A DNA stretch of 64,000 nt from Nitrosopumilus sp. (GTDB lineage Archaea; Thermoproteota; Nitrososphaeria; Nitrososphaerales; Nitrosopumilaceae): contig OY763927.2 of assembly GCA_963667665.2 (NCBI GenBank), positions 512,001-576,000 on the forward strand, in the 5' to 3' direction. This document shows, piece after piece, positions 1 to 64,000 of the stretch. Position 1 is the stretch's first letter. The number at the start of each line of letters is the position of its first letter. The notes beneath the pieces were generated by a model, which saw only the letters and a program-made list of their open reading frames with translations, made no database searches and was not told the DNA's origin. The position numbers were made by a program, and so were the translations under genes.

Positions 1-774
1 CCTGTTCCAATTGTATTGACAAGAATCAAAACAGATTACAAACATACTGGATTTTTAGACAGAGATGCTATTGATATGATATGCAAATATCTTGATCATA
101 GAAAGAAAAAAACAGGGTCAGATATGAGCAATGGGGATGCATTGTTCTTAAATAAAATGAATAAACCTGTATCCCGTTCATGGGTTTTTTGTAAGTTTCG
201 TAACATGGCAGAAAGAGCAGGAATTCAAAAAGTGATAGGCCAAAATATCCGTAAACAATACAAGATGGACTCGCATGAATTACGTGATTTATTAAAATCT
301 ACACTGATTGATTCTGGATGCAGAATAGATGTTGCAGATCATGTCATTGGGCATAAGCCAAAAGATTCCTATGAAAAACAGGCAAAACTATACCCTGAAA
401 CTTTGAGAAAGGAATACTCTAAAGCCTCAAAAAGACTCAACATATTTACAAAATTCACAAGTGTAGTTAATGGAACAGATGATGCAGATGATTTGAGGAT
501 ATCCCTCAAAGACAAACTAGATGAATTAGAAAAAATAAAACAAAGAAGCTTGGATGATGAAGCAGAAAAGATAAAAAATGACAAAATGGCTGAACAAAAT
601 GCAAGGCAAATGTCTCAAATGATGGATATGATAAATGAACTAAAAACTCAGATAAACTCTACAAAAAACAACAAATCAGATGAGTTGGAATTTTGCTGTA
701 TCAAATGCAGTACTATTCACAAGAATCAAAAATGTCCTGTATGTGATTCCAAACTAAAGAGAATTTATGAATAG
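1..774 (+). CDS. Tyrosine recombinase/integrase, C-terminal part (5' truncated by the window), with a coiled coil and C-terminal Zn ribbon
   Basis: HELR (HxxR) motif, VIGH and DSYEK (catalytic H and Y); tail CCIKC...CPVC; frame is open from base 1. Confidence 0.85.
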   Translation, partial: PVPIVLTRIKTDYKHTGFLDRDAIDMICKYLDHRKKKTGSDMSNGDALFLNKMNKPVSRSWVFCKFRNMAERAGIQKVIGQNIRKQYKMDSHELRDLLKSTLIDSGCRIDVADHVIGHKPKDSYEKQAKLYPETLRKEYSKASKRLNIFTKFTSVVNGTDDADDLRISLKDKLDELEKIKQRSLDDEAEKIKNDKMAEQNARQMSQMMDMINELKTQINSTKNNKSDELEFCCIKCSTIHKNQKCPVCDSKLKRIYE

Positions 775-1424
775 AATCAAAACCTCACACAGTTGATACA
801 AACTCAGAACTTTATATAATAAAAATTTACAATAAACCATTAAATTTATGAAAAAAACTCAAAAAAAAAAACAGATTATAATTATTATTTGAAATATTAA
901 AAAATATTGTAAATTAAACACGGATCAGTTTTTATGGATCAATACCGTACTATACATCATGATAACCGTACTTTTTTCAATTGAGGAATTTTTGACTCTG
1001 TTTTAAAAAGATGATCGCATCTTTAAATATAATTTTCATATGGAAATTTTGGCTTTTAATCAAAATGTTCCATTATAGAACTAGTAATGTCTGAAGGGCC
1101 TCGAATACAAATTGCGAAATATGACTCGAAAAGAGGGTTAATCCTCCAAGACCACATCAGACAGTATTGTTATGACACGGTGTGTTATAATTTATGCCAA
1201 TAGCCTGCCAATAGATTTTCAGTTCGTCTTTTATACTAGTATTTCATAATTCAAGATGCGAAATATGAAATTTGAAAAGTGGGGTGTAACACCTGTCAAG
1301 TAAAGGAGATACTGGAATCTCAGGATGGATTAATCAGAATTCAAACCTAATTATTGATAAAATAATTTCTGAGCATCCTGTAGTTTCTTTTCTCAAAGAA
1401 GAAGGATATCCTACCAACAAAAAC

Positions 1425-1685
1425 ATGTTTACCAAATGTGAAATAATCTCATTTTTTGAAGATCCAACAACAATTAGTCCGGAAATTTTCCGCAGAACAA
1501 GAAACGGTGTATCTACTGATAAACTACTAACGGAAATTATTCGTTTGAATTTACCAAAAATAAAACTAGAACTAAAAAACGAGAAAGACAACAAACCAAC
1601 AACTGCATCTGCACAGTTTACTCTACAAACCATAAAAATTATTGATAAAATAATGTCATCTTCAAAGTTCAAAAATAGTTTATAA
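1425..1685 (+). CDS. Hypothetical protein, first gene of a virus-like operon
   Basis: 86 aa ORF, co-oriented with tightly packed downstream ORFs. Confidence 0.5.
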   Translation: MFTKCEIISFFEDPTTISPEIFRRTRNGVSTDKLLTEIIRLNLPKIKLELKNEKDNKPTTASAQFTLQTIKIIDKIMSSSKFKNSL

Positions 1686-1703
1686 TTATCTGAGGAAGGA
1701 ATT

Positions 1704-1892
1704 TTGACAGACAATCAAAAAACGCCAATTACAATGGCGCATCTTATACGTGCAGCCATATGTAGCATTCTAAATAGATTAAATTTTCTAAAAGAAAATC
1801 CTTCCATATATGAGAGAGCAACAACACTACAGTCTTGTGAAAATATTCTAGAAAAAATTTACAAAGAAAAATATATGGGTTCTAAAAAATGA
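1704..1892 (+). CDS. Small hypothetical protein
   Basis: 62 aa ORF preceded by GAGGAAGG; overlaps the next start (ATGA). Confidence 0.55.
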   Translation: MTDNQKTPITMAHLIRAAICSILNRLNFLKENPSIYERATTLQSCENILEKIYKEKYMGSKK

Positions 1893-2158
1893 GCGTTTCA
1901 CAATCGCAACAAACAACCCAGTGTTGCCAAAACAAAAAGGCATACACCATAACATACTCTCAAAAAGACACAGATGACACAATCACATCTGTTTGCATTA
2001 CTTGTTTTAATTTAGAGTTAAAATCAAAAAATTATCCAGACACTCTAATCAAACCTTATCAGAGAAATACCATCAAAATAATCTGCAACTCTTGCAGTAA
2101 CGATGTAACAACATCCGTTGGATGTGATGTATGTGATCCAAAAGGAGGATTATCATAA
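1889..2158 (+). CDS. Cys-rich Zn-binding protein, paralog 1
   Basis: CC...CxxC...CxxC...GCxxC pattern shared with the next ORF. Confidence 0.7.
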   Translation: MSVSQSQQTTQCCQNKKAYTITYSQKDTDDTITSVCITCFNLELKSKNYPDTLIKPYQRNTIKIICNSCSNDVTTSVGCDVCDPKGGLS

Positions 2159-2448
2159 TGAGCCAAACAATTCAAAACAATTCTTTTGATGGAGAACATT
2201 GCTGCGATACAACAAATCCTGATTACTACATTACATACAAAATAAATGATACAATCAGAACAAACGTCATCTGCAAAAATTGTATTACATCACAGGTAGT
2301 CTTTGATGACAAATATGGAAAACTATTCATCTTACAGATAAACATCAAAAAAATAATCTGTATTCATTGCGGGAATGAAGTAACAAAATCCAAAGGATGT
2401 ACTAAATGCAAGACAGTTTTTGTAGAGGGGAAAAACAATGAAACATAA
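2158..2448 (+). CDS. Cys-rich Zn-binding protein, paralog 2
   Basis: CC...YxITY...VICxxC...IKKIICxxCxNEVT...GCxxC; TAATG coupling. Confidence 0.7.
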   Translation: MSQTIQNNSFDGEHCCDTTNPDYYITYKINDTIRTNVICKNCITSQVVFDDKYGKLFILQINIKKIICIHCGNEVTKSKGCTKCKTVFVEGKNNET

Positions 2449-2536
2449 TTGCAAGTTTAATGGTAACAAGTTTGGTCATGTTCGCGGCCGACAGGTCGCA
2501 TGCATGTGGTGTGGATTCGTGGAAGTTGATAAATAA
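2438..2536 (+). CDS. 32-aa micro-ORF MKHNCKFNGNKFGHVRGRQVACMWCGFVEVDK, putative Zn finger
   Basis: Fills the gap between flanking genes; GAGGGG upstream; stop overlaps the next ATG (TAATG); HxC...CxxC. Confidence 0.55.
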   Translation: MKHNCKFNGNKFGHVRGRQVACMWCGFVEVDK

Positions 2537-3252
2537 TGAGTAACAACACCAGTGTAATTCCATCTGAATTTCAAATCATGGACGAAGCTGATAATGCACA
2601 AATTCTCAAAGCAGAATCATACATTAAGCAGGCTTTGGCATATGACGTCAGGGGCAAAAAACAGCTCTCATACATGGGAATAAAATGGCTAGTCCTCAAA
2701 ATGTCACAAAAAGAGCAACCATTAGAGATTCTAGACATGCCATTAATCGAACTCTCCATGATTGACCTGGAGGATAAATCCACATGGATATGGTATTGTA
2801 CTATAAAGGCAAGGAATCAAAAAACAGGTCTAGTAACAGTTGGAGCTTCTGAATCTCCGTGGTTATCTGGAGGAAAATATGACACTTTTGGCAGAACCAA
2901 AGCCATCAGCAAAGCAGAAAGAAACGCATACAGAAAACAGATTCCTGAAATTGAAATAAATGCAATGTTAGAATCAATATCTCCAGAAGATATAGAGTCA
3001 TTACCATCTAGTTCAACTGGTTTGCCAAACAAACCATCACGAAAACAACTAGACTATCTCAAAAATCTAGGATACACAGGAATTACACCAAAAACATCAT
3101 TTGATGCATCTAGTTTAATTGAAAAATTAAAGAACAATTCCCAAGAATCAGATTCTGAGAAATACTGCTCTTGTGTTTCACCAATTCCTAATAGTATCAC
3201 TAACGGCAAGACATGTCAAACATGCAAGAAACTATTGGATGAAAAGCCATGA
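2536..3252 (+). CDS. Putative Rad52/Sak-like single-strand annealing protein with a C-terminal helical module and Zn ribbon
   Basis: Beta-rich core followed by KAISKAERNAYRKQI helix; PSRKQLDYLKNLG...ASSLIEKL tail of the kind seen in phage annealing proteins. Confidence 0.55.
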   Translation: MSNNTSVIPSEFQIMDEADNAQILKAESYIKQALAYDVRGKKQLSYMGIKWLVLKMSQKEQPLEILDMPLIELSMIDLEDKSTWIWYCTIKARNQKTGLVTVGASESPWLSGGKYDTFGRTKAISKAERNAYRKQIPEIEINAMLESISPEDIESLPSSSTGLPNKPSRKQLDYLKNLGYTGITPKTSFDASSLIEKLKNNSQESDSEKYCSCVSPIPNSITNGKTCQTCKKLLDEKP

Positions 3253-3716
3253 CTTGGATTGCTAGAAAAATAAAGTATCACATTTTGGATACACATTACT
3301 ATTTAGGATTAACAAGTCTTTGCGGTACCACACATCTTGATGAAAAACAAAACATCTCATATGAACCTAGGATATTACATAGTGCTAGTTATTGCAAAAT
3401 ATGTCAAGACATGCTAAAAACAAAAAACATTCACAAGAAAATAAAACTGCAAGAGGCAAAACTAAAACTCTGTCAAGACAGACTGAAAAGAAATCTAAAA
3501 ACTGACATCAAACTACAAGATATGGTGTTAAGATATCTAAAACATCCAGACACAAAGACGCCAGTAAACATATCAGAGATGAAAAAAATATTCCAAGATG
3601 ATTGTCTTGTAGAAATTTTTGAAGATGTCTTGGTTCCATTAGTTATATCACAGAAAATTTCAATTTTTGAAGATGGGATAACCCCATGTTTTATGGAGGA
3701 ACAATATGTCAAGTAA
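3249..3716 (+). CDS. Hypothetical protein with N-terminal H...SLCG...CxxC Zn site
   Basis: 155 aa ORF overlapping both neighbours. Confidence 0.6.
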   Translation: MTWIARKIKYHILDTHYYLGLTSLCGTTHLDEKQNISYEPRILHSASYCKICQDMLKTKNIHKKIKLQEAKLKLCQDRLKRNLKTDIKLQDMVLRYLKHPDTKTPVNISEMKKIFQDDCLVEIFEDVLVPLVISQKISIFEDGITPCFMEEQYVK

Positions 3717-4233
3717 GATTATGATCAACTGTATATCTGAATTACCTCCTGCAAAGAGTAATGGTACAGATACACAGTTGATGCATGGTCTGAGGGGAGA
3801 CCATGATATTTCTAACATATTATCAAATATTAAAAATTTCACTAATCGCTTCATACAGTGCCGTCAAAATACTGTTGTATCCCTGATGGGGAGCATCCAG
3901 CACTGTATCTTTTGGAATAAAACTGGCAGGATTTTGTACACACCTGTGGACGATAGACCGTGCAGTCAAGGAATCATACATGCCAAAAAGAATGAGAGAA
4001 ATATTCATGAATATCTGACAAAACTCAGAAAAAGTGAAGAAAACCTCCAATGTTCTAAACAGCACACTATGATAGAAGCTGACATGAGAAATAATTGCAA
4101 TAACTTCAATAACGCAAAAAAACGTAAACGACTATTACGTGTGGAAAGGCAAACTATTTTTTTTACAATTTCGGAATTATGTAATTGCTTCTTTCATCCA
4201 TGCCGAGAAATTTTTTATAAATTAACAAAATGA
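3706..4233 (+). CDS. Hypothetical protein
   Basis: 175 aa ORF in the operon. Confidence 0.55.
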   Translation: MSSKIMINCISELPPAKSNGTDTQLMHGLRGDHDISNILSNIKNFTNRFIQCRQNTVVSLMGSIQHCIFWNKTGRILYTPVDDRPCSQGIIHAKKNERNIHEYLTKLRKSEENLQCSKQHTMIEADMRNNCNNFNNAKKRKRLLRVERQTIFFTISELCNCFFHPCREIFYKLTK

Positions 4234-4415
4234 TCAAAAACATATGGAAAAAACATTACTGCTTACCTCAAGTTATGTTAATTATAGTTCTCATGATAAC
4301 CATTGCATCTATTTTACATGTTGTCAGTTTGAATGTAATTCATGAACAGGATATCATAGAGGATATTATCATAAACAATGATGATATAAAACAACTTTTT
4401 GAAACACTGATTTGA
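4230..4415 (+). CDS. Small single-TM membrane protein
   Basis: Hydrophobic stretch VMLIIVLMITIASILHVV; T-tract follows. Confidence 0.55.
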   Translation: MIKNIWKKHYCLPQVMLIIVLMITIASILHVVSLNVIHEQDIIEDIIINNDDIKQLFETLI

Positions 4416-4418
4416 TAA

Positions 4419-4436
4419 ACTTTTTTTGTTTTTTTT
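4419..4436 (+). terminator. Oligo-T archaeal-type terminator
   Basis: Two T-runs right after the last gene of the operon. Confidence 0.5.
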
Positions 4437-4534
4437 ACAAAAATACATTATCACCTAGCTAATATTGCCACATATGAAAATCTTCTTTGCAGGGGGCTTT
4501 TGTTGGCCTTTTATAGTAATGGAGTATTGATTAT

Positions 4535-4780
4535 ATGACAACATACTACAAGGTGCTACGCTCCGTGACACCTGCCGATCTCGATACGCGTCCAAGGTTC
4601 GTCGAGGTATTAAAGCTGATCCCATCGCAGGGACATGTGACCTCTGAACTGTTCAGACATCTTGGAAAAAGCCGTGCAAGCAAGGGCATAACGCATGCAT
4701 GCTCACGCGGAATCCTCAAGAGAATCTCGCCGCACGATCAAATATTGGGACTGAATTCCGTAAAATTCTGGCTCACCTAG
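4535..4780 (+). CDS. Small basic protein, possibly wHTH-like
   Basis: 81 aa ORF with TTTATA about 25 bp upstream of the ATG. Confidence 0.45.
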   Translation: MTTYYKVLRSVTPADLDTRPRFVEVLKLIPSQGHVTSELFRHLGKSRASKGITHACSRGILKRISPHDQILGLNSVKFWLT

Positions 4781-5089
4781 CTCAACGAGTCGGGCCACAA
4801 AAACAGCATATCCAAAAACGGTACCAAGTCACTGTATCTGCAGGGCCTCTCAAAGTTCGATGCGGTCTGCCAGCCATTTGATGCCACTTCCATTTCTGCC
4901 TTTGCCACATCCACACAAAACCTGCAAACCATCCAAGATCTGTGCAAATCCTGTCATCCAGGCGGTCTTTGGGTCCATTCACTGTGATTTTTTTGGCAGA
5001 TTCCATGACACTTTTTATTTGACATCTGATGCTGCATATTTTAAAAGAACTGCCAAATATTTCCAGATTTGCGTCATGCGGCCTGATCG

Positions 5090-5230
5090 GTACAGTGTAA
5101 ACGATCATTTATGGTACGATTAAACTTGGACAGAACTAATTTCTGTACAATAGATGACTAGTACAGTGTAAAATAATCCTTTATGGTACAATTAAACTTG
5201 GACAGAACTAATTTCCGTACAACAGAACTA
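5090..5230. repeat. Imperfect 71-bp tandem duplication upstream of the giant gene
   Basis: gtacagtgtaa...tttatggtac.attaaacttggacagaactaatttc.gtacaa starts at both 5090 and 5161. Confidence 0.85.
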
Positions 5231-5350
5231 TAAAGGCAGATATAAATACTTAATGGTATAAATAAGGACAGTGACCTTTAATTACAATTTTAGTGCCCCT
5301 TTTCGATATTTGTCCAGCGATTTGTCCCGCACCGCCGACAGGTACCATCC

Positions 5351-8300
5351 GTGAAGATATTCCTGCTGGTAGCCGTATTTGCCGTGTCGCTCATGGTGAT
5401 TGGGGTGGGGGACGCAGAGGTGCAACACACAGTCAAGCCGGGACAAATAGTTGCATCAGACCCCGCACCGTACCATCTGACCGGTAACACTTGGTCAATT
5501 CCGGACTTGTCTGCGTCACAGTCAGGATACGCGTTTGCGCAGACCCCAGACAGCACGCCCCCGACCTTTGTTTCATCCGAACTTGACACTGCGACAAGGG
5601 TGCTAACGATAACCTTTTCAGAAACAATTGATGCAACAAACGTAGATGCGGCCAAGATACACATAAGGGAGTCAGGCACCTACACGGGCGGCATAACCCT
5701 GACTGCAAACGAGCTTGTCACAACCACAAATGCCAGTACCATATCGTTTACCCTGACTATGCCACATTTAGAAACAGTCAAGGGACTGACCACGCCGGAA
5801 CTGACAGTCGAGCCCGGGGCGGTACGGGACACGTCTGGCAATCTCATCGTCGGTACCTTTGATGTCTCCACTGCCTCTTATGCCGGTAATGGTGAAAGAT
5901 TCTCCGTTTCAGGACAGGAAAACTCACCACAAGGCATGGCATTTTCAAATGACGGCGCCAAGATGTTCGTAGTAGGCTGGTTCGGCGAGGACATAAGCGA
6001 GTACACCCTGTCCACCCCCTTTGATGTCTCCACCGCCTCTTATGCCGGTAATGGTGAAAGATTCTCCGTCTCAGAACAGGACCCAGCACCACGAGGCATG
6101 GCATTTTCAAATGACGGCGCCAAGATGTTCATAGTAGGTGATCATGGAAATGACATAAGCGAATACACCCTGTCCACCCCCTTTGATGTCTCCACTGCCA
6201 CCTTTGCTAATGTCGTCTTCTCCGTCTCAGGACAGGACGAAACCCCAACAGGCATGGCGTTTTCAAATGACGGCACCAAGATGTTCGTAGTAGGCTGGGA
6301 CGCAGATAACATAAACGAATACACCCTGTCCACCCCCTTTGATGTCTCCACTGCCACCTTTGATGATGTCGTCTTCTCCGTCTCGATGCAGGAAACAACC
6401 CCAACAGGCATGGCGTTTTCAAACGACGGCGCCAAGATGTTCGTAGTAGGTACTGTGGGAGATGACATAAACGAGTACACCCTGTCCACCCCCTTTGATG
6501 TCTCCACCGCCTCTTATGCCGGTAATGGTGAAAGATTCTCCGTCTCAGGACAGGAAAGAACCCCAACAGGCATGGCATTTTCAAACAACGGCGCCAAGAT
6601 GTTCGTAATAGGTACTGTGGGAGATGACATAAACGAGTACACGCTAAGCTCCGTCTATCCCATCACGGTAACCAGCCCGCCTGCCGGGGCCTTTGTCACC
6701 ACCTGGAGGACGACTACTGCAGACAAGTCGATAACCCTCCCGATATCAGGATCCGGCATGACTGTCGACTGGGGCGACGGCAACACCACCGCCTCGGGAT
6801 CAGTCAACCACATCTACAATACTGCAGGCGACTATACTATCCAGGTAACCGGCGGCCTGGAAAGGTTCCACCTGAACAATGCCGCCGACGCGTCCAAACT
6901 GGTCTCGCTGGATCAGTGGGGGAACACCACATGGACCACCATGGAGAACGCCTTTTATGGTGCCGACAACATGGTCTACATGGCAACCGACACCCCCGAC
7001 CTCTCCGAAGTGACCAACATGAGGGAGATGTTCAACGAGGCCTCCAACTTCAACGGCAACCTCTCCACCTGGAACGTCTCAAAGGTAACTGACATGAGCT
7101 ACATGTTCGCTGACGCCACCTCCTTCAATGGCACCCTCTCTGGCTGGGACGTCTCGTCGGTCACCGTCATATACAACATGTTCGAGGGAGCCACCTCCTT
7201 CAACCAGGACATCTCCGGATGGAACGTCTCGGGCGTCACCGACATGGACGACATGTTTAAAGGCGCCACCTCCTTCAATGGCACCCTCTCTGGCTGGGAC
7301 GTCTCGGGCGTCACCGACATGGACGAAATGTTTAAAGGCGCCACCTCCTTCAATGGCACCCTCTCTGGCTGGGACGTCTCGTCGGTCACCGTCATATACA
7401 GCATGTTCGAGGGAGCCACCTCCTTCAACCAGGACATCTCTGGCTGGGACGTCTCGTCGGTCACCGTCATACACAGCATGTTCGAGGGAGCCACCTCCTT
7501 CAACCAGGACATCTCCGGATGGGACGTCTCGGGCGTCACCGACATGTACGACATGTTTAAAGGCGCCACCTCCTTCAACCAGGACATCTCCGGATGGGAC
7601 GTCTCAAGTGCCAACAGCATGGAATCCATGTTCTTCGGCGCCTCCTCCTTCAACCAGAACCTGGGCAACTGGTTCATCGTGCTGGATTCCAACACCTTCG
7701 CCGCCGACGTCGACATGCTGCACATATCCACGCAGAATGATTACCTAGACCAGGCCAAGCCCTCCTACACCATCGGCGACACCCAGTTCGTCATAGACCT
7801 GGACCCGGTCATCACCCTGAACTCCTCGGCGACGGTTCCTGATGGTTCCTACCAAGTGACCATCACCGTGGACATGCTCGACTTCGGCCCCGCGACCCAC
7901 TCCCTGAATACGGAGATCCACGTCCAGGTAAACACTCCCCCGACCGCCTTTGTCACCACCTGGAGGACGACTGCTACAGACAAGTCGATAACCCTCCCGA
8001 TATCAGGATCTGACATGACCGTCTACTGGGGCGACGGCAACACCGCCACCGGCGTCTCGGCACCCGTCGATCACACCTACAATACTGCAGGCGACTATAC
8101 TATCCAGGTAACCGGCGGCCTGGAAAGGTTCCACCTGAACAACGACGCCGACGCGTCCAAACTGGTCTCGCTGGATCAGTGGGGCAACACCACATGGACC
8201 ACCATGGAGAACGCCTTTTATGGTGCCAACAACATGGTCTACAACGCAGCCGACTCTCCAGACCTCTCCACAGTCACCGACATGTCCGGCATGTTCGGAG

Positions 8301-11300
8301 ACGCCTCTTCCTTCAACGGCAACATCTCCGGCTGGGATGTCTCAAAGGTGACTGACATGTCCGACATGTTCATCTTCGCCTACGACTTCAACCAGCCCCT
8401 CAACTCCTGGAACGTCTCGTCCGTGAAGAATATGGGCTGGATGTTCAACAGCGCCACCTCCTTCAACCAGACCCTCAACTCATGGGACGTCTCCTCTGTC
8501 GACAACATGGTTCGCATGTTCCGCGGCGCCGACTCCTTCAACCAGCCCCTCAACAACTGGGACGTCTCGAAGGTGACCAGCATGGTCAGCATGTTCTTCG
8601 GTACCTCCTCCTTCAACCAGAACCTCGGGAACTGGTACGTGACGCTGGATCCGGACACCATAGCAGGCACTGGCATACCAGGTGTGGTCGGGACTATATC
8701 GGCACAGAACCAACCGCTCAAAAACCACTCCCCGACATACGTAATTGTAGACGGCTTGGACAAGAACCACTTTGAGATAGCCACTGGAAATCAACTCAAC
8801 ATGACATCCGGCGTCTCTGGAAAGGCCGAGTACAGCGTCAACGTGACTGCCTCCGGCGGGAGTGTCTTTGAGTCCGGTAACAATTGGAGACTGCTGGAGA
8901 TTAAAGTTACAGATCAAACAACTGATACCACACTCCTGGCAGATGCGTTTGTGACCACGTGGAAGACGGCATCGGCAGACCAGAGCATCACCATCAACTT
9001 TGTGGGAGACGACATGAACATCTCCTGGGGCGACGGCGCAACTGAGACGAACCTCTCGGGATCCCAGACCCACACCTACACAGAGGCAGGCAATCACACG
9101 GTCTCTGTGACCGGCGGCCTGACAGGACTCACACTGGACAGGCCTGATTCCTCTGGCTTACCCGGCCCCGTACCCGAGCTTGCCTCGATAGACCAGTGGG
9201 GCGGCATATCCTGGACCAACATGAGTAACGCCTTTACCGGGGCCTCCAACATGACCTACATGGCCACTGACACGCCAGATCTGAGTCTTGTCACCGACAT
9301 GTCCGACATGTTCCGGAGCGCCTACGACTTCAACGGCGACCTCTCCTCATGGGACGTCTCGTCTGTCACCGACATGAGCCGCATGTTCCGTGGCGCCACC
9401 TCCTTCAACGGCGACCTCTCCTCATGGGACGTCTCGTCTGTCACCGACATGTCCAGCATGTTCCGTGGCGCCACCTCCTTCAACGGCGACCTCTCCTCCT
9501 GGGACGTCTCGAAGGTGACCAGCATGGCCACCATGTTCTTCGGTACCTCCTCCTTCAACCAGCCCCTCAACGCCTGGGACGTCTCCTCTGTCACCGCCAT
9601 GGACGACATGTTCGGAAACGCCACCGTCTTTGACCAACCCCTCAACGCCTGGGATGTCTCGTCTGTCACCGACATGACATTCATGTTCTTAGGCGCCTCC
9701 TCCTTCAACCAGCCTCTCAACAACTGGGACGTCTCAAGTGTGACCGACATGAGAAGCATGTTCGCCGGCGCCTCCTCCTTCAACCAGCCCCTCAACTCTT
9801 GGAACGTCTCGTCCGTGACCACCATGTTCCGCATGTTCGCAGGCGCCAGCTCCTTCAACCAGACCCTCGGGAACTGGTACGTGGTGCAGGACCCTCCCGT
9901 CCTGACTGCCAATGCGACGTTTTCCATCAGGGCGCAGAACAGTTACCTGGACGGCCTTGTGTCCACATACTCTATAGATGACACCAGGTTTGTCATGGAC
10001 GACAAGACACTCTCGCTTAACTCTACAAACCTGCCACCTGCAGGCATGTATCCACTGGACATAACTGCTCCTGCCGTACTGGGCGAGCCCAACGCAGACA
10101 CCCACACACGAACCATTACCATCACCGTAAGTGATCCCCCCGCCATGCCGTTTATCACCACATGGAGGACCGACTCTGCCAACCAGACGATCACCATCCC
10201 TGTGGGCGGCTCTACTGCCAGATACAGCATAGACTGGGGCGATAACAGCCCCGCCGAGACGGACATCACTGGTAACAGTACACACACCTATCGTGAGGCG
10301 GACAGCTACACCGTCTCCATATCAGGCGGCCTTGAGAGGATTTACCTTAACGGTCAGCAACCCAACGCAGGCAGGCTGGCATCAATCGAGCAGTGGGGCG
10401 ACACGAGATGGACCACCATGGACAGAGCGTTTGACGGGGCGACCAATATGGTGTACCGCGCAACCGACACGCCGGATCTGTCGGGAGTGACTGACATGGA
10501 CAGCATGTTCTTCGAAACCCACAGCTTCAACGGCGACCTCTCCTCCTGGGACGTCTCGAAGGTGACTGACATGTCCGACATGTTCATCTTCGCCACCTCC
10601 TTCAACGGCAACCTCTCCTCATGGGACGTCTCGGCAGTGACTGACATGTCCAGCATGTTCGATGGCGCCACCTCCTTTGACCAACCCCTCAACGCCTGGG
10701 ATGTATCCTCTGTCACCGCCATGTCCTACATGTTCGCAGGCGCCACCTCCTTCAACCAACCCCTCAACGCCTGGAACGTCTCCTCGGTCACCGACATGTT
10801 CGGCATGTTCAGCGCCGCCTCCTCCTTCAACCAGACCCTCAACTCTTGGGACGTCTCGTCCGTGACCGACATGACCGGCATGTTCCGCGGCGCCTCTTCC
10901 TTCAACGGCAACATCTCCGGCTGGGACGTCTCCTCTGTCACCAACATGAACGGGATGTTCCGGAGCGCCACCTCCTTCAACCAGCCCCTCAACTCTTGGA
11001 ACGTCTCGTCCGTGAACAGCATGAATGGCATGTTCGAAACCACATACTTCAACCAGACCCTCAACTCATGGGACGTCTCGTCCGTGAACGACATGTTCCG
11101 CATGTTCAATGAAGCCTTCTCCTTCAACCAGCCCCTCAACTCCTGGAACGTCTCGTCCGTGAAGAATATGGGTTGGATGTTCAACGACGCCACCTCCTTC
11201 AACCAGCCCCTCAACTCCTGGGATGTCTCGTCCGTGACCGACATGGCTCGCATGTTCAACAGCGCCACCTCCTTCAACCAGCCCCTCAATTCTTGGGACG

Positions 11301-14300
11301 TCTCGTCCGTGAACGACATGTTCCGCATGTTCAACGACGCCACCTCCTTCAACCAGCCCCTCAACTCTTGGAACGTCTCGAAGGTGATCAGCATGTTCCG
11401 CATGTTCACCAACGCCGACTCCTTCAACCAACCCCTCAACTCCTGGAACGTCTCGCGCGTGACCAACATGGACGACATGTTCAATTTCGCCACCGCGTTC
11501 TCGCAGAACCTCGGGGAATGGTACGTGACGCTGGATCCGGACACCATAGCAGGCACTGGCATACCAGGTGTGGTCGGGACTATATCAGCACAGAACCAAC
11601 CGCTCAAAAACCACTCCCCGACATACGTAATTGTAGACGGCTTGGACAAGAACCACTTTGAGATAGTCCTTGGAAATCAACTCAACATGACATCCGGCGT
11701 CTCTAGAGAGGCCGAGTACAGCGTTAACGTGACTGCCTCGGGTTCAAACGTCTTTGAGTCCGGTAACAATTGGAGACTGCTGGAGATTAAAGTTACAGGT
11801 CAAATAACTGATACCACACTCCTGGCAGATGCGTTTGCCACCACGTGGAAGACGGCATCGGCAGACCAGAGCATCACCATCAACTTTGTGGGAGACGACA
11901 TGAACATCTCCTGGGGCGACGGCGCAACTGAGACGAACCTCTCGGGATCCCAGACCCACACCTACATAAATGCAGGCAACCACACGGTCTCTGTGACCGG
12001 CGGCCTGACAGGACTCACACTGGACAGGCCTGATTTCTTTGGCTTACCCGGCCTCGTACCCGAGCTTGCCTCGATAGACCAGTGGGGCGGCATATCCTGG
12101 ACCAACATGAGTAACACCTTTGCCGGGGCCACCAACATGACCTACATGGCCACTGACACGCCAGATCTGAGTCTTGTCACCGACATGTCCGACATGTTCC
12201 GGAGCGCCTACGACTTCAACGGCGACCTCTCATCCTGGGACGTCTCCTCTGTCACCGACATGTCCGAAATGTTCTATTACGCCACCTCCTTCAACCAGCC
12301 CCTCAACGCCTGGGATGTCTCCTCTGTCATCGACATGTTCAACATGTTCTCAGGCGCCACCGCCTTCAACCAGCCCCTCAACGACTGGGACGTCTCCTCG
12401 GTCACGGAAATGGACGGCATGTTCGCCATCGCCTCCTCCTTCAACCAGCCCCTCAACGACTGGGATGTCTCGTCTGTCACCGACATGGCCGAAATGTTCT
12501 ATTACGCCACCTCCTTCAACCAAACCATCTCCTCTTGGAACGTCTCGTCCGTGAACAGCATGGATGGCATGTTCGAAGCCACCTCCTTCAACCAGCCCCT
12601 CAACTCATGGGACGTCTCGTCCGTGAACAGCATGGATGGCATGTTCGGAGACGCCACCGCCTTTGACCAACCCCTCAACGCCTGGGATGTCTCGTCTGTC
12701 ACCGACATGTTCGGCATGTTTAGCTTCGCCGACTCCTTCAACCAACCCCTCAACTCCTGGGACGTCTCCTCTGTCACCAACATGGAAGACATGTTCGGAG
12801 ACGCCACCTCCTTCAACCAACCCCTCAACTCCTGGGACGTCTCGCGCGTGACCAACATGAATGACATGTTCTATTTCGCCACCGCCTTTGATCAGAATCT
12901 GGCCAACTGGTACGTGGTGCAGGACCCTCCCGTCCTGACTGCCAACGCGACGTTTTCCATCAGGGCGCAGAACAGTTACCTGGACGGCCTTGTGTCCACA
13001 TACTCTATAGATGACACCAGGTTTGTCATGGACGACAAGACACTCTCACTCAACTCTACAAACCTGCCACCTGCAGGCATGTATCCTCTGGACATAACTG
13101 CTCCTGCCGTACTGGGCGAGCCCAACGCCGGAGAGGAAGGCCACACGCGGACACTCAGCGTCACCGTCAAGGAGGAGCACCTGCCGTTTATCACCACGTG
13201 GAGGACGGAATCGGCAGACCAGAGCATCACCATCAACTTTGTGGGATCCGACATGAACATCTCCTGGGGCGACGGCGCAACTGAGACGAACCTCTCGGGA
13301 TCCCAGACCCACACCTACACAGAGGCAGGCAATCACACGGTCTCTGTGACCGGCGGCCTGACAGGACTCACACTGGACAGGCCTGATTTCTTTGGCAGCC
13401 CCATCGGCCCCGTACCCGAGCTTGCCTCGATAGACCAGTGGGGCGGCATATCCTGGACCAACATGAGTAACACCTTTGCCGGGGCCTCCAACATGATTTA
13501 TAATGCAACTGACACGCCAGATCTGAGTCTTGTCACCGACATGTCCGACATGTTCCAGAGAGCCACCTCCTTTGATGGCGACCTCTCATCCTGGGACGTC
13601 TCCTCTGTCACCGACATGTCCAACATGTTCCAGAGAGCCACCTCCTTTGATGGCGACCTCTCATCCTGGGACGTCTCCTCTGTCACCGACATGCACCGCA
13701 TGTTCGATGGCGCCACCTCCTTCAACGGCGACCTCTCCTCCTGGGACGTCACGAAGGTGACTGACATGTCCTACATGTTCATCTTCGCCACCTCCTTCAA
13801 CGGCAACCTCTCCTCATGGGACGTCTCGGCAGTGACTGACATGTCCAGCATGTTCGATGGCGCCACCTCCTTTGACCAACCCCTCAACGCCTGGGGTGTA
13901 TCCTCTGTCACCGCCATGTCCTACATGTTCTCAGGCGCCACCTCCTTTGACCGGCCCCTCAACGCCTGGGGTGTATCCTCTGTCACCGACATGTCCGGCA
14001 TGTTCTCAGGCGCCACCTCCTTTGACCGGCCCCTCAACACCTGGGACGTCTCCTCGGTCACCGACATGTCCGGCATGTTCAGCGCCGCCTCCTCCTTCAA
14101 CCAGCCCCTCAACACCTGGGACGTCTCCTCGACAACTGACATGACCCGCATGTTCTCAGGCGCCACCTCCTTTGACCGGCCCCTTGATGACTGGAACGTC
14201 TCCTCGACAACTGACATGACCCGCATGTTCTCAGGCGCCACCTCCTTTGACCAACCCCTCAACTCCTGGGATGTCTCCTCTGTCGACAACATGTCCTACA

Positions 14301-15532
14301 TGTTCTATTACGCCACCTCCTTTGACCGGCCCCTCAACACCTGGGACGTCTCGTCCGTGACCACCATGTTCCGCATGTTCACCCACGCCGACTCCTTCAA
14401 CCAGCCCCTCAACGACTGGGATGTCTCCTCTGTCACCAGCATGGCCGACATGTTTAGCTTCGCCACCTTCTTTGATCAGAACCTCGGGGAATGGTACGTG
14501 ACGCTGGATCCGGACACCATAGCAGACACTGGCATACCAGGTGTGGTCGGGACTATATCGGCACAGAACCAACCGCTCAAAAACCACTCCCCGACATACG
14601 TAATTGTAGACGGCTTGGACAAGAACCACTTTGAGATAGCCCCTGGAAATCAACTCAACATGACATCCGGCGTCTCTGGAAAGGCCGAGTACAGCGTCAA
14701 CGTGGCTGCCTCGGGTTCAAACGTCTTTGAGGACGGTAACAACTGGCGCGTCTTGGTAGTCAAGGTGTCCGGCGACATCAACGCTCCCCCAGTGCTGAAT
14801 ACCATCGATGACCAGACTGTGAACGAATTTGTAGAGCTCACCTTTACTGCCACTGCATCTGACGATGACTCTTTGACATTCTCATTTGATGGAACATTCC
14901 CATCAGGTGCTGCCATCACAGATGATGGTAATTTCACGTGGACTCCGACTGAGTTGCAGGACGGAGACCACACCATAACGGTTCAGGTGACAGACGGCAG
15001 CCTGACAGATTCTGAGACGTTGACGGTGACTGTAAACGAGGTCAACGTGGCTCCGGTGCTGAATGCCATCGGTGACAAGGGCACAAGCGAACTTGTAGAG
15101 CTCACCTTTACTGCCACAGCCTCAGATACCGATGTGGTGGACAATGTCGTTAACACTTTGACATTCTCATTTGATGGAACATTCCCATCAGGTGCTGCCA
15201 TCACAGATGATGGTAATTTCACGTGGACTCCGACTGAGTCGCAGGTGGGATCCCATGACATAACGGTTCAGGTGACAGACGGCAGCCTGACAGATTCTGA
15301 GACGTTGACGGTGACGGTGCGTGATGTTAATGTGGCTCCGGTGCTAAATACCATCGATGACCAGACTGTGAACGAATTTGTAGAGCTCACCTTTACTGCC
15401 ACTGCATCTGACGATGACTCTTTGACATTCTCATTTGATGGAACATTCCCATCAGGTGCTGCCATCACAGACTTGCAGGACCGGATGGTAATTTCACGTG
15501 ACTCCGACTGCAGGACGGAGACCACACCATAA
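5351..15532 (+). CDS. Giant surface protein, N-terminal part: signal peptide, beta-propeller repeats, six PKD + DUF285 (BspA-like) blocks, cadherin/Ig-like repeats
   Basis: MKIFLLVAVFAVSLMVIG; repeated PxGMAFSNDGAKMFVVG...EYTLSTPFDVSTA; dozens of 25-aa FNQPLNSWDVSSVTDMxxMF units; DWGDG motifs; GNFTWTPTE units. Confidence 0.9.
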   Translation: MKIFLLVAVFAVSLMVIGVGDAEVQHTVKPGQIVASDPAPYHLTGNTWSIPDLSASQSGYAFAQTPDSTPPTFVSSELDTATRVLTITFSETIDATNVDAAKIHIRESGTYTGGITLTANELVTTTNASTISFTLTMPHLETVKGLTTPELTVEPGAVRDTSGNLIVGTFDVSTASYAGNGERFSVSGQENSPQGMAFSNDGAKMFVVGWFGEDISEYTLSTPFDVSTASYAGNGERFSVSEQDPAPRGMAFSNDGAKMFIVGDHGNDISEYTLSTPFDVSTATFANVVFSVSGQDETPTGMAFSNDGTKMFVVGWDADNINEYTLSTPFDVSTATFDDVVFSVSMQETTPTGMAFSNDGAKMFVVGTVGDDINEYTLSTPFDVSTASYAGNGERFSVSGQERTPTGMAFSNNGAKMFVIGTVGDDINEYTLSSVYPITVTSPPAGAFVTTWRTTTADKSITLPISGSGMTVDWGDGNTTASGSVNHIYNTAGDYTIQVTGGLERFHLNNAADASKLVSLDQWGNTTWTTMENAFYGADNMVYMATDTPDLSEVTNMREMFNEASNFNGNLSTWNVSKVTDMSYMFADATSFNGTLSGWDVSSVTVIYNMFEGATSFNQDISGWNVSGVTDMDDMFKGATSFNGTLSGWDVSGVTDMDEMFKGATSFNGTLSGWDVSSVTVIYSMFEGATSFNQDISGWDVSSVTVIHSMFEGATSFNQDISGWDVSGVTDMYDMFKGATSFNQDISGWDVSSANSMESMFFGASSFNQNLGNWFIVLDSNTFAADVDMLHISTQNDYLDQAKPSYTIGDTQFVIDLDPVITLNSSATVPDGSYQVTITVDMLDFGPATHSLNTEIHVQVNTPPTAFVTTWRTTATDKSITLPISGSDMTVYWGDGNTATGVSAPVDHTYNTAGDYTIQVTGGLERFHLNNDADASKLVSLDQWGNTTWTTMENAFYGANNMVYNAADSPDLSTVTDMSGMFGDASSFNGNISGWDVSKVTDMSDMFIFAYDFNQPLNSWNVSSVKNMGWMFNSATSFNQTLNSWDVSSVDNMVRMFRGADSFNQPLNNWDVSKVTSMVSMFFGTSSFNQNLGNWYVTLDPDTIAGTGIPGVVGTISAQNQPLKNHSPTYVIVDGLDKNHFEIATGNQLNMTSGVSGKAEYSVNVTASGGSVFESGNNWRLLEIKVTDQTTDTTLLADAFVTTWKTASADQSITINFVGDDMNISWGDGATETNLSGSQTHTYTEAGNHTVSVTGGLTGLTLDRPDSSGLPGPVPELASIDQWGGISWTNMSNAFTGASNMTYMATDTPDLSLVTDMSDMFRSAYDFNGDLSSWDVSSVTDMSRMFRGATSFNGDLSSWDVSSVTDMSSMFRGATSFNGDLSSWDVSKVTSMATMFFGTSSFNQPLNAWDVSSVTAMDDMFGNATVFDQPLNAWDVSSVTDMTFMFLGASSFNQPLNNWDVSSVTDMRSMFAGASSFNQPLNSWNVSSVTTMFRMFAGASSFNQTLGNWYVVQDPPVLTANATFSIRAQNSYLDGLVSTYSIDDTRFVMDDKTLSLNSTNLPPAGMYPLDITAPAVLGEPNADTHTRTITITVSDPPAMPFITTWRTDSANQTITIPVGGSTARYSIDWGDNSPAETDITGNSTHTYREADSYTVSISGGLERIYLNGQQPNAGRLASIEQWGDTRWTTMDRAFDGATNMVYRATDTPDLSGVTDMDSMFFETHSFNGDLSSWDVSKVTDMSDMFIFATSFNGNLSSWDVSAVTDMSSMFDGATSFDQPLNAWDVSSVTAMSYMFAGATSFNQPLNAWNVSSVTDMFGMFSAASSFNQTLNSWDVSSVTDMTGMFRGASSFNGNISGWDVSSVTNMNGMFRSATSFNQPLNSWNVSSVNSMNGMFETTYFNQTLNSWDVSSVNDMFRMFNEAFSFNQPLNSWNVSSVKNMGWMFNDATSFNQPLNSWDVSSVTDMARMFNSATSFNQPLNSWDVSSVNDMFRMFNDATSFNQPLNSWNVSKVISMFRMFTNADSFNQPLNSWNVSRVTNMDDMFNFATAFSQNLGEWYVTLDPDTIAGTGIPGVVGTISAQNQPLKNHSPTYVIVDGLDKNHFEIVLGNQLNMTSGVSREAEYSVNVTASGSNVFESGNNWRLLEIKVTGQITDTTLLADAFATTWKTASADQSITINFVGDDMNISWGDGATETNLSGSQTHTYINAGNHTVSVTGGLTGLTLDRPDFFGLPGLVPELASIDQWGGISWTNMSNTFAGATNMTYMATDTPDLSLVTDMSDMFRSAYDFNGDLSSWDVSSVTDMSEMFYYATSFNQPLNAWDVSSVIDMFNMFSGATAFNQPLNDWDVSSVTEMDGMFAIASSFNQPLNDWDVSSVTDMAEMFYYATSFNQTISSWNVSSVNSMDGMFEATSFNQPLNSWDVSSVNSMDGMFGDATAFDQPLNAWDVSSVTDMFGMFSFADSFNQPLNSWDVSSVTNMEDMFGDATSFNQPLNSWDVSRVTNMNDMFYFATAFDQNLANWYVVQDPPVLTANATFSIRAQNSYLDGLVSTYSIDDTRFVMDDKTLSLNSTNLPPAGMYPLDITAPAVLGEPNAGEEGHTRTLSVTVKEEHLPFITTWRTESADQSITINFVGSDMNISWGDGATETNLSGSQTHTYTEAGNHTVSVTGGLTGLTLDRPDFFGSPIGPVPELASIDQWGGISWTNMSNTFAGASNMIYNATDTPDLSLVTDMSDMFQRATSFDGDLSSWDVSSVTDMSNMFQRATSFDGDLSSWDVSSVTDMHRMFDGATSFNGDLSSWDVTKVTDMSYMFIFATSFNGNLSSWDVSAVTDMSSMFDGATSFDQPLNAWGVSSVTAMSYMFSGATSFDRPLNAWGVSSVTDMSGMFSGATSFDRPLNTWDVSSVTDMSGMFSAASSFNQPLNTWDVSSTTDMTRMFSGATSFDRPLDDWNVSSTTDMTRMFSGATSFDQPLNSWDVSSVDNMSYMFYYATSFDRPLNTWDVSSVTTMFRMFTHADSFNQPLNDWDVSSVTSMADMFSFATFFDQNLGEWYVTLDPDTIADTGIPGVVGTISAQNQPLKNHSPTYVIVDGLDKNHFEIAPGNQLNMTSGVSGKAEYSVNVAASGSNVFEDGNNWRVLVVKVSGDINAPPVLNTIDDQTVNEFVELTFTATASDDDSLTFSFDGTFPSGAAITDDGNFTWTPTELQDGDHTITVQVTDGSLTDSETLTVTVNEVNVAPVLNAIGDKGTSELVELTFTATASDTDVVDNVVNTLTFSFDGTFPSGAAITDDGNFTWTPTESQVGSHDITVQVTDGSLTDSETLTVTVRDVNVAPVLNTIDDQTVNEFVELTFTATASDDDSLTFSFDGTFPSGAAITDLQDRMVISRDSDCRTETTP

Positions 15533-15540
15533 CGGTTCAG

Positions 15541-18268
15541 GTGACAGACGGCAGCCTGACAGATTCTGAGACGTTGACGGTGACTGTAAACGAGGTCAAC
15601 GTGGCTCCGGTGCTGAATGCCATCGGTGACAAGGGCACAAGCGAACTTGTAGAGCTCACCTTTACTGCCACAGCCTCAGATACCGATGTGGTGGACAATG
15701 TCGTTAACACTTTGACATTCTCATTTGATGGAACATTCCCATCAGGTGCTGCCATCACAGATGATGGTAATTTCACGTGGACTCCGACTGAGTTGCAGAC
15801 GGAGACCACACCATAACGGTTCAGGTGACAGACGGCAGCCTGACAGATTCTGAGGTTGACGGTGTAAACGAGGTCAACGTGGCTCCGGTGCTGAATGCCA
15901 TCGGTGACAAGGGCACAAGCGAACTTGTAGAGCTCACCTTTACTGCCACAGCCTCAGATACCGATGTGGTGGACAATGTCACACTTTGACATTCTCATTT
16001 GATGGAACATTCCCATCAGGTGCTGCCATCACAGATGATAATTTCACGGATGACAGAGCCTGACAGATTCTGAGACTGTTGACGGTGACTGTAAACGAGG
16101 TCAATGTGGCTCCGGTGCTCATACCATCGATGATCTGAACGAATTTGTGCTCACCTTTACTGCCACGATGACTCTTTGACATTCTCATTTGATGGAACAT
16201 TCCCATCAGGTGCTGCCATCACAGATGATGGTAATTTCACGTGGACTCCGACTGAGTTGCAGGACGGAGACCACACCATAACGGTTCAGGTGACAGACGG
16301 CAGCCTGACAGATTCTGAGACGTTGACGGTGACTGTAAACGAGGTCAACGTGGCTCCGGTGCTGAATGCCATCGGTGACAAGGACACAAGCGAACTTGTA
16401 GAGCTCACCTTTACTGCCACAGCCTCAGATACCGATGTGGTGGACAATGTCGTTAACACTTTGACATTCTCATTTGATGGAACATTCCCATCAGGTGCTG
16501 CCATCACAGATGATGGTAATTTCACGTGGACTCCGACTGAGTTGCAGGACGGAGACCACACCATAACGGTTCAGGTGACGGAGACGGTGACTGTAAACGA
16601 GGTCAACGTGGCTCCGGTGACAAGGGCACAAGCGAACACGGTCACAACCAGCCTGACAGATTCAGGTGAGAGCCTGACAGATTGACGGTGACTGTAAACG
16701 AGGTCAATGTGGCTCCGGTGCTAAATACCATCGATGATCAGACTGTGAACGAATTTGTAGAGCTCACCTTTACTGCCACTGCATCTGACGATGACTCTTT
16801 GACATTCTCATTTGATGGAACATTCCCATCAGGTGCTGCCATCACAGATGATGGTAATTTCACGTGGACCCCGACTGAGTCGCAGGACGGAGACCACACC
16901 ATAACGGTTCAGGTGACAGACGGCAGCCTGACAGATTCTGAGACGTTGACGGTGACTGTAAACGAGGTCAACGTGGCTCCGGTGCTGAATGCCATCGGTG
17001 ACAAGGGCACAAGCGAACTTGTAGAGCTCACCTTTACTGCCACAGCCTCAGATACCATCGGTGACGTTAACACTTTGACATTCTCATTTGATGGAACATT
17101 CCCATCAGGTGCTGCCATCACAGATGATGGTAATTTCACGTGGACTCCGACTGAGTCGCAGGACGGAGACCACACCATAACGGTTCAGGTGACAGATACC
17201 GATGTGGTGAGACGTTGACGGTGACTGTAAACGAGGTCAATGTGGCTCCGGTGTCGGTGACAAGGGCACAAGCGAACTTGTAGAGCTCACCTTTACTGCC
17301 ACAGCCATCTGATGTGGTGACAATGTTTGACATTCTCATTTGATGGAACATTCCCATCAGGTGCTGCCATCACAGATGATGGTAATTTCACGTGGACTCC
17401 GACTGAGTCGCAGGACGGAGACCACACCATAACGGTTCAGGTGACAGACGGACAGATTCTGAGACGTTGACGGTGACGGTGCGTGATGTTAATGTGGCTC
17501 CGGTGCTAAATACCATCGATGATCAGACTGTGAACGAATTTGTAGAGCTCACCTTTACTGCCACTGCATCTGACGATGACTCTTTGACATTCTCATTTGA
17601 TGGAACATTCCCATCAGGTGCTGCCATCACAGATGATGGTAATTTCACGTGGACCCCGACTGAGTCGCAGGCCATCAGGTGACAGACGGCAGCCTGACAG
17701 ATTCAGACGTTGACACTGACGAGCCTGACCAGATTCTGAGACGTTGACGGTGACTGTAAACGAGGTCAACGTGGCTCCGGTGCTGAATGCCATCGGTGAC
17801 AAGGGCACAAGCGAACTTGTAGAGCTCACCTTTACTGCCACAGCCTCAGATACCGATGTGGTGGACAATGTCGTTAACACTTTGACATTCTCATTTGATG
17901 GAACATTCCCATCAGGTGCTGCCATCACGTCTGCAGGTGTATTCACGTGGACCCCGACTGAGTCGCAGGACGGAGACCACACCATAACGGTTCAGGTGAC
18001 AGACGGCAGCCTGACAGATTCTGAGACGTTGACGGTGACGGTGAAAGATACCACAGCACCTGTCACCACACTCCCGGCAGATGCGTTTATCACCACATGG
18101 AGGACCGACTCTGCCAACCAGACGATCACCATCCCTGTGGGCGGCTCTACTGCCAGATACAGCATAGACTGGGGCGATAACAGCCCCGCCGAGACGGACA
18201 TCACTGGTGACAGTACACACACCTATCGTGAGGCTCAGCTACACCGTCTCCATATCAGGCGGCCTTGA
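15541..18268 (+). pseudogene. Fragmented cadherin/Ig-like repeat array of the giant gene
   Basis: ORFs 15541-15816, 16176-16685, 16682-17218, 17467-17682 and 17744-18268 all encode NVAPVLN...LTFTATASD...GNFTWTPT units, separated by garbled patches. Confidence 0.75.
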
Positions 18269-20048
18269 GAGGATTTACCTTGACGGTCAGCAACCCAACG
18301 CAGGCAGGCTGGCATCAATCGAGCAGTGGGGCGACACGAGATGGACCACCATGGATGCTGCGTTTTACGGGGCCCGCAACATGGTCTACAACGCAGCCGA
18401 CTCTCCAGACCTCTCCACAGTCACCGACATGTCCGGCATGTTCGGTGACGCCATCGCCTTCAACGGCGACCTCTCCTCCTGGGACGTCTCGAAGGTGACT
18501 GACATGTCCGACATGTTCATCTTCGCCTACGACTTCAACGGCAACCTCTCATCCTGGGACGTCTCCTCTGTCACCAACATGAACGAGATGTTCGCAGTCG
18601 CCACCTCCTTCAACGGCGACCTCTCCTCCTGGAACGTCTCGAAGGTGACTGACATGTCCGACATGTTCATCTTCGCCACCTCCTTTAACGGCAACCTCTC
18701 CTCATGGGACGTCTCGGCAGTGACTGACATGTCCAGCATGTTCGATGGCACCACCGCCTTCAACGGCGACCTCTCCTCCTGGGACGTCTCGTCCGTCACC
18801 GACATGAACAACATGTTCTATTACGACACCTCCTTCAACCAGCCCCTCAACGACTGGGACGTCTCCTCGGTCACGGAAATGGACGGCATGTTCTTCCATA
18901 CCCCCTCCTTCACCCAGAACCTCGGGAACTGGTACGTGACGCTGGATCCGGACACCATAGCAGACACTGGCATACCAGGTGTGGTCGGGACTATATCGGC
19001 ACAGAACCAACCGCTCAAAAACCACTCCCCGACATACGTAATTGTAGACGGCTTGGACAAGAACCACTTTGAGATAGTCCCTGGAAATCAACTCAACATG
19101 ATATCCGGCGTCTCTGGAAAGGCCGAGTACAGCGTCAACGTGACTGCCTCGGGTTCAAACGTCTTTGAGGACGGTAACAACTGGCGCGTCTTGGTAGTCA
19201 AGGTGTCCGGCGACATCAACGCTCCCCCAGTGCTGAATATCATCGATGACCAGACTGTGAACGAATTTGTAGAGCTCACCTTTACTGCCACTGCATCTGA
19301 CGATGACTCTTTGACATTCTCATTTGATGGAACATTCCCATCAGGTGCTGCCATCACAGATGATGGTAATTTCACGTGGACTCCGACTGAGTTGCAGGAC
19401 GGAGACCACACCATAACGGTTCAGGTGACAGACGGCAGCCTGACAGATTCTGAGACGTTGACGGTGACTGTAAACGAGGTCAACGTGGCTCCGGTGCTGA
19501 ATGCCATCGGTGACAAGGGCACAAGCGAACTTGTAGAGCTCACCTTTACTGCCACAGCCTCAGATACCGATGTGGTGGACAATGTCGTTAACACTTTGAC
19601 ATTCTCATTTGATGGAACATTCCCACTAGGTGCTGCCATCACAGATGATGGTAATTTCACGTGGACTCCGACTGAGTCGCAGGACGGAGACCACACCATA
19701 ACGGTTCAGGTGACAGACGGCAGCCTGACAGATTCTGAGACGTTGACGGTGACTGTAAACGAGGTCAATGTGGCTCCGGTGCTAAATACCATCGATGACC
19801 AGACTGTGAACGAATTTGTAGAGCTCACCTTTACTGCCACTGCATCTGACGATGACTCTTTGACATTCTCATTTGATGGAACATTCCCATCAGGTGCTGC
19901 CATCACAGATGATGGTAATTTCACGTGGACTCCGACTGAGTCGCAGGACGGAGACCACACCATAACGGTTCAGGTGACAGACGGCAGCCTGACAGATTCT
20001 GAGACGTTGACGGTGACTGTAAACGAGGCACGTGGCTCATCGGGCTGA
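18207..20048 (+). CDS. Giant surface protein fragment (DUF285 block plus Ig repeats)
   Basis: 613 aa ORF with the same modules. Confidence 0.75.
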   Translation: MTVHTPIVRLSYTVSISGGLERIYLDGQQPNAGRLASIEQWGDTRWTTMDAAFYGARNMVYNAADSPDLSTVTDMSGMFGDAIAFNGDLSSWDVSKVTDMSDMFIFAYDFNGNLSSWDVSSVTNMNEMFAVATSFNGDLSSWNVSKVTDMSDMFIFATSFNGNLSSWDVSAVTDMSSMFDGTTAFNGDLSSWDVSSVTDMNNMFYYDTSFNQPLNDWDVSSVTEMDGMFFHTPSFTQNLGNWYVTLDPDTIADTGIPGVVGTISAQNQPLKNHSPTYVIVDGLDKNHFEIVPGNQLNMISGVSGKAEYSVNVTASGSNVFEDGNNWRVLVVKVSGDINAPPVLNIIDDQTVNEFVELTFTATASDDDSLTFSFDGTFPSGAAITDDGNFTWTPTELQDGDHTITVQVTDGSLTDSETLTVTVNEVNVAPVLNAIGDKGTSELVELTFTATASDTDVVDNVVNTLTFSFDGTFPLGAAITDDGNFTWTPTESQDGDHTITVQVTDGSLTDSETLTVTVNEVNVAPVLNTIDDQTVNEFVELTFTATASDDDSLTFSFDGTFPSGAAITDDGNFTWTPTESQDGDHTITVQVTDGSLTDSETLTVTVNEARGSSG

Positions 20049-20701
20049 ATGCCATCGGTGACAAGGGCACAAGCGAACTTGTAGAGCTGATGCCACAAAT
20101 TCAGCACAGACTGATGGTCAGCACCAACGAGGCACTTTGCGTGAATTGATCAGGTGGCCATGACCCGACTGAGTCGCAGGACGGAGACCACGACGGTTCA
20201 GGTGACAGACGGCTCCGGTGCCTGAATTCTGAGGCACGTTGACGGTGACTGTCAGGTGCTGCCAGGCTCACAGTGCTGAACTGTAATTTGTAGAGCTCAC
20301 CTTTACCACTGCAGTGACTCTTTGACATTCTCATCACCATCAGGTGCTGCCATCACAGATGTGGTAATTTCAGGTCGCAGGACGGAGATGTTCACACCAT
20401 AACGGTTCAGGTGACAGACGGCAGCCTGACAGATTCTGAGACGTTGACGGTGACTGTAAACGAGGTCAATGTTTGCTGAACCTCCTTCCGGGCACCTCTC
20501 CTTGTAGAGCTCACCATGACTGACATGACTGTTCATTCTCATTTGATGGAACATTCCCAGCCCTCACCTGGTAATTTCACGTGCCACTGAGTCGCATCTG
20601 ACGGAGATGATCTTCAGACGGCCCCTCGGTGACTGATGGGACGTCTTCGTCCAATGAGTGGCCGGTGCTACCATACCAGGTGATGACCAGACTGTGAACG
20701 A

Positions 20702-22895
20702 ATGATCCACGTGCATCTGGTCTTTGACATTCTCATTGATGGAACATTCCCATCAGGTGCTGGCATCACAGGTGATGGTAATTTCACGTGGACTCCGACT
20801 GAGTCGCAGGACGGAGACCACACCATAACGGTTCAGGTGACAGACGGCAGCCTGACAGATTCTGAGACGTTGACGGTGACTGTAAACGAGGTCAACGTGG
20901 CTCCGGTGCTGAATGCCATCGGTGACAAGGGCACAAGCGAACTTGTAGAGCTCACCTTTACTGCCACAGCCTGACAGATACCGATGTGGTGGACACACTT
21001 TGGTGTGTCGTTAACACTTTGACATTCTCATTTGATGGAACATTCCCATCAGGTGCTGCCATCACAGATGATGGTAATTTCACGTGGACTCCGACTGAGT
21101 CGCAGGACGGAGACCACACCATAACGGTTCAGGTGACAGACGGCAGCCTGACAGATTCTGAGACGTTGACGGTGACGGTGAAAGATACCACAGCACCTGT
21201 CACCACACTCCCGGCAGATGCGTTTATCACCACATGGAGGACCGACTCTGCCAACCAGACGATCACCATCCCTGTGGGCGGCTCTACTGCCAGATACAGC
21301 ATAGACTGGGGCGATAACAGCCCCGCCGAGACGGACATCACTGGTGACAGTACACACACCTATCGTGAGGCGGACAGCTACACCGTCTCCATATCAGGCG
21401 GCCTTGAGAGGATTTACCTTGACGGTCAGCAACCCAACGCAGGCAGGCTGGCATCAATCGAGCAGTGGGGCGACACGAGATGGACCACCATGGATGCTGC
21501 GTTTTACGGGGCCCGCAACATGGTCTACAACGCAGCCGACTCTCCAGACCTCTCCACAGTCACCGACATGTCCGGCATGTTCGGTGACGCCATCGCCTTC
21601 AACGGCGACCTCTCCTCCTGGGACGTCTCGAAGGTGACTGACATGTCTGACATGTTCATCTTCGCCTACGACTTCAACGGCAACCTCTCATCCTGGGACG
21701 TCTCCTCTGTCACCAACATGAACGAGATGTTCGCAGTCGCCACCTCCTTCAACGGCGACCTCTCCTCCTGGGACGTCTCGAAGGTGACTGACATGTCCGA
21801 CATGTTCATCTTCGCCACCTCCTTTAACGGGACCTCTCCTCATGGGACGTCTCGGCAGTGACTGACATGTCCAGCATGTTCGATGGCACCACCGCCTTCA
21901 ACGGCGACCTCTCCTCCTGGGACGTCTCGTCCGTCACCGACATGAACAACATGTTCTATTACGACACCTCCTTCAACCAGCCCCTCAACGACTGGGACGT
22001 CTCCTCGGTCACGGAAATGGACGGCATGTTCTTCCATACCCCCTCCTTCACCCAGAACCTCGGGAACTGGTACGTGACGCTGGATCCGGACACCATAGCA
22101 GACACGCATACCAGGTGTGGTCGGGACTATATCGGCACAGAACCAACCGCTCAAAAACCACTCCCCGACATACGTAATTGTAGACGGCTTGGACAAGAAC
22201 CACTTTGAGATAGTCCCTGGAAATCAACTCAACATGATATCCGGCGTCTCTGGAAAGGCCGAGTACAGCGTCAACGTGACTGCCTCGGGTTCAAACGTCT
22301 TTGAGGACGGTAACAACTGGCGCGTCACAAGGTGTCCGGCGACATCAACGCTCCCCCAGTGCTGAATATCATCGATGACCAGACTGTGAACGAATTTGTA
22401 GAGCTCACCTTTACTGCCACTGCATCTGACGATGACTCTTTGACATTCTCATTTGATGGAACATTCCCATCAGGTGCTGCCATCACAGATGATGGTAATT
22501 TCACGTGGACCCCGACTGAGTTGCAGGACGGAGACCACACCATAACGGTTCAGGTGACAGACGGCAGCCTGACAGATTCTGAGACGTTGACGGTGACTGT
22601 AAACGAGGTCAACGTGGCTCCGGTGCTGAATGCCATCGGTGACAAGGGCACAAGCGAACTTGTAGAGCTCACCTTTACTGCCACAGCCTCAGATACCGAT
22701 GTGGTGGACAATGTCGTTAACACTTTGACATTCTCATTTGATGGAACATTCCCATCAGGTGCTGCCATCACAGATGATGGTAATTTCACGTGGACTCCGA
22801 CTGAGTCGCAGGACGGAGACCACACCATAACGGTTCAGGTGACAGACGGCAGCCTGACAGATTCTGAGACGTTGACGGTGACGGTGCTCCGGTGA
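20702..22895 (+). pseudogene. Giant surface protein fragments, near-identical copy of the 18.0-19.7 kb block with small indels
   Basis: ORFs 20702-20974, 20986-21861, 21858-22208, 22117-22365 and 22332-22895 reconstruct the same block. Confidence 0.7.
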
Positions 22896-23848
22896 TACCA
22901 TCGATGACCAGACTGTGAACGAATTTGTAGAGCTCACCTTTACTGCCCGACGATGACTCTTTGACATTCTCATTTGATGGAACACCATCAGGTGCTGCCA
23001 TCACAGATGGACCGTGGAGACTGTGCAACGGAGACCACACCATAACGGTTTTGTGACAGACGGAGCTCACTTTACTGCCACTAACATCTGACGCCACAGC
23101 CTCAGATACCGATGACTCTTTTAACACTTTGACATTCTCATTTGATGGAACACACAGGTGCTGCCATCCCACTCACGGTGCTGCCATCACAGATGATGGT
23201 CAATTTCACGTGGATGCATGTTGGCAGGTATTAAGGACTACATGTGTGCGTAATTTCACGTGGAGTGGGGCTCCTGACATGACCTCATGGTGCTGCCATA
23301 CGGATGAGCCCGCAACATGGTACGACTGAGTCGCAGGACGGAGACCACACCATAACGGTTCAGGATGACAGACGGCAGCCTGACAGATTCTGAGACGTTG
23401 ACGGTGACTGTCAAATGAGGTCAACGTGGCTCCGGTGCTGAATGCCATCGGTGACAAGGGCACTGTGAAGCAAACTTGTAGAGCTCACCTTTACTGCCAC
23501 CGATGTGGTGGACACTGTCGTTAACACTTTGACATTCTCATTTGATGGAACATTCCCATCAGGTGCTGCCATCACAGATGATGGTAATTTCACGTGGACT
23601 CCGACTGAGTCGCAGGACGGAGACCACACCATAACGGTTCAGGTGACAGACGGCAGCCTGACATACACGTGGATTCTGAACGAGATGAATGCCATCGGTG
23701 ACATTTGTAGAGCTCAGGGCACAAGCGAACTTGTAGACTGAGTCGCAGGACACCTTTACTGACACAGCCTCAGATGAGACGTTGACGATGACTGTGGTGG
23801 ACAATGTGACAAGGGCACAAGCGAACTTGTACACTTTGACAGCCTCTC

Positions 23849-25174
23849 ATGTTGGATGTCGAACACTTCCCACTAGGTGCTGCCATCACAGATGATGGTA
23901 ATTTCACGTGGACTCCGACTGAGTCGCAGGACGGAGACCACACCATAACGGTTCAGGTGACAGACGGCAGCCTGACAGATTCTGAGACGTTGACGGTGAC
24001 GGTGAAAGATACCACAGCACCTGTCACCACACTCCCGGCAGATGCGTTTATCACCACATGGAGGACCGACTCTGCCAACCAGACGATCACCATCCCTGTG
24101 GGCGGCTCTACTGCCAGATACAGCATAGACTGGGGCGATAACAGCCCCGCCGAGACGGACATCACTGGTGACAGTACACACACCTATCGTGAGGCGGACA
24201 GCTACACCGTCTCCATATCAGGCGGCCTTGAGAGGATTTACCTTGACGGTCAGCAACCCAACGCAGGCAGGCTGGCATCAATCGAGCAGTGGGGCGACAC
24301 GAGATGGACCACCATGGATGCTGCGTTTTACGGGGCCCGCAACATGGTCTACAACGCAGCCGACTCTCCAGACCTCTCCACAGTCACCGACATGTCCGGC
24401 ATGTTCGGTGACGCCATCGCCTTCAACGGCGACCTCTCCTCCTGGGACGTCTCGAAGGTGACTGACATGTCTGACATGTTCATCTTCGCCTACGACTTCA
24501 ACGGCAACCTCTCATCCTGGGACGTCTCCTCTGTCACCAACATGAACGAGATGTTCGCAGTCGCCACCTCCTTCAACGGCGACCTCTCCTCCTGGGACGT
24601 CTCGAAGGTGACTGACATGTCCGACATGTTCATCTTCGCCACCTCCTTTAACGGCAACCTCTCCTCATGGGACGTCTCGGCAGTGACTGACATGTCCAGC
24701 ATGTTCGATGGCACCACCGCCTTCAACGGCGACCTCTCCTCCTGGGACGTCTCGTCCGTCACCGACATGAACAACATGTTCTATTACGACACCTCCTTCA
24801 ACCAGCCCCTCAACGACTGGGACGTCTCCTCGGTCACGGAAATGGACGGCATGTTCTTCCATACCCCCTCCTTCACCCAGAACCTCGGGAACTGGTATGT
24901 CGTGGCAAACGCCACCTCGATTGCAAGGGCGGACGTGCCGGGGGTGGTGGCAGAGATCTCCGCGCAGAACGACCACCTCAATGGTCACAACCCGACGTAC
25001 GGTATCAGCAGTGACAACGATTATGCCTTCTTTGAGATCGTGAACGGCAACAAGATAAACATGACTTCAGTTGGGACAAAGTCCTCCTATATGGTTAATG
25101 TGACTGCCTCGGGTTCAAACGTCTTTGAGGACGGAAATAATTGGAGACTGCTGGAGATTAAAGTTACAGGTTAA
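23849..25174 (+). CDS. Giant surface protein fragment (third PKD-DUF285 copy), ends at an in-frame TAA
   Basis: 441 aa ORF; equivalent copies have CAA at the position of this stop. Confidence 0.75.
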   Translation: MLDVEHFPLGAAITDDGNFTWTPTESQDGDHTITVQVTDGSLTDSETLTVTVKDTTAPVTTLPADAFITTWRTDSANQTITIPVGGSTARYSIDWGDNSPAETDITGDSTHTYREADSYTVSISGGLERIYLDGQQPNAGRLASIEQWGDTRWTTMDAAFYGARNMVYNAADSPDLSTVTDMSGMFGDAIAFNGDLSSWDVSKVTDMSDMFIFAYDFNGNLSSWDVSSVTNMNEMFAVATSFNGDLSSWDVSKVTDMSDMFIFATSFNGNLSSWDVSAVTDMSSMFDGTTAFNGDLSSWDVSSVTDMNNMFYYDTSFNQPLNDWDVSSVTEMDGMFFHTPSFTQNLGNWYVVANATSIARADVPGVVAEISAQNDHLNGHNPTYGISSDNDYAFFEIVNGNKINMTSVGTKSSYMVNVTASGSNVFEDGNNWRLLEIKVTG

Positions 25175-26160
25175 ACAACTGATACCACACCACCTGTTAT
25201 AAAACTTGAAGGTTCCAGTCTTGTAACGATCACGGTAGACGATACTTATACGGAACAGGGTGCTACATGTGAAGACAATGTGGATGCTGACAAGCCAGCC
25301 ACAGTGGGCGGTGATACTGTCGATACCAGCACTGCCGGACAATACACTGTAACATACGACTGTACGGATTCATCAAACAATGAGGCGACACAGGTGTCAA
25401 GAACTGTGAATGTACAGTCAGAATCTGACACCGACGCACCTGTCATAATAATTACTGGTTTAACAAACATTCAACTCACGGTAGACGAGACTTATACGGA
25501 ACAGGGTGCTACATGTGAAGACAATGTGGATGCTGACAAGCCAGCCACAGTGGGCGGTGATACTGTCGATACCAGCACTGCCGGACAATACACAGTAACA
25601 TACGACTGTACGGATTCATCAAACAATGAGGCGACACAGGTGTCAAGAACTGTGAATGTACAGTCAGCACCTGACACCGACGCACCAGTCATAATAATTA
25701 CAGGCTCTGCAAACATTCAACTCACGGTAGACGAGACTTATACGGAACAGGGTGCTACATGTGAAGACAATGTGGATGCTGACAAGCCAGCCACAGTGGG
25801 CGGTGATACTGTCGATACCAGCACTGCCGGACAATACACTGTAACATACGACTGTACGGATACATCAAACAATGAGGCGACACAGGTGTCAAGAACTGTG
25901 AATGTAGTCAGCACCTGACACCGATGCACCTGTCATAATGCTTACTGGTTTAACAAACATTCAACTCACGGTAGACGAGACTTATACGGAACTAGGTGCT
26001 ACATGTGAAGACAATGTGGATGCTGACAAGCCAGCCACAGTGGGCGGTGATACTGTCGATACCAGCACGGTTGGACAATACACTGTAACATACGACTGTA
26101 CAGATACATCAAACAATGAGGCGACACAGGTGTCAAGAACTGTGAATGTACAGACGGCAG
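25175..26160 (+). repeat. About four ~246-bp DUF5011/HYR-like Ig repeats of the giant gene
   Basis: PVIIITG...LTVDETYTEQGATCEDNVD...VDTSTAGQYTVTYDCTDSSNNEATQVSRTVNV repeated; includes ORF 25280-25918. Confidence 0.8.
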
Positions 26161-28823
26161 TAACACCTGTCACCACACTCCTGGCAGATGCGTTTATCAC
26201 CACATGGAGGACCGACTCTGCCAACCAGACGATCACCATCCCTGTGGGCGGCTCTACTGCCAGATACAGCATAGACTGGGGCGATAACAGCCCCGCCGAG
26301 ACGGACATCACTGGTGACAGTACACACACCTATCGTGAGGCGGACAGCTACACCGTCTCCATATCAGGCGGCCTTGAGAGGATTTACCTTAATGGTCAGC
26401 AACCCAACGCAGGCAGGCTGGCATCAATCGAGCAGTGGGGCGACACGAGATGGACCACCATGGATGCTGCGTTTGACGGGGCGACCAATATGGTGTACCG
26501 CGCAACCGACACGCCGGATCTGTCGGGAGTCACAGACATGCACCGCATGTTCGGAGACGCCTACGTCTTCAACGGCGGCCTCTCCTCCTGGGACGTCTCG
26601 AAGGTGACTGACATGTCCGACATGTTCATCTTCGCCTACGACTTCAACGGCGACCTCTCATCCTGGGACGTCTCCTCTGTCACCAACATGAACGAGATGT
26701 TCGCAGTCGCCACCTCCTTCAACGGCGACCTCTCCTCCTGGGACGTCTCGAAGGTGACTGACATGTCCGACATGTTCATCTTCGCCTACGACTTCAACGG
26801 CAACCTCTCATCCTGGGACGTCTCGTCCGTCACCGACATGAACGACATGTTCTATTACGCCACCGCCTTCAACCAACCCCTCAACGCCTGGGATGTCTCG
26901 TCTGTCACCGACATGTTCAGCATGTTTTTCTATACCCCCTCCTTCACCCAGAACCTCGGGAACTGGTATGTCGTGGCAAACGCCACCTCGATTGCAAGGG
27001 CGGACGTGCCAGGGGTGGTGGCAGAGATCTCCGCGCAGAACGACCACCTCAATGGCCACAACCCGACGTACGGTATCAGCAGGGACAACGATTATGCCTT
27101 CTTTGAGATCGTGAACGGCAACAAGATAAACATGACTTCAGTTGGGACAAAGTCCTCCTATATGGTTAATGTGACTGCCTCGGGTTCAAACGTCTTTGAG
27201 GACGGAAATAATTGGCGCATGCTGGTAGTCAGGGTGCCTGGCGACAACAACGCCGACCTTGGCGGCCTGACGATCAGTTCTGGCACGCTGAGCCCGCAGT
27301 TTTCCAGCTCTGACATCACGTATACTGCCAGCGTGGATAACTCTGTCACCCAGGTGACAGTCACCCCCACTGCCAGCGACAGCTCGGCTACAATAGCAGT
27401 CAACGGCAACACCGTGACCAGCGGCACTGGCTACATCGTCACCGGCCTAACTGTGGGCACCACCACCGTCACGGTAATAGTTACTGCCCAGGACTCTACG
27501 ACTAAGACCTACACCATTACTGTTACCGTGCGCGATGTGCCCATAACGGTATCGTCTGCCGCGTACAACCCCGGCAATGGACAGCTGACGATTACATTCA
27601 ACCAAGATATTGCCACCGTCGACTATTCCGGGCTGCACGTGCGCAGCAGCGCAAACCCTGATACTGGCGGCATTACGCTCTCAAGCGTAACAGGTGCAGA
27701 TTACTCGGGCCGTACCATAACTGCAACACTTGACTCTGAACAACAAGATCAGTACGATGCCCTGCAAAGCCCGCATCTTGTTGTTGAGGACGGCGCTGTA
27801 ACAGACACTGACGGTGACCGGACAACAGATGTGCCGCCCCAACCCATAAGGGACGCCTCTCAGAAAGGATCATCATCATCATCCAAGGCATCAATAGTGC
27901 ACATAAACGCGCTGGCACAGTCAAGGCTAGTTGATATTCCACCACACATCGCAGAACAAGTCGAATCCCACGATGCATCTGACCCGCTGGAACCTATCAC
28001 ACCTGATGGCACATTTGACCTTCCGCTTGTGATAAACGGCTACGGCTACCTGCTTGATGCTTATGAAAACACATTAATACCTCAGACTGTCACGGCAGGG
28101 GACAATCCAGTACATATCACGTTTACCGTATACACAGAGAAGGAGTTTGTACACTTTATATTGTATCTTAACTTGCAAGGCAGGAACACAAATTATGCGG
28201 ACAGCGACACATACATCACGTACAAAGACGACGGTACAACCAGTATCACTGACCCGCACGGATACATCGGCAGTGCCACAGTTACTGTAACACAGGAGGA
28301 CGACTCGATACCTGAAAAGAGGACCGTTCGCATAACCATAGAGTTTGGAGAGGAGCCGATGGGCCCCACCAACATGGTCGCATACATGTGGAATACGGAC
28401 AGAGAGGCCTTATTCGTCAAGATAATTGACGCCCTTGAGGTGGTAGCAGCATCGCCGGAATCTGCCATGCAGGCAGCAGACCCCGAACCTCTCGAACCTG
28501 ACTCCGTACTCCCAGCAGACCCCGAACCTGTAACACCGGACTTTGCAGATGATGCCGCAGATCCGGAACCTGTACCCTATGACATACTGGGGCCCGATGA
28601 TTACGATGACACACAGATTCTGCAGATCATACGCATGTGGTCAGGCTTTGAGTCAGAATCCATAACTGATGCGCAACTGCATGAGCTTTTGGGTCTTGAT
28701 GACCATCAGGGCGCCGACATACCGGACTGGATGATGACAGAGCTTGGCGTCCTTGTGGCAAAGGGTACCGTCACAGTCGACGAATTCATGCTGGCGTTAC
28801 AGTACGTGCTTGAGCATGACTGA
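25938..28823 (+). CDS. Giant surface protein, C-terminal part: DUF285 block, cadherin-like beta-sandwich, acidic ADPEP linker, thaumarchaeal-type anchor-like tail
   Basis: NADLGGLTISSGTLSPQFSSSDITYTASV; IPDWMMTELGVLVAKGTVTVDEFMLALQYVL resembles the IPxW...FVxGIQYLI tail of Nitrosopumilus surface proteins. Confidence 0.85.
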   Translation: MLTGLTNIQLTVDETYTELGATCEDNVDADKPATVGGDTVDTSTVGQYTVTYDCTDTSNNEATQVSRTVNVQTAVTPVTTLLADAFITTWRTDSANQTITIPVGGSTARYSIDWGDNSPAETDITGDSTHTYREADSYTVSISGGLERIYLNGQQPNAGRLASIEQWGDTRWTTMDAAFDGATNMVYRATDTPDLSGVTDMHRMFGDAYVFNGGLSSWDVSKVTDMSDMFIFAYDFNGDLSSWDVSSVTNMNEMFAVATSFNGDLSSWDVSKVTDMSDMFIFAYDFNGNLSSWDVSSVTDMNDMFYYATAFNQPLNAWDVSSVTDMFSMFFYTPSFTQNLGNWYVVANATSIARADVPGVVAEISAQNDHLNGHNPTYGISRDNDYAFFEIVNGNKINMTSVGTKSSYMVNVTASGSNVFEDGNNWRMLVVRVPGDNNADLGGLTISSGTLSPQFSSSDITYTASVDNSVTQVTVTPTASDSSATIAVNGNTVTSGTGYIVTGLTVGTTTVTVIVTAQDSTTKTYTITVTVRDVPITVSSAAYNPGNGQLTITFNQDIATVDYSGLHVRSSANPDTGGITLSSVTGADYSGRTITATLDSEQQDQYDALQSPHLVVEDGAVTDTDGDRTTDVPPQPIRDASQKGSSSSSKASIVHINALAQSRLVDIPPHIAEQVESHDASDPLEPITPDGTFDLPLVINGYGYLLDAYENTLIPQTVTAGDNPVHITFTVYTEKEFVHFILYLNLQGRNTNYADSDTYITYKDDGTTSITDPHGYIGSATVTVTQEDDSIPEKRTVRITIEFGEEPMGPTNMVAYMWNTDREALFVKIIDALEVVAASPESAMQAADPEPLEPDSVLPADPEPVTPDFADDAADPEPVPYDILGPDDYDDTQILQIIRMWSGFESESITDAQLHELLGLDDHQGADIPDWMMTELGVLVAKGTVTVDEFMLALQYVLEHD

Positions 28824-28954
28824 CTGTCTGTCACGGAAATGCCTGCACGGTAACTGATCGAGCTCAAAGTGAAAATTAGCGACAATATTCAAAATTGCTC
28901 AATTACACACATCCTCAGAAACATTTAGCCAGTTGATGGAATTGTACCCAAGTT

Positions 28955-29204
28955 TTGACTGACTGCATCCCCAAACTCAAGAGATGTAGTCATGAAAGTG
29001 ATTATGCCGTACTATACAATTACATGTACATGGAGCATCTGCTGTGTCATTCCTGTTGGAATAAGGAAGAACCGGTACGGATAGACACTGACACAGTGAA
29101 GATATTCAGACCCAACCAGATGCGAGCCGTGCTGGTGCATGCATTGCAACACCGATGTCACGGCGCAGAAAAACTGCACAAGATGCTTTCAAGACACCAG
29201 ATGA
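28955..29204 (+). pseudogene. Third, frameshifted paralog of the Cys-rich proteins at 1889 and 2158
   Basis: Removing one G at ~29134 gives ...RAVLCMHCNTDVTAQKNCTRCFQDTR*, matching IKKIICIHCGNEVTKSKGCTKC. Confidence 0.7.
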
Positions 29205-29467
29205 CCATTTTAGGTTGGGATTCAATCAATGAATCATGAGTATGGATATCTGGGAAAGATCCCAACTAAGATCAGTTAACGCGATGTATCCTGCTGAGGC
29301 GAAAAGTGTGACAGTTATTGGGATGGAGAATTTCTACGTGTCTTCAATACGTATATGCTATCTGGATACATAATAGAGAAAAGTATGATTATCTCGTAAT
29401 CGCGTTTGAACCTGAAACATATTGTTTATGCACTGTTTGTAGGGTGTCTTGTTGACATTTTTTGGTA

Positions 29468-29680
29468 GACCAGGTCTTTGGATCCGGTCTTTGTTGAGAT
29501 TTTCGAATGGATCCGGTCATTAAACCGGTCTTTGTTGAGATTTTCGAATGGATCCGGTCTTTAGACCGGTCTTTATGTCACCATGTCATGATATTAGCCC
29601 AAAAAGTACCAAAATAGGCTATTTTACCAACATATTTGCCAATCTCAACCCACTTTTTATGATAGATCCGGTCTTTGGCC
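29468..29680. repeat. Iteron-like cluster: 41-bp direct repeats and multiple (GAT)CCGGTCTTT boxes
   Basis: ccggtctttgttgagattttcgaatggatccggtc at 29484 and 29525; a further ccggtcttt at 29566 (same 41-bp period) and another near 29668. Confidence 0.8.
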
Positions 29681-29857
29681 TTTTTTCGCATTTTACCTTT
29701 CCTCATACTTTTTCGGCTCAATTCCTGATTGGAATTGTTCCAAAGAACTATTATCATTAAGACGAGCATAAGATCTCTTCTTTTGGAAAACTAAAACACG
29801 GTTTTACTGACAATACATATAACATTATCGGAAAAATACGTATATCATATTTAAGTT

Positions 29858-29911
29858 TCTAGTGACGAGTCTAGTGACGACTGTTCAAAAACAGGTCAAA
29901 ACTCGTCACTA
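29858..29911. promoter_or_regulatory. Two direct and one inverted TAGTGACGA boxes
   Basis: tctagtgacga at 29858 and 29870; actcgtcacta at 29901. Confidence 0.6.
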
Positions 29912-30174
29912 AACGCCCTTTTTTCCAACTTTTTGAAAACATAGTATTTTTTATTTTTCAAAGTTTTGTATTGGGTGTGATAATATCTGCAATTGTAATT
30001 TATCTTACATGTATGTATGATCCAAAACATACCAACAAAGAACCAAAAATATAGGGTTCTGGTCTTTTTTTATAAAATACAATACCTAACACTTGCCATG
30101 TACAGTCAATTCCAAAATCAGTTATAATAATATCTGTAACATCACAATTTTATAAAAATTCCATAAATACAAAA

Positions 30175-30390
30175 ATGAGTCAAAATCTAATATCTTCGTT
30201 TGATGGTGATGATGGCACCCAAAGAATCTGGTATGATATGGATTCGTTGGCTGACGTCACATTAGATGGGGCAAGTAATGCAGTAGGTCTAAGATTGATT
30301 AACGAGGTATCAAAACCAGTCCAGTTCTCACTTGATAATCGCAAGAAAATAAACGAGATTATACAATTCATCAACAAGAGGTTTTCTTAG
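30175..30390 (+). CDS. Hypothetical protein
   Basis: 71 aa ORF; TTTATAAA about 25 bp upstream suggests a leaderless start. Confidence 0.6.
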   Translation: MSQNLISSFDGDDGTQRIWYDMDSLADVTLDGASNAVGLRLINEVSKPVQFSLDNRKKINEIIQFINKRFS

Positions 30391-30780
30391 ATGAGTAAAA
30401 GAATTATCATAAGTTCATCCAGAGTTGATCACATACATTTCAATAAAGACTCTGCAGGACCAGAAAGATTTGTAGTTACAATTGATGTGGATTCCATGAA
30501 AGATATTATTCGTTTAAAATCACAATTACTCAAAGAGAATGACAATTATTCCAAACTTGCACAAATCAAAACAAGACTGGAACATGTCATAAAAGAGAAT
30601 CAAAAAACCCAAAAATCAACTAAAGACAAACTTGATGAAACAGATGATATTCAGATAAAAAACAAGAATGCAGAAATGGATGGTCATCTGTATGATATAC
30701 TTGAAGGTTATCTAGATGAATTAGCAGTAGATGAACAAGAATTGTTATCCATACTAAATAATCCAAAAAACGAAATTTAA
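30391..30780 (+). CDS. Hypothetical coiled-coil protein
   Basis: 129 aa ORF abutting the previous gene. Confidence 0.6.
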   Translation: MSKRIIISSSRVDHIHFNKDSAGPERFVVTIDVDSMKDIIRLKSQLLKENDNYSKLAQIKTRLEHVIKENQKTQKSTKDKLDETDDIQIKNKNAEMDGHLYDILEGYLDELAVDEQELLSILNNPKNEI

Positions 30781-30798
30781 AATTGAATTATTTCTAAA

Positions 30799-30960
30799 AT
30801 GAAAAAAGATTCCAAACTAGAACCATTCTCACACAAGAGGTATGGATTAATTACTATAATATGTCCCAAATGCCATCAATATCAGGGATGTTATTCAAAA
30901 GACTCTGCACCTCAAAGCAGAAACTGTCTAAAGTGTAACATTGAGATAGAGTTACGATAA
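30799..30960 (+). CDS. 53-aa Zn-ribbon micro-protein
   Basis: MKKDSKLEPFSHKRYGLITIICPKCHQYQG...RNCLKCNIEIELR. Confidence 0.6.
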   Translation: MKKDSKLEPFSHKRYGLITIICPKCHQYQGCYSKDSAPQSRNCLKCNIEIELR

Positions 30961-31034
30961 ATGGAAATAAAAGAATATCAAATTTTACTCTTTAACAGAT
31001 TAATCCAAGTGATGCGTAAAGGAGCAGATGTATA

Positions 31035-31151
31035 ATGAATGGAGATACAAAAACAAAGATGATTGGTTTGTTATGGAATGATGATGTTACTGATAAAGAA
31101 TGTCACATGTTGTTTGACATACTTTGTAAAATCATACCTTCAAAACAATGA
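31035..31151 (+). CDS. 38-aa micro-ORF
   Basis: TAATG-coupled to a 24-aa ORF (30961-31035) and ATGA-coupled to the methyltransferase. Confidence 0.4.
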   Translation: MNGDTKTKMIGLLWNDDVTDKECHMLFDILCKIIPSKQ

Positions 31152-31837
31152 CAATTATGAAAGAAAATAGTTTAATCTCCAAAAAATGGGATAAAGAATA
31201 TGATGCTGGACGATATCAAAATGAACCCCCAATAGAATTTATCAGTAAAATCAAGCAAACTATTCGAAAGTATCAAAACATAGAACAAGGAAATGGCCTA
31301 TACGTTGGATGTGGTAATGGCAGAAATTATATTCCTCTTGTGAAATCTGATTTGAATATTGTGGGAATTGACATATCTAAAGTTGCCATAAAACAACTAG
31401 AAGAAAAAATGCCAGCACTATCCAAGAAATTACACTGTGTGGATTTTGTAAACTACAACAACAAAGAACCATTTGATTATATCATAGCAATACAAGTGTT
31501 TCAACATGGTACAGAAAAACAAATCAGAGAATATTTTGAAAAGGTATCTCAACTACTAAATCCTGACGGTCTGTTATTTTTGCGAGTCAATTCTGCATCT
31601 ACTGATATCTATTTCAAACATCATATCATAGAGACAAACAGTCTTGGCGGCATAACTATCAGATATCTCGAAGGTCCAAAAAAGGATCTGGACATTCATT
31701 TTTACTCTATAGAAGAATTAGATGTGTTGTGCAAGGACTTTGATTGTATAATTCTACCATACGAAAATATTACAAAAAGAGATCCTCCAAAGACTGGAAC
31801 ATGGTCGCAGTGGGAATTGATTCTACAAAAAAAATAA
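31148..31837 (+). CDS. Class I SAM-dependent methyltransferase
   Basis: LYVGCGNGRN motif I, GIDIS, FDYIIAIQVFQH, LLNPDGLLFL. Confidence 0.9.
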   Translation: MTIMKENSLISKKWDKEYDAGRYQNEPPIEFISKIKQTIRKYQNIEQGNGLYVGCGNGRNYIPLVKSDLNIVGIDISKVAIKQLEEKMPALSKKLHCVDFVNYNNKEPFDYIIAIQVFQHGTEKQIREYFEKVSQLLNPDGLLFLRVNSASTDIYFKHHIIETNSLGGITIRYLEGPKKDLDIHFYSIEELDVLCKDFDCIILPYENITKRDPPKTGTWSQWELILQKK

Positions 31838-31838
31838 C

Positions 31839-33341
31839 ATGAAAATTATTTTAGCAATACAAAAAAAATATCCAAACTCACTTGAAGGAAAGAAAATATT
31901 AGTTTGTACACATGCAACTGATGCAACAGTATCTTTTCTCAAAATAATATCTGATCTTGGTGCCAAAATATTTTACATTCCAATTTCATACAGCAAAAAT
32001 CAGATATCCATTAACAATATACACAAAATCAATAATCTTAGAATTATAGAACCAAAAACACTAGATAGAATAATTTCAGATGTGGATATCATAATAGAAG
32101 ATGGTATGAGAATCAGTCAAGAAATACACAATAATCATAAACTAAAAGATACGCTATACTCTATAGAGCAAACAACAAGTGGTATTAGAAAGTTTGAGAA
32201 ATCTAATCTACTATATCCTGTGATTAATGTGGCTGAATCCAAACTAAAACTAGAGATTGAAAATTCAATAGCAACTCCTGAATCAATATTAACATCATTA
32301 CTCTTTGAATCAAGAATATCACTAACTCAAAAAAATGTGCTTGTTATAGGATATGGAAAAGTTGGAAGTGGTATTGCCAAATTATGTCATTGTCATGGAA
32401 GTAATGTCACAATAGTTGATAATGATGTTTTAAAAAGAGCGATTGCCAAATCTCATGGATTTCACACTGTTAATTCTAATACGATTAATGAAAATCTCAA
32501 CACTCAAGACATCATCATATCCTGTACTGCAAATCGAGATGGATTTTGTTTGGGAGTAGAACAATTCCTTTTGATGAAAGACAAGACAATGCTTGTCAAT
32601 GCAGGGAGTGGTAGAGGCGAGATATCAGAAATGATGCTAAATACAGGGAAATTTAATAAGAATAAGGCCAAAATAAACATTACAAAAAACAACGATCATC
32701 TGTATTGCACATTAACCAAAATGGGATTAAAAAAGCAAATCACCATATTAGGTTCTGCTCATCCAATAAACTTGAGATGTGGTAATGGCACACCCACAGA
32801 AATGATGGACTTTGTTTTTTCTGTGATGTTGTTAACTGCAATAAAAACAAAACCTGAATCCTTGGAAACAAGCATATGCCTAATATCTCAAGACATACAA
32901 AAAGAAATAGTTATCTTATCAGAACATGTAACTGATTTATTACAAGCAAATTTGATTCAAAATAACAAACTATCTGGCGAAGACAGGCCATGGGGCAAAC
33001 TATTTCGATTTTCATCCAGTCAAGACCTAAAGAATTTTTCACTTGTAAGGGCAACATTTGAGCCAAACTGTACCACTGAGGGTCACTATCATGCAGTTTC
33101 AGAAGAGGCATATGTTGTAGAGTCAGGAACTGCAGATATTTTTACATGGAATCCCAAAAACATTGATGATAAAACAACCTTTAATGTAAAGCCAGGCGAC
33201 TATCTATCCATTCCAAAAGGAATGGCTCACAAAGTAATCGTTACATCACAAGAAAAATTCTCATGTTTGGTAATTGCATCTCCTCCATTTTCATTTTGGG
33301 ATCAGTTTTTCCCCAAAGTTTCCACACTACAAAAAGTCTAA
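31839..33341 (+). CDS. Divergent S-adenosylhomocysteine hydrolase-like protein fused to a C-terminal cupin
   Basis: VCTH, EDG, EQTTSG, YPVINVAESKLK..EN, IGYGKVGSG, INLRCGNG align to AdoHcyase motifs; cupin GHYH..SEEAY...H. Confidence 0.8.
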   Translation: MKIILAIQKKYPNSLEGKKILVCTHATDATVSFLKIISDLGAKIFYIPISYSKNQISINNIHKINNLRIIEPKTLDRIISDVDIIIEDGMRISQEIHNNHKLKDTLYSIEQTTSGIRKFEKSNLLYPVINVAESKLKLEIENSIATPESILTSLLFESRISLTQKNVLVIGYGKVGSGIAKLCHCHGSNVTIVDNDVLKRAIAKSHGFHTVNSNTINENLNTQDIIISCTANRDGFCLGVEQFLLMKDKTMLVNAGSGRGEISEMMLNTGKFNKNKAKINITKNNDHLYCTLTKMGLKKQITILGSAHPINLRCGNGTPTEMMDFVFSVMLLTAIKTKPESLETSICLISQDIQKEIVILSEHVTDLLQANLIQNNKLSGEDRPWGKLFRFSSSQDLKNFSLVRATFEPNCTTEGHYHAVSEEAYVVESGTADIFTWNPKNIDDKTTFNVKPGDYLSIPKGMAHKVIVTSQEKFSCLVIASPPFSFWDQFFPKVSTLQKV

Positions 33342-33421
33342 AACTAATATGACAAATGGCATGATTTCCATCAGGCAAGAAAGAACAATTTCAAGAATTC
33401 AATTTGTTGTGAATAAGAAAT

Positions 33422-34156
33422 TTGAAAAATAAAACAATTCAGATTCAAATTAATGAAAAATATTTGAATCTAGTTCCCAGACCTGAAGATAGTCAGATTA
33501 ATAGTTTGAAAAATTCCATACAAGAAGACGGTCAGCAAGTAAAAATAATTGTAAATTCAAAAGGCATGATTCTTGATGGCCATACAAGATTCATGATTTG
33601 CGATGAACTGGGAATAGTACCAGAATACGTAATCAAGAAATTTGTTTCAATTGAGAAGGAAAAAGAGTTTGTGGTTTCTGCAAATCTAAACAGAAGGCAA
33701 TTGACATTATTTGAACGTGGAGAGATTTTATTCGCCTGGTGGAAAGAAGAGAGACAGCGAAGCAACAGTAAGGGAGGATATGCAACTCATGCAACTAGGA
33801 GAACCGGAGTGACTCATGGTGGCACTGTTACAGGAAAGAAGGAACGGCTTTTACAGAGATTTGCCAGAATTATTGGAACTAATGCAACTAATGCTCATGA
33901 ATTAACTTGGTTAATGCTTCATGCACCTGAAAATACCAAAGTAAAATTAAGAAAAGAAGAGATGACAATTCGTGCTGCTTACATAGAACTTGCAAAGCCC
34001 ATTAGAAAATCCAAACAAGACTATATCAAAGAAGACAGAATCTATCTTAAATATCCAAACTGTCTAAACTGCCAAGCACCTACTGTAGATGTAAAAAATG
34101 ACAATTGTCATGTTCACACAATTCTATGCTGTACTAAATGTGGGTGGGGTAACTAA
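33422..34156 (+). CDS. ParB/Srx-like N-terminal domain protein with C-terminal Zn finger
   Basis: LKNSIQEDGQ..KIIVN...ILDGHTR; SANLNRRQLT; terminal CxxC...CxxH...CCxxC. Confidence 0.8.
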   Translation: MKNKTIQIQINEKYLNLVPRPEDSQINSLKNSIQEDGQQVKIIVNSKGMILDGHTRFMICDELGIVPEYVIKKFVSIEKEKEFVVSANLNRRQLTLFERGEILFAWWKEERQRSNSKGGYATHATRRTGVTHGGTVTGKKERLLQRFARIIGTNATNAHELTWLMLHAPENTKVKLRKEEMTIRAAYIELAKPIRKSKQDYIKEDRIYLKYPNCLNCQAPTVDVKNDNCHVHTILCCTKCGWGN

Positions 34157-34614
34157 TGTCAAAGACACAACTAGAACCACGAATAAACGCAGCTTATTAT
34201 GATTTCATACCTAGACCAAATCAAGAAGACAGAAAAAAACTAAAAAACTACAACTTGTCACATTCTACATTTGATAGTTTTAATTCAATATATTCTGAAC
34301 TTGGAAAAATAATATCCTACAGGATCATGCCCAATTGCAAACATGAAACTCTTCTTAAGGTGCTAAAACAACTAACAATTGACGTAAACAAAAACAAGGA
34401 GCGCATACTTGATGAAGAAATTTTCAAAGTTTTAGAAAAAACAGGAAAGCCAATGACAGGTCAGGCAATCACATATGAAATCAATTCAGTTTATGGTTTT
34501 CCAATAAGAAAAGTTTCTGATGTCAACATCACACTTTCTGGAAATCGTAAGGTGTTTGAGAGTGATCAATATTTGACAAAATGGTATCTGAAAAACTGGA
34601 TCAAATCACAATGA
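34156..34614 (+). CDS. Chimeric-looking protein: ParB-like first ~30 aa followed by a wHTH-like domain
   Basis: INAAYYDFIPRPNQEDRKKLKN parallels INEKYLNLVPRPEDSQINSLKN of the previous gene. Confidence 0.55.
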   Translation: MSKTQLEPRINAAYYDFIPRPNQEDRKKLKNYNLSHSTFDSFNSIYSELGKIISYRIMPNCKHETLLKVLKQLTIDVNKNKERILDEEIFKVLEKTGKPMTGQAITYEINSVYGFPIRKVSDVNITLSGNRKVFESDQYLTKWYLKNWIKSQ

Positions 34615-34955
34615 GTTTACAGAAATTCAACCCTAGTATTTACAAAATACTAGAACAAGAAGCAAAAAAACTACCGAAAACATCATGTGATTGCCCATGC
34701 CATGAATATGGATTGTTCCATCATAATCCCTGTTTGAGTATTTTATCCAATTTACAATGTCTTGAATGTAAATGCAAACCCATACCATTCAACGCTAGTG
34801 AAATAACAATCTTACAAAGTCATGTTAAAAAATACTGGAAAAAATTAAATGGTTATGCAAATAACATGGTTGTTTCATCATATCCAGATTGGATTGGAGA
34901 AGACATAATATTCATGAGAGTTTTGCTTGAAGCAAAATTAAACAATTTATTATAA
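34611..34955 (+). CDS. Cys-rich hypothetical protein
   Basis: CDCPCH...CLECKC; ATGA overlap with the previous gene. Confidence 0.6.
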   Translation: MSLQKFNPSIYKILEQEAKKLPKTSCDCPCHEYGLFHHNPCLSILSNLQCLECKCKPIPFNASEITILQSHVKKYWKKLNGYANNMVVSSYPDWIGEDIIFMRVLLEAKLNNLL

Positions 34956-34995
34956 CCCCGAACCGATAACCGGATAAAAGATCATACCAAAAAAT

Positions 34996-35865
34996 TTGAA
35001 TCACCTGACTACAATAATTGAAGATGCTACAACAGGTGAGCAAATATGCGCTTGTTGTGGAATGATATTAGATGAAAAACCCAACATTCGTGGAATATCC
35101 CGTATTGAGAACCATGAGAACATCCACTGGAAAAATACCATTCAGCATCATCATGACTATGCACTAGGAAGTATCGCAGACACAAATGACAAGAATTCAA
35201 GAAACATCAACCTATGGCAAAACAGACTCAGGGCATCAAACAGTTTGGAGAGAAGAATCTATAGTAATTTCATCGAACTAGAAAATATTTTTGCCAAAAA
35301 ACAGGTTCCCAACACAATCAAAAAAATAACACACTACTTGAGTAGAAAGGCAAGCAAATCTGGAATTGATATAGGCTCTAGAAAAGAAATGTTTCAGGCA
35401 GTCTTGTTGTATTTTGCTTTTGAATTATCACAAAATAAATACCCACGAAGACAATTCATTAGAGATTATACGTTAAAGACAAAAACATTCAACAAATATG
35501 TCTGGCTGATCAAAGAAGAATTCAAGATAATCTCAAACTATGAAGACATTTCAAACAAACTATTATACAGACATGCAACAAATTTGAAATTTCCAAAAAA
35601 GACAACAACTCTTGCAAATGCAATAATTGAGCATGCAAGAAAAAAGTATCTGTTGTCTGGAAAAGATATTGGAGGAATAGTTGCTACTGCACTATATATT
35701 GCATATTATTCCACATCAAAGAGAAAACCAAAGATAAATGAAATCATTGCCAAAGAATGCGGTACCAGCATAGCATCAATGAACTACATAAGAAGACAAT
35801 GGTCTGAGATACTTGAAATTCTCAATCTACGAAAACAAGTAGTCAATAATTGCAAATTTATTTAG
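34996..35865 (+). CDS. tfb: Transcription initiation factor IIB (TFB) homolog, divergent
   Basis: IIEDATTGEQICACCGMIL ribbon, WQNRLR linker, two cyclin repeats (GKDIGGIVATALYIA, IAKECGTS). Confidence 0.85.
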   Translation: MNHLTTIIEDATTGEQICACCGMILDEKPNIRGISRIENHENIHWKNTIQHHHDYALGSIADTNDKNSRNINLWQNRLRASNSLERRIYSNFIELENIFAKKQVPNTIKKITHYLSRKASKSGIDIGSRKEMFQAVLLYFAFELSQNKYPRRQFIRDYTLKTKTFNKYVWLIKEEFKIISNYEDISNKLLYRHATNLKFPKKTTTLANAIIEHARKKYLLSGKDIGGIVATALYIAYYSTSKRKPKINEIIAKECGTSIASMNYIRRQWSEILEILNLRKQVVNNCKFI

Positions 35866-35872
35866 AAAAAAA

Positions 35873-36160
35873 TTGTTTCCTGATCAAATCATAATAATTA
35901 AAGAATTTATCTTGAAATTTGATTCTATTCAAAATCATATCATTGAATTTGTCCGTAAGAATCGACTGTATGAGAAAGGAGTGGAAAATAAGCAGTGCTG
36001 TACTGGAATTCATTGTATGAAAATTGGACAGACTGCATATGTCTTCAATGGAGAGCCATTTGGTTTGAAGAGTGTTTATTGCTCTAACTTGGAATGTTTC
36101 CTAGAAAATCTGAATTCTGAATCTGTCAAAAAATTTCGTGAATCAATAAAGAAAAAATGA
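35873..36160 (+). CDS. Hypothetical Cys-containing protein
   Basis: 95 aa ORF in the operon. Confidence 0.5.
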   Translation: MFPDQIIIIKEFILKFDSIQNHIIEFVRKNRLYEKGVENKQCCTGIHCMKIGQTAYVFNGEPFGLKSVYCSNLECFLENLNSESVKKFRESIKKK

Positions 36161-36369
36161 AAATAGCAATAGATTTTGATGGCGTACCATCAAATACAAT
36201 AAAAAATAGCATCCATAGTAAAACCAGAAGAACTTTTCTCAAATATCGTTCATTAGTGATTTCTCATTTGACAACTGCTACTTTAGATGAATTTGCATTG
36301 AAACAAAACGTACAAAATTTTTGTGAATATGTGGACAGGTTGACAAATGAACGATTATTAAATCCATGA
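36157..36369 (+). pseudogene. Truncated HAD-superfamily (nucleotidase-like) remnant
   Basis: Starts MKIAIDFDGV (HAD motif I) but is only 70 aa. Confidence 0.5.
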
Positions 36370-36394
36370 TCAAAGAAAATAATAAAAACTAATT

Positions 36395-37156
36395 TTGCAA
36401 AAACAAAACAATTACACAAGAAGCTCAATGTTGTACTGGTATCCTAAAATAAAGTACTTGCCAATACCTCAACCTCAAACAGAAATCATACAAATCCCAT
36501 TTGAGAAATTCATTAAATTGATTAATGGCAATTCCACACTATCAGAGTATACAGAACAATTCTCGCAAATCATGGAATTATTAGAGCCATTTCCAATATT
36601 TCTTAGAACTGACAACTCCTCTCAAAAGCATTCCTTCAAGAAAACATGCAGGCTTCCAAATGAATCATCATTATTTGGACACATTTTGGAACTAGTAGAT
36701 TCCAACATGGCCTCAGATTTGACAGATAATGCCCTGGTGTTTAGAAAATGGCTTGATTTGGATGCGGGATTTTTTGCATTTGATGGCCTACCGATTAATG
36801 TTGAGGCACGAGTGTTCATTAATGATAGTGTGATACAGTGCATTCACCCATACTGGCCTGAAGATGCCATAGAATCATGGTTAAACCAAAGAGAATCCTT
36901 TGAGAATCACTTTGGTGAGAAACTACCGGGTACAATTAATAATTCATGGAGGAGAATCCTCAAATCCCAAAATAAGATAGTAGAAGAATCAACTTTAATT
37001 CTAAAAAAATACACAAAACTAATCATAGATTCAATTGGTAAAGATTACTGGAGTGTTGACTTTGCATTAGGTAGAGATGGACGATGGTATCTAATAGACA
37101 TGGCTGCAGGTGAAGTGTCATATCATCCTGACTGCAAATTTGTAATGAATAATTAA
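36395..37156 (+). CDS. Putative ATP-grasp fold protein (R2K-like)
   Basis: PIFLRTD..SQKH, LVFRKW, EARVFI, WSVDFA....WYLIDM. Confidence 0.6.
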   Translation: MQKQNNYTRSSMLYWYPKIKYLPIPQPQTEIIQIPFEKFIKLINGNSTLSEYTEQFSQIMELLEPFPIFLRTDNSSQKHSFKKTCRLPNESSLFGHILELVDSNMASDLTDNALVFRKWLDLDAGFFAFDGLPINVEARVFINDSVIQCIHPYWPEDAIESWLNQRESFENHFGEKLPGTINNSWRRILKSQNKIVEESTLILKKYTKLIIDSIGKDYWSVDFALGRDGRWYLIDMAAGEVSYHPDCKFVMNN

Positions 37157-37609
37157 ATGAAGATTCTCCAAGTTCCAATTTTGTATTGTTTCAGATGTAA
37201 AAACAAATTCACTCCAAAAATTAATGCTGTGGATGAATCAATTGTAATACCCAAGGCATGCCCAAACAGACATTGTCGTTCCCAAACATGGAACATTCCT
37301 GATTCAGAACTAGATATGATTAGAAAGACTCAGAATCGTAATTTACTATTATCCCAAAGGTCTCACACCGGTATAAAGAAAAAGATTCTAGTACTTGATA
37401 AATACACACCAAAAAAATCAGAAAAAAAACCATCAGTGATATGCCTTGACTGTGAGTTATTCTTTCATGATCTAGATGGTTTGAAAGCACATCGACATAG
37501 AAGGCATCATGGAATGTGTATGAAATGCCATGCAAGTAATGTATATGTGATTAGAGTGAATAATACTGCAATTTGTAAAATCTGTTTTGAATCAAAGAAA
37601 AATGGGTGA
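37157..37609 (+). CDS. Multi Zn-finger protein (CxxC ribbons plus C2H2)
   Basis: CFRC...PKACPNRHCRSQTWN; CLDC...LKAHRHRRH; CMKC; CKIC. Confidence 0.7.
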   Translation: MKILQVPILYCFRCKNKFTPKINAVDESIVIPKACPNRHCRSQTWNIPDSELDMIRKTQNRNLLLSQRSHTGIKKKILVLDKYTPKKSEKKPSVICLDCELFFHDLDGLKAHRHRRHHGMCMKCHASNVYVIRVNNTAICKICFESKKNG

Positions 37610-37934
37610 ACAATTTCACACACCTGACGAATCCATGTTAATTCATCTAAAACAATCACTAGTCAAAGAACGTGATTCTACACTGTCTGAAGTTTCTGAT
37701 GACTTTTACCAAAAATTACATGTAGAGATGAAAAATCTCGAAGGTAAAGAATTACAGAATACAAATGATTTACTAAATGAGTTTGTACGAATCAGACACT
37801 CCAAAATAGTCCAGTTCGCATCTGTATTAAAATCAGGAAATATTATAGAAAATAACATGTCTGATGAGGAGAGAGATCTGTTTTTTATGATGCAGTATTG
37901 CACCAAATTGTTCTACAAGAAAATAATTCTGTGA
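37602..37934 (+). CDS. GINS-like subunit (A-domain only)
   Basis: KERDSTLSEVSDDFYQ...RHSKIVQFA...MSDEERDLF matches the archaeal GINS helical-domain pattern. Confidence 0.7.
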   Translation: MGEQFHTPDESMLIHLKQSLVKERDSTLSEVSDDFYQKLHVEMKNLEGKELQNTNDLLNEFVRIRHSKIVQFASVLKSGNIIENNMSDEERDLFFMMQYCTKLFYKKIIL

Positions 37935-37940
37935 TGAAAA

Positions 37941-38162
37941 ATGATGTTTGGGGAGTTTTACAAAATGCCTGACTGGATACTGATTCAAACTAATTTCCCA
38001 AACAAATGTGTAGAATGTGAAGAACAAATTGATATTGGAGATTCTGCATACTGGAAAAAGGGAATTGGTCTGAAATGCTATCCTGAATGTGCAGCAGGAT
38101 TTACAGAAGACAAATCAGAACTAGTAATAATAGATGGTGACTTTGAGGATTATCTGAAATGA
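37941..38162 (+). CDS. Small Zn-finger protein
   Basis: KCVECEEQIDIGD...W.......CYPEC. Confidence 0.6.
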   Translation: MMFGEFYKMPDWILIQTNFPNKCVECEEQIDIGDSAYWKKGIGLKCYPECAAGFTEDKSELVIIDGDFEDYLK

Positions 38163-38872
38163 GTTTCTGGTCACTTGATAGATCATCATACAAAGCATTT
38201 GAAAATACAATCAAAGATGTATTTGGAAAGACAACTGTACAAATCAATATTGTAGATATCTTTAACTCGGGATTTTTGTTGTACAGTGAGCTAGAACCAA
38301 AACCAACAATAACTGTAAACATAAACGACCAATTTTTGTTAAAAATGATGATAAGGCGATTTCTAAGACCCACAATTGAGCACGAGTTTACACATATGTT
38401 TGGCAAGGGAAAATGGAGTTCTGTCACAATAAACTATCCTGAAGCAGTTCCTGCAACGCTGAGAAAAAATGTCTGCGACATACTAAATAATGACCTTCAA
38501 TCCTTGATTAATTGTTGCCTGTGTGTATCTCAGCAGAAACTTGCGATACACTACTTGGATTTTGAATTTGAGAAATTATTATATTCGTTAAGAAATGACA
38601 ATGGATTACTAAGAGCGTCAGTTCTTATCAGATTGGGTTACTTGACTGCCATTGGAAACCATACAAATTTGCAAAAACCACTGGGACATGTAGCATCAAA
38701 AATAATAACTGATTTTTTTGATGGTATAATTATGGAGAGGGCAAAAAATATCTTTGAGTGTGTATGTCAGCATGATTACAATAAGGAGGTTCAAGTTGAC
38801 TTGGCTTTACTATGTTTTGAGCTTGACGAATCCATACACCATCAGAAAAACTATCTCATCACAAAGGAATAA
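38159..38872 (+). CDS. Hypothetical protein with a HExxH metallopeptidase-like motif
   Basis: TIEHEFTHMF. Confidence 0.55.
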   Translation: MSFWSLDRSSYKAFENTIKDVFGKTTVQINIVDIFNSGFLLYSELEPKPTITVNINDQFLLKMMIRRFLRPTIEHEFTHMFGKGKWSSVTINYPEAVPATLRKNVCDILNNDLQSLINCCLCVSQQKLAIHYLDFEFEKLLYSLRNDNGLLRASVLIRLGYLTAIGNHTNLQKPLGHVASKIITDFFDGIIMERAKNIFECVCQHDYNKEVQVDLALLCFELDESIHHQKNYLITKE

Positions 38873-38949
38873 AGAATGACATTGATGAATTTGATCTGTT
38901 GTACTATTGATAAAAAGTTATTTTAAGATCTTGTATACTATATCTTATA

Positions 38950-39168
38950 ATGAGTTCAGTTATGAATAAAAAAACATACACCGTATTAATTGAGCAAGAT
39001 GAAGACGGAATGTATGTTGCCAAAGTTCCAGATATAATGGGTTGTCATACACAAGGAAAGACTATCTCCGAGGCTATGAGTAGGATAAAAGAGGCAATCA
39101 AAGTTTGCAGTAATGATAAAGTTGAACCCTTGAAATTTGTTGGAATACAACAAATCCAGACAGAGTAA
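38950..39168 (+). CDS. hicB: HicB family antitoxin (short form)
   Basis: YTVLIEQDEDGMYVAKVPDIMGCHTQGKTISEA. Confidence 0.9.
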   Translation: MSSVMNKKTYTVLIEQDEDGMYVAKVPDIMGCHTQGKTISEAMSRIKEAIKVCSNDKVEPLKFVGIQQIQTE

Positions 39169-39398
39169 TGAAACTAAATCTAATCTCTGGTAGAAATATG
39201 TGCAAGATACTTGAAAAGTCTGGCTTTAAGAAAATTAACCAAGTTGGAAGCCATATCAGATATGTTCATCAAAACGGATACAAGACAGTAGTCCCAGTTC
39301 ATGGAAATGAATTGTTGGGACGTGGGTTGATTAATGAAATCCTAAAACAATCAAATATCTCTAGAGATGATTATGAATTGCTAAGACAAAAAATATGA
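39168..39398 (+). CDS. hicA: HicA family mRNA interferase toxin
   Basis: GF...QVGSHIRY...TVVPVHG..LGRGLINEILKQ. Confidence 0.9.
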   Translation: MKLNLISGRNMCKILEKSGFKKINQVGSHIRYVHQNGYKTVVPVHGNELLGRGLINEILKQSNISRDDYELLRQKI

Positions 39399-39420
39399 GA
39401 AAACTTTTGATATTATAATT

Positions 39421-41091
39421 ATGACATTTTTAGATAACTTTCCACTACAGTACACTCCACGAGATACTCAAAAAGACGTGATTACACAAATTGAATCTGC
39501 TATATCATCAGGGTACAAAAACATCCTGCTTTGTGTCCCAACTGGAGTTGGTAAATCCCACATTGGAGTGACTGTTGCAAAATCCTTGGGAACATCATTT
39601 GTTATCACAGCGCAAAAGATTCTACAAGACCAGTATACTGATGACTTTGCATTTATTTATTCCATGAAGGGCAAGTCTAATTTCCCATGTATCAACCTGT
39701 ATGATACATCACAGATTTCATATGATATGGCAAGAAATGATCCTCAACTATTATGTAATATGGGACAGTGCTCGTGGGAGGAAAACGTAGGTGGAAAAAA
39801 GAAGACCATATACTGTAAACACAAGCCAAAGTTAGAGTCATTTACCAAACACAACATGAGAACAGAGCAAGAAAAAATAGCAGAACCCGACGAGCAAAAA
39901 TGCTATTACTATAACCAGAAATTCCAGGCATTGCTCTCAACTCACGCGCTATTCAACTATGCATCATACTTTCAAACCAGACTGTACCCACAAGGAATTG
40001 AAGAACTATTGAATAGAGACTGTATCATTGCAGATGAGGCACACGAGATTGAAGATCAAATTATTGGATACATCGGCTATGACATCAGACCCAAAACACT
40101 AGAGGATGTCAGGATGAATTTACATGATTACATCACAAACACAACTGATGGAGTCTTGGAATTGCTAGATATTTTAGGTGATGAGTATACAAGAGAAATA
40201 AGAAGGCTGCAAAATGCAGAAGACAAACGATATCAGACCTACAAGAAAAGGCGTGATAAGATTGATGATATAAAATATGAAATCAAGGATAATCCCGATA
40301 ACTTTGTAATCCAGGAGAATAAAGATGTCTCAGGGGACATCACATCCATATCAATCAAGCCAATAAGTATAGGAAAATACACAAAGCAGTTCTTTGATAG
40401 ACCGACTCAGATTTTCATGAGTGCTACAATTAACAAGATGATGTTTTGCAGAACCATGTCAATTCCTGAAGAACAGTGTGCATACATTGAGGTGGAACAG
40501 TCTCCATTCCCTGTGGGTCATAGAACAATACAATTTCATAATATTAGAAAACTAAACTATCATTCCACTGAGGATGATTACAATACAGTGTATGAAAAGG
40601 CAAAAGAGATTCTCAAGTTTTACGATAAAGAAAAAGGTTTGATTCTCACCACTACAAAAAAACACTGCTCAGATATTGCAGAAAAGTTGGGATGCAGGAT
40701 AGTAATTGCACATGAAGGAGTGCAAGGAAAGAGAGAAAAGATTCTAGAATTGCACAAAAATACAAAAAAGCCTGACGTGTTAGTATCCCCATCATTTTGG
40801 TATGGTGTGGACCTCAAAGATGATTTGTCAAGATTTCAGATTATTCTCAAGGCACCATATCCATCAATGGCAGACAAGAGAACCAAAGTAAAATCAGAGC
40901 GTGACCCATTATGGTATCAAAATAAGGCATTGGAGAAATTGTTACAGGGTTTTGGTAGGTCTATTCGAAGCGAGAATGACTATGCAGAGACTCATGTACT
41001 AGATGAGTCGTGTTATACCTTACTATCCAAGATGAGGCGATTTGTTCCAAAGGCGTACTGGGATTCATTGGGATGGAATGATGACTGCTAG
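39421..41091 (+). CDS. DinG/XPD (Rad3)-like SF2 helicase
   Basis: PRDTQ Q-motif, PTGVGKS, DEAH, MSAT, GVD, QGFGRSIRS; Cys residues that could bind an FeS cluster. Confidence 0.9.
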   Translation: MTFLDNFPLQYTPRDTQKDVITQIESAISSGYKNILLCVPTGVGKSHIGVTVAKSLGTSFVITAQKILQDQYTDDFAFIYSMKGKSNFPCINLYDTSQISYDMARNDPQLLCNMGQCSWEENVGGKKKTIYCKHKPKLESFTKHNMRTEQEKIAEPDEQKCYYYNQKFQALLSTHALFNYASYFQTRLYPQGIEELLNRDCIIADEAHEIEDQIIGYIGYDIRPKTLEDVRMNLHDYITNTTDGVLELLDILGDEYTREIRRLQNAEDKRYQTYKKRRDKIDDIKYEIKDNPDNFVIQENKDVSGDITSISIKPISIGKYTKQFFDRPTQIFMSATINKMMFCRTMSIPEEQCAYIEVEQSPFPVGHRTIQFHNIRKLNYHSTEDDYNTVYEKAKEILKFYDKEKGLILTTTKKHCSDIAEKLGCRIVIAHEGVQGKREKILELHKNTKKPDVLVSPSFWYGVDLKDDLSRFQIILKAPYPSMADKRTKVKSERDPLWYQNKALEKLLQGFGRSIRSENDYAETHVLDESCYTLLSKMRRFVPKAYWDSLGWNDDC

Positions 41092-41211
41092 TTTCAAAAA
41101 TAAAGAAAACTCTCAAAAATAAAACAAATCAGAATTCCTAGCGGTAAGAATTAGATCATTTCCATGAATTATTGAATAATCTAATGAAAAATTTTACTAC
41201 CCAGAATCTTT

Positions 41212-41631
41212 TTGACTGACTGCAAGCGCTGTAACATTACTCTTACTTTTGAGAATAACAAATGCTTTGATGTTAATGGAATTCCTCATAATATTAGAAA
41301 ATGCAAGACTATACCAGGATATGTTTGGTGTCCTACACATTTTGAGAAATTCTCAAAAAGACATCCATGTGAGCATTATGTACAATATGGTTATGAACCT
41401 GATTCTAATGAGGAATTTTTCATCAAATTAATCAATGAGCACTATCAAAAAGGTGACTGGTTCACAAGAAGAAACCGCATGAAAAAAAGTGGTGAGAAGA
41501 TGAAAAAATCTATCTGTACCAAATGTAATACACCGATACACAATATGACAGAACCACAACAAAAAATACATGAACAAATGCACAAAAACAAAGAAAAACA
41601 CCAGAATACATTACCATCATTTTTTAATTGA
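41212..41631 (+). CDS. Cys/His-rich hypothetical protein
   Basis: 139 aa ORF with several CxxC/H motifs. Confidence 0.55.
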   Translation: MTDCKRCNITLTFENNKCFDVNGIPHNIRKCKTIPGYVWCPTHFEKFSKRHPCEHYVQYGYEPDSNEEFFIKLINEHYQKGDWFTRRNRMKKSGEKMKKSICTKCNTPIHNMTEPQQKIHEQMHKNKEKHQNTLPSFFN

Positions 41632-42083
41632 GTCAAAAATCAATTACAGTAAGAATAGAAAACATCATCATTTTACATATGATGTATCATTGCATGACTG
41701 TCTCTGATATGGTTTATCATGTACAAAACAAGTATCCTGGAATTCCAGATGATGTAATTACTGAAACTGTAAAAATGATGATTGAGGAAAATATCATTAG
41801 AGTATATGCTACTATTAACAATGTAGACTTTTATTCTCATTCCAAAAATCCAAAGCTAGTACAAAAAATCTGGATATATCTAATACAGATGAACTATTCT
41901 GCAACATATGATGATGTGATTGATGCATTTGGCATGACTGCCAAGCAAGACATTGCAGAAGCAATAGGAATAATGGTTGCAAAAAATATCATAGTAAAAA
42001 ATGGCGATTCAATAAAATTGTCTGCAATTGAGCAAAAAAATATTCTACACAATGATACAACATTAAAGTTCTTGTTGAAATAA
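41628..42083 (+). CDS. Putative tandem winged-helix protein
   Basis: Two ~70-aa wHTH-like repeats. Confidence 0.5.
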   Translation: MSQKSITVRIENIIILHMMYHCMTVSDMVYHVQNKYPGIPDDVITETVKMMIEENIIRVYATINNVDFYSHSKNPKLVQKIWIYLIQMNYSATYDDVIDAFGMTAKQDIAEAIGIMVAKNIIVKNGDSIKLSAIEQKNILHNDTTLKFLLK

Positions 42084-42170
42084 AATAACTGAACAAACAT
42101 GTATTCATATTTTTAGAAATGGGTAGAAATTCTAGCGCATTTGTGGTTTTTTAGTTAGATAAAATTTGAA

Positions 42171-42875
42171 TTGTTAGATCTTTTTAGAATATTGTTATCT
42201 CCAGAGTTTTTATGGATACCTGGTATGATATGTTGTGTAATTGCGATGAGTGATAATTTTGGAAAACGTACCAGGACTATCTCTCTCCTAATTGCAGCAA
42301 TTATAGCGACATCCATTATTTCACAAAATGACTATATCGGGATAAATGCAATTGAGAATCTATATGAGAATAACAAAGATCATATTCTGTTTGATCTGTT
42401 GACAATAGTTGGTGCCATTGGATTTATTGTAATTCCTACCATCGGGATAATTCCAGCTATCATGCTTGTATTTTTTGTAAGAGATAAGATACAGAAAAAG
42501 AAACTTTTTGTATCCTTGCTGAAAAATTCAAAATTATGTCCTGGGGGTGTGATGTACTTTGATGTGAAATATTCAGGTAGTATGACTATGGGATTTTTTA
42601 CTGCAGATATAATCAACCATTTTGATGATTATTCCATAAAGTCAAAACATTACAATGATGCAAAACAATGCGGTACCCTTTCAGGAAAAGACGCCAGTTC
42701 TGGACTAAGGTGGAATATTCCTGATGATCTTATCCCAGGAAAATGCAAAGTTATCATAAAGGCAAGATGCACGATAAAATTATTTGGATTCTTTTTTCCA
42801 GTATCATATACTCTAAAGGAGCAAGAGTTGGAATGTATGATTTATGAAATGCCACAAGACAATGAAACTTTTTAA
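42171..42875 (+). CDS. Membrane protein with a soluble beta-rich C-terminal domain
   Basis: Three hydrophobic segments in the N-terminal half. Confidence 0.6.
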   Translation: MLDLFRILLSPEFLWIPGMICCVIAMSDNFGKRTRTISLLIAAIIATSIISQNDYIGINAIENLYENNKDHILFDLLTIVGAIGFIVIPTIGIIPAIMLVFFVRDKIQKKKLFVSLLKNSKLCPGGVMYFDVKYSGSMTMGFFTADIINHFDDYSIKSKHYNDAKQCGTLSGKDASSGLRWNIPDDLIPGKCKVIIKARCTIKLFGFFFPVSYTLKEQELECMIYEMPQDNETF

Positions 42876-42904
42876 AGACTATAATCATACAAATATCATA
42901 AACC

Positions 42905-43014
42905 CATCAGGGATGGGATTCGAACCCATGAAACCGAGGCACTCGATTAGAGATTTTCAATCTCTCGCTATACCGCTATATCGCTATATCGCTATACCGC
43001 TAAGCGACCCTGAC
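42905..43014 (-). tRNA. Atypical tRNA: type II (Ser-like) body, GAA anticodon, 24-nt tandem expansion in the D arm; possibly a pseudogene
   Basis: Minus strand: GTCAGGG/CCCTGAT acceptor, AGAGA-TTGAAAA-TCTCT anticodon arm, AATCGAG/CTCGGTT variable arm, ATGGG-TTCGAAT-CCCAT T arm, G73. Confidence 0.75.
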
Positions 43015-43119
43015 GAGTTTATTATTATTCATCATCATTAAAAGTATAACATTAAACACGAACCAGTCAAATTTTTATCAAAATATTTTATTTCTGAAAA
43101 ATTCTAAAACAAAATTATA

Positions 43120-43458
43120 ATGTTTGATTTAATACAAGATACAATCTCTGCCCTGTTGTGGCCTGAAAAGTCATGTTTTACTACTGGAGAGTTTTTGGGT
43201 TTTAGCGCAGGCATCATATTGGTGTGTATTGCATTTGTGTTTGGAATGGTACTACTGCCAGAATCAATCCTTGTCGTAATTGTTGTCATTGTATCATCTG
43301 TAATTGGTCTTGGTACCTTTATGGCCAAATTCTCCAGTCATTATCTAAAGGCAATATCGCTTCGTGGGTTTGGTTTTTTGATCTTTGTTGTATTGGCGTA
43401 TTTTATGGTGCAGATAGAGTCATTTCCTACAGAAGATACAATTGTAAACTGGCTGTAA
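43120..43458 (+). CDS. Small three-TM membrane protein
   Basis: Three hydrophobic segments. Confidence 0.6.
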   Translation: MFDLIQDTISALLWPEKSCFTTGEFLGFSAGIILVCIAFVFGMVLLPESILVVIVVIVSSVIGLGTFMAKFSSHYLKAISLRGFGFLIFVVLAYFMVQIESFPTEDTIVNWL

Positions 43459-43475
43459 TTTTTACATCACCGTTA

Positions 43476-45563
43476 TTATAAATTCATACTGTCTATTTTT
43501 AATTCTGGCATTTCATATAATGTATAATTCTGGTTTAATTCTACTTTTGGATTCAAAAACTTCATAAAATTTTCATGATGTGCCGCTCTTAGTATGGAGC
43601 TAGGCATTACAAAACCTATGTGCCCTTTATCTTTTAGATATAGATCTACTACTATGCAAAAAAATAGAGTTGCTAACTCCATATGGGTATAAAGATATTT
43701 TTTTGATTTATCAAAAAGACCATACTTTTGACTACCCTCTTTTAGGAATTTTTTATAAGTTTCATTTTTCATTTTTTTAATTGTAATCCATGGTGGATTT
43801 CCCATAATGATATCTACTTTATTTTTTGATAACGCCATAGGTTTTGTAGCATTTTTAATGATGTATGGCCATATGGAATCTCTATCTTCATCAATTAACT
43901 TGATGAGTAATTGATAATTTTCAATCCATAGTTTCCTTGTTGGTTCTGATGAAATATTTTTTACTGCATTTCTAAAACCTTTTAAAAGATTTTCTCTATT
44001 CATTGCCAAAATTCTATCTCTAGATTCCTTTGGAACATTTTCATTTCGGAATTTTGCATCTTGGTAAGATTGAGCATGATCATGCATTTTTTTAATAACG
44101 TCATCTGTATTTGCTGTTTTACTAATTGTATCAGTTGGAATTTGGAAAAAATGTTTTTCTGTTGCTTGAATATCAAAAACATTTTTGCCACTAAATAAAC
44201 TAGATTTTTCAGATGGTAATTTAACAGAGTCACAAAGATATACGGGAATTTCTATGGGGTGTTTTTTATGATAGGGTAATTTTCCCAAAGCCAATAAATA
44301 ATTTGTTTTTGCAATAATTACTGCTAAAGGGTGTATGTCGAATCCTTTCACCGTTGAAAGTACATGAGTTAAGAGATCATTATCATCAGGAAATTCAGAT
44401 CTTAGTCTGTCAATTTTATATTTTATTGCTGAAAATAGGAATGTTCCAGAACCGCAAGAAGGATCTAAAACACTCTGTTTTGGATTATTTTTTAATAATT
44501 CATCAATACTCATTTCTGCTAGCCAATCCGGTGTGTAAAACTCCCCTAATTCTTGACGATATTCTGGATCAACCAACTCCTGATAAAGTTCTTTTAATAC
44601 ATCCTCGTTAATTTTTTCTAAATCATAAACCTCTACAATCTGATTTAATAATTTGAAAAGCATTGGATTGACCTTTTTATCGAAATGAGGATATGTAATC
44701 CATGTGAAAAAATCTTCTTCAACAAAATTATGTATTCCCCAACCATGAAAACTATGACCATGTAAAATAATTGGCATGTCTTTTTCTTGGAAAACTTTTC
44801 CTCCTGTTAGACGTACATGTACCATCAATTTTACTAATGTTGATAGGTAGGTATGCCTAATGAAAAGATCTAATTCTTCTATGGAATCCCCGTAAACTAT
44901 TTCTAAATATTTTGACCAATTTTGAAATTTTGTTTTAAAGAATTCAGTATCCTCAATTAATTTATGTAATGTCCATAATTCATCTTTGAATGTATTGTAT
45001 GTAGCACTCTTTAATCCAAATCTTTTTTTTATATCGTCAGATGTTGGAACAATATGTCGTTGAAGAAATAGATACGAATCAAACCAATTATAGATTTGTT
45101 GAGCATCATTTGTTTTATTCAGATTTAAAGAATCAGTTTCACGAACACCTATGACTTTAATTCGTTTTCCTGTTTCAGTATGAGAGAAAATAGGTTTGTA
45201 GGCCTTGAAGAGTATGCCGTCGTTTGCTATTCCTATGAAATCAGTTCCGGCATATTTTTCATGATAAGTTTGAAAATATTTTAGTAACTCCTCTTCTGCA
45301 ACTTTAATTGCAGTCGATAAATTTTTTTTAAATTCAAAAATCACATTTCCAAAAACTGCATCTATTCTTCCTCGTTTTTTCATATACACAGTTTTTACTC
45401 CATATTCCCATTCTATTTCAGCAGGATCAACTTTGAAAATATCATAGAGAAAAATTGCTGCAAAATATGTGGCTTTACTATTTTCTGATTCTTTTTCTTT
45501 AACTACTCTGCGATATTTTGATAAAACCTGTTCAATGATTTTAACAGGATTATGTGACAACAA
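43476..45563 (-). CDS. Type IIG/IIL-like fused endonuclease and N6-adenine methyltransferase, apparently C-terminally truncated
   Basis: RIDAV..VIFEFK nuclease motif; LGEFYTP, DPSCGSGTFL, GNPPW; ends shortly after the MTase core with no target-recognition domain. Confidence 0.8.
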   Translation of the reverse strand: MLSHNPVKIIEQVLSKYRRVVKEKESENSKATYFAAIFLYDIFKVDPAEIEWEYGVKTVYMKKRGRIDAVFGNVIFEFKKNLSTAIKVAEEELLKYFQTYHEKYAGTDFIGIANDGILFKAYKPIFSHTETGKRIKVIGVRETDSLNLNKTNDAQQIYNWFDSYLFLQRHIVPTSDDIKKRFGLKSATYNTFKDELWTLHKLIEDTEFFKTKFQNWSKYLEIVYGDSIEELDLFIRHTYLSTLVKLMVHVRLTGGKVFQEKDMPIILHGHSFHGWGIHNFVEEDFFTWITYPHFDKKVNPMLFKLLNQIVEVYDLEKINEDVLKELYQELVDPEYRQELGEFYTPDWLAEMSIDELLKNNPKQSVLDPSCGSGTFLFSAIKYKIDRLRSEFPDDNDLLTHVLSTVKGFDIHPLAVIIAKTNYLLALGKLPYHKKHPIEIPVYLCDSVKLPSEKSSLFSGKNVFDIQATEKHFFQIPTDTISKTANTDDVIKKMHDHAQSYQDAKFRNENVPKESRDRILAMNRENLLKGFRNAVKNISSEPTRKLWIENYQLLIKLIDEDRDSIWPYIIKNATKPMALSKNKVDIIMGNPPWITIKKMKNETYKKFLKEGSQKYGLFDKSKKYLYTHMELATLFFCIVVDLYLKDKGHIGFVMPSSILRAAHHENFMKFLNPKVELNQNYTLYEMPELKIDSMNL

Positions 45564-45760
45564 GTAATGAATTGTATCCTTTAAGATAAATCAATGTACT
45601 TACTATATCACAATTTTATTAAAAACTGTTTTAGAATAATCCTATCATACATAAACACCCTAACGTAACGATTAACCAACCGAATGTAACACCAGTTTGA
45701 AATTGGAGAAATTAGTGAAATGCACCTAAGATGTAACAGTGTAAAAATGTTGTCTTAATT

Positions 45761-45806
45761 GATTTTAACGTGCACGACTAATGCACGTTAAGATTTTAAC
45801 GTGCAC
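45761..45806. promoter_or_regulatory. Three TTAACGTGCA boxes (direct-inverted-direct) between divergent genes
   Basis: ttaacgtgca at 45765, tgcacgttaa at 45782, ttaacgtgca at 45796. Confidence 0.65.
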
Positions 45807-46512
45807 AATGAGGTGGTTATTGAAACAAAATCAAACTCAACAGGAATCATCTGCAAACTCAAAAACCCAACCAAATCCTAAAGGTAAAAAAATCTTAAGA
45901 TATTCGTTGGATCAAACTTTAAAGATTGGAAAGTCAATAGAAGAGAATAATGCTGGAAATTCATATAATCGAATAGATCTATGCAAATCATTAGACTTAG
46001 CCCCAAACGGTTCAACCTTTAGACTATTACTTGTAGCATCTAACAGATATGGTTTAACAAAAGGTAACTACAGTGCAGATAAAATTGAATTGACTGAATT
46101 AGGAAGTTCAATAGTTGCACCAATCAATGATGAAAATCAATCTAATGTAATCAGACAAGCCCTAAAAACCAACATATTAGGAAAGATAATTGATTATTAT
46201 AACAATAAACAAATTCCAAGAATCGAATTATTCAAAAACACATTAAAAAAAGAATTCCATGTTGATCCAAATGATGTAGATTTATGTTATGATGTTTTTA
46301 TGGCTAATGCAAAAGAATACAACTTAATTCAAGAAATAAAAGGGAAACGATATCTCAAATTTGATGATGTTTCTGTTAAACCACGAAGTCCAGAAGAAAA
46401 ATTTGAATCGTTAGAACAATTAGAAAAAGAAGAGCCAAAAATAAATGATGATGTAATAATTACAGACAAAGAGTTTCAAGAAAAAAAGAAAAATTTTTTA
46501 GATATGATCTAG
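45781..46512 (+). CDS. wHTH-containing protein resembling N-terminal regions of TIR-fused defence proteins; no TIR domain present
   Basis: YSLDQTLKIGKSI..NNAG...GSTFRLLLVASNRYGLTKG...IELTELG; family recognised from memory only. Confidence 0.5.
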   Translation: MHVKILTCTMRWLLKQNQTQQESSANSKTQPNPKGKKILRYSLDQTLKIGKSIEENNAGNSYNRIDLCKSLDLAPNGSTFRLLLVASNRYGLTKGNYSADKIELTELGSSIVAPINDENQSNVIRQALKTNILGKIIDYYNNKQIPRIELFKNTLKKEFHVDPNDVDLCYDVFMANAKEYNLIQEIKGKRYLKFDDVSVKPRSPEEKFESLEQLEKEEPKINDDVIITDKEFQEKKKNFLDMI

Positions 46513-46600
46513 TTTCTGCTTTTCTAATGGCTTTGTATGTGCAACCTGTTGAAGCATAAGATAATCAAACATTTCACTTTAAATCAAAACCTTTCTGTAC

Positions 46601-46837
46601 ATGTTATTGAACCGCAAGGCAATATTTGCAAAAATATGTGACAAGATAGACTGTGAGAAAAAAGTCCTGGCAGATATGATTCGTGATGCAAAGCCTGCAG
46701 ATGAGTTTTACTTTGGAATGTATAGGCTGGTTTTTAATAGAACTGATAGTTCGTCAGGAAAAACACTATACTTATTGTCCTTGTATAGGAATGATTCCTT
46801 GGAGACTCGGGTATTAGTAGACATGTGTTGGTTTTAA
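46601..46837 (+). CDS. Small hypothetical protein
   Basis: 78 aa ORF with TTTAAA about 25 bp upstream. Confidence 0.5.
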   Translation: MLLNRKAIFAKICDKIDCEKKVLADMIRDAKPADEFYFGMYRLVFNRTDSSSGKTLYLLSLYRNDSLETRVLVDMCWF

Positions 46838-47065
46838 ATCTCAGAGCATTATTTTTGTCTGAAATAATCCCTAATAAATTCAGAAGGAATGTTTTTGTGT
46901 TTTTCTATCAGTTCATTATATTTCAGGTGATTCTGTCAAAACAGAGTTTCCATTCTTGGTGTTTTGGAATTGTGGCATTATAAGAAAAATAAAAAGAGAT
47001 TAGCACGCTGGCCTAACCTAACTAAGAACTAACATTGTTACTTTGTATTTTATAATAAACTTTGT

Positions 47066-47136
47066 GGGCCTGTAGCATGAGGGTCATACACCTAAGTAAG
47101 AACTAGGAGATTTGGGTTCAACTCCCAACAGGTCCA
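47066..47136 (+). tRNA. Atypical tRNA-like gene, apparent anticodon AAG, short variable loop
   Basis: GGGCCTG/CAGGTCC acceptor, TTGGG-TTCAACT-CCCAA T arm, CCTAA-GTAAGAA-CTAGG arm with one mismatch, weak D arm, A73. Confidence 0.7.
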
Positions 47137-47310
47137 CACTACACATAATGTACATTTAGGTAAAAATTATTCAAGGAAATTTCTGAAATACCTAGCAACA
47201 GATTCTGAAACTTTGACTAATATGTCATTAGATTTTGGTTTGTCTTTCTCCAAATATCTGAAATTTCTTGATTTTATTTCCCCTTTAATACAAATCATTC
47301 TTGTATAGTT

Positions 47311-47934
47311 GTGCAAGTATTAGCAATAACTAGCAGATCCCTATTTAACACAAAGTGGATAAACCTCTCAATTAAGACGTTTTCCCCGCGCCAGTTCCTA
47401 TGCGGAGTAATTGGAGGGGTCAGTATTATTACGGCAATAATTGGAAAGATACATCCAATATTTGCAATCTTTGGAATTTTGATAATACTGTTTGGATTTA
47501 CACCATTTGGATTTTTGCCCACTGAAAAAAAGATTATCGCATTTGTGTCATTTCATACAAAAAAAAATGCCACTGCAAAAAAATCAAAAAAGCAGTACTC
47601 TACACTTGTAGGAATTGGGAAATTGAGTGTCGAGGAATCTTCTGATGAGAAACCACCACAGACAAAGAAAATACAAACAGTATATGTCGATGACTTGGAT
47701 GTGCCATATGTGCTAAATCTATCAACTACTGCCAAATCCCAGTTCATTCCAGTTACGATATTTTTCTCAGAAGGTGTAGATGAGATTCCCATTGCAAGCA
47801 CCACAACTGGCAGACATGGCAAGGTATCATGTACAGTTCTTCTCGAACAGTACGGGCAGAGACGTGTGAGGGTAACTGGTGATGATGACGGTACAACATA
47901 CTATGACGATACGGTAGTGTTTGAACGAAGATGA
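47311..47934 (+). CDS. Two-TM membrane protein of the conjugation region (PrgI/VirB3-like position)
   Basis: FSPRQF..G followed by two TM helices; overlaps the VirB6-like gene. Confidence 0.5.
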   Translation: MQVLAITSRSLFNTKWINLSIKTFSPRQFLCGVIGGVSIITAIIGKIHPIFAIFGILIILFGFTPFGFLPTEKKIIAFVSFHTKKNATAKKSKKQYSTLVGIGKLSVEESSDEKPPQTKKIQTVYVDDLDVPYVLNLSTTAKSQFIPVTIFFSEGVDEIPIASTTTGRHGKVSCTVLLEQYGQRRVRVTGDDDGTTYYDDTVVFERR

Positions 47935-49613
47935 ACAAACCCATCCAAACAAATCTCATTCCATTGCTTTACAAAAAACTAAACTCGCCATTGCCTGCAA
48001 TAATTCCCGGAGCTGATGCGGGAATATTAATTATAACTACAATTCTTTACACGCTCGCATATGTAGGTGTAATGTTTGTTTTGATTAGCGAGATTGCCGT
48101 GGGCTTTGTGGGAATCATAACTGATGTACCAAGCTTTGAGTTTGATATTGTAAACGGGGTGGAGACTGGCAACTTTTCATATCTGCTGCATTCAATCTTT
48201 GCCGAGATTGCACTTTACTTTTTTATTTTTGTGTTCTTGATTTTTGCAATCTTACTATTACTAAAGCAGGCCGAACTTGTCACATCTGATACGCTAAAAA
48301 ACATGATAAAGTCGGCAGGTATTGGAATTATAATAATTATGATATTTCCATATCTCTGGGATTCAATCTCTGATATCTCTGAAATGTCTGCCCTCTGGGT
48401 ACTAAACCCACTGTATTCATTTGATGAAGATGCTCCATGTATATCATCCAAGGATCCGCGAGCTGCGCAGCTTGCAGATTGGCAGAGAACCATGAAACAA
48501 AATTCCGTACCTCCGCTTGTACAATGGGATCCTAAAGAGGAATGTCTGCCGTCATTGAGACCCGACTATCTGTTCTCAAAGGCAATCTATGGGGCGACAA
48601 TTGATCTGGACTTTGAAGATGAAGCAGAGGGTGACTGGTGGAACATAATTGACAAGCTCACTGCATATACTACGGTAATAGCTCAGGGAATATTTGGGAT
48701 AATATTTGAGGGAGTAACTAGGGCTACAATACTGTTCTTTTTGGCATCAATGTCAGCACTTGTCGGGTCTGTGAGACATCTGCTCACTGATGTTATCGCA
48801 ATAGGGCTTCCAATATTACTGGTGTTGAGATGTCTGCCATTTGGTGGAATAGAAAAGATGGCAAACACCTTGCTATCGGTGTTTGTTCCTTTATTGTTTG
48901 TGCCATTTTTTAGCGCACTAATAATTACTGCAGGCAGTGCAAGTCTTCTTGACCAAGAAATTGAGACAGTCACCATATCCAGTGGAGATACAGTCATAAA
49001 CATTGCATCTGATAGATATCTGTTTTGGATGTATAGTATAGCTACTTTATCTCTGGCAGTAATGACTCCTGTAATGTTTGTCCCGATGCTGGGTTCGGTA
49101 TCATCCATGATGGGAAAGATGGTAATGACATCAACTATGACTGGTGTGATGGGCGCTACCAGCGCTGCACAGGGAATGATGCAGGGAGGTGCTGCCGCAT
49201 TCTCTGGACTTGCTGCTGGAGGAGCAGCTGGTGGAATTGGAAAGATGGGTGCCCTCAAATCAATGTTTACCAATCCCCGTTCCATGGGTGCAGCAATTGG
49301 AGGAATTGGAAGCGGTGGAATGGCTGCATCCAGGGGTGTGCTTGCAGGTAACTTGTCAGGTGCAGGCAAGATAATACCTGGTGCTGGCGATGCCAAGGGA
49401 TTGATTGGAGCTAGCCCAGCTGCTGGCGGTGCGGATAGTACTGCATATGCAAAGGGTAAGACACAGGCTGAGAGCATTGTATCAGACGGCAATACAAATC
49501 CAGAAGAAGATGAACACCACTTTAGCAATACTCCTATTAGCAGCACTAAGGCTACAAAGGGCAGTAATGGTGCCATGCCAAAAAATAATGATAGGAAATC
49601 TTCAACAGTATGA
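47931..49613 (+). CDS. VirB6/TrbL-like polytopic conjugation membrane protein
   Basis: Many TM helices, IGLPILLVL..LP motif, Gly/Ala-rich low-complexity C-terminus; lies near a VirB4-like gene. Confidence 0.65.
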   Translation: MNKPIQTNLIPLLYKKLNSPLPAIIPGADAGILIITTILYTLAYVGVMFVLISEIAVGFVGIITDVPSFEFDIVNGVETGNFSYLLHSIFAEIALYFFIFVFLIFAILLLLKQAELVTSDTLKNMIKSAGIGIIIIMIFPYLWDSISDISEMSALWVLNPLYSFDEDAPCISSKDPRAAQLADWQRTMKQNSVPPLVQWDPKEECLPSLRPDYLFSKAIYGATIDLDFEDEAEGDWWNIIDKLTAYTTVIAQGIFGIIFEGVTRATILFFLASMSALVGSVRHLLTDVIAIGLPILLVLRCLPFGGIEKMANTLLSVFVPLLFVPFFSALIITAGSASLLDQEIETVTISSGDTVINIASDRYLFWMYSIATLSLAVMTPVMFVPMLGSVSSMMGKMVMTSTMTGVMGATSAAQGMMQGGAAAFSGLAAGGAAGGIGKMGALKSMFTNPRSMGAAIGGIGSGGMAASRGVLAGNLSGAGKIIPGAGDAKGLIGASPAAGGADSTAYAKGKTQAESIVSDGNTNPEEDEHHFSNTPISSTKATKGSNGAMPKNNDRKSSTV

Positions 49614-50068
49614 CAGAATCTTTTACGCCTAAAACGATTAAATCCTTAAAAGCTCAGAAACCATATTATGTCATGTTAGCAAGACAGGAAAACGAAAAAC
49701 CAATAATTGAGATTCCCTTAAAGAAACACAAAACAATGGAGATCACGAATCTCAAACTGGCAGTATTTGATTCTAAAAATATAAAGTTGCGCATTCCAGT
49801 ACAGAATATTCGCTCTATTGTACCGCTAAAAAAAGACAAGATACGAATCCAGTATTACGAGCAGGTTCAAAACAATGATCCCATAGTGACATTCAAGCGA
49901 AAATATGTGGACTATGATCTGGAAAAGCCTGAACTTTCTGCCTTACAGTTGTGCCATAAAATAAAAAGTGGGCATGAACGACTAAACACATGGAGCAAAA
50001 ATGACAAGGGACTATTGTTACTACAGCCACAGATTTTGAAGACGCTGCAGATGTATGGAACTCTGTGA
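49610..50068 (+). CDS. Hypothetical protein (PH-like beta fold possible); 3' end probably chimeric
   Basis: 152 aa ORF whose last ~20 codons overlap an open peptidase frame. Confidence 0.5.
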   Translation: MTESFTPKTIKSLKAQKPYYVMLARQENEKPIIEIPLKKHKTMEITNLKLAVFDSKNIKLRIPVQNIRSIVPLKKDKIRIQYYEQVQNNDPIVTFKRKYVDYDLEKPELSALQLCHKIKSGHERLNTWSKNDKGLLLLQPQILKTLQMYGTL

Positions 50069-50427
50069 GTAATTCATGGTGGGACTTTACAAGAGATGAT
50101 TCAAGTAATGATGTAGAAATTGGCGCATGGTTTATGGGTTGGCATATATCAACATTAGCTGAAACCACATGGTATGACCATAATGGTTCTATGTTATGGG
50201 CTTTTGTAGATTTTAACAATGCTAAAGATTTTAGAGATGTTAATGTCTCTCAAGGGTGGTGGTCTTTTGACTATGAAACTGTTGCCATCCATGAAATCGG
50301 ACATGTAGCTGGTATCCATGATCATACAACAACAACAAGTTCTCCAATGAAAGCCTCAATTCCATCCAATAATGTAGATAGAACATTGAACAGTCATGAT
50401 AAAACAACAATTAGGGGTATGTATTAA
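50005..50427 (+). pseudogene. N-terminally truncated matrixin/metzincin peptidase
   Basis: HEIGHVAGIHDH and Met-turn SPM; frame open from 50005 (…DFEDAADVWNSV) with no signal peptide. Confidence 0.7.
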
Positions 50428-50428
50428 G

Positions 50429-50998
50429 ATGAATAAAAAACTATTACTACCTCTTTTGGTACTTGTTGTAATTCCTGTTCTTATATTTAGTCAACCAAAT
50501 GCTGATACAATAGGGAAACAATTTGCAATTGACAACCCAGGTATATCTATTGGTGTTAGTACTTCAGAAGAGGCTTTAACAGAAGAGCAAGAGATAAACA
50601 GAGCATCTCTTATTATTGAAGGAACTATCCTAGAAGCCAAACCATTCTGGAAGATTATCCATAATGATAAACCACCTAGAATTTACACCGAATTTACTGT
50701 TAAAGTAGACGATGTCATCAAAGGTGATATAAAATCTCAAACTATCACATTTGTAATTGGTGGTGGTGATTTAGATGGAATAATTTCTAGAACAGAGTCA
50801 GTAGATCTCACTGTGGGAGAACAAGTAATCTTATTACTTGGAAAAGATATCCATAGTATATTTGGGGACACATATAACCCAATATCTATCTCAAAATCTA
50901 TTTACAAAATTGAAGATGGTCAAGCAATAAACAAACTAGATGATAGAACAGGCAACAAAGACGACGTAAAAGAGAGAATATCTGATCTATTAAGATAG
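50429..50998 (+). CDS. Secreted/membrane-anchored protein (TIMP/OB-like), partner of the peptidase
   Basis: Signal peptide MNKKLLLPLLVLVV; ASLIIEGTI...IYTEFTVKVDDVIKG...GG. Confidence 0.65.
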   Translation: MNKKLLLPLLVLVVIPVLIFSQPNADTIGKQFAIDNPGISIGVSTSEEALTEEQEINRASLIIEGTILEAKPFWKIIHNDKPPRIYTEFTVKVDDVIKGDIKSQTITFVIGGGDLDGIISRTESVDLTVGEQVILLLGKDIHSIFGDTYNPISISKSIYKIEDGQAINKLDDRTGNKDDVKERISDLLR

Positions 50999-51069
50999 AT
51001 ATCCTTATTTTTTTTATGAATATTAATCAAAGAATTATAACATCATATAATAACATCTAATCATGCGAA

Positions 51070-51315
51070 TTGACTGCTGCAGGAATTGCAATCATGTTAA
51101 TATCTGGATGTTTTGCAATAGCTGATATATTCATACCTGGTTCAGATGATGCTCCAGACGAAAAGCCATTGTTTGGCGATTTTCTAATTGGTGCAATAGA
51201 TGAGATAATATACTATCTGAGATGGGCCGTATATCTGGCAATTATTGGTGGTGGAATGATGATAGGCATTTCACTGAGGCTGACCAATACAACACACATG
51301 ATGAAAACAAAGTAA
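51070..51315 (+). CDS. Small two-TM membrane protein
   Basis: Two hydrophobic segments. Confidence 0.5.
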   Translation: MTAAGIAIMLISGCFAIADIFIPGSDDAPDEKPLFGDFLIGAIDEIIYYLRWAVYLAIIGGGMMIGISLRLTNTTHMMKTK

Positions 51316-51317
51316 TC

Positions 51318-51707
51318 ATGTTGTCCTCTTTTTTCTATACATGTATCACTGCCGTATCTTCTACATTTGCAGGAATATTTGTAAATGTGTTTTTCAATGA
51401 TTTTGGAATCATACCTGCCATAATATTTTATGCTTGTGCGTTCTTTACAGACTATCACTCTACAGTCAGGGTAAGAAATTTTACAAAACATGAGACAAAC
51501 CCGCTGTTTTGTATATTCTCAAAAAGACTCTCCTCTGGAATGTCATTTGGAATAATATTTGCAATAGGCATTGGAATAAACATCATATCATACGCTGTAC
51601 TGGCAGACCCAATAATATCATACGTTCTTGGCATGTGTCATCTGTGTGCAGCAGCAAACAACTATCACATATCTAAAAAAATCATACTGACGGATAATGT
51701 ATCATGA
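51318..51707 (+). CDS. Multi-TM protein with D..ST...ETNPL motif (DUF5658-like)
   Basis: TDYHST....HETNPLF between TM helices. Confidence 0.55.
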   Translation: MLSSFFYTCITAVSSTFAGIFVNVFFNDFGIIPAIIFYACAFFTDYHSTVRVRNFTKHETNPLFCIFSKRLSSGMSFGIIFAIGIGINIISYAVLADPIISYVLGMCHLCAAANNYHISKKIILTDNVS

Positions 51708-52222
51708 TCCTAATGAATATCATAAACGTGAATGCAAAGGCTAAAATATCCGGGTTTGACACTGATGCAATTATTGATGGCATTACTAATGCAGAATACA
51801 GACCAAACGGATTTCCAGCTATTTGTATTGGCAGTGACTCAGGAATCACTATCTCGTTGTTTGATTCAGGCAAGATAAACTCAAAGCGTGCAAAGTCCAC
51901 TGATTCTGCCATACTGGCAATCAATAATTTTGTCAAAACATTAAAAAAACTTGGAATGAAAATATCCATTCTCTCTAAGCCTTCCATATATCTAATTGTA
52001 ACAAATGTATTCTATGAAAAAAGAATAAACATCAAATCCCTCAAGAGTTTACCGGAATTCAAAAAGGAGATAAAACGATTCAGCTCAATCCAACTTGTAT
52101 TTCCTAACAATGTCAATGTTCTGGCATACGAGAATTCATTGAGGGTTTCAGGGAATGACATATCACATATGATGCAGGTGGTAAACAGCCTGAAAAAACA
52201 CACAATTCCTGCGGTGAAATAA
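51704..52222 (+). CDS. tbp: TATA-binding protein homolog, divergent
   Basis: IINVNAKA...AEYRPNGFPAI...SLFDSGKI...AKS; second repeat degenerate. Confidence 0.8.
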   Translation: MILMNIINVNAKAKISGFDTDAIIDGITNAEYRPNGFPAICIGSDSGITISLFDSGKINSKRAKSTDSAILAINNFVKTLKKLGMKISILSKPSIYLIVTNVFYEKRINIKSLKSLPEFKKEIKRFSSIQLVFPNNVNVLAYENSLRVSGNDISHMMQVVNSLKKHTIPAVK

Positions 52223-52228
52223 TAATGG

Positions 52229-52627
52229 ATGCAACATATGAACATATTTCTATTCACCGGAGTAATTACTGCAACGGCAATTACCCTATTGTTCTCTAGC
52301 GGTCAGTTTGATACAACCAGACTTGCATTTGAGAGTGCCATTACAGCAAAGCAGACAAACGGCATGATATATCTCACATATTCCATTTACAATACCGGTA
52401 CGACAGACATTGTCTTCATTGAAGTTAATGCTGACTGTTGCAGCACATCCCCCAATACCCCTACAGACTATCCAATTTTTCCAAGAAGCGATACCGGGCA
52501 GATATCTACCATGCTACAACTTCATGGAACCATATTGAATTACGGTGATGCTTTTTTGGTAACATTTCAGGTGGAGGACAATCTTGGAAATACCAAAACC
52601 AGTATAGAGCCAGTCAGGATTGGTTAA
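52229..52627 (+). CDS. Archaeal pilin-like / membrane-anchored beta-sandwich protein
   Basis: N-terminal hydrophobic helix, YSIYNTGTTDI, YGDAFLVTFQV. Confidence 0.5.
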   Translation: MQHMNIFLFTGVITATAITLLFSSGQFDTTRLAFESAITAKQTNGMIYLTYSIYNTGTTDIVFIEVNADCCSTSPNTPTDYPIFPRSDTGQISTMLQLHGTILNYGDAFLVTFQVEDNLGNTKTSIEPVRIG

Positions 52628-52862
52628 TAATGATAACTTTGATGTTTTTACACCGTTTAATCTCAGAATAATTGTGAAATTTATGGTTTATAGTGAAAAA
52701 TCCCTATCTCATACCAGAATTGTTTCTTATCCTGACTGTCAATTTTACATTGTACTTTCTGTGTGTCCTGTATAATTTTTCATATTCAGAATTGAATACT
52801 AGGAGCAAATGTCCCGAGTTTGGAACAGTGTATTAAAATCTTAAAAAGAAGAACAGCATAAG

Positions 52863-53090
52863 ATGTCCATGAGTGACAGTGCAGATACGCCAGTTGAACA
52901 AAAGTCATATCCAAGTAAGATATGGTATGTGGGGCATCTCTTTTTCGGGATAATAACCGGATTGATATGTTATATTATTTGGCAAGACAAAAACAAAGAA
53001 GCTGCAAGAAAACACTTGATTCACAGCATCTGGATTGGATTCATTCCTGTTTTCATTATGATTTTAATTGCATTTCTGGTTTTCATTTAA
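52863..53090 (+). CDS. Small membrane protein
   Basis: WYVGHLFFGIITGLICY...KEAARKHL. Confidence 0.6.
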   Translation: MSMSDSADTPVEQKSYPSKIWYVGHLFFGIITGLICYIIWQDKNKEAARKHLIHSIWIGFIPVFIMILIAFLVFI

Positions 53091-53255
53091 TAGTCAGTAA
53101 AGATTTTGGCTATAAAGAGAACATTGGAAAAAGACAATGGTTTTTCTGAGATCAGTAGATAGGAAAGTGTTATCCAACATAATCTAGAAAATAATTTCTT
53201 TAATTAGAAGGATATTCCCAACCACAATCATAACAGCAAAATATGATCCTGTTGC

Positions 53256-55145
53256 ATGTCTTCATTTCACTCTAGAATTTCAAAAAATTCCCCTTTAATA
53301 CAAAAACTATTCTACATTACAGTGAAAACAAAGCAGATAAAGTCATTCAAACTGGACCCATTTAATCTTGAATTTGCATTAGTCTCTACAGATGTTGCAG
53401 GAATATCAGAAAAAGAGCTATCCATATTATCATTTCTCTCATTCTTTGACAAGTTTACAGAGCCATTCTCCATTGATGTAGTGCGAGACTATGAGGATTT
53501 GCTATTCTACAAAACCATAAGGAGTTGCAGATTTGATAATGTAATAATTAACACAAGCCAGGAAAACCCTGAAAACATCCTACCTGGCGTATCATCTGCA
53601 TCTACCAGAAAGTGGGAAATAACAGAGGAGCATCCTGATTATTGTATATTAAAAGATGGATTATACTGTAAAACATACACGTTATCCATGCTTCATGATG
53701 ACTTGCCACCTGGATGGATTTACGGGTTGTATCAATATTCTGATGCAATAAGAATATTTGTAGAGCCTATACCTGACGGAAAGACACAATCAACAATTGC
53801 AAACCACAAGTCAGCTGCTGCCACAATGTCATCAGCCACTGGCATGAACTCGACTGATAATATCTCAATAATAAAAGAGTTGGTCCTAAACAAGAAAAAC
53901 CAGAAACTGTTCTTTACTAGAATAAACATTGTACTACTTGCAGCGGATGTCTCATCATTGCGCTCTAGAGAAAAAGAGTTTCTACAAAATACAAAAAACA
54001 TTCCAGGTATTGAGACTGCAAAACATGTCCAGAAAAAATTACTCCACGGAACAGAAGGTCAGAGAATTTTAATGGTGAGCAGTGCGTTTCACTGTCTTAT
54101 TCCGTTTGTAACATCAGAATTGTACGAGGAAGGCGGCATACTGTTGGGGGAAAATACAATGACAGGAAATCCAATCAGATGGAACATCAATAACCGTATC
54201 AATAGAAACACTGTACTTGCATCTACTTCTGGATCTGGCAAGACAACACTTGCAATGATGATAATTCATGCCTTTGAAAAGATGCATCATAACGCGTTTA
54301 TCTTTGGAGTTGATCCTGAAAACGAGTATGCAGTACTGGGTCAGAACATGGGATTTACCTGTGTGGATTATTCCTTTGGAAAAAAGATGGGTCTTGATTT
54401 ATTCAAGATGGTCCCAGATACTTTTGCTGCAACTGAAACATTGTGCAATGCGCTAAACGTTCCAGAAGTGGACAGAATCATTCCAAATATGGCTGCAACC
54501 ACCCTTGCAAATCTTGACATCTCGCACAGAAGCTTTACAAAATTCTATGAGATAATGGAAAAAAACGAAACAGACAATCACGCCCTAAAATATTTTAAGA
54601 TGTTGACTATTCCTCCATATTCTGACTTTTTTGAAGGGGAACCACCAAAGTCTAACAAGATAATTCTATCGCTAAAAAACATCGGCAGTGCTGGTGGAAC
54701 AGTACACAGACTAATCACACAGATTGCACTGTCTTATGCAATGGGCAGGGCATTGCTAATGCCCAAAATAATTCCGAAACTATTCATGCTAGATGAGGTG
54801 TGGATGTTACTACAACACGACTCTCTTGGTAATTATATTCAGAACTTGTCAAGACGTGGAAGAAAATACAACATCAATCTCATGATGGCAACTCAGAACA
54901 TTGAGGATATGACAGATAATGTATCTGCTCGAAACGTCCTGGTGAACAGTGACACTGTTATGTTTCTCAGGCAAAGTGAGGCTACTGCAAAATCACTCAG
55001 AGAACACTTTGTACTCTCTGATAATGCCGTCTCCTATATGATGAGATTAAACAGGGGACAGGCACTGATAAAATACGGAAATAGCATGGTTCCTGTAAAT
55101 ATCTTACCTGATGATGAGCAGTTAAAACTGTTCAGACCGAGATGA
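53256..55145 (+). CDS. VirB4-like conjugation ATPase
   Basis: STSGSGKT Walker A, VDPENEY, MLDEVW Walker B, RRGRKY, ATQN, LNRGQAL. Confidence 0.85.
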   Translation: MSSFHSRISKNSPLIQKLFYITVKTKQIKSFKLDPFNLEFALVSTDVAGISEKELSILSFLSFFDKFTEPFSIDVVRDYEDLLFYKTIRSCRFDNVIINTSQENPENILPGVSSASTRKWEITEEHPDYCILKDGLYCKTYTLSMLHDDLPPGWIYGLYQYSDAIRIFVEPIPDGKTQSTIANHKSAAATMSSATGMNSTDNISIIKELVLNKKNQKLFFTRINIVLLAADVSSLRSREKEFLQNTKNIPGIETAKHVQKKLLHGTEGQRILMVSSAFHCLIPFVTSELYEEGGILLGENTMTGNPIRWNINNRINRNTVLASTSGSGKTTLAMMIIHAFEKMHHNAFIFGVDPENEYAVLGQNMGFTCVDYSFGKKMGLDLFKMVPDTFAATETLCNALNVPEVDRIIPNMAATTLANLDISHRSFTKFYEIMEKNETDNHALKYFKMLTIPPYSDFFEGEPPKSNKIILSLKNIGSAGGTVHRLITQIALSYAMGRALLMPKIIPKLFMLDEVWMLLQHDSLGNYIQNLSRRGRKYNINLMMATQNIEDMTDNVSARNVLVNSDTVMFLRQSEATAKSLREHFVLSDNAVSYMMRLNRGQALIKYGNSMVPVNILPDDEQLKLFRPR

Positions 55146-55299
55146 TATCTGTGCTAGATTGTTTTCTTTGATTTTTTATAGACATTCCTTACAACAAGAT
55201 CACACCATTAGATTACCGCCAGTTAAATTCATGACAGAATCAAAACATATTCAGATTTTGATTATGTATGAGGATAAATAAAAAAGAAACAATATAAAA

Positions 55300-55680
55300 T
55301 CAGGGTTTTGGCAAACCTTTGATTTTTTCTATTTGTTGTACCATATCAGGCATTTGTGCAGGAATCTCAAGAATATCTATTCTTTCATCTGTATTCGAAT
55401 CATAGCTTAGTGGATCATATTCATAATGCGATATCCATACTGGAGGTTCTAGTACGACTTTTTTACCGTTTATTGAAGTTATTTTTAGTATTTCCATATG
55501 ATCTAGTTTTTTGTTGTATACAATTTGAAACCCAACTGTTGTCAAATCATCATGATCATGTACTGTTTTTGCAATTTCCTTTATGGTATATGTAAAGGCA
55601 CTAGTCATCACTTGTTGCAATCTCTCTTCATCTGATTCTTTGGAATGTTTACTCATTATAGCATCCAAACAATTTTGCAT
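55300..55680 (-). CDS. Hypothetical protein
   Basis: 126 aa ORF. Confidence 0.55.
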   Translation of the reverse strand: MQNCLDAIMSKHSKESDEERLQQVMTSAFTYTIKEIAKTVHDHDDLTTVGFQIVYNKKLDHMEILKITSINGKKVVLEPPVWISHYEYDPLSYDSNTDERIDILEIPAQMPDMVQQIEKIKGLPKP

Positions 55681-55900
55681 AAAAAGGAAAAAATTTACCC
55701 AGTCTCATCTATTGAAAGTCATCTTCCATACACGCTTAAAATTACTTGTTTTGTAGGTCATGTGATCTCTTCTATGGATTCAGTCATGAAGGTTCTGGTA
55801 AATTCTAATGATCTGATCACCAAAATCTACCAGAACCTATGTATGCAAACAAGATGAAATGATCACCATATTTTTATATATAAATTATTTATGATCGCAT

Positions 55901-56914
55901 ATGAGAAAGATTGTATTCATATTTGTGTTATTATTAATTGGTATTGCTCCATTAATCATTTCATCATACTCTGATTATGTCTCCCCAAAAAAACAGCTAG
56001 AATCTGGAGTATTGCCTGAGGATATACAATGTAGAGAGAATAAAGTACTTGTGATCAGAGATAATGGAAATCCAGCTTGTGTTAAAGAGGAAACTGCACA
56101 AAAAACAGGGTGGGATATCATTGCAACAGAGTTTGCACAAAAAATAGTTCCATCAAACCAAGAAGTTCAGATTAATGATAAAGTAGAAAATAATTTGATA
56201 GAACATGAATCTACAGTAGATAATGAGACAAACAATAATAATGAACAAGAATTCATAGTATTAGATTTTGGCTCTGATGTAGAGTATGTAGATGACGGTA
56301 GAGAACAATATAGAGCTAAATTACAGAAATCCCCTGCACCAGGGGATATGTTTGGCTATATTGATGAAGCTCTGGAAAAACATCCAGTAGATGCTGCTGG
56401 CCTGTTTAGAACACCAGCAATATCACATGAAAGATACTCTGTTAATCCAGGAGTTGGATTTTATCCACAAGACTGGATGCCATCACATGTTCCAGATGGA
56501 TATAGATTGCTGTATATTGATAATAGGCATTATGAAGAATTTGGTACTTATTGGATGAGAATATATTTTGTACCAAACACGTTTGAGTTAACGAAAGACA
56601 TCACAAACCTTGATTTAGATATGTCTCAAGGATTCAAAATATTTGTTGAGAAAAAAACACACCCATTAGATGAAATTGAAGATGAAATTGAGAATTATCG
56701 AGAACGTATAGAATCTGATTATGGATATGTAGGTAGATTCTTAGACTTGGAACGTGATGGAAAAACAGTTTGGGCATCAGAGACACAATCTGATTACAAT
56801 CACTATCATGCAACACTTAACTATAACTTTGATGAATATACCATAGTAGGAGTATCATCAAATTATCATACTCTAGAGGAATTACAACCAATATTTGATA
56901 GTATAATGAAATGA
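55901..56914 (+). CDS. Secreted acidic protein with a thaumarchaeal SPxKQ...C...PACVK domain
   Basis: Signal peptide; SPKKQLESGVLPEDIQCRENKVLVIRDNGNPACVK; TTTATATA upstream. Confidence 0.75.
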   Translation: MRKIVFIFVLLLIGIAPLIISSYSDYVSPKKQLESGVLPEDIQCRENKVLVIRDNGNPACVKEETAQKTGWDIIATEFAQKIVPSNQEVQINDKVENNLIEHESTVDNETNNNNEQEFIVLDFGSDVEYVDDGREQYRAKLQKSPAPGDMFGYIDEALEKHPVDAAGLFRTPAISHERYSVNPGVGFYPQDWMPSHVPDGYRLLYIDNRHYEEFGTYWMRIYFVPNTFELTKDITNLDLDMSQGFKIFVEKKTHPLDEIEDEIENYRERIESDYGYVGRFLDLERDGKTVWASETQSDYNHYHATLNYNFDEYTIVGVSSNYHTLEELQPIFDSIMK

Positions 56915-56928
56915 AATACATCCCCAAC

Positions 56929-57400
56929 TTATCCTAAAACTCTCCAGTACATCATAATTGATGCCAAATACACAAACCCAAGATAATTATCACAGTTCTT
57001 CTCATATCTGATTCTTGTTCTATGAAATCCATTCTTCAACCATGCAAAGAATCTCTCAACAACAAACCTTGTCTTGTTGTAATTGTTCTGCATGTTATTT
57101 GGTACGATGAATTTGGAATTATTCCTGTATGGAATGCAGCATCTGATAGAATGATTTCTCAGATAATTCCTGATGTATTTTGCATCATAGCCCTTGTCTG
57201 CATACACTGATACGATCTCTTCTATCATAGAATCATCTACAAAATCTGAAATTGATTCCATGACATCGATAAATTTCGTACTATCATGTTGATTTGCAGG
57301 ACTGCATACAATTGATATTGGCAATCCATTACTATCTACGGCAACATGTATTTTTGTACCTAGAATCTTCTTGAAACCATCATATCCAGTTACGTTGCCC
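56929..57400 (-). CDS. IS5 transposase OrfB (DDE), reached by -1 frameshift
   Basis: GYDGFKKILGTKIHVAVD...ADKGYD...RFVVERFFAWL. Confidence 0.9.
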
Positions 57401-57722
57401 CTTTTTTATTGGAAATTGATGATGAATCAACTGATATCTTTTGCAGATTAATCTTGTTTTGTTTGTAAGCTGATTTCATTATTCCAGAAAGAATCTTTTT
57501 CCATACTCCTTTTTGCTGCCAGTCTTGTAATCGTAGATGTGTAGTTGATTTGGAACCATACTTTTCTGGTAATTCTTCCCATCTGCATCCAACAGTTAGA
57601 ACAAATAGAATTCCATTAATTGTTGTTCTATCATCACATCTTGGTCTGCCTGTTCTTGCAGGTTTTGGTAAATGTGGTATAATTGATTTCCACTGTTTGT
57701 CTGTTAGTTCTTTATGAATCAT
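57390..57722 (-). CDS. IS5 transposase OrfA
   Basis: LTDKQW...GRPR.DDR...GCRW..LP..YG; ends at the AAAAAAGGGG slippery site (~57398-57407). Confidence 0.9.
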   Translation of the reverse strand: MIHKELTDKQWKSIIPHLPKPARTGRPRCDDRTTINGILFVLTVGCRWEELPEKYGSKSTTHLRLQDWQQKGVWKKILSGIMKSAYKQNKINLQKISVDSSSISNKKGAT

Positions 57723-57772
57723 AGAAATGATTTGATAGATGTTATTGTTAGATCTATACTATCATCAAATGT

Positions 57773-58573
57773 TTACAAAATGATCTGTTTTAGGATGAGT
57801 TGGGTATCATTTTTGATATCTGATATCAGTTTTGGAATCAAGGCACCACCTCCTGCACAAACTACTGGGATTCCGGGATAGTCAATTACGACTTTTTCCA
57901 GAGAATCTGAAATGTTTGCGGCAAGGATTTTTCTTGCCTCATCGAGTTGCGGGGTGTTCTTTGAGAACAGTTTTTTATCCACATAACCTGATTTAGAAGA
58001 CGTAATGGATCTTGTAATGTCGCCAACACCATGCAAAAGTGTTTGGCCATATGCTATTGTATCGTGAGTTACAGCCATTATCTCAGTTGTACCCTGTCCT
58101 ATATGACACACTATTCCATCTTCTAACCCTTCATGATCAAGGGTTGCCTTTGCCTGAAACATCACACCAAAGAACTTTGGTGCAAATCTATCTTGAACTA
58201 CATTCTTGATTTTTTGGACGTAATCTTTTGCATTGTATGGAATGCCTGCAACGATTACACATTCTGAATAGTTTTGTGGACCGCCAGGCAATGCATCTTT
58301 TTGCAATACTATGACCTTCTCTAGTGCATGTTTTACCAACTCCATATAATCAGTAATGGATGTTGGTGCTCCCCTATACACTGGAGTCTTTAACACCATT
58401 GATTTTACTGACTCTTGTTTTGCTGCTTGCTCCCCGACAAGAACAGTTTTTTTTGATTCCAAGTCCATGCTTTTGCCTCTTGCAATTATTGATGGGAATG
58501 TAAATGTGCCATGTATGGTGGCAACTTTTACCAAACCCGTTCCAATGTCAAGACCGATGCAATTTTGTTTCAT
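57773..58573 (-). pseudogene. ParM/MreB-like actin-fold ATPase truncated by the IS5
   Basis: IGLDIGTGLVK, HIGQGTTE, CAGGGA; last ~9 codons are IS sequence. Confidence 0.85.
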
Positions 58574-58608
58574 GCTAACACCAGAACATTTTGAATTTAA
58601 GGTGCCAT

Positions 58609-58861
58609 TTTACTATCGTGTAATTACACGATAGTAAATCCCAACTATCGTGTAATTTGACGATACCCAAAATCCCTCCAAAAAAGAGGTTAACAAAACG
58701 CCCTTAATACAAAAACACTACTAGTAATTAAACAAAACCCAAAAAACACCAAAAACACACTTTACAGCATAGATAAGGAAAAATCCCAAGGATTCATACC
58801 AAATTCCAAAAACGCAATTTTTTCACAAAAACCAACCAAACTATCGCGTAATTACACGATA
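58609..58861. promoter_or_regulatory. Three ACTATCGTGTAATTACACGATAGT-type palindromic boxes upstream of the actin gene
   Basis: Perfect 30-bp palindrome 58609-58638; degenerate copies at ~58643-58665 and ~58840-58861. Confidence 0.8.
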
Positions 58862-58893
58862 TCAAAACCAACAAAATTTCTACAAAAATAAAA

Positions 58894-58963
58894 TAGAGGG
58901 CTATGATGAGACAGGCGTTGATCTGACACCAATATGATGACAGGCTTCTGTCTGAGCCCTCTA
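58894..58963 (+). ncRNA. Box C/D methylation-guide sRNA
   Basis: Terminal stem tagagggc/gccctcta; C ATGATGA 58903, D' CTGA 58923, C' ATGATGA 58934, D CTGA 58952; 13- and 11-nt guides; T-tract downstream. Confidence 0.85.
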
Positions 58964-59020
58964 CAAATTTTTTGTATCAATGCTGTTAAAAATGTTAGCA
59001 CAGTCAAAGGTTTTGTCAAA

Positions 59021-59079
59021 CTGAGATATTATCTCCAACCCTGCAAAGAAATCGACTCAGCGAGTAGGGATTAAGAGAT
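59021..59079 (+). ncRNA. Pseudoknotted motif copy 1 (lacks the internal hairpin)
   Basis: CTGAG/CTCAG crossing CCCTGC/GTAGGG; outer ATCTC/GAGAT; conserved CAA, GA and C. Confidence 0.6.
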
Positions 59080-59347
59080 TAAAAGAATTTTCTCAAATAC
59101 AAATACATCAAAGAGAACAACCAGTCCGCACAGCAGTATCATTTGGTTTATTGTAAAAAGAATAAATCAACAGGAATAAATTCCCGACATTGAATGATGA
59201 GGAACTATTCACACCAGAAATTATTTTTTTAACCCTAGCGCAAGCTATACTCTGGTGACGACATCAACTATCTACGGACAGACCAGTTACAATCTGCATT
59301 AGTTCAGCATTTGAGAGAAGACCACCATTTAGGTGAGGTAAAATACT

Positions 59348-59584
59348 ATGATGCGAAAAACACAAAGCAAAAAAATTCAAAACACAGGTACAAGTGTAAT
59401 AAACGTACAAAATACATCCAGCCAGAAACTACTTTTGGCAAAGAACTACCTTGAGCAGAAACTGGAATCTCAAGGATATAGAGGTCATGTAAGATACGAC
59501 CAAACCAGTCAAGGCTCTAATCCAGTACAGAGTCAAAGAGGGAACAGTAGCAGTTCTCAAAGACGGCAAACTCTGCATATTTGA
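59348..59584 (+). CDS. Small basic hypothetical protein
   Basis: 78 aa ORF with GGTGAGGT upstream. Confidence 0.5.
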   Translation: MMRKTQSKKIQNTGTSVINVQNTSSQKLLLAKNYLEQKLESQGYRGHVRYDQTSQGSNPVQSQRGNSSSSQRRQTLHI

Positions 59585-59585
59585 G

Positions 59586-60407
59586 ATGCCAATGAAGAAA
59601 TTCAAAGGAGCATATCCATTGGAAGTACAATCAGTGGACATGGATTCAATCCAGACACAAAAAGCCACTTGCTGCAAGAGATGCCATACATGGAGACAAC
59701 AAGCAGACATAACACGATGTTCCTGTGGGGGATATCTTGTTCCAAGAAAGAGATTCTCTGTAGATACAGTAGAGTCATGGGATGAGCAATTCCTAGAGAT
59801 AGAATTTGCAAAAAAAGACATCAGAGCAGCAATAAGAACTGACAGAATTCTATCACGCAGACCAAGAAAATACCAAACAACAGGTATCACCCACAAACTC
59901 GCTGGAATATCATCTACAGAAATAGTAGATTCCCACAAAGAGGAATTGTTACTAATTCCAAGCGGTGATGATGTAAAGACTGTTCAGGTCAAACCAATAC
60001 TATCATGCAGTCTGATTTTTGTTGCTGCAATCAGTAGAGAAGACAAACCAGTTACAGACACAGACAAACTAGAGATTCTCAAAAAATACAACCTAGAGCC
60101 TGTAAATGATGATGCAAAAGACAGACAGTTCAAGTCCGAGGCAAAACAATTCATCAACCACACAACACCAATCCTATCTGAACAACTGATGGATTCATGG
60201 AACCATTCTGCATCTAGAAGACAGTCCAAAGTGTATAGAAGAAAGGTAAACTCTCTTGAGAAGAAATGGGACGGTACAGAATTGAGGAGACTGGACTACA
60301 AATATGGTCATCTATCAACCAAAAAAGACCGCAAAGAAAAGAACCAGCATATAACACAATCCTTTGCAAGCTCGATTCCTATCCCAACAGCAAATCAGAA
60401 AGCATAG
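59586..60407 (+). CDS. Basic hypothetical protein with an N-terminal Zn ribbon
   Basis: CKRC...RCSCGG; 273 aa. Confidence 0.65.
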   Translation: MPMKKFKGAYPLEVQSVDMDSIQTQKATCCKRCHTWRQQADITRCSCGGYLVPRKRFSVDTVESWDEQFLEIEFAKKDIRAAIRTDRILSRRPRKYQTTGITHKLAGISSTEIVDSHKEELLLIPSGDDVKTVQVKPILSCSLIFVAAISREDKPVTDTDKLEILKKYNLEPVNDDAKDRQFKSEAKQFINHTTPILSEQLMDSWNHSASRRQSKVYRRKVNSLEKKWDGTELRRLDYKYGHLSTKKDRKEKNQHITQSFASSIPIPTANQKA

Positions 60408-60620
60408 ATGATGACTGCTGAAGAATCTGCATTGAAACAATTCCAGGACGAACCATTTTTTGAGGTTCTGGTACAATCAATATCAAGAAAGGCAACAGCA
60501 TATGCATATGCACAACTTGTACAGAAATCAAATCTGGGTTCTGGAAACACAGTTGACTGTATCATAAAAGAGCAGGTACAAAAAACAATCCACAAACTCG
60601 AAAAGATTGGACAGTCTTAA
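60408..60620 (+). CDS. Small hypothetical protein
   Basis: 70 aa ORF abutting the previous gene. Confidence 0.5.
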   Translation: MMTAEESALKQFQDEPFFEVLVQSISRKATAYAYAQLVQKSNLGSGNTVDCIIKEQVQKTIHKLEKIGQS

Positions 60621-60671
60621 AAGCAAGAGAATTCCAACAGGAATAATGTCTAAGACAAAAACTGACTTTGA

Positions 60672-60748
60672 CTGAGTCTATCGCTCCAACTCCGTTATTC
60701 TGGTATAATAATACCAGCTGACTCAGCAGAACGGATGTGTGAGTTGAT
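60672..60748 (+). ncRNA. Pseudoknotted motif copy 2
   Basis: CTGAGTC/GACTCAG crossing TCCGTT/AACGGA; internal hairpin CTGGTAT/ATACCAG; followed by AAGGAGG and the ATG at 60767. Confidence 0.7.
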
Positions 60749-60766
60749 CCTTAAAGGAGGAAAAAA

Positions 60767-61459
60767 ATGGCAAAACAATTTATCAAAAGAACACTCATGG
60801 CAATAGTATTTACCATGTTGATTGTCATTGTAGCATCCCTTACATATCAGTATGTGGTTCCGATGGTACTTTCGATGGATACATCAAATGTGTCAGACGG
60901 AATAAACATTGGAAAAGGAATGTTGTACAATGCAAAAGAGCAGGTTATGAATGTCATGGGACAAAATGAAAAGAACTCTCAGGGAACACAAACTGATACT
61001 GCAAGTCAAGATGTAGAATTGTGGTACCAGAACAAAACAGTTGAAAAATCTCAAGGTACACAGACTAGTACAGCAAGTCAAGATGCAATACCATATGGTA
61101 CAGCACTTGGAGGCAAAGTCACCAAAATCGTAGACGGTGATACTCTAGATATTGATGGTACAAGAATCAGACTTGCGCTAGTCAATACACCAGAAAGAGA
61201 AGAAACAGGATATGCAGAAGCTACAGAATTTACAAGATTACACTGTCCAGTTGGTAGTACAGCAATGTATGATATGGATGATGGACAGAGAGATGGTTCT
61301 TACGGCAGAGTCATCGCAAAGGTGTGGTGCTTTGGATATCCAGTGGAGACACCAGACACATCATTGAATGCAATGCTGGTTAATTCAGGACATGCAGAAA
61401 TATTTCACAGATTCTGTAATACCAGTGAGTTTAGCAGTGATGAATGGGCAAACTGTTAG
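60767..61459 (+). CDS. Membrane-anchored thermonuclease (SNase) family protein
   Basis: N-terminal TM; KIVDGDTL, RIRLALVNTPE, YGRVIA, LNAMLVNSGHA. Confidence 0.9.
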   Translation: MAKQFIKRTLMAIVFTMLIVIVASLTYQYVVPMVLSMDTSNVSDGINIGKGMLYNAKEQVMNVMGQNEKNSQGTQTDTASQDVELWYQNKTVEKSQGTQTSTASQDAIPYGTALGGKVTKIVDGDTLDIDGTRIRLALVNTPEREETGYAEATEFTRLHCPVGSTAMYDMDDGQRDGSYGRVIAKVWCFGYPVETPDTSLNAMLVNSGHAEIFHRFCNTSEFSSDEWANC

Positions 61460-61487
61460 AGAATTTTCACACAAATATTTTTTTTGA

Positions 61488-61557
61488 CCTGACAATCCTC
61501 TCAAATCCAATACCAGTGCAAATGCACCTGACAGGCAGATTGGATGTGAAGAAGGTT
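61488..61557 (+). ncRNA. Pseudoknotted motif copy 3 (sequence-divergent, structure retained)
   Basis: CCTG/CAGG crossing ATCCAAT/ATTGGAT; hairpin GTGC/GCAC; preceded by a T-run and TGA. Confidence 0.65.
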
Positions 61558-61589
61558 ATGATGCTTGCAGCATTACAAAAAAAAAAATC

Positions 61590-62006
61590 ATGACTGAACA
61601 AAACAATTCAGAGAAAATAAGAACCAGTCTAATGCGACGACAAAACGTGATATTTGTGGCAATGATAATAGTTGGGTTATTCCTGACCATCACGAGCCAG
61701 CTAATAGACAAACGACTGCTAAGTGAAGGCATAGCCTTTATTATAGTTGGATTCGTAGGTATGTTAATGTCTTGGACTACAATGGATATTGGCGCAAGTA
61801 TCAAGGAGGTAATCTATGATGTCGGCAGACAAAACCTGACAGTATTAGAATCCATTGCAAAATCTCAAAACGAGATGGTAAAATCTCTAAACGAGATGGT
61901 AAAATCTCTAAACGAGATGGTAAAATCTCTAAACGAGATGGTAAAATCTCTAAACGAGATGGTAAAATCTCTAAACGAGATAAAAGAAATCTTACAAGAC
62001 AAATAG
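61590..62006 (+). CDS. Two-TM protein with a C-terminal heptad-repeat coiled coil
   Basis: Two TM segments; KSLNEMV repeats. Confidence 0.75.
   Translation: MTEQNNSEKIRTSLMRRQNVIFVAMIIVGLFLTITSQLIDKRLLSEGIAFIIVGFVGMLMSWTTMDIGASIKEVIYDVGRQNLTVLESIAKSQNEMVKSLNEMVKSLNEMVKSLNEMVKSLNEMVKSLNEIKEILQDK
61860..61981 (+). repeat. 21-bp in-frame tandem repeat, five full copies plus one partial
   Basis: aaatctctaaacgagatggta. Confidence 0.95.
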
Positions 62007-62040
62007 ACTGAGTTTTTCAAAAACCCACAATTTTTTTTGA

Positions 62041-62114
62041 CTGAGTCTACTGACCCAAACCCATTATTTTCATCAGTATGATGAGCCGACTCAGCGGATG
62101 GGTGTGCGATTGAT
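62041..62114 (+). ncRNA. Pseudoknotted motif copy 4
   Basis: CTGAGTC/GACTCAG crossing ACCCAT/ATGGGT; hairpin TCATC/GATGA; preceded by a T-run and TGA. Confidence 0.7.
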
Positions 62115-62246
62115 TGGAAAATCAAAGATTTTCAAGTTCCTAGAATCATTATACAGAAATATCCCAAAGGGATGTTTTTACAAATGAATTCGCATAGGAA
62201 CCGTTCTACTGAAAACGTTATTTCAGAAATAAGGAGGTTGAACCGA

Positions 62247-62834
62247 ATGGTCCAACAACTACAATACAAAAACAAGGTTCTGGAAATTAGCCAGGATGAA
62301 GACCCAGAATCCCCAAGAGAATGGGATAACACTGGAACAATGGTCTGCAAACATACCCAATACACACTGGGAGATGTACAGACACTTCTCACCTCATATG
62401 ATGAATACCTGGAGTCAAAAGGACTTGCACCAGAAGACATCGCAGTGATGTTGCCTTTGTATCTTCTTGATCACAGTGGCATCAGTATGTCATGCGGAGA
62501 GCGTGTCTATCCATATGATGACCCATGGGATTCATCAGCAGTTGGATTCATCTATGTGACAAAAGAAAAGATCAGAAAGGAATGGAATGTCAAGAAAATA
62601 TCCAAAGTCATCATAGGACATGTTACAGAAATGCTAGAAGCAGAAGTGGCAACATATGACCAATACCTCAGAGGAGATGTATACACATTTGTTCTGTACA
62701 CAAAACATACATGCAGTCTCAATGAGATTCATCTGGAAGTAATAGATAGCTGTTCTGGTTTTTACGGAGATCATGAAGAATCAGGACTGACAGATAACAT
62801 TGAGAACTTTGCAAAGTTTGAGGCAACACAATAG
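62247..62834 (+). CDS. Acidic hypothetical protein of a family seen in phages and ICEs
   Basis: DEDPESPREWDN.GTMVC, LPLYLLDHSGISMS, WDS..VGFIY, EVATYDQYLRG; AGGAGG precedes the ATG at 62247. Confidence 0.7.
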   Translation: MVQQLQYKNKVLEISQDEDPESPREWDNTGTMVCKHTQYTLGDVQTLLTSYDEYLESKGLAPEDIAVMLPLYLLDHSGISMSCGERVYPYDDPWDSSAVGFIYVTKEKIRKEWNVKKISKVIIGHVTEMLEAEVATYDQYLRGDVYTFVLYTKHTCSLNEIHLEVIDSCSGFYGDHEESGLTDNIENFAKFEATQ

Positions 62835-62836
62835 GA

Positions 62837-63268
62837 ATGTCTACACAAAATACAATTCCTGCATTATACCAGACCGATGGCATTCCATTTGATGAGAAAC
62901 TAATTCATCAGATATGGATTATTCCATCAATCAACTTTGTTTGGTGTGTGGCAGAACTAGACATTAAGACAAAAGAGGCATTCGGATATGCAAATCTGAA
63001 TGATGATGACATGGCAGAATGGGGCTATATTGATATCGTAGATATTGAGAAAAATGGAGCCAAACTAATATCCTCGCAAGCCATGTCGTTTAAGGAAGTA
63101 CTAGATATAGTACGACCCAAAAACGGATGTCCAGAATGTGGTTCTGATCAGTACAAATTTCAGAGCATCAAAAGAGGAGATCCTACTCTAAGTGATGACA
63201 CCTTTGAGCTGTGGATTTGCAGAAACTGCAACTATCAGCCATTCACAAATATCAGAGGACTGGTCTAA
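62837..63268 (+). CDS. DUF2958-like protein fused to a C-terminal Zn ribbon
   Basis: IPALYQTD...W.VAELD...AFGYANL...EWGY; CPEC...CRNC. Confidence 0.65.
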   Translation: MSTQNTIPALYQTDGIPFDEKLIHQIWIIPSINFVWCVAELDIKTKEAFGYANLNDDDMAEWGYIDIVDIEKNGAKLISSQAMSFKEVLDIVRPKNGCPECGSDQYKFQSIKRGDPTLSDDTFELWICRNCNYQPFTNIRGLV

Positions 63269-63269
63269 A

Positions 63270-63506
63270 ATGACATCCATTTCAGTCCTAACCCTGGACA
63301 GTGACGAGATCAAAGGACATCTAGAATGCAATGAAAGGAGAGTACATCAAATCATGGGAATGGCAAAACAAGGAAAATTTGCAGATATCATCATGGATTC
63401 TTTTTGGGAAACCATTGATGTATGTAATGATATCCTTGACTGTGAGGATGAATCTGGAAAAACATTCTATGAGAAACTAGGCCGAGAGTTGGAGGATGCA
63501 AAATAA
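63270..63506 (+). CDS. Small acidic hypothetical protein
   Basis: 78 aa ORF coupled to both neighbours. Confidence 0.55.
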   Translation: MTSISVLTLDSDEIKGHLECNERRVHQIMGMAKQGKFADIIMDSFWETIDVCNDILDCEDESGKTFYEKLGRELEDAK

Positions 63507-63933
63507 TGTCCAAATGGAGCATTACCCTCTCACGAGAAGCTGGAATATACACAACAGAGGAGATACCATGTGTGTAGGAACAGATCTTCTAGTACATGTA
63601 TTTGAGACGTTTGCGGCATACCATACACCACAGAAAACATTCAGACGTCTTTACTGTGAATCAGGACAAGCTGCAAAAAAGGCATACAGATACGCAAACA
63701 ACGACACAGAACAAAACCTTGATGAGATAATTCCAAAATGTAGTGACTGCCAAAAACCCAGAATGAAGACAAGTACCATAGTTCTAGTCTTTGAGGAACT
63801 CACAAAAATCAAAGAACCAGAACTGCTCAAAGAGATGTATGTCAATATTGGTGGTCCGTCAAGAAATGCATACCTAGTATGCAACAAGAAAACACAACGT
63901 ATAATTCAGAAACTAGAATTGTACAAAAAGTGA
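63496..63933 (+). CDS. Hypothetical protein with Cys motifs
   Basis: 145 aa ORF with GGAGG upstream. Confidence 0.55.
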   Translation: MQNNVQMEHYPLTRSWNIHNRGDTMCVGTDLLVHVFETFAAYHTPQKTFRRLYCESGQAAKKAYRYANNDTEQNLDEIIPKCSDCQKPRMKTSTIVLVFEELTKIKEPELLKEMYVNIGGPSRNAYLVCNKKTQRIIQKLELYKK

Positions 63934-64000
63934 AAGAACAATCACTCTAAAAAAACAACTATTAGGGAATTCCCCTGATGATTCAGTGATATCTCAAATG

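Follow-up and report, generated by a model that had tools for sequence, protein, structure and literature searches.

A 91.6-kb integrated mobile element in the chromosome of an ammonia-oxidising archaeon from sponge samples

The 64,000-nt stretch of Nitrosopumilus sp. DNA analysed here (hereafter, the window) is the larger part of an integrated mobile element in an ammonia-oxidising archaeon from sponge samples. We put at roughly 80% the probability that this is one 91.6-kb element of the thaumarchaeal ICE type. Elements of this type have already been described in the phylum; what is unusual here is a set of extras. The element encodes a divergent TATA-binding protein (TBP) of its own, together with a short GINS, an XPD-like helicase, and two HicAB pairs; the remaining extras are two RNA genes, one for a C/D-box sRNA and the other an odd, tRNA-like one. 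A preliminary description, made from the letters of the window alone, had considered such elements poorly described in this lineage, a view that is outdated, as passages of a 2019 report present ten thaumarchaeal ICEs (PMC6563490). The identities of the genes in the backbone (~66 kb) were established, and the roles assigned to them below are predicted. Features are given in window coordinates and lie on the plus strand unless marked (−).

The island spans C1:511044-602680 of the genome (G000), or −956 to 90680 in window coordinates; the window thus covers ~70% of it, and a further 26.7 kb lie beyond its right edge. Because the island is embedded in a 1.885-Mb chromosome contig, the megaplasmid that had been offered as an alternative to an ICE was rejected. 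Both ends carry a 13-bp direct repeat, TGCCCTAATTAAC, which answers the earlier suggestion that the flanks be searched for att sites. According to its positions in the genome, attL is located 956 nt to the left of the first window base; the repeat occurs exactly twice in 1.89 Mb, both times perfectly, and no further copy with two or fewer mismatches is present inside the island. The left flank was matched in four of five same-genus genomes searched, with every match ending at C1:511060-511066, and in G011, G009, G008, and G006 conservation resumes with the sequence that begins at C1:602668-602688 in G000. The flanks therefore abut in all four relatives holding the left flank, and junction sequences show one att-like copy at these empty sites and two in G000. 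The insertion site is intergenic, with a conserved gene next to ilvD on one side and a HIT-family gene on the other.

Absence from the site in these relatives, together with the bounding repeat, upholds the ICE part of the preliminary reading. Since the island is missing between the same two flanking genes in all four, it is not syntenic core chromosome, one of two refuting cases that had been named; and because the site is empty in every relative compared, the insertion must postdate the species splits. The other case, a chimeric contig, is contradicted at the left junction by contigs of three studies (runs X1, X15, and X16) that bridge attL with 0-3 differences per 1.8-2.3-kb piece, so this junction is not an assembly artefact. 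The island also differs from the host in composition: over 35 of its ORFs the median GC3 is 0.28, compared with 0.19 over 1000 ORFs of the host (Mann-Whitney p 2e-12). A Pfam scan of 64 window ORFs revealed no ribosomal or other housekeeping operon, as had been noted before.

The left end encodes a tyrosine integrase of 556 aa, the full-length ORF of which starts 896 nt left of the window; its C-terminal part occupies 1..774, with the last 252 aa at 16-774 (PF00589, 1.6e-9 on the full ORF), and its sequence shows the HxxR, GH, and Y motifs as well as a Cys4 ribbon at the C-terminus. This recombinase inserted the element into an intergenic attB, duplicating the 13-bp core, and integrase-mediated recombination of attL with attR would excise it. 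Neither an excised circle nor an empty site was found in the contigs compared, although rare forms would escape notice in contigs; the single run of raw reads yielded 0 reads. The coverage comparison proposed in the preliminary description yielded an element-side depth not above that of the flank in X1, X15, and X16, which, per the tool's own warning, is a poor measure.

The predicted transfer set is of a minimal archaeal type-IV-secretion-like kind, centred on a VirB4/CedB-like ATPase (53256..55145; Pfam TraG P-loop 6e-12 and AAA_10; NCBIfam VirB4-like of the CD1110 family 2e-40, TraC, and CedB 3.6e-16) with an intact P-loop (Walker A SGSGKT, Walker B LDEVW). VirB4-like matches (E <= 0.001) occur in three of 12 other same-genus genomes (at 52%, at 25%, and as a marginal 17-bit match), and VirB4 is found at 46-77% identity in 10 records from Nitrosopumilus, Nitrosarchaeum, and Nitrosopumilaceae. 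That the closest relatives of the element come from these groups is consistent with the Nitrosopumilaceae-like host suggested earlier. The candidate mating-pore component is a VirB6/TrbL-like polytopic membrane protein (47931..49613; about 8-10 hydrophobic segments), which gave no Pfam or NCBIfam match; its ESM Atlas neighbours carry TrbL_4/DUF8208 (0.92-0.95), and 21 of the 45 loci L044-L088 have its gene close to VirB4.

Three smaller proteins accompany this pair. Upstream of the VirB6-like gene, a 207-aa protein with two hydrophobic segments (47311..47934) is encoded that recurs in G008a, G020a, G020b, L045, and 14 further VirB4 loci. Among the small partners of VirB4, a 161-aa membrane protein (51222..51707) is conserved most widely: jackhmmer detected it in nine of 10 close loci and in 22 distant VirB4 loci. 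Its AlphaFold2 model is all-helical (pLDDT 86) and a fold search returned no match; calling it VirB2/VirB3-like is only a guess. A 132-aa protein with an N-terminal hydrophobic segment (52229..52627) adjoins the TBP-like gene and is kept in seven of 10 close loci and in G008a. Across dozens of thaumarchaeal loci, VirB4 is accompanied by the VirB6-like and small membrane proteins. By analogy with proposals for Sulfolobus plasmids and other thaumarchaeal ICEs, such an apparatus could move the element as double-stranded DNA.

The preliminary description had listed integrase, VirB4-like, VirB6-like, HicBA, TFB, TBP, GINS-like, DinG-like, C/D RNA, and adhesin genes, all of which were recovered (the VirB6-like one as a candidate); its pilin-like genes were not, as only small membrane or secreted proteins are present and the conserved one lacks a fold match. 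This lack of a pilin counts against an ICE. No relaxase, VirD4-type coupling protein, MCM, or capsid was found in the window, as reported before, or in the 26.7 kb of island to its right; outside the adhesin block, the island encodes just two Walker-A proteins, the XPD-like helicase and the VirB4-like ATPase. Missing VirD4 and relaxase would also fit a Ced/Ted-like DNA uptake or protein-secretion system riding on a genomic island and not exporting the element itself, given that passages of a report on these systems describe a make-up of VirB4, VirB6, and VirB2 only (PMC9905601), and the CedB match of the ATPase points the same way. We consider this improbable: the best family match of the ATPase is to a VirB4-like conjugal ATPase, the same source describes Ced and Ted as chromosomal and conserved within their orders, and the genes here are part of an element that is bounded by an integrase, has a patchy distribution, and also carries partition and TFB/ParB genes, which is the arrangement known from described ICEs.

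The element carries its own divergent basal transcription factors, which may steer host RNA polymerase to element promoters. The two-repeat TBP (51704..52222; Pfam TBP 1.7e-9 on one repeat; NCBIfam TBP 2.7e-13) starts in overlap with the stop of the 161-aa gene. Its AlphaFold2 model (pLDDT 95.2, pTM 0.86) has as best Foldseek match the TBP of S. acidocaldarius (1mp9; E 1e-12, TM 0.83), and every match listed through rank 44 is a TBP chain or a TBP-containing complex. The same two small membrane-protein genes flank it, near VirB4, in seven of 10 close loci and likewise in G008. The TFB/TFIIB homologue (34996..35865; NCBIfam TFIIB subfamily 1.5e-19, Pfam TFIIB 4.9e-7) shares 21-24% identity with host TFBs; the host has seven canonical ones. 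Three genes upstream lies a ParB-like protein (33422..34156; matched at 8.5e-9 by the ParB-like partition protein of PHROGs, and by other ParB-like families as well), and a second ParB-like gene is found at the right end of the island.

Two RNA genes belong to the backbone. The C/D-box sRNA (58894..58964; box-pattern match 58903-58955) has C, D', C', and D boxes, a 7-bp terminal stem, and guides of 13 and 11 nt; it is the sole strict-pattern match in 1.88 Mb, with none in 20 of 20 shuffles. Homologues in L049, L048, and L038 share boxes and stem and differ in their guides. For the guides of the window's sRNA, no rRNA target was better than those of shuffled guides. One of two tRNA-like genes proposed earlier was retained, a 72-nt gene with anticodon AAG (Leu) and no long variable arm (47066..47137; ARAGORN; Rfam 39.2 bits), which shows no similarity to host tRNAs and for which neither 10 related loci nor the G008 element gave a match. 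The other (42913..42986 (−); 25.8 bits, E 0.47) falls below Rfam's gathering score of 29.

Accessory genes for DNA metabolism include a 115-aa GINS-like protein (37587..37934; Pfam Sld5 1.4e-6, NCBIfam Gins23 1.9e-13) that is a member of a small family (14 short proteins) and shares just 29-32% identity with canonical Gins23 (178-182 aa) in five of five genomes; an XPD/DinG-family SF2 helicase (39421..41091; Pfam Helicase_C_2 5e-19, ResIII, DEAD_2; NCBIfam YoaA/DinG) with two host paralogues at 40% identity; an R2K-clade ATP-grasp protein (36395..37156; Pfam R2K_3 9e-8; 67% identity to the G008 element copy); and a primase-helicase remnant. A membrane-anchored staphylococcal-nuclease-like protein (60767..61459; Pfam SNase 1.8e-5) is conserved in the G008 element at 49% identity. 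Maintenance would fall to the ParB-like proteins, a HicB-HicA pair (38950..39398; Pfam HicB_lk_antitox 6e-10, HicA_toxin 1.6e-16), a second HicA and partner right of the window, a MazE-like protein, an Eco57I/MmeI-type N6-adenine methyltransferase (43476..45563 (−); type IIG-like restriction-modification; Pfam Eco57I 2e-14, N6_Mtase 2e-13), and an actin-fold (ParM/MreB-like) ATPase (57773..58573 (−)). The actin assignment made earlier scores below the Pfam cut-off (Actin 6e-6, 25.5 versus 27 bits, with weak FtsA/MreB matches), yet the gene is kept in four related loci; the homologues measure 279-369 aa and come from L049, L047, and, in two copies, G008.

An integrated virus or virus-plasmid hybrid might share part of this content: archaeal proviruses, too, have an integrase, a TFB, and a primase-helicase remnant, passages of one report describe a TFIIB in a provirus-derived archaeal element (PMC5797428), and ORF 62172-62834 matches a PHROG of unknown function (9e-19). 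With no capsid, portal, terminase, or tail family among 94 island ORFs searched against Pfam and 10 unannotated ORFs against PHROGs, we regard such an origin as very improbable.

Signs of decay are also present. An IS5-family insertion sequence (56912..57802 (−); DUF4096 and DDE_Tnp_1 ORFs, Pfam), one of five genomic copies at 99.4-99.8% identity, has cut off the 3' end of the actin-like gene, which in alignment with homologues lacks ~25-30 C-terminal residues; a second IS element lies in the island; and a primase-helicase of the D5_N/P4 type stops early and is degenerate in its Walker A. No intact replication initiator was found in the island, which counts against an ICE. The right-hand 24 kb form a mosaic in which several pieces match other places in the chromosome at 94-100% identity, so accretion after integration may have enlarged the island. 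These features, the missing VirD4, and the unraised depth (poor measure as it is) would suit a former ICE now fixed as a decaying genomic island, its surviving adhesin, methyltransferases, and TFB/TBP serving the host. That reading is unlikely, if the most serious competitor, in view of the two perfect repeats, the full-length integrase with its catalytic motifs, the intact VirB4 Walker motifs, and the empty site in all four relatives. Under the preferred reading of an ICE-type element, this copy may be able to excise, yet impaired in autonomous maintenance or transfer.

Nested in the element is a 25.5-kb adhesin cassette (4390..29940; 55% GC, GC3 0.75) with DUF285/Ig ORFs at 5351-28823. Its large ORF (3393 aa, 5351-15532) combines DUF285 (BspA-type LRR), PKD, and Ig domains, and shorter DUF285/Ig ORFs follow up to 28823; Pfam matches across these ORFs are DUF285 (19 stretches), He_PIG, Big_9, PKD, and Cadherin-like. 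At its edges the cassette matches other loci of the chromosome with 95-98% identity, paralogues reside at at least eight chromosomal sites, and no homologue occurs in any related element locus sampled. The cassette was copied from a chromosomal multi-copy family and is not a backbone gene of the element. The animal association suggested earlier from the adhesin gains support from another side: 0.89-0.95 of sampled words from a stretch across the left junction are present in runs labelled sponge metagenome and in runs of two coded organisms. Further cargo comprises a SAM methyltransferase (31148-31837; Pfam) and a protein that joins an AdoHcy-hydrolase-type NAD domain to a cupin (31839-33341; Pfam).

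Comparison of gene content with known thaumarchaeal elements, as the preliminary description had recommended, revealed shared ICE marks except for VirD4. The described ICEs all encode TFIIB homologues and most carry both VirB4 and VirD4, to go by passages of the 2019 report (PMC6563490), and its wording "potential ICEs" suggests that transfer was never shown experimentally; unlike most of them, the present island lacks VirD4, a point against its being an ICE. A colinear relative elsewhere in G008 shares integrase (59% identity), VirB4 (51%), TBP (35%), and actin-like (58%) genes. Like the thaumarchaeal ICEs of Krupovic et al. (2019), for which the pairing of TFIIB and ParB was stressed in the same passages, the element has a TFB near a ParB-like gene, alongside its tyrosine integrase, its VirB4/CedB-like ATPase, and its VirB6/TrbL-like protein.

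The window lies in a two-contig assembly rated 99.97% complete, within the main contig (C1 of the source genome, G000) of 1,884,960 bases at 34.4% GC, and is therefore chromosomal. A DNA search with the stretch to the left of the integrase matched four of five same-genus genomes (G011, G009, G008, and G006), with each match ending at C1:511060-511066. Comparison of G000 with 40 kb fetched around each of the four matched sites revealed that, in all four, the left flank is followed within approximately 35-280 bases by the sequence whose start in G000 is C1:602668-602688. The left flank is the gene adjoining ilvD, and the right flank begins with a HIT-family gene; the insertion target is intergenic, not a tRNA gene. 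Examination of the flanking contig for att sites uncovered a 13-bp direct repeat at 511044 (attL) and 602668 (attR), the sequence common to both junctions being TGCCCTAATTAAC. This 13-mer has exactly two genomic copies, in the same orientation, which delimit an island of 91.6 kb; the window spans it from 0.96 kb inside the left end to 64.96 kb, with 26.7 kb lying further right. Each empty site in G006, G008, and G011 holds one near-identical copy of the repeat, and the copy in G009 is more diverged. Hence, an integrase and flanking repeats are accompanied by an empty site in all four relatives that retain the flanks.

The preliminary description had considered either an integrative-conjugative element (ICE) or a megaplasmid. 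A separate replicon does not fit these data, as conserved chromosomal genes flank the island on both sides within a single 1.885-Mb contig. A tandem array was also considered, and was rejected because no internal copy of the 13-mer with two or fewer mismatches occurs in the island, where approximately 1.8 would be expected per 92 kb (genome-wide count, 36). The island is a genuine integrated element with precise boundaries, of the kind represented by thaumarchaeal ICEs. At the empty site of G011 (fetched loci L016 and L017, 19996-20150), an extra 157 bases with 78% identity to G000:C1:446322-446476 amount to a small repeated element positioned at the insertion point.

The gene content was assessed with Pfam scans of 64 window ORFs and NCBIfam scans of ten key proteins. 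These matches bore out the initial assignments of an integrase (a tyrosine integrase of 556 residues, the last 252 of which fall within the window), a VirB4-like ATPase, TFB (TFIIB subfamily, 1.5e-19), TBP (Pfam, 1.7e-9), a short GINS protein (Gins23, 1.9e-13), a DinG-like helicase of the XPD/DinG type, and HicB/HicA. Apart from those of HicA/HicB, the IS, and the Pfam domain hits, scores were well below curated whole-protein cut-offs, marking these proteins as divergent homologs. The window further encodes an Eco57I-type methyltransferase, an R2K ATP-grasp protein, a staphylococcal-nuclease-like protein, and an IS5 transposase (two ORFs). The actin-like ATPase proposed earlier scores weakly (25.5 bits for Pfam Actin, where the cut-off is 27) but is conserved in related elements; none of the proposed pilin-like genes was confirmed in the window. 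To the right of the window, the island carries a GARS-like ATP-grasp enzyme (L024:600-1952, equivalent to window 64600-65952), which is a full three-domain, purD-like protein 25% identical to the product of the chromosomal purD-like gene. Also encoded there are a MazE-like protein, a second HicA and its partner, a matrixin-like metalloprotease, an ArsR-type regulator, a second IS, a remnant of a D5_N/P4-type primase-helicase (whose Walker A is degenerate and whose reading frame stops early), and, as the last gene before attR, a ParB-like protein (parB_part, 6e-15). No virus hallmark was detected in a PHROGs scan of ten unannotated island ORFs.

Relatives of the island were sought through its VirB4-like ATPase, which was detected in three of 12 other same-genus genomes (at 52%, at 25%, and as a marginal 17-bit match) and in one of eight other genera drawn from the order. 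A scan with one genome per species yielded 155 confirmed VirB4 relatives, and 78 loci were retained from these. Ten of the loci, at 46-77% identity, come from records titled Nitrosopumilus, Nitrosarchaeum, or Nitrosopumilaceae, and the more distant ones from Nitrosotalea, Nitrosotenuis, Nitrosocaldus, and others. Genome G008 contains a colinear relative at a different chromosomal place, with shared genes for the integrase (59% identity), R2K protein (67%), VirB6-like protein (48%), VirB4 (51%), TBP (35%), actin-like protein (58%), and nuclease (49%), plus three small left-end genes. The adhesin, GINS, and XPD-like genes were not found in this relative by tblastn, and its ends were not located within the 132 kb fetched, an IS-rich region showing no core flank.

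Matches of the VirB4-like ATPase to NCBIfam models comprise VirB4-like conjugal ATPase (2e-40) and CedB (3.6e-16), and its Walker A (SGSGKT) and Walker B (LDEVW) motifs are intact; the VirB4/TrbE-like ATPase typical of ICEs is therefore present as a divergent homolog scoring below curated cut-offs. No Pfam or NCBIfam match to a VirD4/TraG-like coupling ATPase was obtained among the scanned island ORFs. Outside the adhesin block, only two island proteins contain a Walker A motif, namely the XPD-like helicase and VirB4, indicating that the island has neither a VirD4-type coupling protein nor MCM. The absence of both from the window, remarked on at the outset, thus extends to the whole island. 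The VirB6-like protein is a candidate: at 560 aa it is polytopic (approximately 8-10 hydrophobic segments), in 21 of 45 loci it is encoded no more than 10 kb from VirB4, and it has ESM Atlas neighbors carrying TrbL_4/DUF8208 (a lead only), but matches no Pfam or NCBIfam profile. Local iterative searches found it with VirB4 in 17 distant loci. The same type of search placed a 161-aa membrane protein beside VirB4 in nine of ten close loci and in 22 distant ones. Foldseek comparison of this smaller protein with the PDB returned nothing at E <= 0.001 (best E 3.5), and a wide VIA-align search reached a best Z of 7.4 with generic helical bundles, leaving a VirB2- or VirB3-like identity conjectural.

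The island TBP is encoded within this transfer cluster. Its gene and the stop of the gene for the 161-aa membrane protein overlap; on the 3' side lies a gene for a 132-aa protein with an N-terminal hydrophobic segment, and this neighborhood is kept in seven of ten close loci and in G008. Among the distant VirB4 loci, no element-type TBP was found within 10 kb of VirB4. The host's own TBP genes, three in number and canonical, each give two Pfam repeat matches of 90-103 bits. The island protein scores 37.8 bits against a cut-off of 22.9, in repeat 1 only, falls far under the cut-off of every NCBIfam TBP model, and shows no tblastn match to the three host TBPs at 1e-6. An AlphaFold2 model (pLDDT 95.2, pTM 0.86) contains two alpha/beta repeats, although the 11-row alignment behind it included two canonical-type TBPs that may have aided the prediction. 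The top Foldseek match was the S. acidocaldarius TBP (E 1e-12, TM 0.83); all rows to rank 44 were TBP chains or TBP-containing complexes, and TBPs aligned at TM 0.74-0.86 over approximately 175 columns. The predicted structure thus has the two tandem repeats in a saddle fold that characterize TBP. In the alignment, aromatic residues occupy what we take to be the positions of the DNA-kinking Phe pairs. A word-index protein search with the island TBP recovered only five other clusters, at 52-63% identity. An attempt to count TBP-like proteins across the family was abandoned; the profile contained two canonical-type TBPs, so that 200 of 201 genomes matched via their host TBPs, leaving no usable count. 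The genomes drawn included three unpublished ones (G112, G113, and G097), on which no conclusion depends.

The second basal factor, TFB, is 21-24% identical to the seven canonical host TFBs, and TFB-like ORFs also occur in the G008 and G020 loci. A PHROGs match identifies the protein encoded at window 33422-34156 as ParB-like, and its gene is the third one upstream of TFB; the ICE-typical pairing of TFIIB with ParB is thus present, with 840 nt and two small ORFs between the genes, in the order ParB then TFB and not the reverse. Prediction of a complex between the TFB core and the TBP-like protein gave "no answer" (score 0.00), which weighs neither way. Overall, the island has the integrase with att sites, the VirB4 ATPase, and the TFIIB-ParB pair, and lacks VirD4.

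Two further information-processing genes are less firmly tied to the family. The GINS-like protein is one of a small set of 14 short proteins and shares 29-32% identity with canonical Gins23 (178-182 aa) in five of five genomes; in G223, a 63%-identical copy is encoded approximately 85 kb away from VirB4. Two host paralogs of the XPD-like helicase are 40% identical to it, and an 84%-identical copy with one in-frame TAG lies at G220:C1:1207426-1209087, approximately 370 kb from the VirB4 locus of that genome. Both genes are thus regarded as variable cargo, not as a demonstrated part of the family core.

C/D-box sRNAs consist of C (RUGAUGA), D' (CUGA), C', and D boxes spaced by approximately 12 nt, closed by a terminal stem. 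The C/D RNA proposed in the preliminary description has this architecture: a motif scan placed it at 58903-58955 with a 7-bp terminal stem, as the sole match in the genome (zero in 20 shuffles), while Rfam finds none. C/D sRNAs with the same boxes and stem and entirely different guides were also observed in related loci, at L049:18689-18759, L048:20765-20832(-), and L038:16044-16110(-). The stem of the L038 sRNA contains one compensatory pair, C-G to G-C. A covariance model found one match beyond its four training sequences (34.9 bits, L059); in the host chromosome it returned generic C/D-like matches of 36.9 and 29.1 bits, and no wider claim is made from it. When the guides were compared with the rRNA region, the best runs were no better than those of shuffled guides, and the window guides match tRNAs in runs of 8-9 nt. 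A 12-nt pairing (G-U allowed) between one L049 guide and host tRNA-Phe was given no weight, since approximately 0.2 such chance matches are expected by a rough estimate.

Of the two tRNA-like genes proposed, that at 47066-47137 is recognized by both ARAGORN and Rfam, while that at 42913-42986(-) reaches only 25.8 bits. Canonical archaeal tRNA-Leu is a class II tRNA of approximately 85-88 nt with a long variable arm. The gene at 47066-47137 bears an AAG anticodon but is 72 nt long with a 4-5-nt variable region, unlike the host tRNA-Leu genes (86-88 nt), and therefore lacks the long arm of a canonical tRNA-Leu. The notion that the tRNA-like genes are remnants of att-site duplication was rejected, as they show no similarity to any host tRNA. 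Across approximately 350 kb (G000:C1:207223-559066), ARAGORN reports no tRNA except this island gene at the far end.

The island also contains an adhesin block. Its 3393-aa ORF encodes 19 DUF285 stretches together with domains of the PKD and Ig types, has a hydrophobic segment at the N terminus, and is followed by shorter DUF285/Ig ORFs. Window GC content is approximately 31-35% over 1-5 kb, 51-57% over 6-28 kb, and 30-42% from 30 kb onward; the GC3 of the big ORF is 0.75, compared with medians of 0.19 for the host and 0.28 for the island backbone. Paralogs of the block occur at eight or more other genomic sites with up to 97% identity, the similarity running from window 4383-4397 to 29939, and no adhesin homolog was found in the related element loci. 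We interpret the block as a 25.5-kb cassette that derives from the family resident in the host and is nested in the island, leaving a backbone of approximately 66 kb. The genome, at 34% GC, contains 14 blocks exceeding 45% GC, among them those at 1-7, 167-186, 246-268, 277-289, 888-899, and 1817-1869 kb. The cassette edges (window 4383-4771 and 28976-29192) resemble, at 84% and 76%, sequences at G000:C1:657474-659566, which flank a 538-aa integrase paralog at 657.7-659.1 kb; the cassette family may therefore possess its own recombinase-linked mobility.

The G000 genome is highly mobile. Sixteen matches to the phage-integrase family were observed, 11 of them over the cut-off, and paralogs of the island integrase lie at 921 kb (567 aa, 52%) and 658 kb (538 aa, 37%). 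The region at G000:C1:1815-1870 kb has the look of a large inverted duplication: it contains equal-scoring integrase matches at 1837351 and 1847351, a tRNA-Cys gene at each of 1836797 and 1848283, and IS5 copies at 1815.6 and 1869.9 kb that enclose high-GC adhesin blocks. The island copy itself is partly decayed: its IS5, one of five copies at 99.4-99.8% identity, has taken the place of the final 25-30 residues of the actin-like protein, among them a motif kept in four homologs; its primase-helicase survives only as a remnant; and several pieces of the right arm are 94-100% identical to other chromosomal sites.

Sequencing runs were used to evaluate the left junction. The attL stretch is represented in four sponge-metagenome runs of one study (0.89, 0.65, 0.55, and 0.46 of sampled words) and, at 0.92-0.95, in five runs covering two coded organisms from two further studies; one of these may be the source of the assembly. 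Contigs were placed on a 16-kb stretch across attL, with the repeat at 8044-8056, which is bridged with 0-3 differences by contigs from runs X1 (7092-9362), X15 (7092-9393), and X16 (7550-9387). As regards the coverage comparison first proposed, contig word depth on the element side is not above that of the flank, and this depth is no copy number. In X1, word depth is 12-17 on the element side against approximately 43 on the flank, with more differences, which suggests that strain variants of the element are present in that sample. Over the left-end genes (L137:10681-13350, window approximately 1680-4350), X1 contigs have one third of the flank depth, and differences are far commoner. Among the contig matches listed, which are blind to rare forms, no loose end indicative of excision was seen at attL. 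Any mobility of the island beyond the original integration is inferred.

Taken together, the data define a Nitrosopumilaceae family with a TBP gene inside the transfer cluster, of which this copy lacks VirD4 and bears a C/D sRNA and a captured adhesin cassette. A broader reading, to which we assign as a whole a probability of roughly 0.2, is that of a Nitrosopumilaceae-specific ICE family with its own TBP and TFB kit, a C/D guide RNA whose guides change fast, and a captured adhesin cassette. Under this tentative proposal, the divergent TBP would be hard-wired into the transfer operon and the divergent TFB located elsewhere on the element, and the kit might turn the host RNA polymerase to element promoters, by analogy with bacterial phage sigma factors. 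Equally within that low figure, the TBP could instead be a DNA-bending architectural factor for integration or transfer, an analog of IHF. If the TFB/TBP pair is functional, it would offer a tractable case of a mobile element supplying its own archaeal promoter-recognition factors. Because the captured cassette is of a type linked to sponge symbiosis, such elements could, as a further part of the same doubtful proposal, spread host-interaction genes among sponge archaea.

Its exact ends and an empty site for comparison, together with relatives in ten or more nearly complete chromosomes of Nitrosopumilus and Nitrosarchaeum, make the island a clean starting point for work on a conjugative-type element family of ammonia oxidizers from the sea and from sponges. 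The published main texts compared name no ICEs in these two genera. Relative to those main texts, three features are new: a TBP gene conserved within the transfer gene cluster, an element-encoded C/D-box sRNA with variable guides, and a DUF285 adhesin cassette of the sponge-symbiosis-linked type inside an element.

The closest known systems are the ten potential thaumarchaeal ICEs, of median size 64 kb, described in the main text of a 2019 survey (Krupovic et al., 2019, PMC6563490). According to that text, most encode VirB4 and VirD4 together with VirB6, VirB3, TadC, pilins, and related genes; a relaxase is absent from all of them, replication modules are diverse, and all ten carry TFIIB, usually just upstream of ParB (PMC6563490). 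The island resembles them, as they are described there, in site-specific integration by a tyrosine recombinase at short direct repeats, in size (a backbone of approximately 66 kb, or 91.6 kb with the cassette), in its VirB4-like ATPase, candidate VirB6-like membrane protein, and divergent TFIIB near a ParB-like gene, and in lacking a relaxase while carrying variable replication and defense genes and cargo. Unlike most of them, no VirD4/TraG partner was found in the island, and its target is intergenic rather than the usual tRNA gene, intergenic targets being a minority (15 of 68) in that survey (PMC6563490). Moreover, unlike the ICEs as described, the island bears a TBP, a short GINS, an XPD-like helicase, and a C/D-box sRNA. 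The terms "TBP," "TATA," and "GINS" have zero occurrences in the main text of PMC6563490, as do "TATA" and "GINS" in PMC5797428, although the supplements may list such genes. The latter study described two such elements and suggested that their TFIIB homologs alter promoter specificity (Abby et al., 2018, PMC5797428). The ICEs named include NCAV2-E1/E2, NitIsl-E1 to E3, NitEve-E6, NitGar-E3, NitVie-E3, and NitNCS1-E3 (PMC6563490; PMC5797428). Unlike these named elements, the relatives of the island come from Nitrosopumilus and Nitrosarchaeum records. The name stems in the main text of the 2019 survey presumably denote Nitrosocaldus, Nitrososphaera, and other genera.

Parallels also exist with the Sulfolobus conjugative plasmids (pNOB8/pKEF9 type) and the Ced and Ted systems, the latter two being chromosomal import systems; these share with the island a minimal T4SS-like set of a VirB4-like ATPase and, as a candidate in the island, a VirB6-like channel, the lack of a relaxase, and a presumed transfer of double-stranded DNA (Beltran et al., 2023, PMC9905601). 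The Sulfolobus-type and Ced/Ted systems are structurally defined by a VirB2-like pilin (PMC9905601). Fold searches with the 161-aa membrane protein identified no such pilin in the island, which, unlike these systems, has no detectable sequence similarity to them beyond the ATPase.

The megaplasmids of Halobacterium NRC-1 carry extra, near-canonical TBP and TFB paralogs on large accessory replicons. The island is similar in bearing basal transcription factor genes on accessory DNA, and differs in that its TBP is highly divergent and embedded among transfer genes.

Finally, the leucine-rich DUF285 repeats are among the eukaryote-like domains for which enrichment in sponge metagenomes was reported, and two thaumarchaeal symbionts have them, according to a study whose main text contains zero mentions of mobile elements, integrases, or conjugation (Haber et al., 2021, PMC7848895). 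The island resembles the cases in that text in that DUF285 proteins occur in a thaumarchaeon from sponge-labeled runs; unlike them, one copy of the gene family here resides inside a mobile element.

Follow-up and report, generated by a model that had tools for sequence, protein, structure and literature searches.

Results

A box C/D sRNA gene with two guides

The window analyzed here, a stretch of 64,000 nt from the genome of a Nitrosopumilus species, contains on its forward strand a 70 nt gene for a box C/D sRNA (58894..58963). The gene is bounded by an 8 bp terminal stem, the 5' arm of which (58894..58901) pairs with the 3' arm at 58956..58963. Between the two arms, and on the same strand, lie box C (ATGATGA, 58903..58909), a D' guide of 13 nt (58910..58922), box D' (CTGA, 58923..58926), a 7 nt loop that separates boxes D' and C' (58927-58933), box C' (ATGATGA, 58934..58940), a D guide of 11 nt (58941..58951), and box D (CTGA, 58952..58955). 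A single T at 58902 is left unpaired between the 5' stem arm and box C. A run of six T residues further downstream (58968..58973, forward strand) is a candidate archaeal terminator and probably ends transcription. The original prediction had listed four consensus boxes with normal spacing, a T-tract and the motif CAGGC in both guides, all of which were found. It had also given the stem as 8–9 bp; the 8 bp form was recovered, while the ninth pair was not, the flanking A and C being unpaired. The norm for guide spacers in archaeal C/D sRNAs is 12 nt, and the C-D' and C'-D spacers of 13 nt and 11 nt are close to this value. In addition, boxes C and D have the sequences expected of a k-turn, C' and D' boxes lie between them, and the terminal stem covaries among homologues (see below). 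Altogether, the predicted architecture was confirmed, and 58894-58963 is best explained as a genuine box C/D sRNA gene with a putative transcript.

The arrangement is distinct from the genomic background. A strict four-box pattern has one match on both strands of the 1.89-Mb genome, namely this locus, and a relaxed pattern that tolerates one mismatch in C' or D' again retrieves this site alone; in five order-1 Markov genomes the relaxed pattern, for which a stem was not demanded, matched 0, 0, 0, 0, and 1 times. The sRNA folds with -25.2 kcal/mol (z = -3.59 versus shuffled sequences). No Rfam family reached its gathering score at the sRNA locus: the top score was 23.3 bits for SNORD53_SNORD92 (threshold 46), and the archaeal sR families scored 10–20 bits against thresholds of 36–55. 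Nevertheless, in a permissive Rfam scan of 58500-59400, 17 of the 23 weak matches belonged to C/D-box families, and these were placed exactly on the sRNA.

Among RNA-library contigs, one (X16, record 10) covers 58731-59021, which is weak evidence of transcription because DNA carry-over is possible; the contig gives neither strand nor ends. Such contigs also span neighboring genes. The RNA run X15 contains an alternative junction at 58898 that would delete most of the sRNA. X18 and X20 have no cover on the sRNA, and X15 has none at 58974-59375; gaps of this kind between contigs are uninformative on expression. A sigma-70/terminator scan was set aside as inapplicable to archaeal promoters, and no promoter was identified.

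A partition-type module flanks the sRNA gene

Upstream of the sRNA, and transcribed divergently from it, lies a gene for an actin-fold, ParM-like partition protein (57773..58573, reverse strand), which matches Pfam Actin (E 6e-06, just under the curated cut-off), the PHROG annotation 'partition protein' (E 4e-05), and actins in the PDB (E 5.7e-08). The intergenic region between the two genes harbors three copies of a palindromic site, which may be operator- or centromere-like. The first (58612..58635; repeats D1, I2, and I4) resembles a palindrome at the equivalent place upstream of the sRNA array in the related genome G274, the second was found in the repeat search at 58644..58665, and the third (58840..58861) stops 32 nt short of the sRNA stem, an arrangement that is kept in G274. 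In comparison with ParMRC systems, an actin-fold protein and three palindromic sites are present, and no protein was recognized as a ParR-like adaptor. An IS4/IS5-family transposase, encoded in two ORFs on the reverse strand, immediately follows the actin-like gene on its downstream side (56929..57722, comprising 56929-57324 and 57390-57722; Pfam DDE_Tnp_1, E 4.5e-16; DUF4096, E 1.6e-26).

On the other side of the sRNA, three genes follow on the forward strand. The first (59586..60407) encodes a conserved 273-aa protein with Cys-rich, zinc-ribbon-like motifs that has homologues with 51–80% identity in the modules of G353, G274, and G177. This protein has no match in Pfam, PHROG, or NCBIfam; its AF2 model is unusable (mean pLDDT 35.6), and the ESM Atlas yielded no usable lead (top score 0.81). 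The second gene encodes a staphylococcal-nuclease-like endonuclease (60767..61459; Pfam SNase, E 1.8e-05; PHROG endonuclease, E 1.3e-14), counterparts of which are located directly downstream of the sRNA arrays in G274, G353, and G384. A coiled-coil protein (61590..62006), recognized by domain search and also represented by homologues in relatives, completes the conserved module.

The association of the sRNA with the actin-like gene recurs in the genus, where most family members have such a gene and palindromes as neighbors. Close homologues of the actin-like gene adjoin family sRNAs at seven other loci, that is, eight loci including the window. Within the genus, 11 loci have a homologue with at least 53% identity, and eight of them carry a family sRNA within about 1.5 kb. 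The remaining three comprise two loci in G291 without a detected sRNA and one that is truncated by a contig end. Members of the family are also found apart from the actin-like gene.

The locus belongs to an integrated conjugative-type element and would depend on host proteins

The original prediction had placed the sRNA on an apparent mobile element, and this was borne out by genes for an integrase and a VirB4-like ATPase, by att repeats, and by relatives in which the site is empty. The whole window is contained in an integrated element, single or composite, of about 91.6 kb (C1:511044-602680). A 13-bp direct repeat has only two chromosomal copies, at C1:511044 and C1:602668, that is, at the two ends of the island. 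In the relatives G183 and G254 the island flanks are contiguous, and a copy of the att repeat is left at the empty site, exact in G254 and with one mismatch in G183. The left flank of the island is conserved in all 12 of the 12 genus genomes compared, whereas C1:576001-596000, within the island, is not conserved in relatives. At one end of the island lies a gene for a tyrosine recombinase, the 3' part of which occupies positions 1..774 of the window (full ORF C1:511101-512774, forward strand; Pfam Phage_integrase, 40 bits; NCBIfam XerA-type, E 1.8e-08). A VirB4/CedB-like conjugal-transfer ATPase is encoded at 53256..55145 on the forward strand, with NCBIfam matches under the curated cut-offs, both to conju_CD1110 (E 2.1e-40) and to VirB4 models, and a Pfam match to P-loop_TraG (E 6.4e-12). 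With recombinase, att repeats, empty site and conjugation ATPase, the island has the attributes of an integrative conjugative-type element, the VirB4-like scores being sub-cut-off. It also carries an atypical tRNA-Leu(AAG) (47066..47137, forward strand; Rfam tRNA, 39.2 bits; ARAGORN).

The island contains no gene for L7Ae, Nop5, or fibrillarin. The genes for fibrillarin (C1:55544-56197), Nop5 (C1:56478-57161), and L7Ae (C1:1329041 and 1187667) are all located outside of it, so any RNP formed by the sRNA would have to use host proteins. Pfam Nop matches only the host Nop5 and thus found no Nop-domain protein in the island, and Pfam, PHROG, and NCBIfam searches of the module proteins gave no Nop match. 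The idea that the sRNA in the window is the sole C/D sRNA of the genome was rejected, as other, less canonical ones exist: at least two host core sRNAs have degenerate internal boxes (C1:137688-137786 and about C1:1405585-1405680). The same genome also contains another member of the family described below (C1:409033-409108).

A family with conserved scaffolds and variable guides

A covariance model of the sRNA family, termed R1, recognizes the gene in the window with 76.7 bits (E 8.9e-18). Within the genus, 14 of 151 genomes have strong matches, defined as those over 40 bits; the element-free relative G183 has no R1 match. Thus, the sRNA is not a core chromosomal gene, a possibility that had been named as counting against the original prediction. 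Within a 400-genome tally, G340, G206, G228, G093, G258, G260, G092, and G077 had no significant match. When 185,579 species genomes were searched with a family-specific pattern, 12 assemblies gave matches (16 stretches), all from Nitrosopumilus or Nitrosopumilaceae; there were no matches in viral contigs and three short matches in metagenome contigs. Judged by these searches, the whole sRNA family is confined to the accessory DNA of the Nitrosopumilaceae.

The scaffold is highly conserved. Across 25 homologues (alignment A1) the boxes are invariant or nearly so, including the columns of boxes C and D, and a long, sequence-conserved 8-bp stem is common to all members. In the stem, 89% of the cells pair, and two pairs show compensatory changes (16 cells). 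None of 500 shuffles reached the covariation score of the stem, and slid controls were all lower. The variation in the alignment is concentrated exactly at the two guide positions.

The window contains a single copy, whereas relatives often carry arrays in which 3 to about 13 near-identical scaffolds lie head to tail and repeat every 130–260 bp or so. Within and between these arrays the D guides are hypervariable and the scaffolds conserved; even near-identical scaffolds, for example those of the window and G353b, have almost wholly different D guides. The D guide of the window differs from those of all other members beyond the first 3 nt. The D' guide behaves differently. The 9 nt adjoining box D' are identical in the homologues of G274 and G449 and in three of the four copies of the G353 array, the fourth having a different base next to box D'. 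This core is kept across elements with diverged loops, C' boxes, and D guides, and the outer 3–4 nt of the guide vary among homologues.

Candidate targets of the two guides

The original prediction had reported no full-length target in the window, which holds true and extends to the genome at large. Apart from its own antisense strand, the D' guide is without a complement at 0–1 mismatch anywhere in the genome, and the D guide has four sites with one mismatch, none of them in a known stable RNA. A site with two mismatches and six genomic copies was rejected as a target and attributed to a repeat and chance. Shielding of tRNAs or of RNAs of the element itself had been proposed as a purpose. This proposal found no support from the two guides, for which no tRNA target was found and no target with up to one mismatch exists within the 91.6-kb island.

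The top host complement of the D' guide is SSU 904-912, with eight Watson-Crick pairs and one G.U, that is, nine pairs. The fifth position from box D' pairs with A908 of this SSU rRNA, equivalent to E. coli A969 in the helix-31 loop region. The numbering is based on MAFFT, used pairwise with the K-12 rrnH operon after a BLAST search with the SSU segment had found no match in E. coli. The segment is 99–100% identical in G274, G353, G080, G444, and G449, and the guide variants of G274 and G080 lengthen the same SSU duplex to 10–11 pairs. LSU 2002-2010 is a nearly equal partner of the D' core, which leaves the site ambiguous. The D guide is complementary to SSU 883-890 (eight Watson-Crick pairs by guide positions 4–11; predicted site A884) and, at 10 of 11 positions with one internal mismatch, to LSU 2908-2918. 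For an active guide, it would be unusual that the duplex of the D guide begins no closer to box D than position 4.

Singly, neither guide has a match to host rRNA that beats chance. The longest Watson-Crick run through position 5 is 8 bp for either guide; among 1000 shuffled versions of each, 176 for D' and 239 for D attained this length. The guide scores do not exceed those of reversed decoys (8.5 vs 8.5 and 7.5 vs 8.0). The two SSU matches are 14 nt apart, with the D site upstream. An 8-bp run of the D guide within 60 nt of the D' site was equalled by 244 of 20,000 shuffled guides, in a statistic that was devised post hoc.

Complementarity was also scored across the family. With the rRNAs and tRNAs of the genome containing the window serving as a proxy for those of the other genomes, 14 of 41 unique D' guides scored at least 10, compared with four of 41 reversed decoys, although the guides are related and their independence is overstated; for the D guides, the values were 6 of 42 and 1 of 42. 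At low stringency there was no enrichment (SSU, 36 matches vs 35 on the reversed sequence). The top family sites correspond to E. coli C1407, A969, A1918, A1969, A2451, and 2560. These rRNA sites fall in known methylation hot spots, which PMC7994747 describes. Some family guides match functional centers of the ribosome or tRNA anticodon loops over 10–11 bp, among them 10-bp matches of other members to the anticodon loops of tRNA-Asp and tRNA-Ala. A hot-spot clustering statistic was discarded as uninformative (5 and 9 guides per 25-nt window for real rRNA vs 7 and 4 for the reversed sequence) because related guides inflate real and decoy counts. Taken together, the family complementarities point to ordinary putative targets, namely functional centers of host rRNA and, for other members, tRNA anticodon loops. 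The suggestion of the original prediction that the element could alter host RNA survives in this form, as a predicted activity.

Discussion

A proposed mobile methylation guide and its alternatives

The reading that we prefer, with a probability of about 0.5, is that the sRNA is a C/D methylation guide on a conjugative-type element of about 92 kb that uses host proteins and acts most likely on the host SSU rRNA. In the proposed mechanism, boxes C/D of the transcript would form a terminal k-turn and C'/D' an internal k-loop. The folded transcript would be bound by the host L7Ae, Nop5, and fibrillarin and would direct 2'-O-methylation to the nucleotide that pairs with the fifth guide position upstream of box D' or D. 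The D' guide is predicted to pair with SSU 904-912, placing the methylation in the helix-31 loop region at A908 (E. coli A969). The D guide would pair more weakly with SSU 883-890 (A884), and may be a drifting or orphan guide.

This reading has to be weighed against several others. The sRNA could be an orphan or decaying passenger, whose intact scaffold may still bind L7Ae, Nop5, and fibrillarin, but whose drifted guides methylate nothing and which is kept by linkage. Both guides are indeed at chance level against host rRNA and tRNA, the D' guide is without a genomic complement at up to one mismatch, D guides on near-identical scaffolds (window versus G353b) are nearly all different, and the X15 junction apparently represents a population variant without the sRNA body. 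PMC7994747 gives 28% as the fraction of Pyrobaculum guides without a target, which also counts for an orphan. The conservation of the D' core among elements that have diverged in loops, C' boxes, and D guides points the other way, and the four perfect boxes and the stem argue against decay of the scaffold. We consider a passenger unlikely, albeit with an appreciable share of the probability. Hypervariable D guides on conserved scaffolds would also be expected if these guides were the diversifying functional part of sRNAs directed at non-rRNA substrates, such as mRNAs of host or element, RNAs that stem from viruses or competing elements, or tRNAs in need of protection from ribonucleases. The anticodon-loop matches of other members and the location on a mobile element, which suits functions in conflicts, agree with this. 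For the window's own guides, however, no target with up to one mismatch was found in the island or in a recognizable RNA elsewhere in the genome, nor a tRNA match. External collections cannot be searched specifically with guides as short as 11–13 nt. We regard such substrates as improbable for this sRNA.

Three further explanations dispense with guided methylation by fibrillarin. The k-turn might serve the maintenance of the element, by titration of host L7Ae or through a cis or trans effect on the region that serves partition or replication. The sRNA shares a palindrome-controlled intergenic region with the actin-like gene, one palindrome ending 32 nt from it, and at eight loci it keeps a constant place between the actin-like gene with its palindromes and the downstream module; moreover, L7Ae is reported to regulate translation via k-turns (PMC5539422). 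On the other hand, guided methylation requires C'/D' boxes and spacers of about 12 nt, which are conserved here and which mere L7Ae binding does not need; canonical rRNA matches are seen for several guides of the family, and members also occur away from the actin-like gene. We regard a pure maintenance role as quite improbable. The tandem interspaced dual-guide units on mobile elements of relatives, with a nuclease gene immediately downstream of the array in G274, G353, and G384, are reminiscent of a TIGR-Tas-like system, in which an effector of the element, the SNase-like nuclease or the 273-aa zinc-ribbon protein, would take the place of fibrillarin. SNase-like nucleases are common cargo of conjugative elements, which weakens this argument. 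A further point in favor is that the partners of TIGR arrays are Nop-domain proteins, which are related to the C/D RNP (PMC12045711). By Pfam search, however, the island encodes no such protein, and the units are full k-turn C/D sRNAs, in periods of about 130–260 bp in relatives and as one unit in the window, rather than 36-nt tigRNAs; we hold this system to be very improbable here. Lastly, the repeat-rich intergenic setting beside a partition gene might suggest that the locus is not an RNA gene at all, and instead a DNA-level feature (an iteron or a protein-binding site) or a chance arrangement. The chance expectation is about 0–1 per genome even without a stem, boxes are conserved and stem changes compensatory across 25–69 homologues, and the variation is concentrated precisely in the two guide positions. 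This last explanation is scarcely credible.

The preferred reading, a methylation guide that is carried by the element, can be extended to the whole family. The conjugative-type elements of the Nitrosopumilaceae might carry exchangeable C/D guide cassettes, from single units to arrays of about 13, that take over fibrillarin and methylate ribosomal centers and tRNA anticodon loops to the advantage of the element. We put this forward as a speculation that is, on balance, unlikely. If true, the sites would comprise the helix-31 P-site loop, the decoding center C1407, H69, H71, the peptidyl-transferase A2451, and the A-loop flank, with the sRNA of the window aimed at helix 31. The translation apparatus would then be reprogrammed or protected, for example, becoming resistant to toxins that attack ribosomes or tRNAs where symbionts live in a dense community; another example would be a role in addiction or in control of the host.

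Comparison with known systems

The sRNA resembles those in the catalogues of archaeal C/D sRNAs from Pyrobaculum, Sulfolobus, and Pyrococcus in its C/D and C'/D' boxes, the spacers of about 12 nt and the terminal stem, as well as in the 10–11-bp complements of family members to rRNA hot spots and tRNAs and the predicted use of host core proteins. It differs from them in the lack of an Rfam match at the gathering score, in its occurrence in a mesophilic Nitrosopumilus, in its location on an integrated mobile element with linkage to a partition-type module, and in the long 8-bp stem, the sequence of which is conserved in every member. Clustered or polycistronic archaeal C/D sRNA genes are said to have been described by Tripp et al. 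in 2017, and several sRNA genes lie head to tail in the relatives analyzed here as well; here, in contrast, each array consists of 3 to about 13 near-identical scaffolds and is located on a mobile element. Mammalian snoRNA retroposons, reportedly described by Weber in 2006, likewise represent guide-RNA genes spread by mobility. In that case the snoRNA itself is retroposed, whereas here the gene is cargo of a DNA element.

With TIGR-Tas (PMC12045711), the family shares tandem units on mobile elements, two short variable guides per unit, and, through the Nop domain, an evolutionary link to the C/D RNP; however, Pfam searches gave no Tas/Nop protein in the element, and the predicted effector is host fibrillarin acting on RNA. 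The single 70-nt unit of the window and the units of about 130–260 bp in relatives also differ from a regular 36-nt dual-spacer array. The thaumarchaeal integrated conjugative elements of PMC6563490 are similar to the island in that the chromosome of an AOA harbors short att repeats together with genes for a tyrosine recombinase and a VirB4/CedB-like ATPase; the main text of that paper, supplements aside, makes no mention of sRNA, snoRNA, ParM, actin, or fibrillarin. New in the present analysis, on the level of genome comparison, appear to be the sRNA family R1, its linkage to a partition module, and its amplification into arrays with swapped guides.

C/D guide RNAs are usually treated as chromosomal housekeeping genes, whereas here a family of them resides on accessory DNA. 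These sRNAs represent the first concrete candidate methylation guides for mesophilic ammonia-oxidizing archaea, each with a predicted site, although published supplements may hold thaumarchaeal sRNA lists or relevant annotations of elements. If the sRNAs are active, mobile elements can horizontally alter the methylation pattern of host ribosomes and tRNAs, new guides can arise and spread by way of such elements, and the loci would be a natural intermediate, beside TIGR arrays, for understanding the relation of tandem dual-guide systems to C/D RNPs. Guide RNAs that direct changes in host rRNA may thus travel on mobile DNA.

A box C/D sRNA gene and its possible transcription

The original prediction placed a canonical box C/D guide RNA gene at 58894-58963 (+ strand), and when the sequence was re-read, all the listed boxes, the guides, the stem and the T-tract were present there. 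A 5' stem of 8 nt and one unpaired T precede box C (ATGATGA, 58903-58909). The 13 nt D' guide leads from there to box D' (CTGA, 58923-58926), a 7 nt loop to box C' (ATGATGA, 58934-58940), and the 11 nt D guide to box D (CTGA, 58952-58955), which is followed by the 8 nt 3' stem and, starting five bases past that stem, a T6 run (58968-58973). The terminal stem had been given as 8-9 bp; it exists, and its length is 8 bp. The genome (1.89 Mb, both strands) has a single match to a strict four-box pattern, namely this gene. A relaxed pattern also had its sole match here and, with the stem not required, yielded 0, 0, 0, 0 and 1 matches in five Markov-chain genomes. The RNA fold has a z of -3.59. No Rfam family reaches its gathering score at the gene, and a permissive scan places weak alignments to 17 C/D-box families exactly on its coordinates. 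The architecture is that of an archaeal box C/D sRNA, one outside every curated Rfam family.

Parts of the stretch occur in 20 of the 24 listed sequencing runs (9 studies), 4 of the 20 being recorded as RNA, and run contigs were compared over 57500-61500. A 313 nt contig from the RNA library X16 covers 58731-59021 and carries a variant that changes the D' guide into the form found in the relative G274; X15 has depth over 58706-58973. Because RNA-library contigs give neither strand nor ends and may reflect DNA carry-over, they provide a weak hint of transcription. In the RNA libraries X15 and X18, from two studies, a common loose end joins 58898 to 59703 via the same unlike sequence, and this shared junction suggests a variant within the population, with about 800 bp replaced and most of the sRNA body missing.

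The surrounding integrated island

The whole window (C1:512001-576000 of the genome under study, G000) lies inside an integrated, conjugative-type island of ~91.6 kb (one element or a composite), as follows from flank conservation, 13-bp repeats, empty sites, a recombinase and the cargo. The left flank on the chromosome C1 (C1:496000-511060) is kept in 12 of 12 sampled same-genus genomes, and C1:576001-596000 is unconserved in relatives except for IS-like pieces. In the relatives G183 and G254, homologues of C1:510416-511060 and of C1:602687 onward are about 280 bp apart. A 13-bp sequence with exactly two copies in the chromosome marks both junctions (C1:511044 and C1:602668), and the empty site holds one copy, exact in G254 and with one mismatch in G183. 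A tyrosine-recombinase frame of 557 codons begins 45 bp inside the left repeat. The cargo includes a VirB4/CedB-like ATPase (53256-55145), an IS4/IS5 transposase and a divergent TATA-binding-protein (TBP) paralogue (51704-52222; Pfam TBP, E 1.7e-09), a homologue of which is present in the G353 element; an atypical tRNA-Leu(AAG) is also island-borne (47066-47137; Rfam tRNA, 39 bits). Between about 5 and 29 kb of the window (5000-29000), the G+C content is 51-57%, vs 34% for the genome. We put the probability that a real C/D sRNA gene is carried here on a mobile element at about 0.9.

Several other features were observed. Within the high-G+C segment lies an open frame of 3393 codons (5351-15532). 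At 42904-43015 (C1:554904-555015), ARAGORN called an odd, repeat-containing 'tRNA-Ser' only with the whole genome as input. At 59190-59235, CAGA comes 14 nt after a box-C-like ATGATGA, together with a T-rich run; this candidate was rejected as an sRNA because R1, the covariance model of the sRNA family, gives no match there. Five chromosome regions (C1:392689-401518, 252547-268153, 178032-185405, 1824774-1832522 and 1852629-1860096) contain dozens of copies of a unit of about 240 bp (76-95% identity, spacing 360 bp or multiples); these are probably giant repeat-protein genes.

Distribution of the sRNA family

In a BLAST search of 400 family genomes, real matches to the window sRNA were confined to a few same-genus genomes. 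Two tandem series were matched in G274, with head-to-tail units of about 130 bp that share stem and boxes and differ in their guides, and with an upstream palindrome of the same kind as in the window. R1 was built from 25 copies, among which the boxes vary hardly or not at all, and the stem pairing is preserved by compensatory changes at the two outer pairs (0 of 500 shuffles attain the observed score). Matches at E <= 0.001 were obtained in 33 of 151 genus genomes, and 14 genomes, the one under study (G000) among them, had matches above 40 bits. Of 13 weaker matches inspected, 10 represent one conserved chromosomal sRNA, 2 a second one and 1 a degenerate family member; hence, the host has its own core C/D sRNAs. 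Both are conserved genus-wide with degenerate internal boxes, and in G000 they lie at C1:137688-137786(+) and about C1:1405585-1405680(-); their guides have no rRNA match at <= 2 mismatches. The window sRNA is thus not the sole C/D sRNA of the genome, although no other one there has four strict boxes.

A second G000 family member, with degenerate boxes D' and C' and an internal hairpin, lies at C1:409033-409108(-) (7034-7109 of the locus excerpt L085), in a region unconserved in relatives. A 99%-identical repeat adjoins it and also occurs at C1:12127-12704. Across 185,579 species genomes, a family-specific pattern had 16 matching stretches, spread over 12 assemblies whose titles all name Nitrosopumilus or Nitrosopumilaceae; it gave three short matches in metagenome contigs and none in IMG/VR viral contigs.

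Searches by tblastn with island proteins revealed a conserved neighbourhood that consists of a divergently transcribed actin-like gene, palindromes (in the window, 58612-58635, 58644-58665 and 58840-58861), one or more sRNAs and genes for an SNase-like nuclease, a 273-aa Cys-rich protein and a coiled-coil protein. The actin-like/sRNA neighbourhood was found again in G274 (twice), G177, G353, G080, G368, G384 and G444. Close actin-like homologues (>= 53% identity) occur at 11 loci across the genus, one of them cut by a contig end; family sRNAs lie within about 1.5 kb at 8 of the 11, and none was detected near the homologue at two, both in G291. Tandem arrays in relatives comprise 3 to about 13 units with near-identical stems and boxes and differing guides, at periods of about 130-260 bp. 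They are located in G274 (L035 6040-6922(-) and L036 6041-6768(-), 6 units each), G080 (L039 5576-7176(-), at least 10), G444 (L084 7863-11213(-), about 13), G353 (L037 4838-5611(-)) and G368 (L045 5769-6538(+)), and every one of these adjoins the actin-like gene and/or the SNase-like gene. A second recurrent setting, without the actin-like gene, was also seen: in G291, G374 and G370 (L041, L043, L081, L082 and L083), homologues of a 122-aa island protein encoded beyond the window (C1:594740-595108) are found at a distance of 0.5-0.7 kb from solitary family sRNAs.

Predicted targets of the guides

The supposition that the element draws on host fibrillarin agrees with the gene content: fibrillarin and Nop5 genes lie side by side at C1:55544-57161, L7Ae and a paralogue at C1:1329041 and C1:1187667, and none of them within the island, so any RNP must use host proteins.

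The D' guide has no full-length or 1-mismatch target anywhere in the genome. Its best rRNA complement is SSU 904-912 (one G.U and 8 Watson-Crick pairs) or LSU 2002-2010, and the D guide pairs best with SSU 883-890 (8 Watson-Crick pairs, formed by its positions 4-11) or, with one mismatch inside the duplex, LSU 2908-2918. Each taken alone, these matches are at chance level, with 176 (D') and 239 (D) of 1000 shuffled guides doing as well on rRNA. That the window sRNA is an orphan passenger appears unlikely to us. What raises the SSU reading above chance is a conserved 9-nt core, longer duplexes in variants and the spacing of the two SSU sites, 14 nt apart. The 9 nt pairing with SSU 904-912 are identical in the G274 and G449 homologues and in 3 of 4 G353 array copies (the remaining copy has a different base beside box D'). 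Around this core, the next 3-4 nt have diverged, as have the loop, box C' and the D guide. Guide variants in G274 and G080 lengthen the duplex to 10-11 pairs, and five element-bearing genomes share the SSU target segment at 99-100% identity. In a post hoc test, only 244 of 20,000 shuffled D guides produced an 8-bp run no more than 60 nt from the D' site. In an alignment with E. coli, A908 and A884, the two predicted sites, correspond to A969, in the helix-31 loop region, and to position 945. We consider it about an even bet that the window sRNA directs methylation near helix 31 of the host SSU rRNA.

For the family as a whole, the counts are based on 69 parsed copies, excluding one odd 120-nt match and six weak or antisense matches, and the 56 D' and 56 D parsable guides gave 41 and 42 unique 12-mers. 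Scores >= 10 on host rRNAs and tRNAs were reached by 14 of 41 D' guides vs 4 of 41 on reversed decoys, and by 6 of 42 D guides vs 1 of 42, counts in which the guides are mutually related and the RNAs of G000 stand in for those of all genomes. In E. coli numbering, the best sites are C1407, A969/C970, A1918, A1969, A2451 and 2560; the tRNA-Asp and tRNA-Ala anticodon loops are also among them. Judged by this excess and by these positions, the family appears to behave like ordinary rRNA and tRNA guides, with the window copy as a weakly matching member.

Three guides (L039 6813-6884(-) and 6507-6578(-) in G080; L084 10027-10105(-) in G444) pair over 9-10 bp with LSU 2548-2558 in one common register. 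The predicted 2'-O-methylation falls on A2552, which aligns with the peptidyl-transferase-centre adenosine A2451 of E. coli, where a methylated 2'-OH would be expected to affect catalysis. A recurrent guide core can form 9-10 bp with tRNA-Asp(GUC), in its anticodon loop and 3' anticodon stem, and the predicted site is position 35 in some copies and 36 in others. The core is carried by C1:409033-409108(-) (L085 7034-7109) and by the copies at L035 6310 and 6456, L036 6431, L080 7091 and L039 5882. The guide at L078 7281 pairs with the anticodon loop of tRNA-Ala(UGC) over 10 bp.

Comparison with known systems

The regions hit by the best family sites include methylation hot spots named in the literature, e.g. 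H68-71 and the peptidyl-transferase centre (PMC7994747). The terms sRNA, snoRNA, ParM, actin and fibrillarin do not occur in the main text of a survey of thaumarchaeal integrated elements (PMC6563490), and our literature search, with supplements outside its scope, found no publication on element-borne C/D sRNAs. The nearest architectural analogue of the sRNA arrays in relatives is the TIGR-Tas array (PMC12045711). TIGR-Tas is defined there by the Tas (Nop-domain) protein, whereas the island around the window lacks one, and, unlike in TIGR-Tas, the array units in relatives are full k-turn sRNAs.
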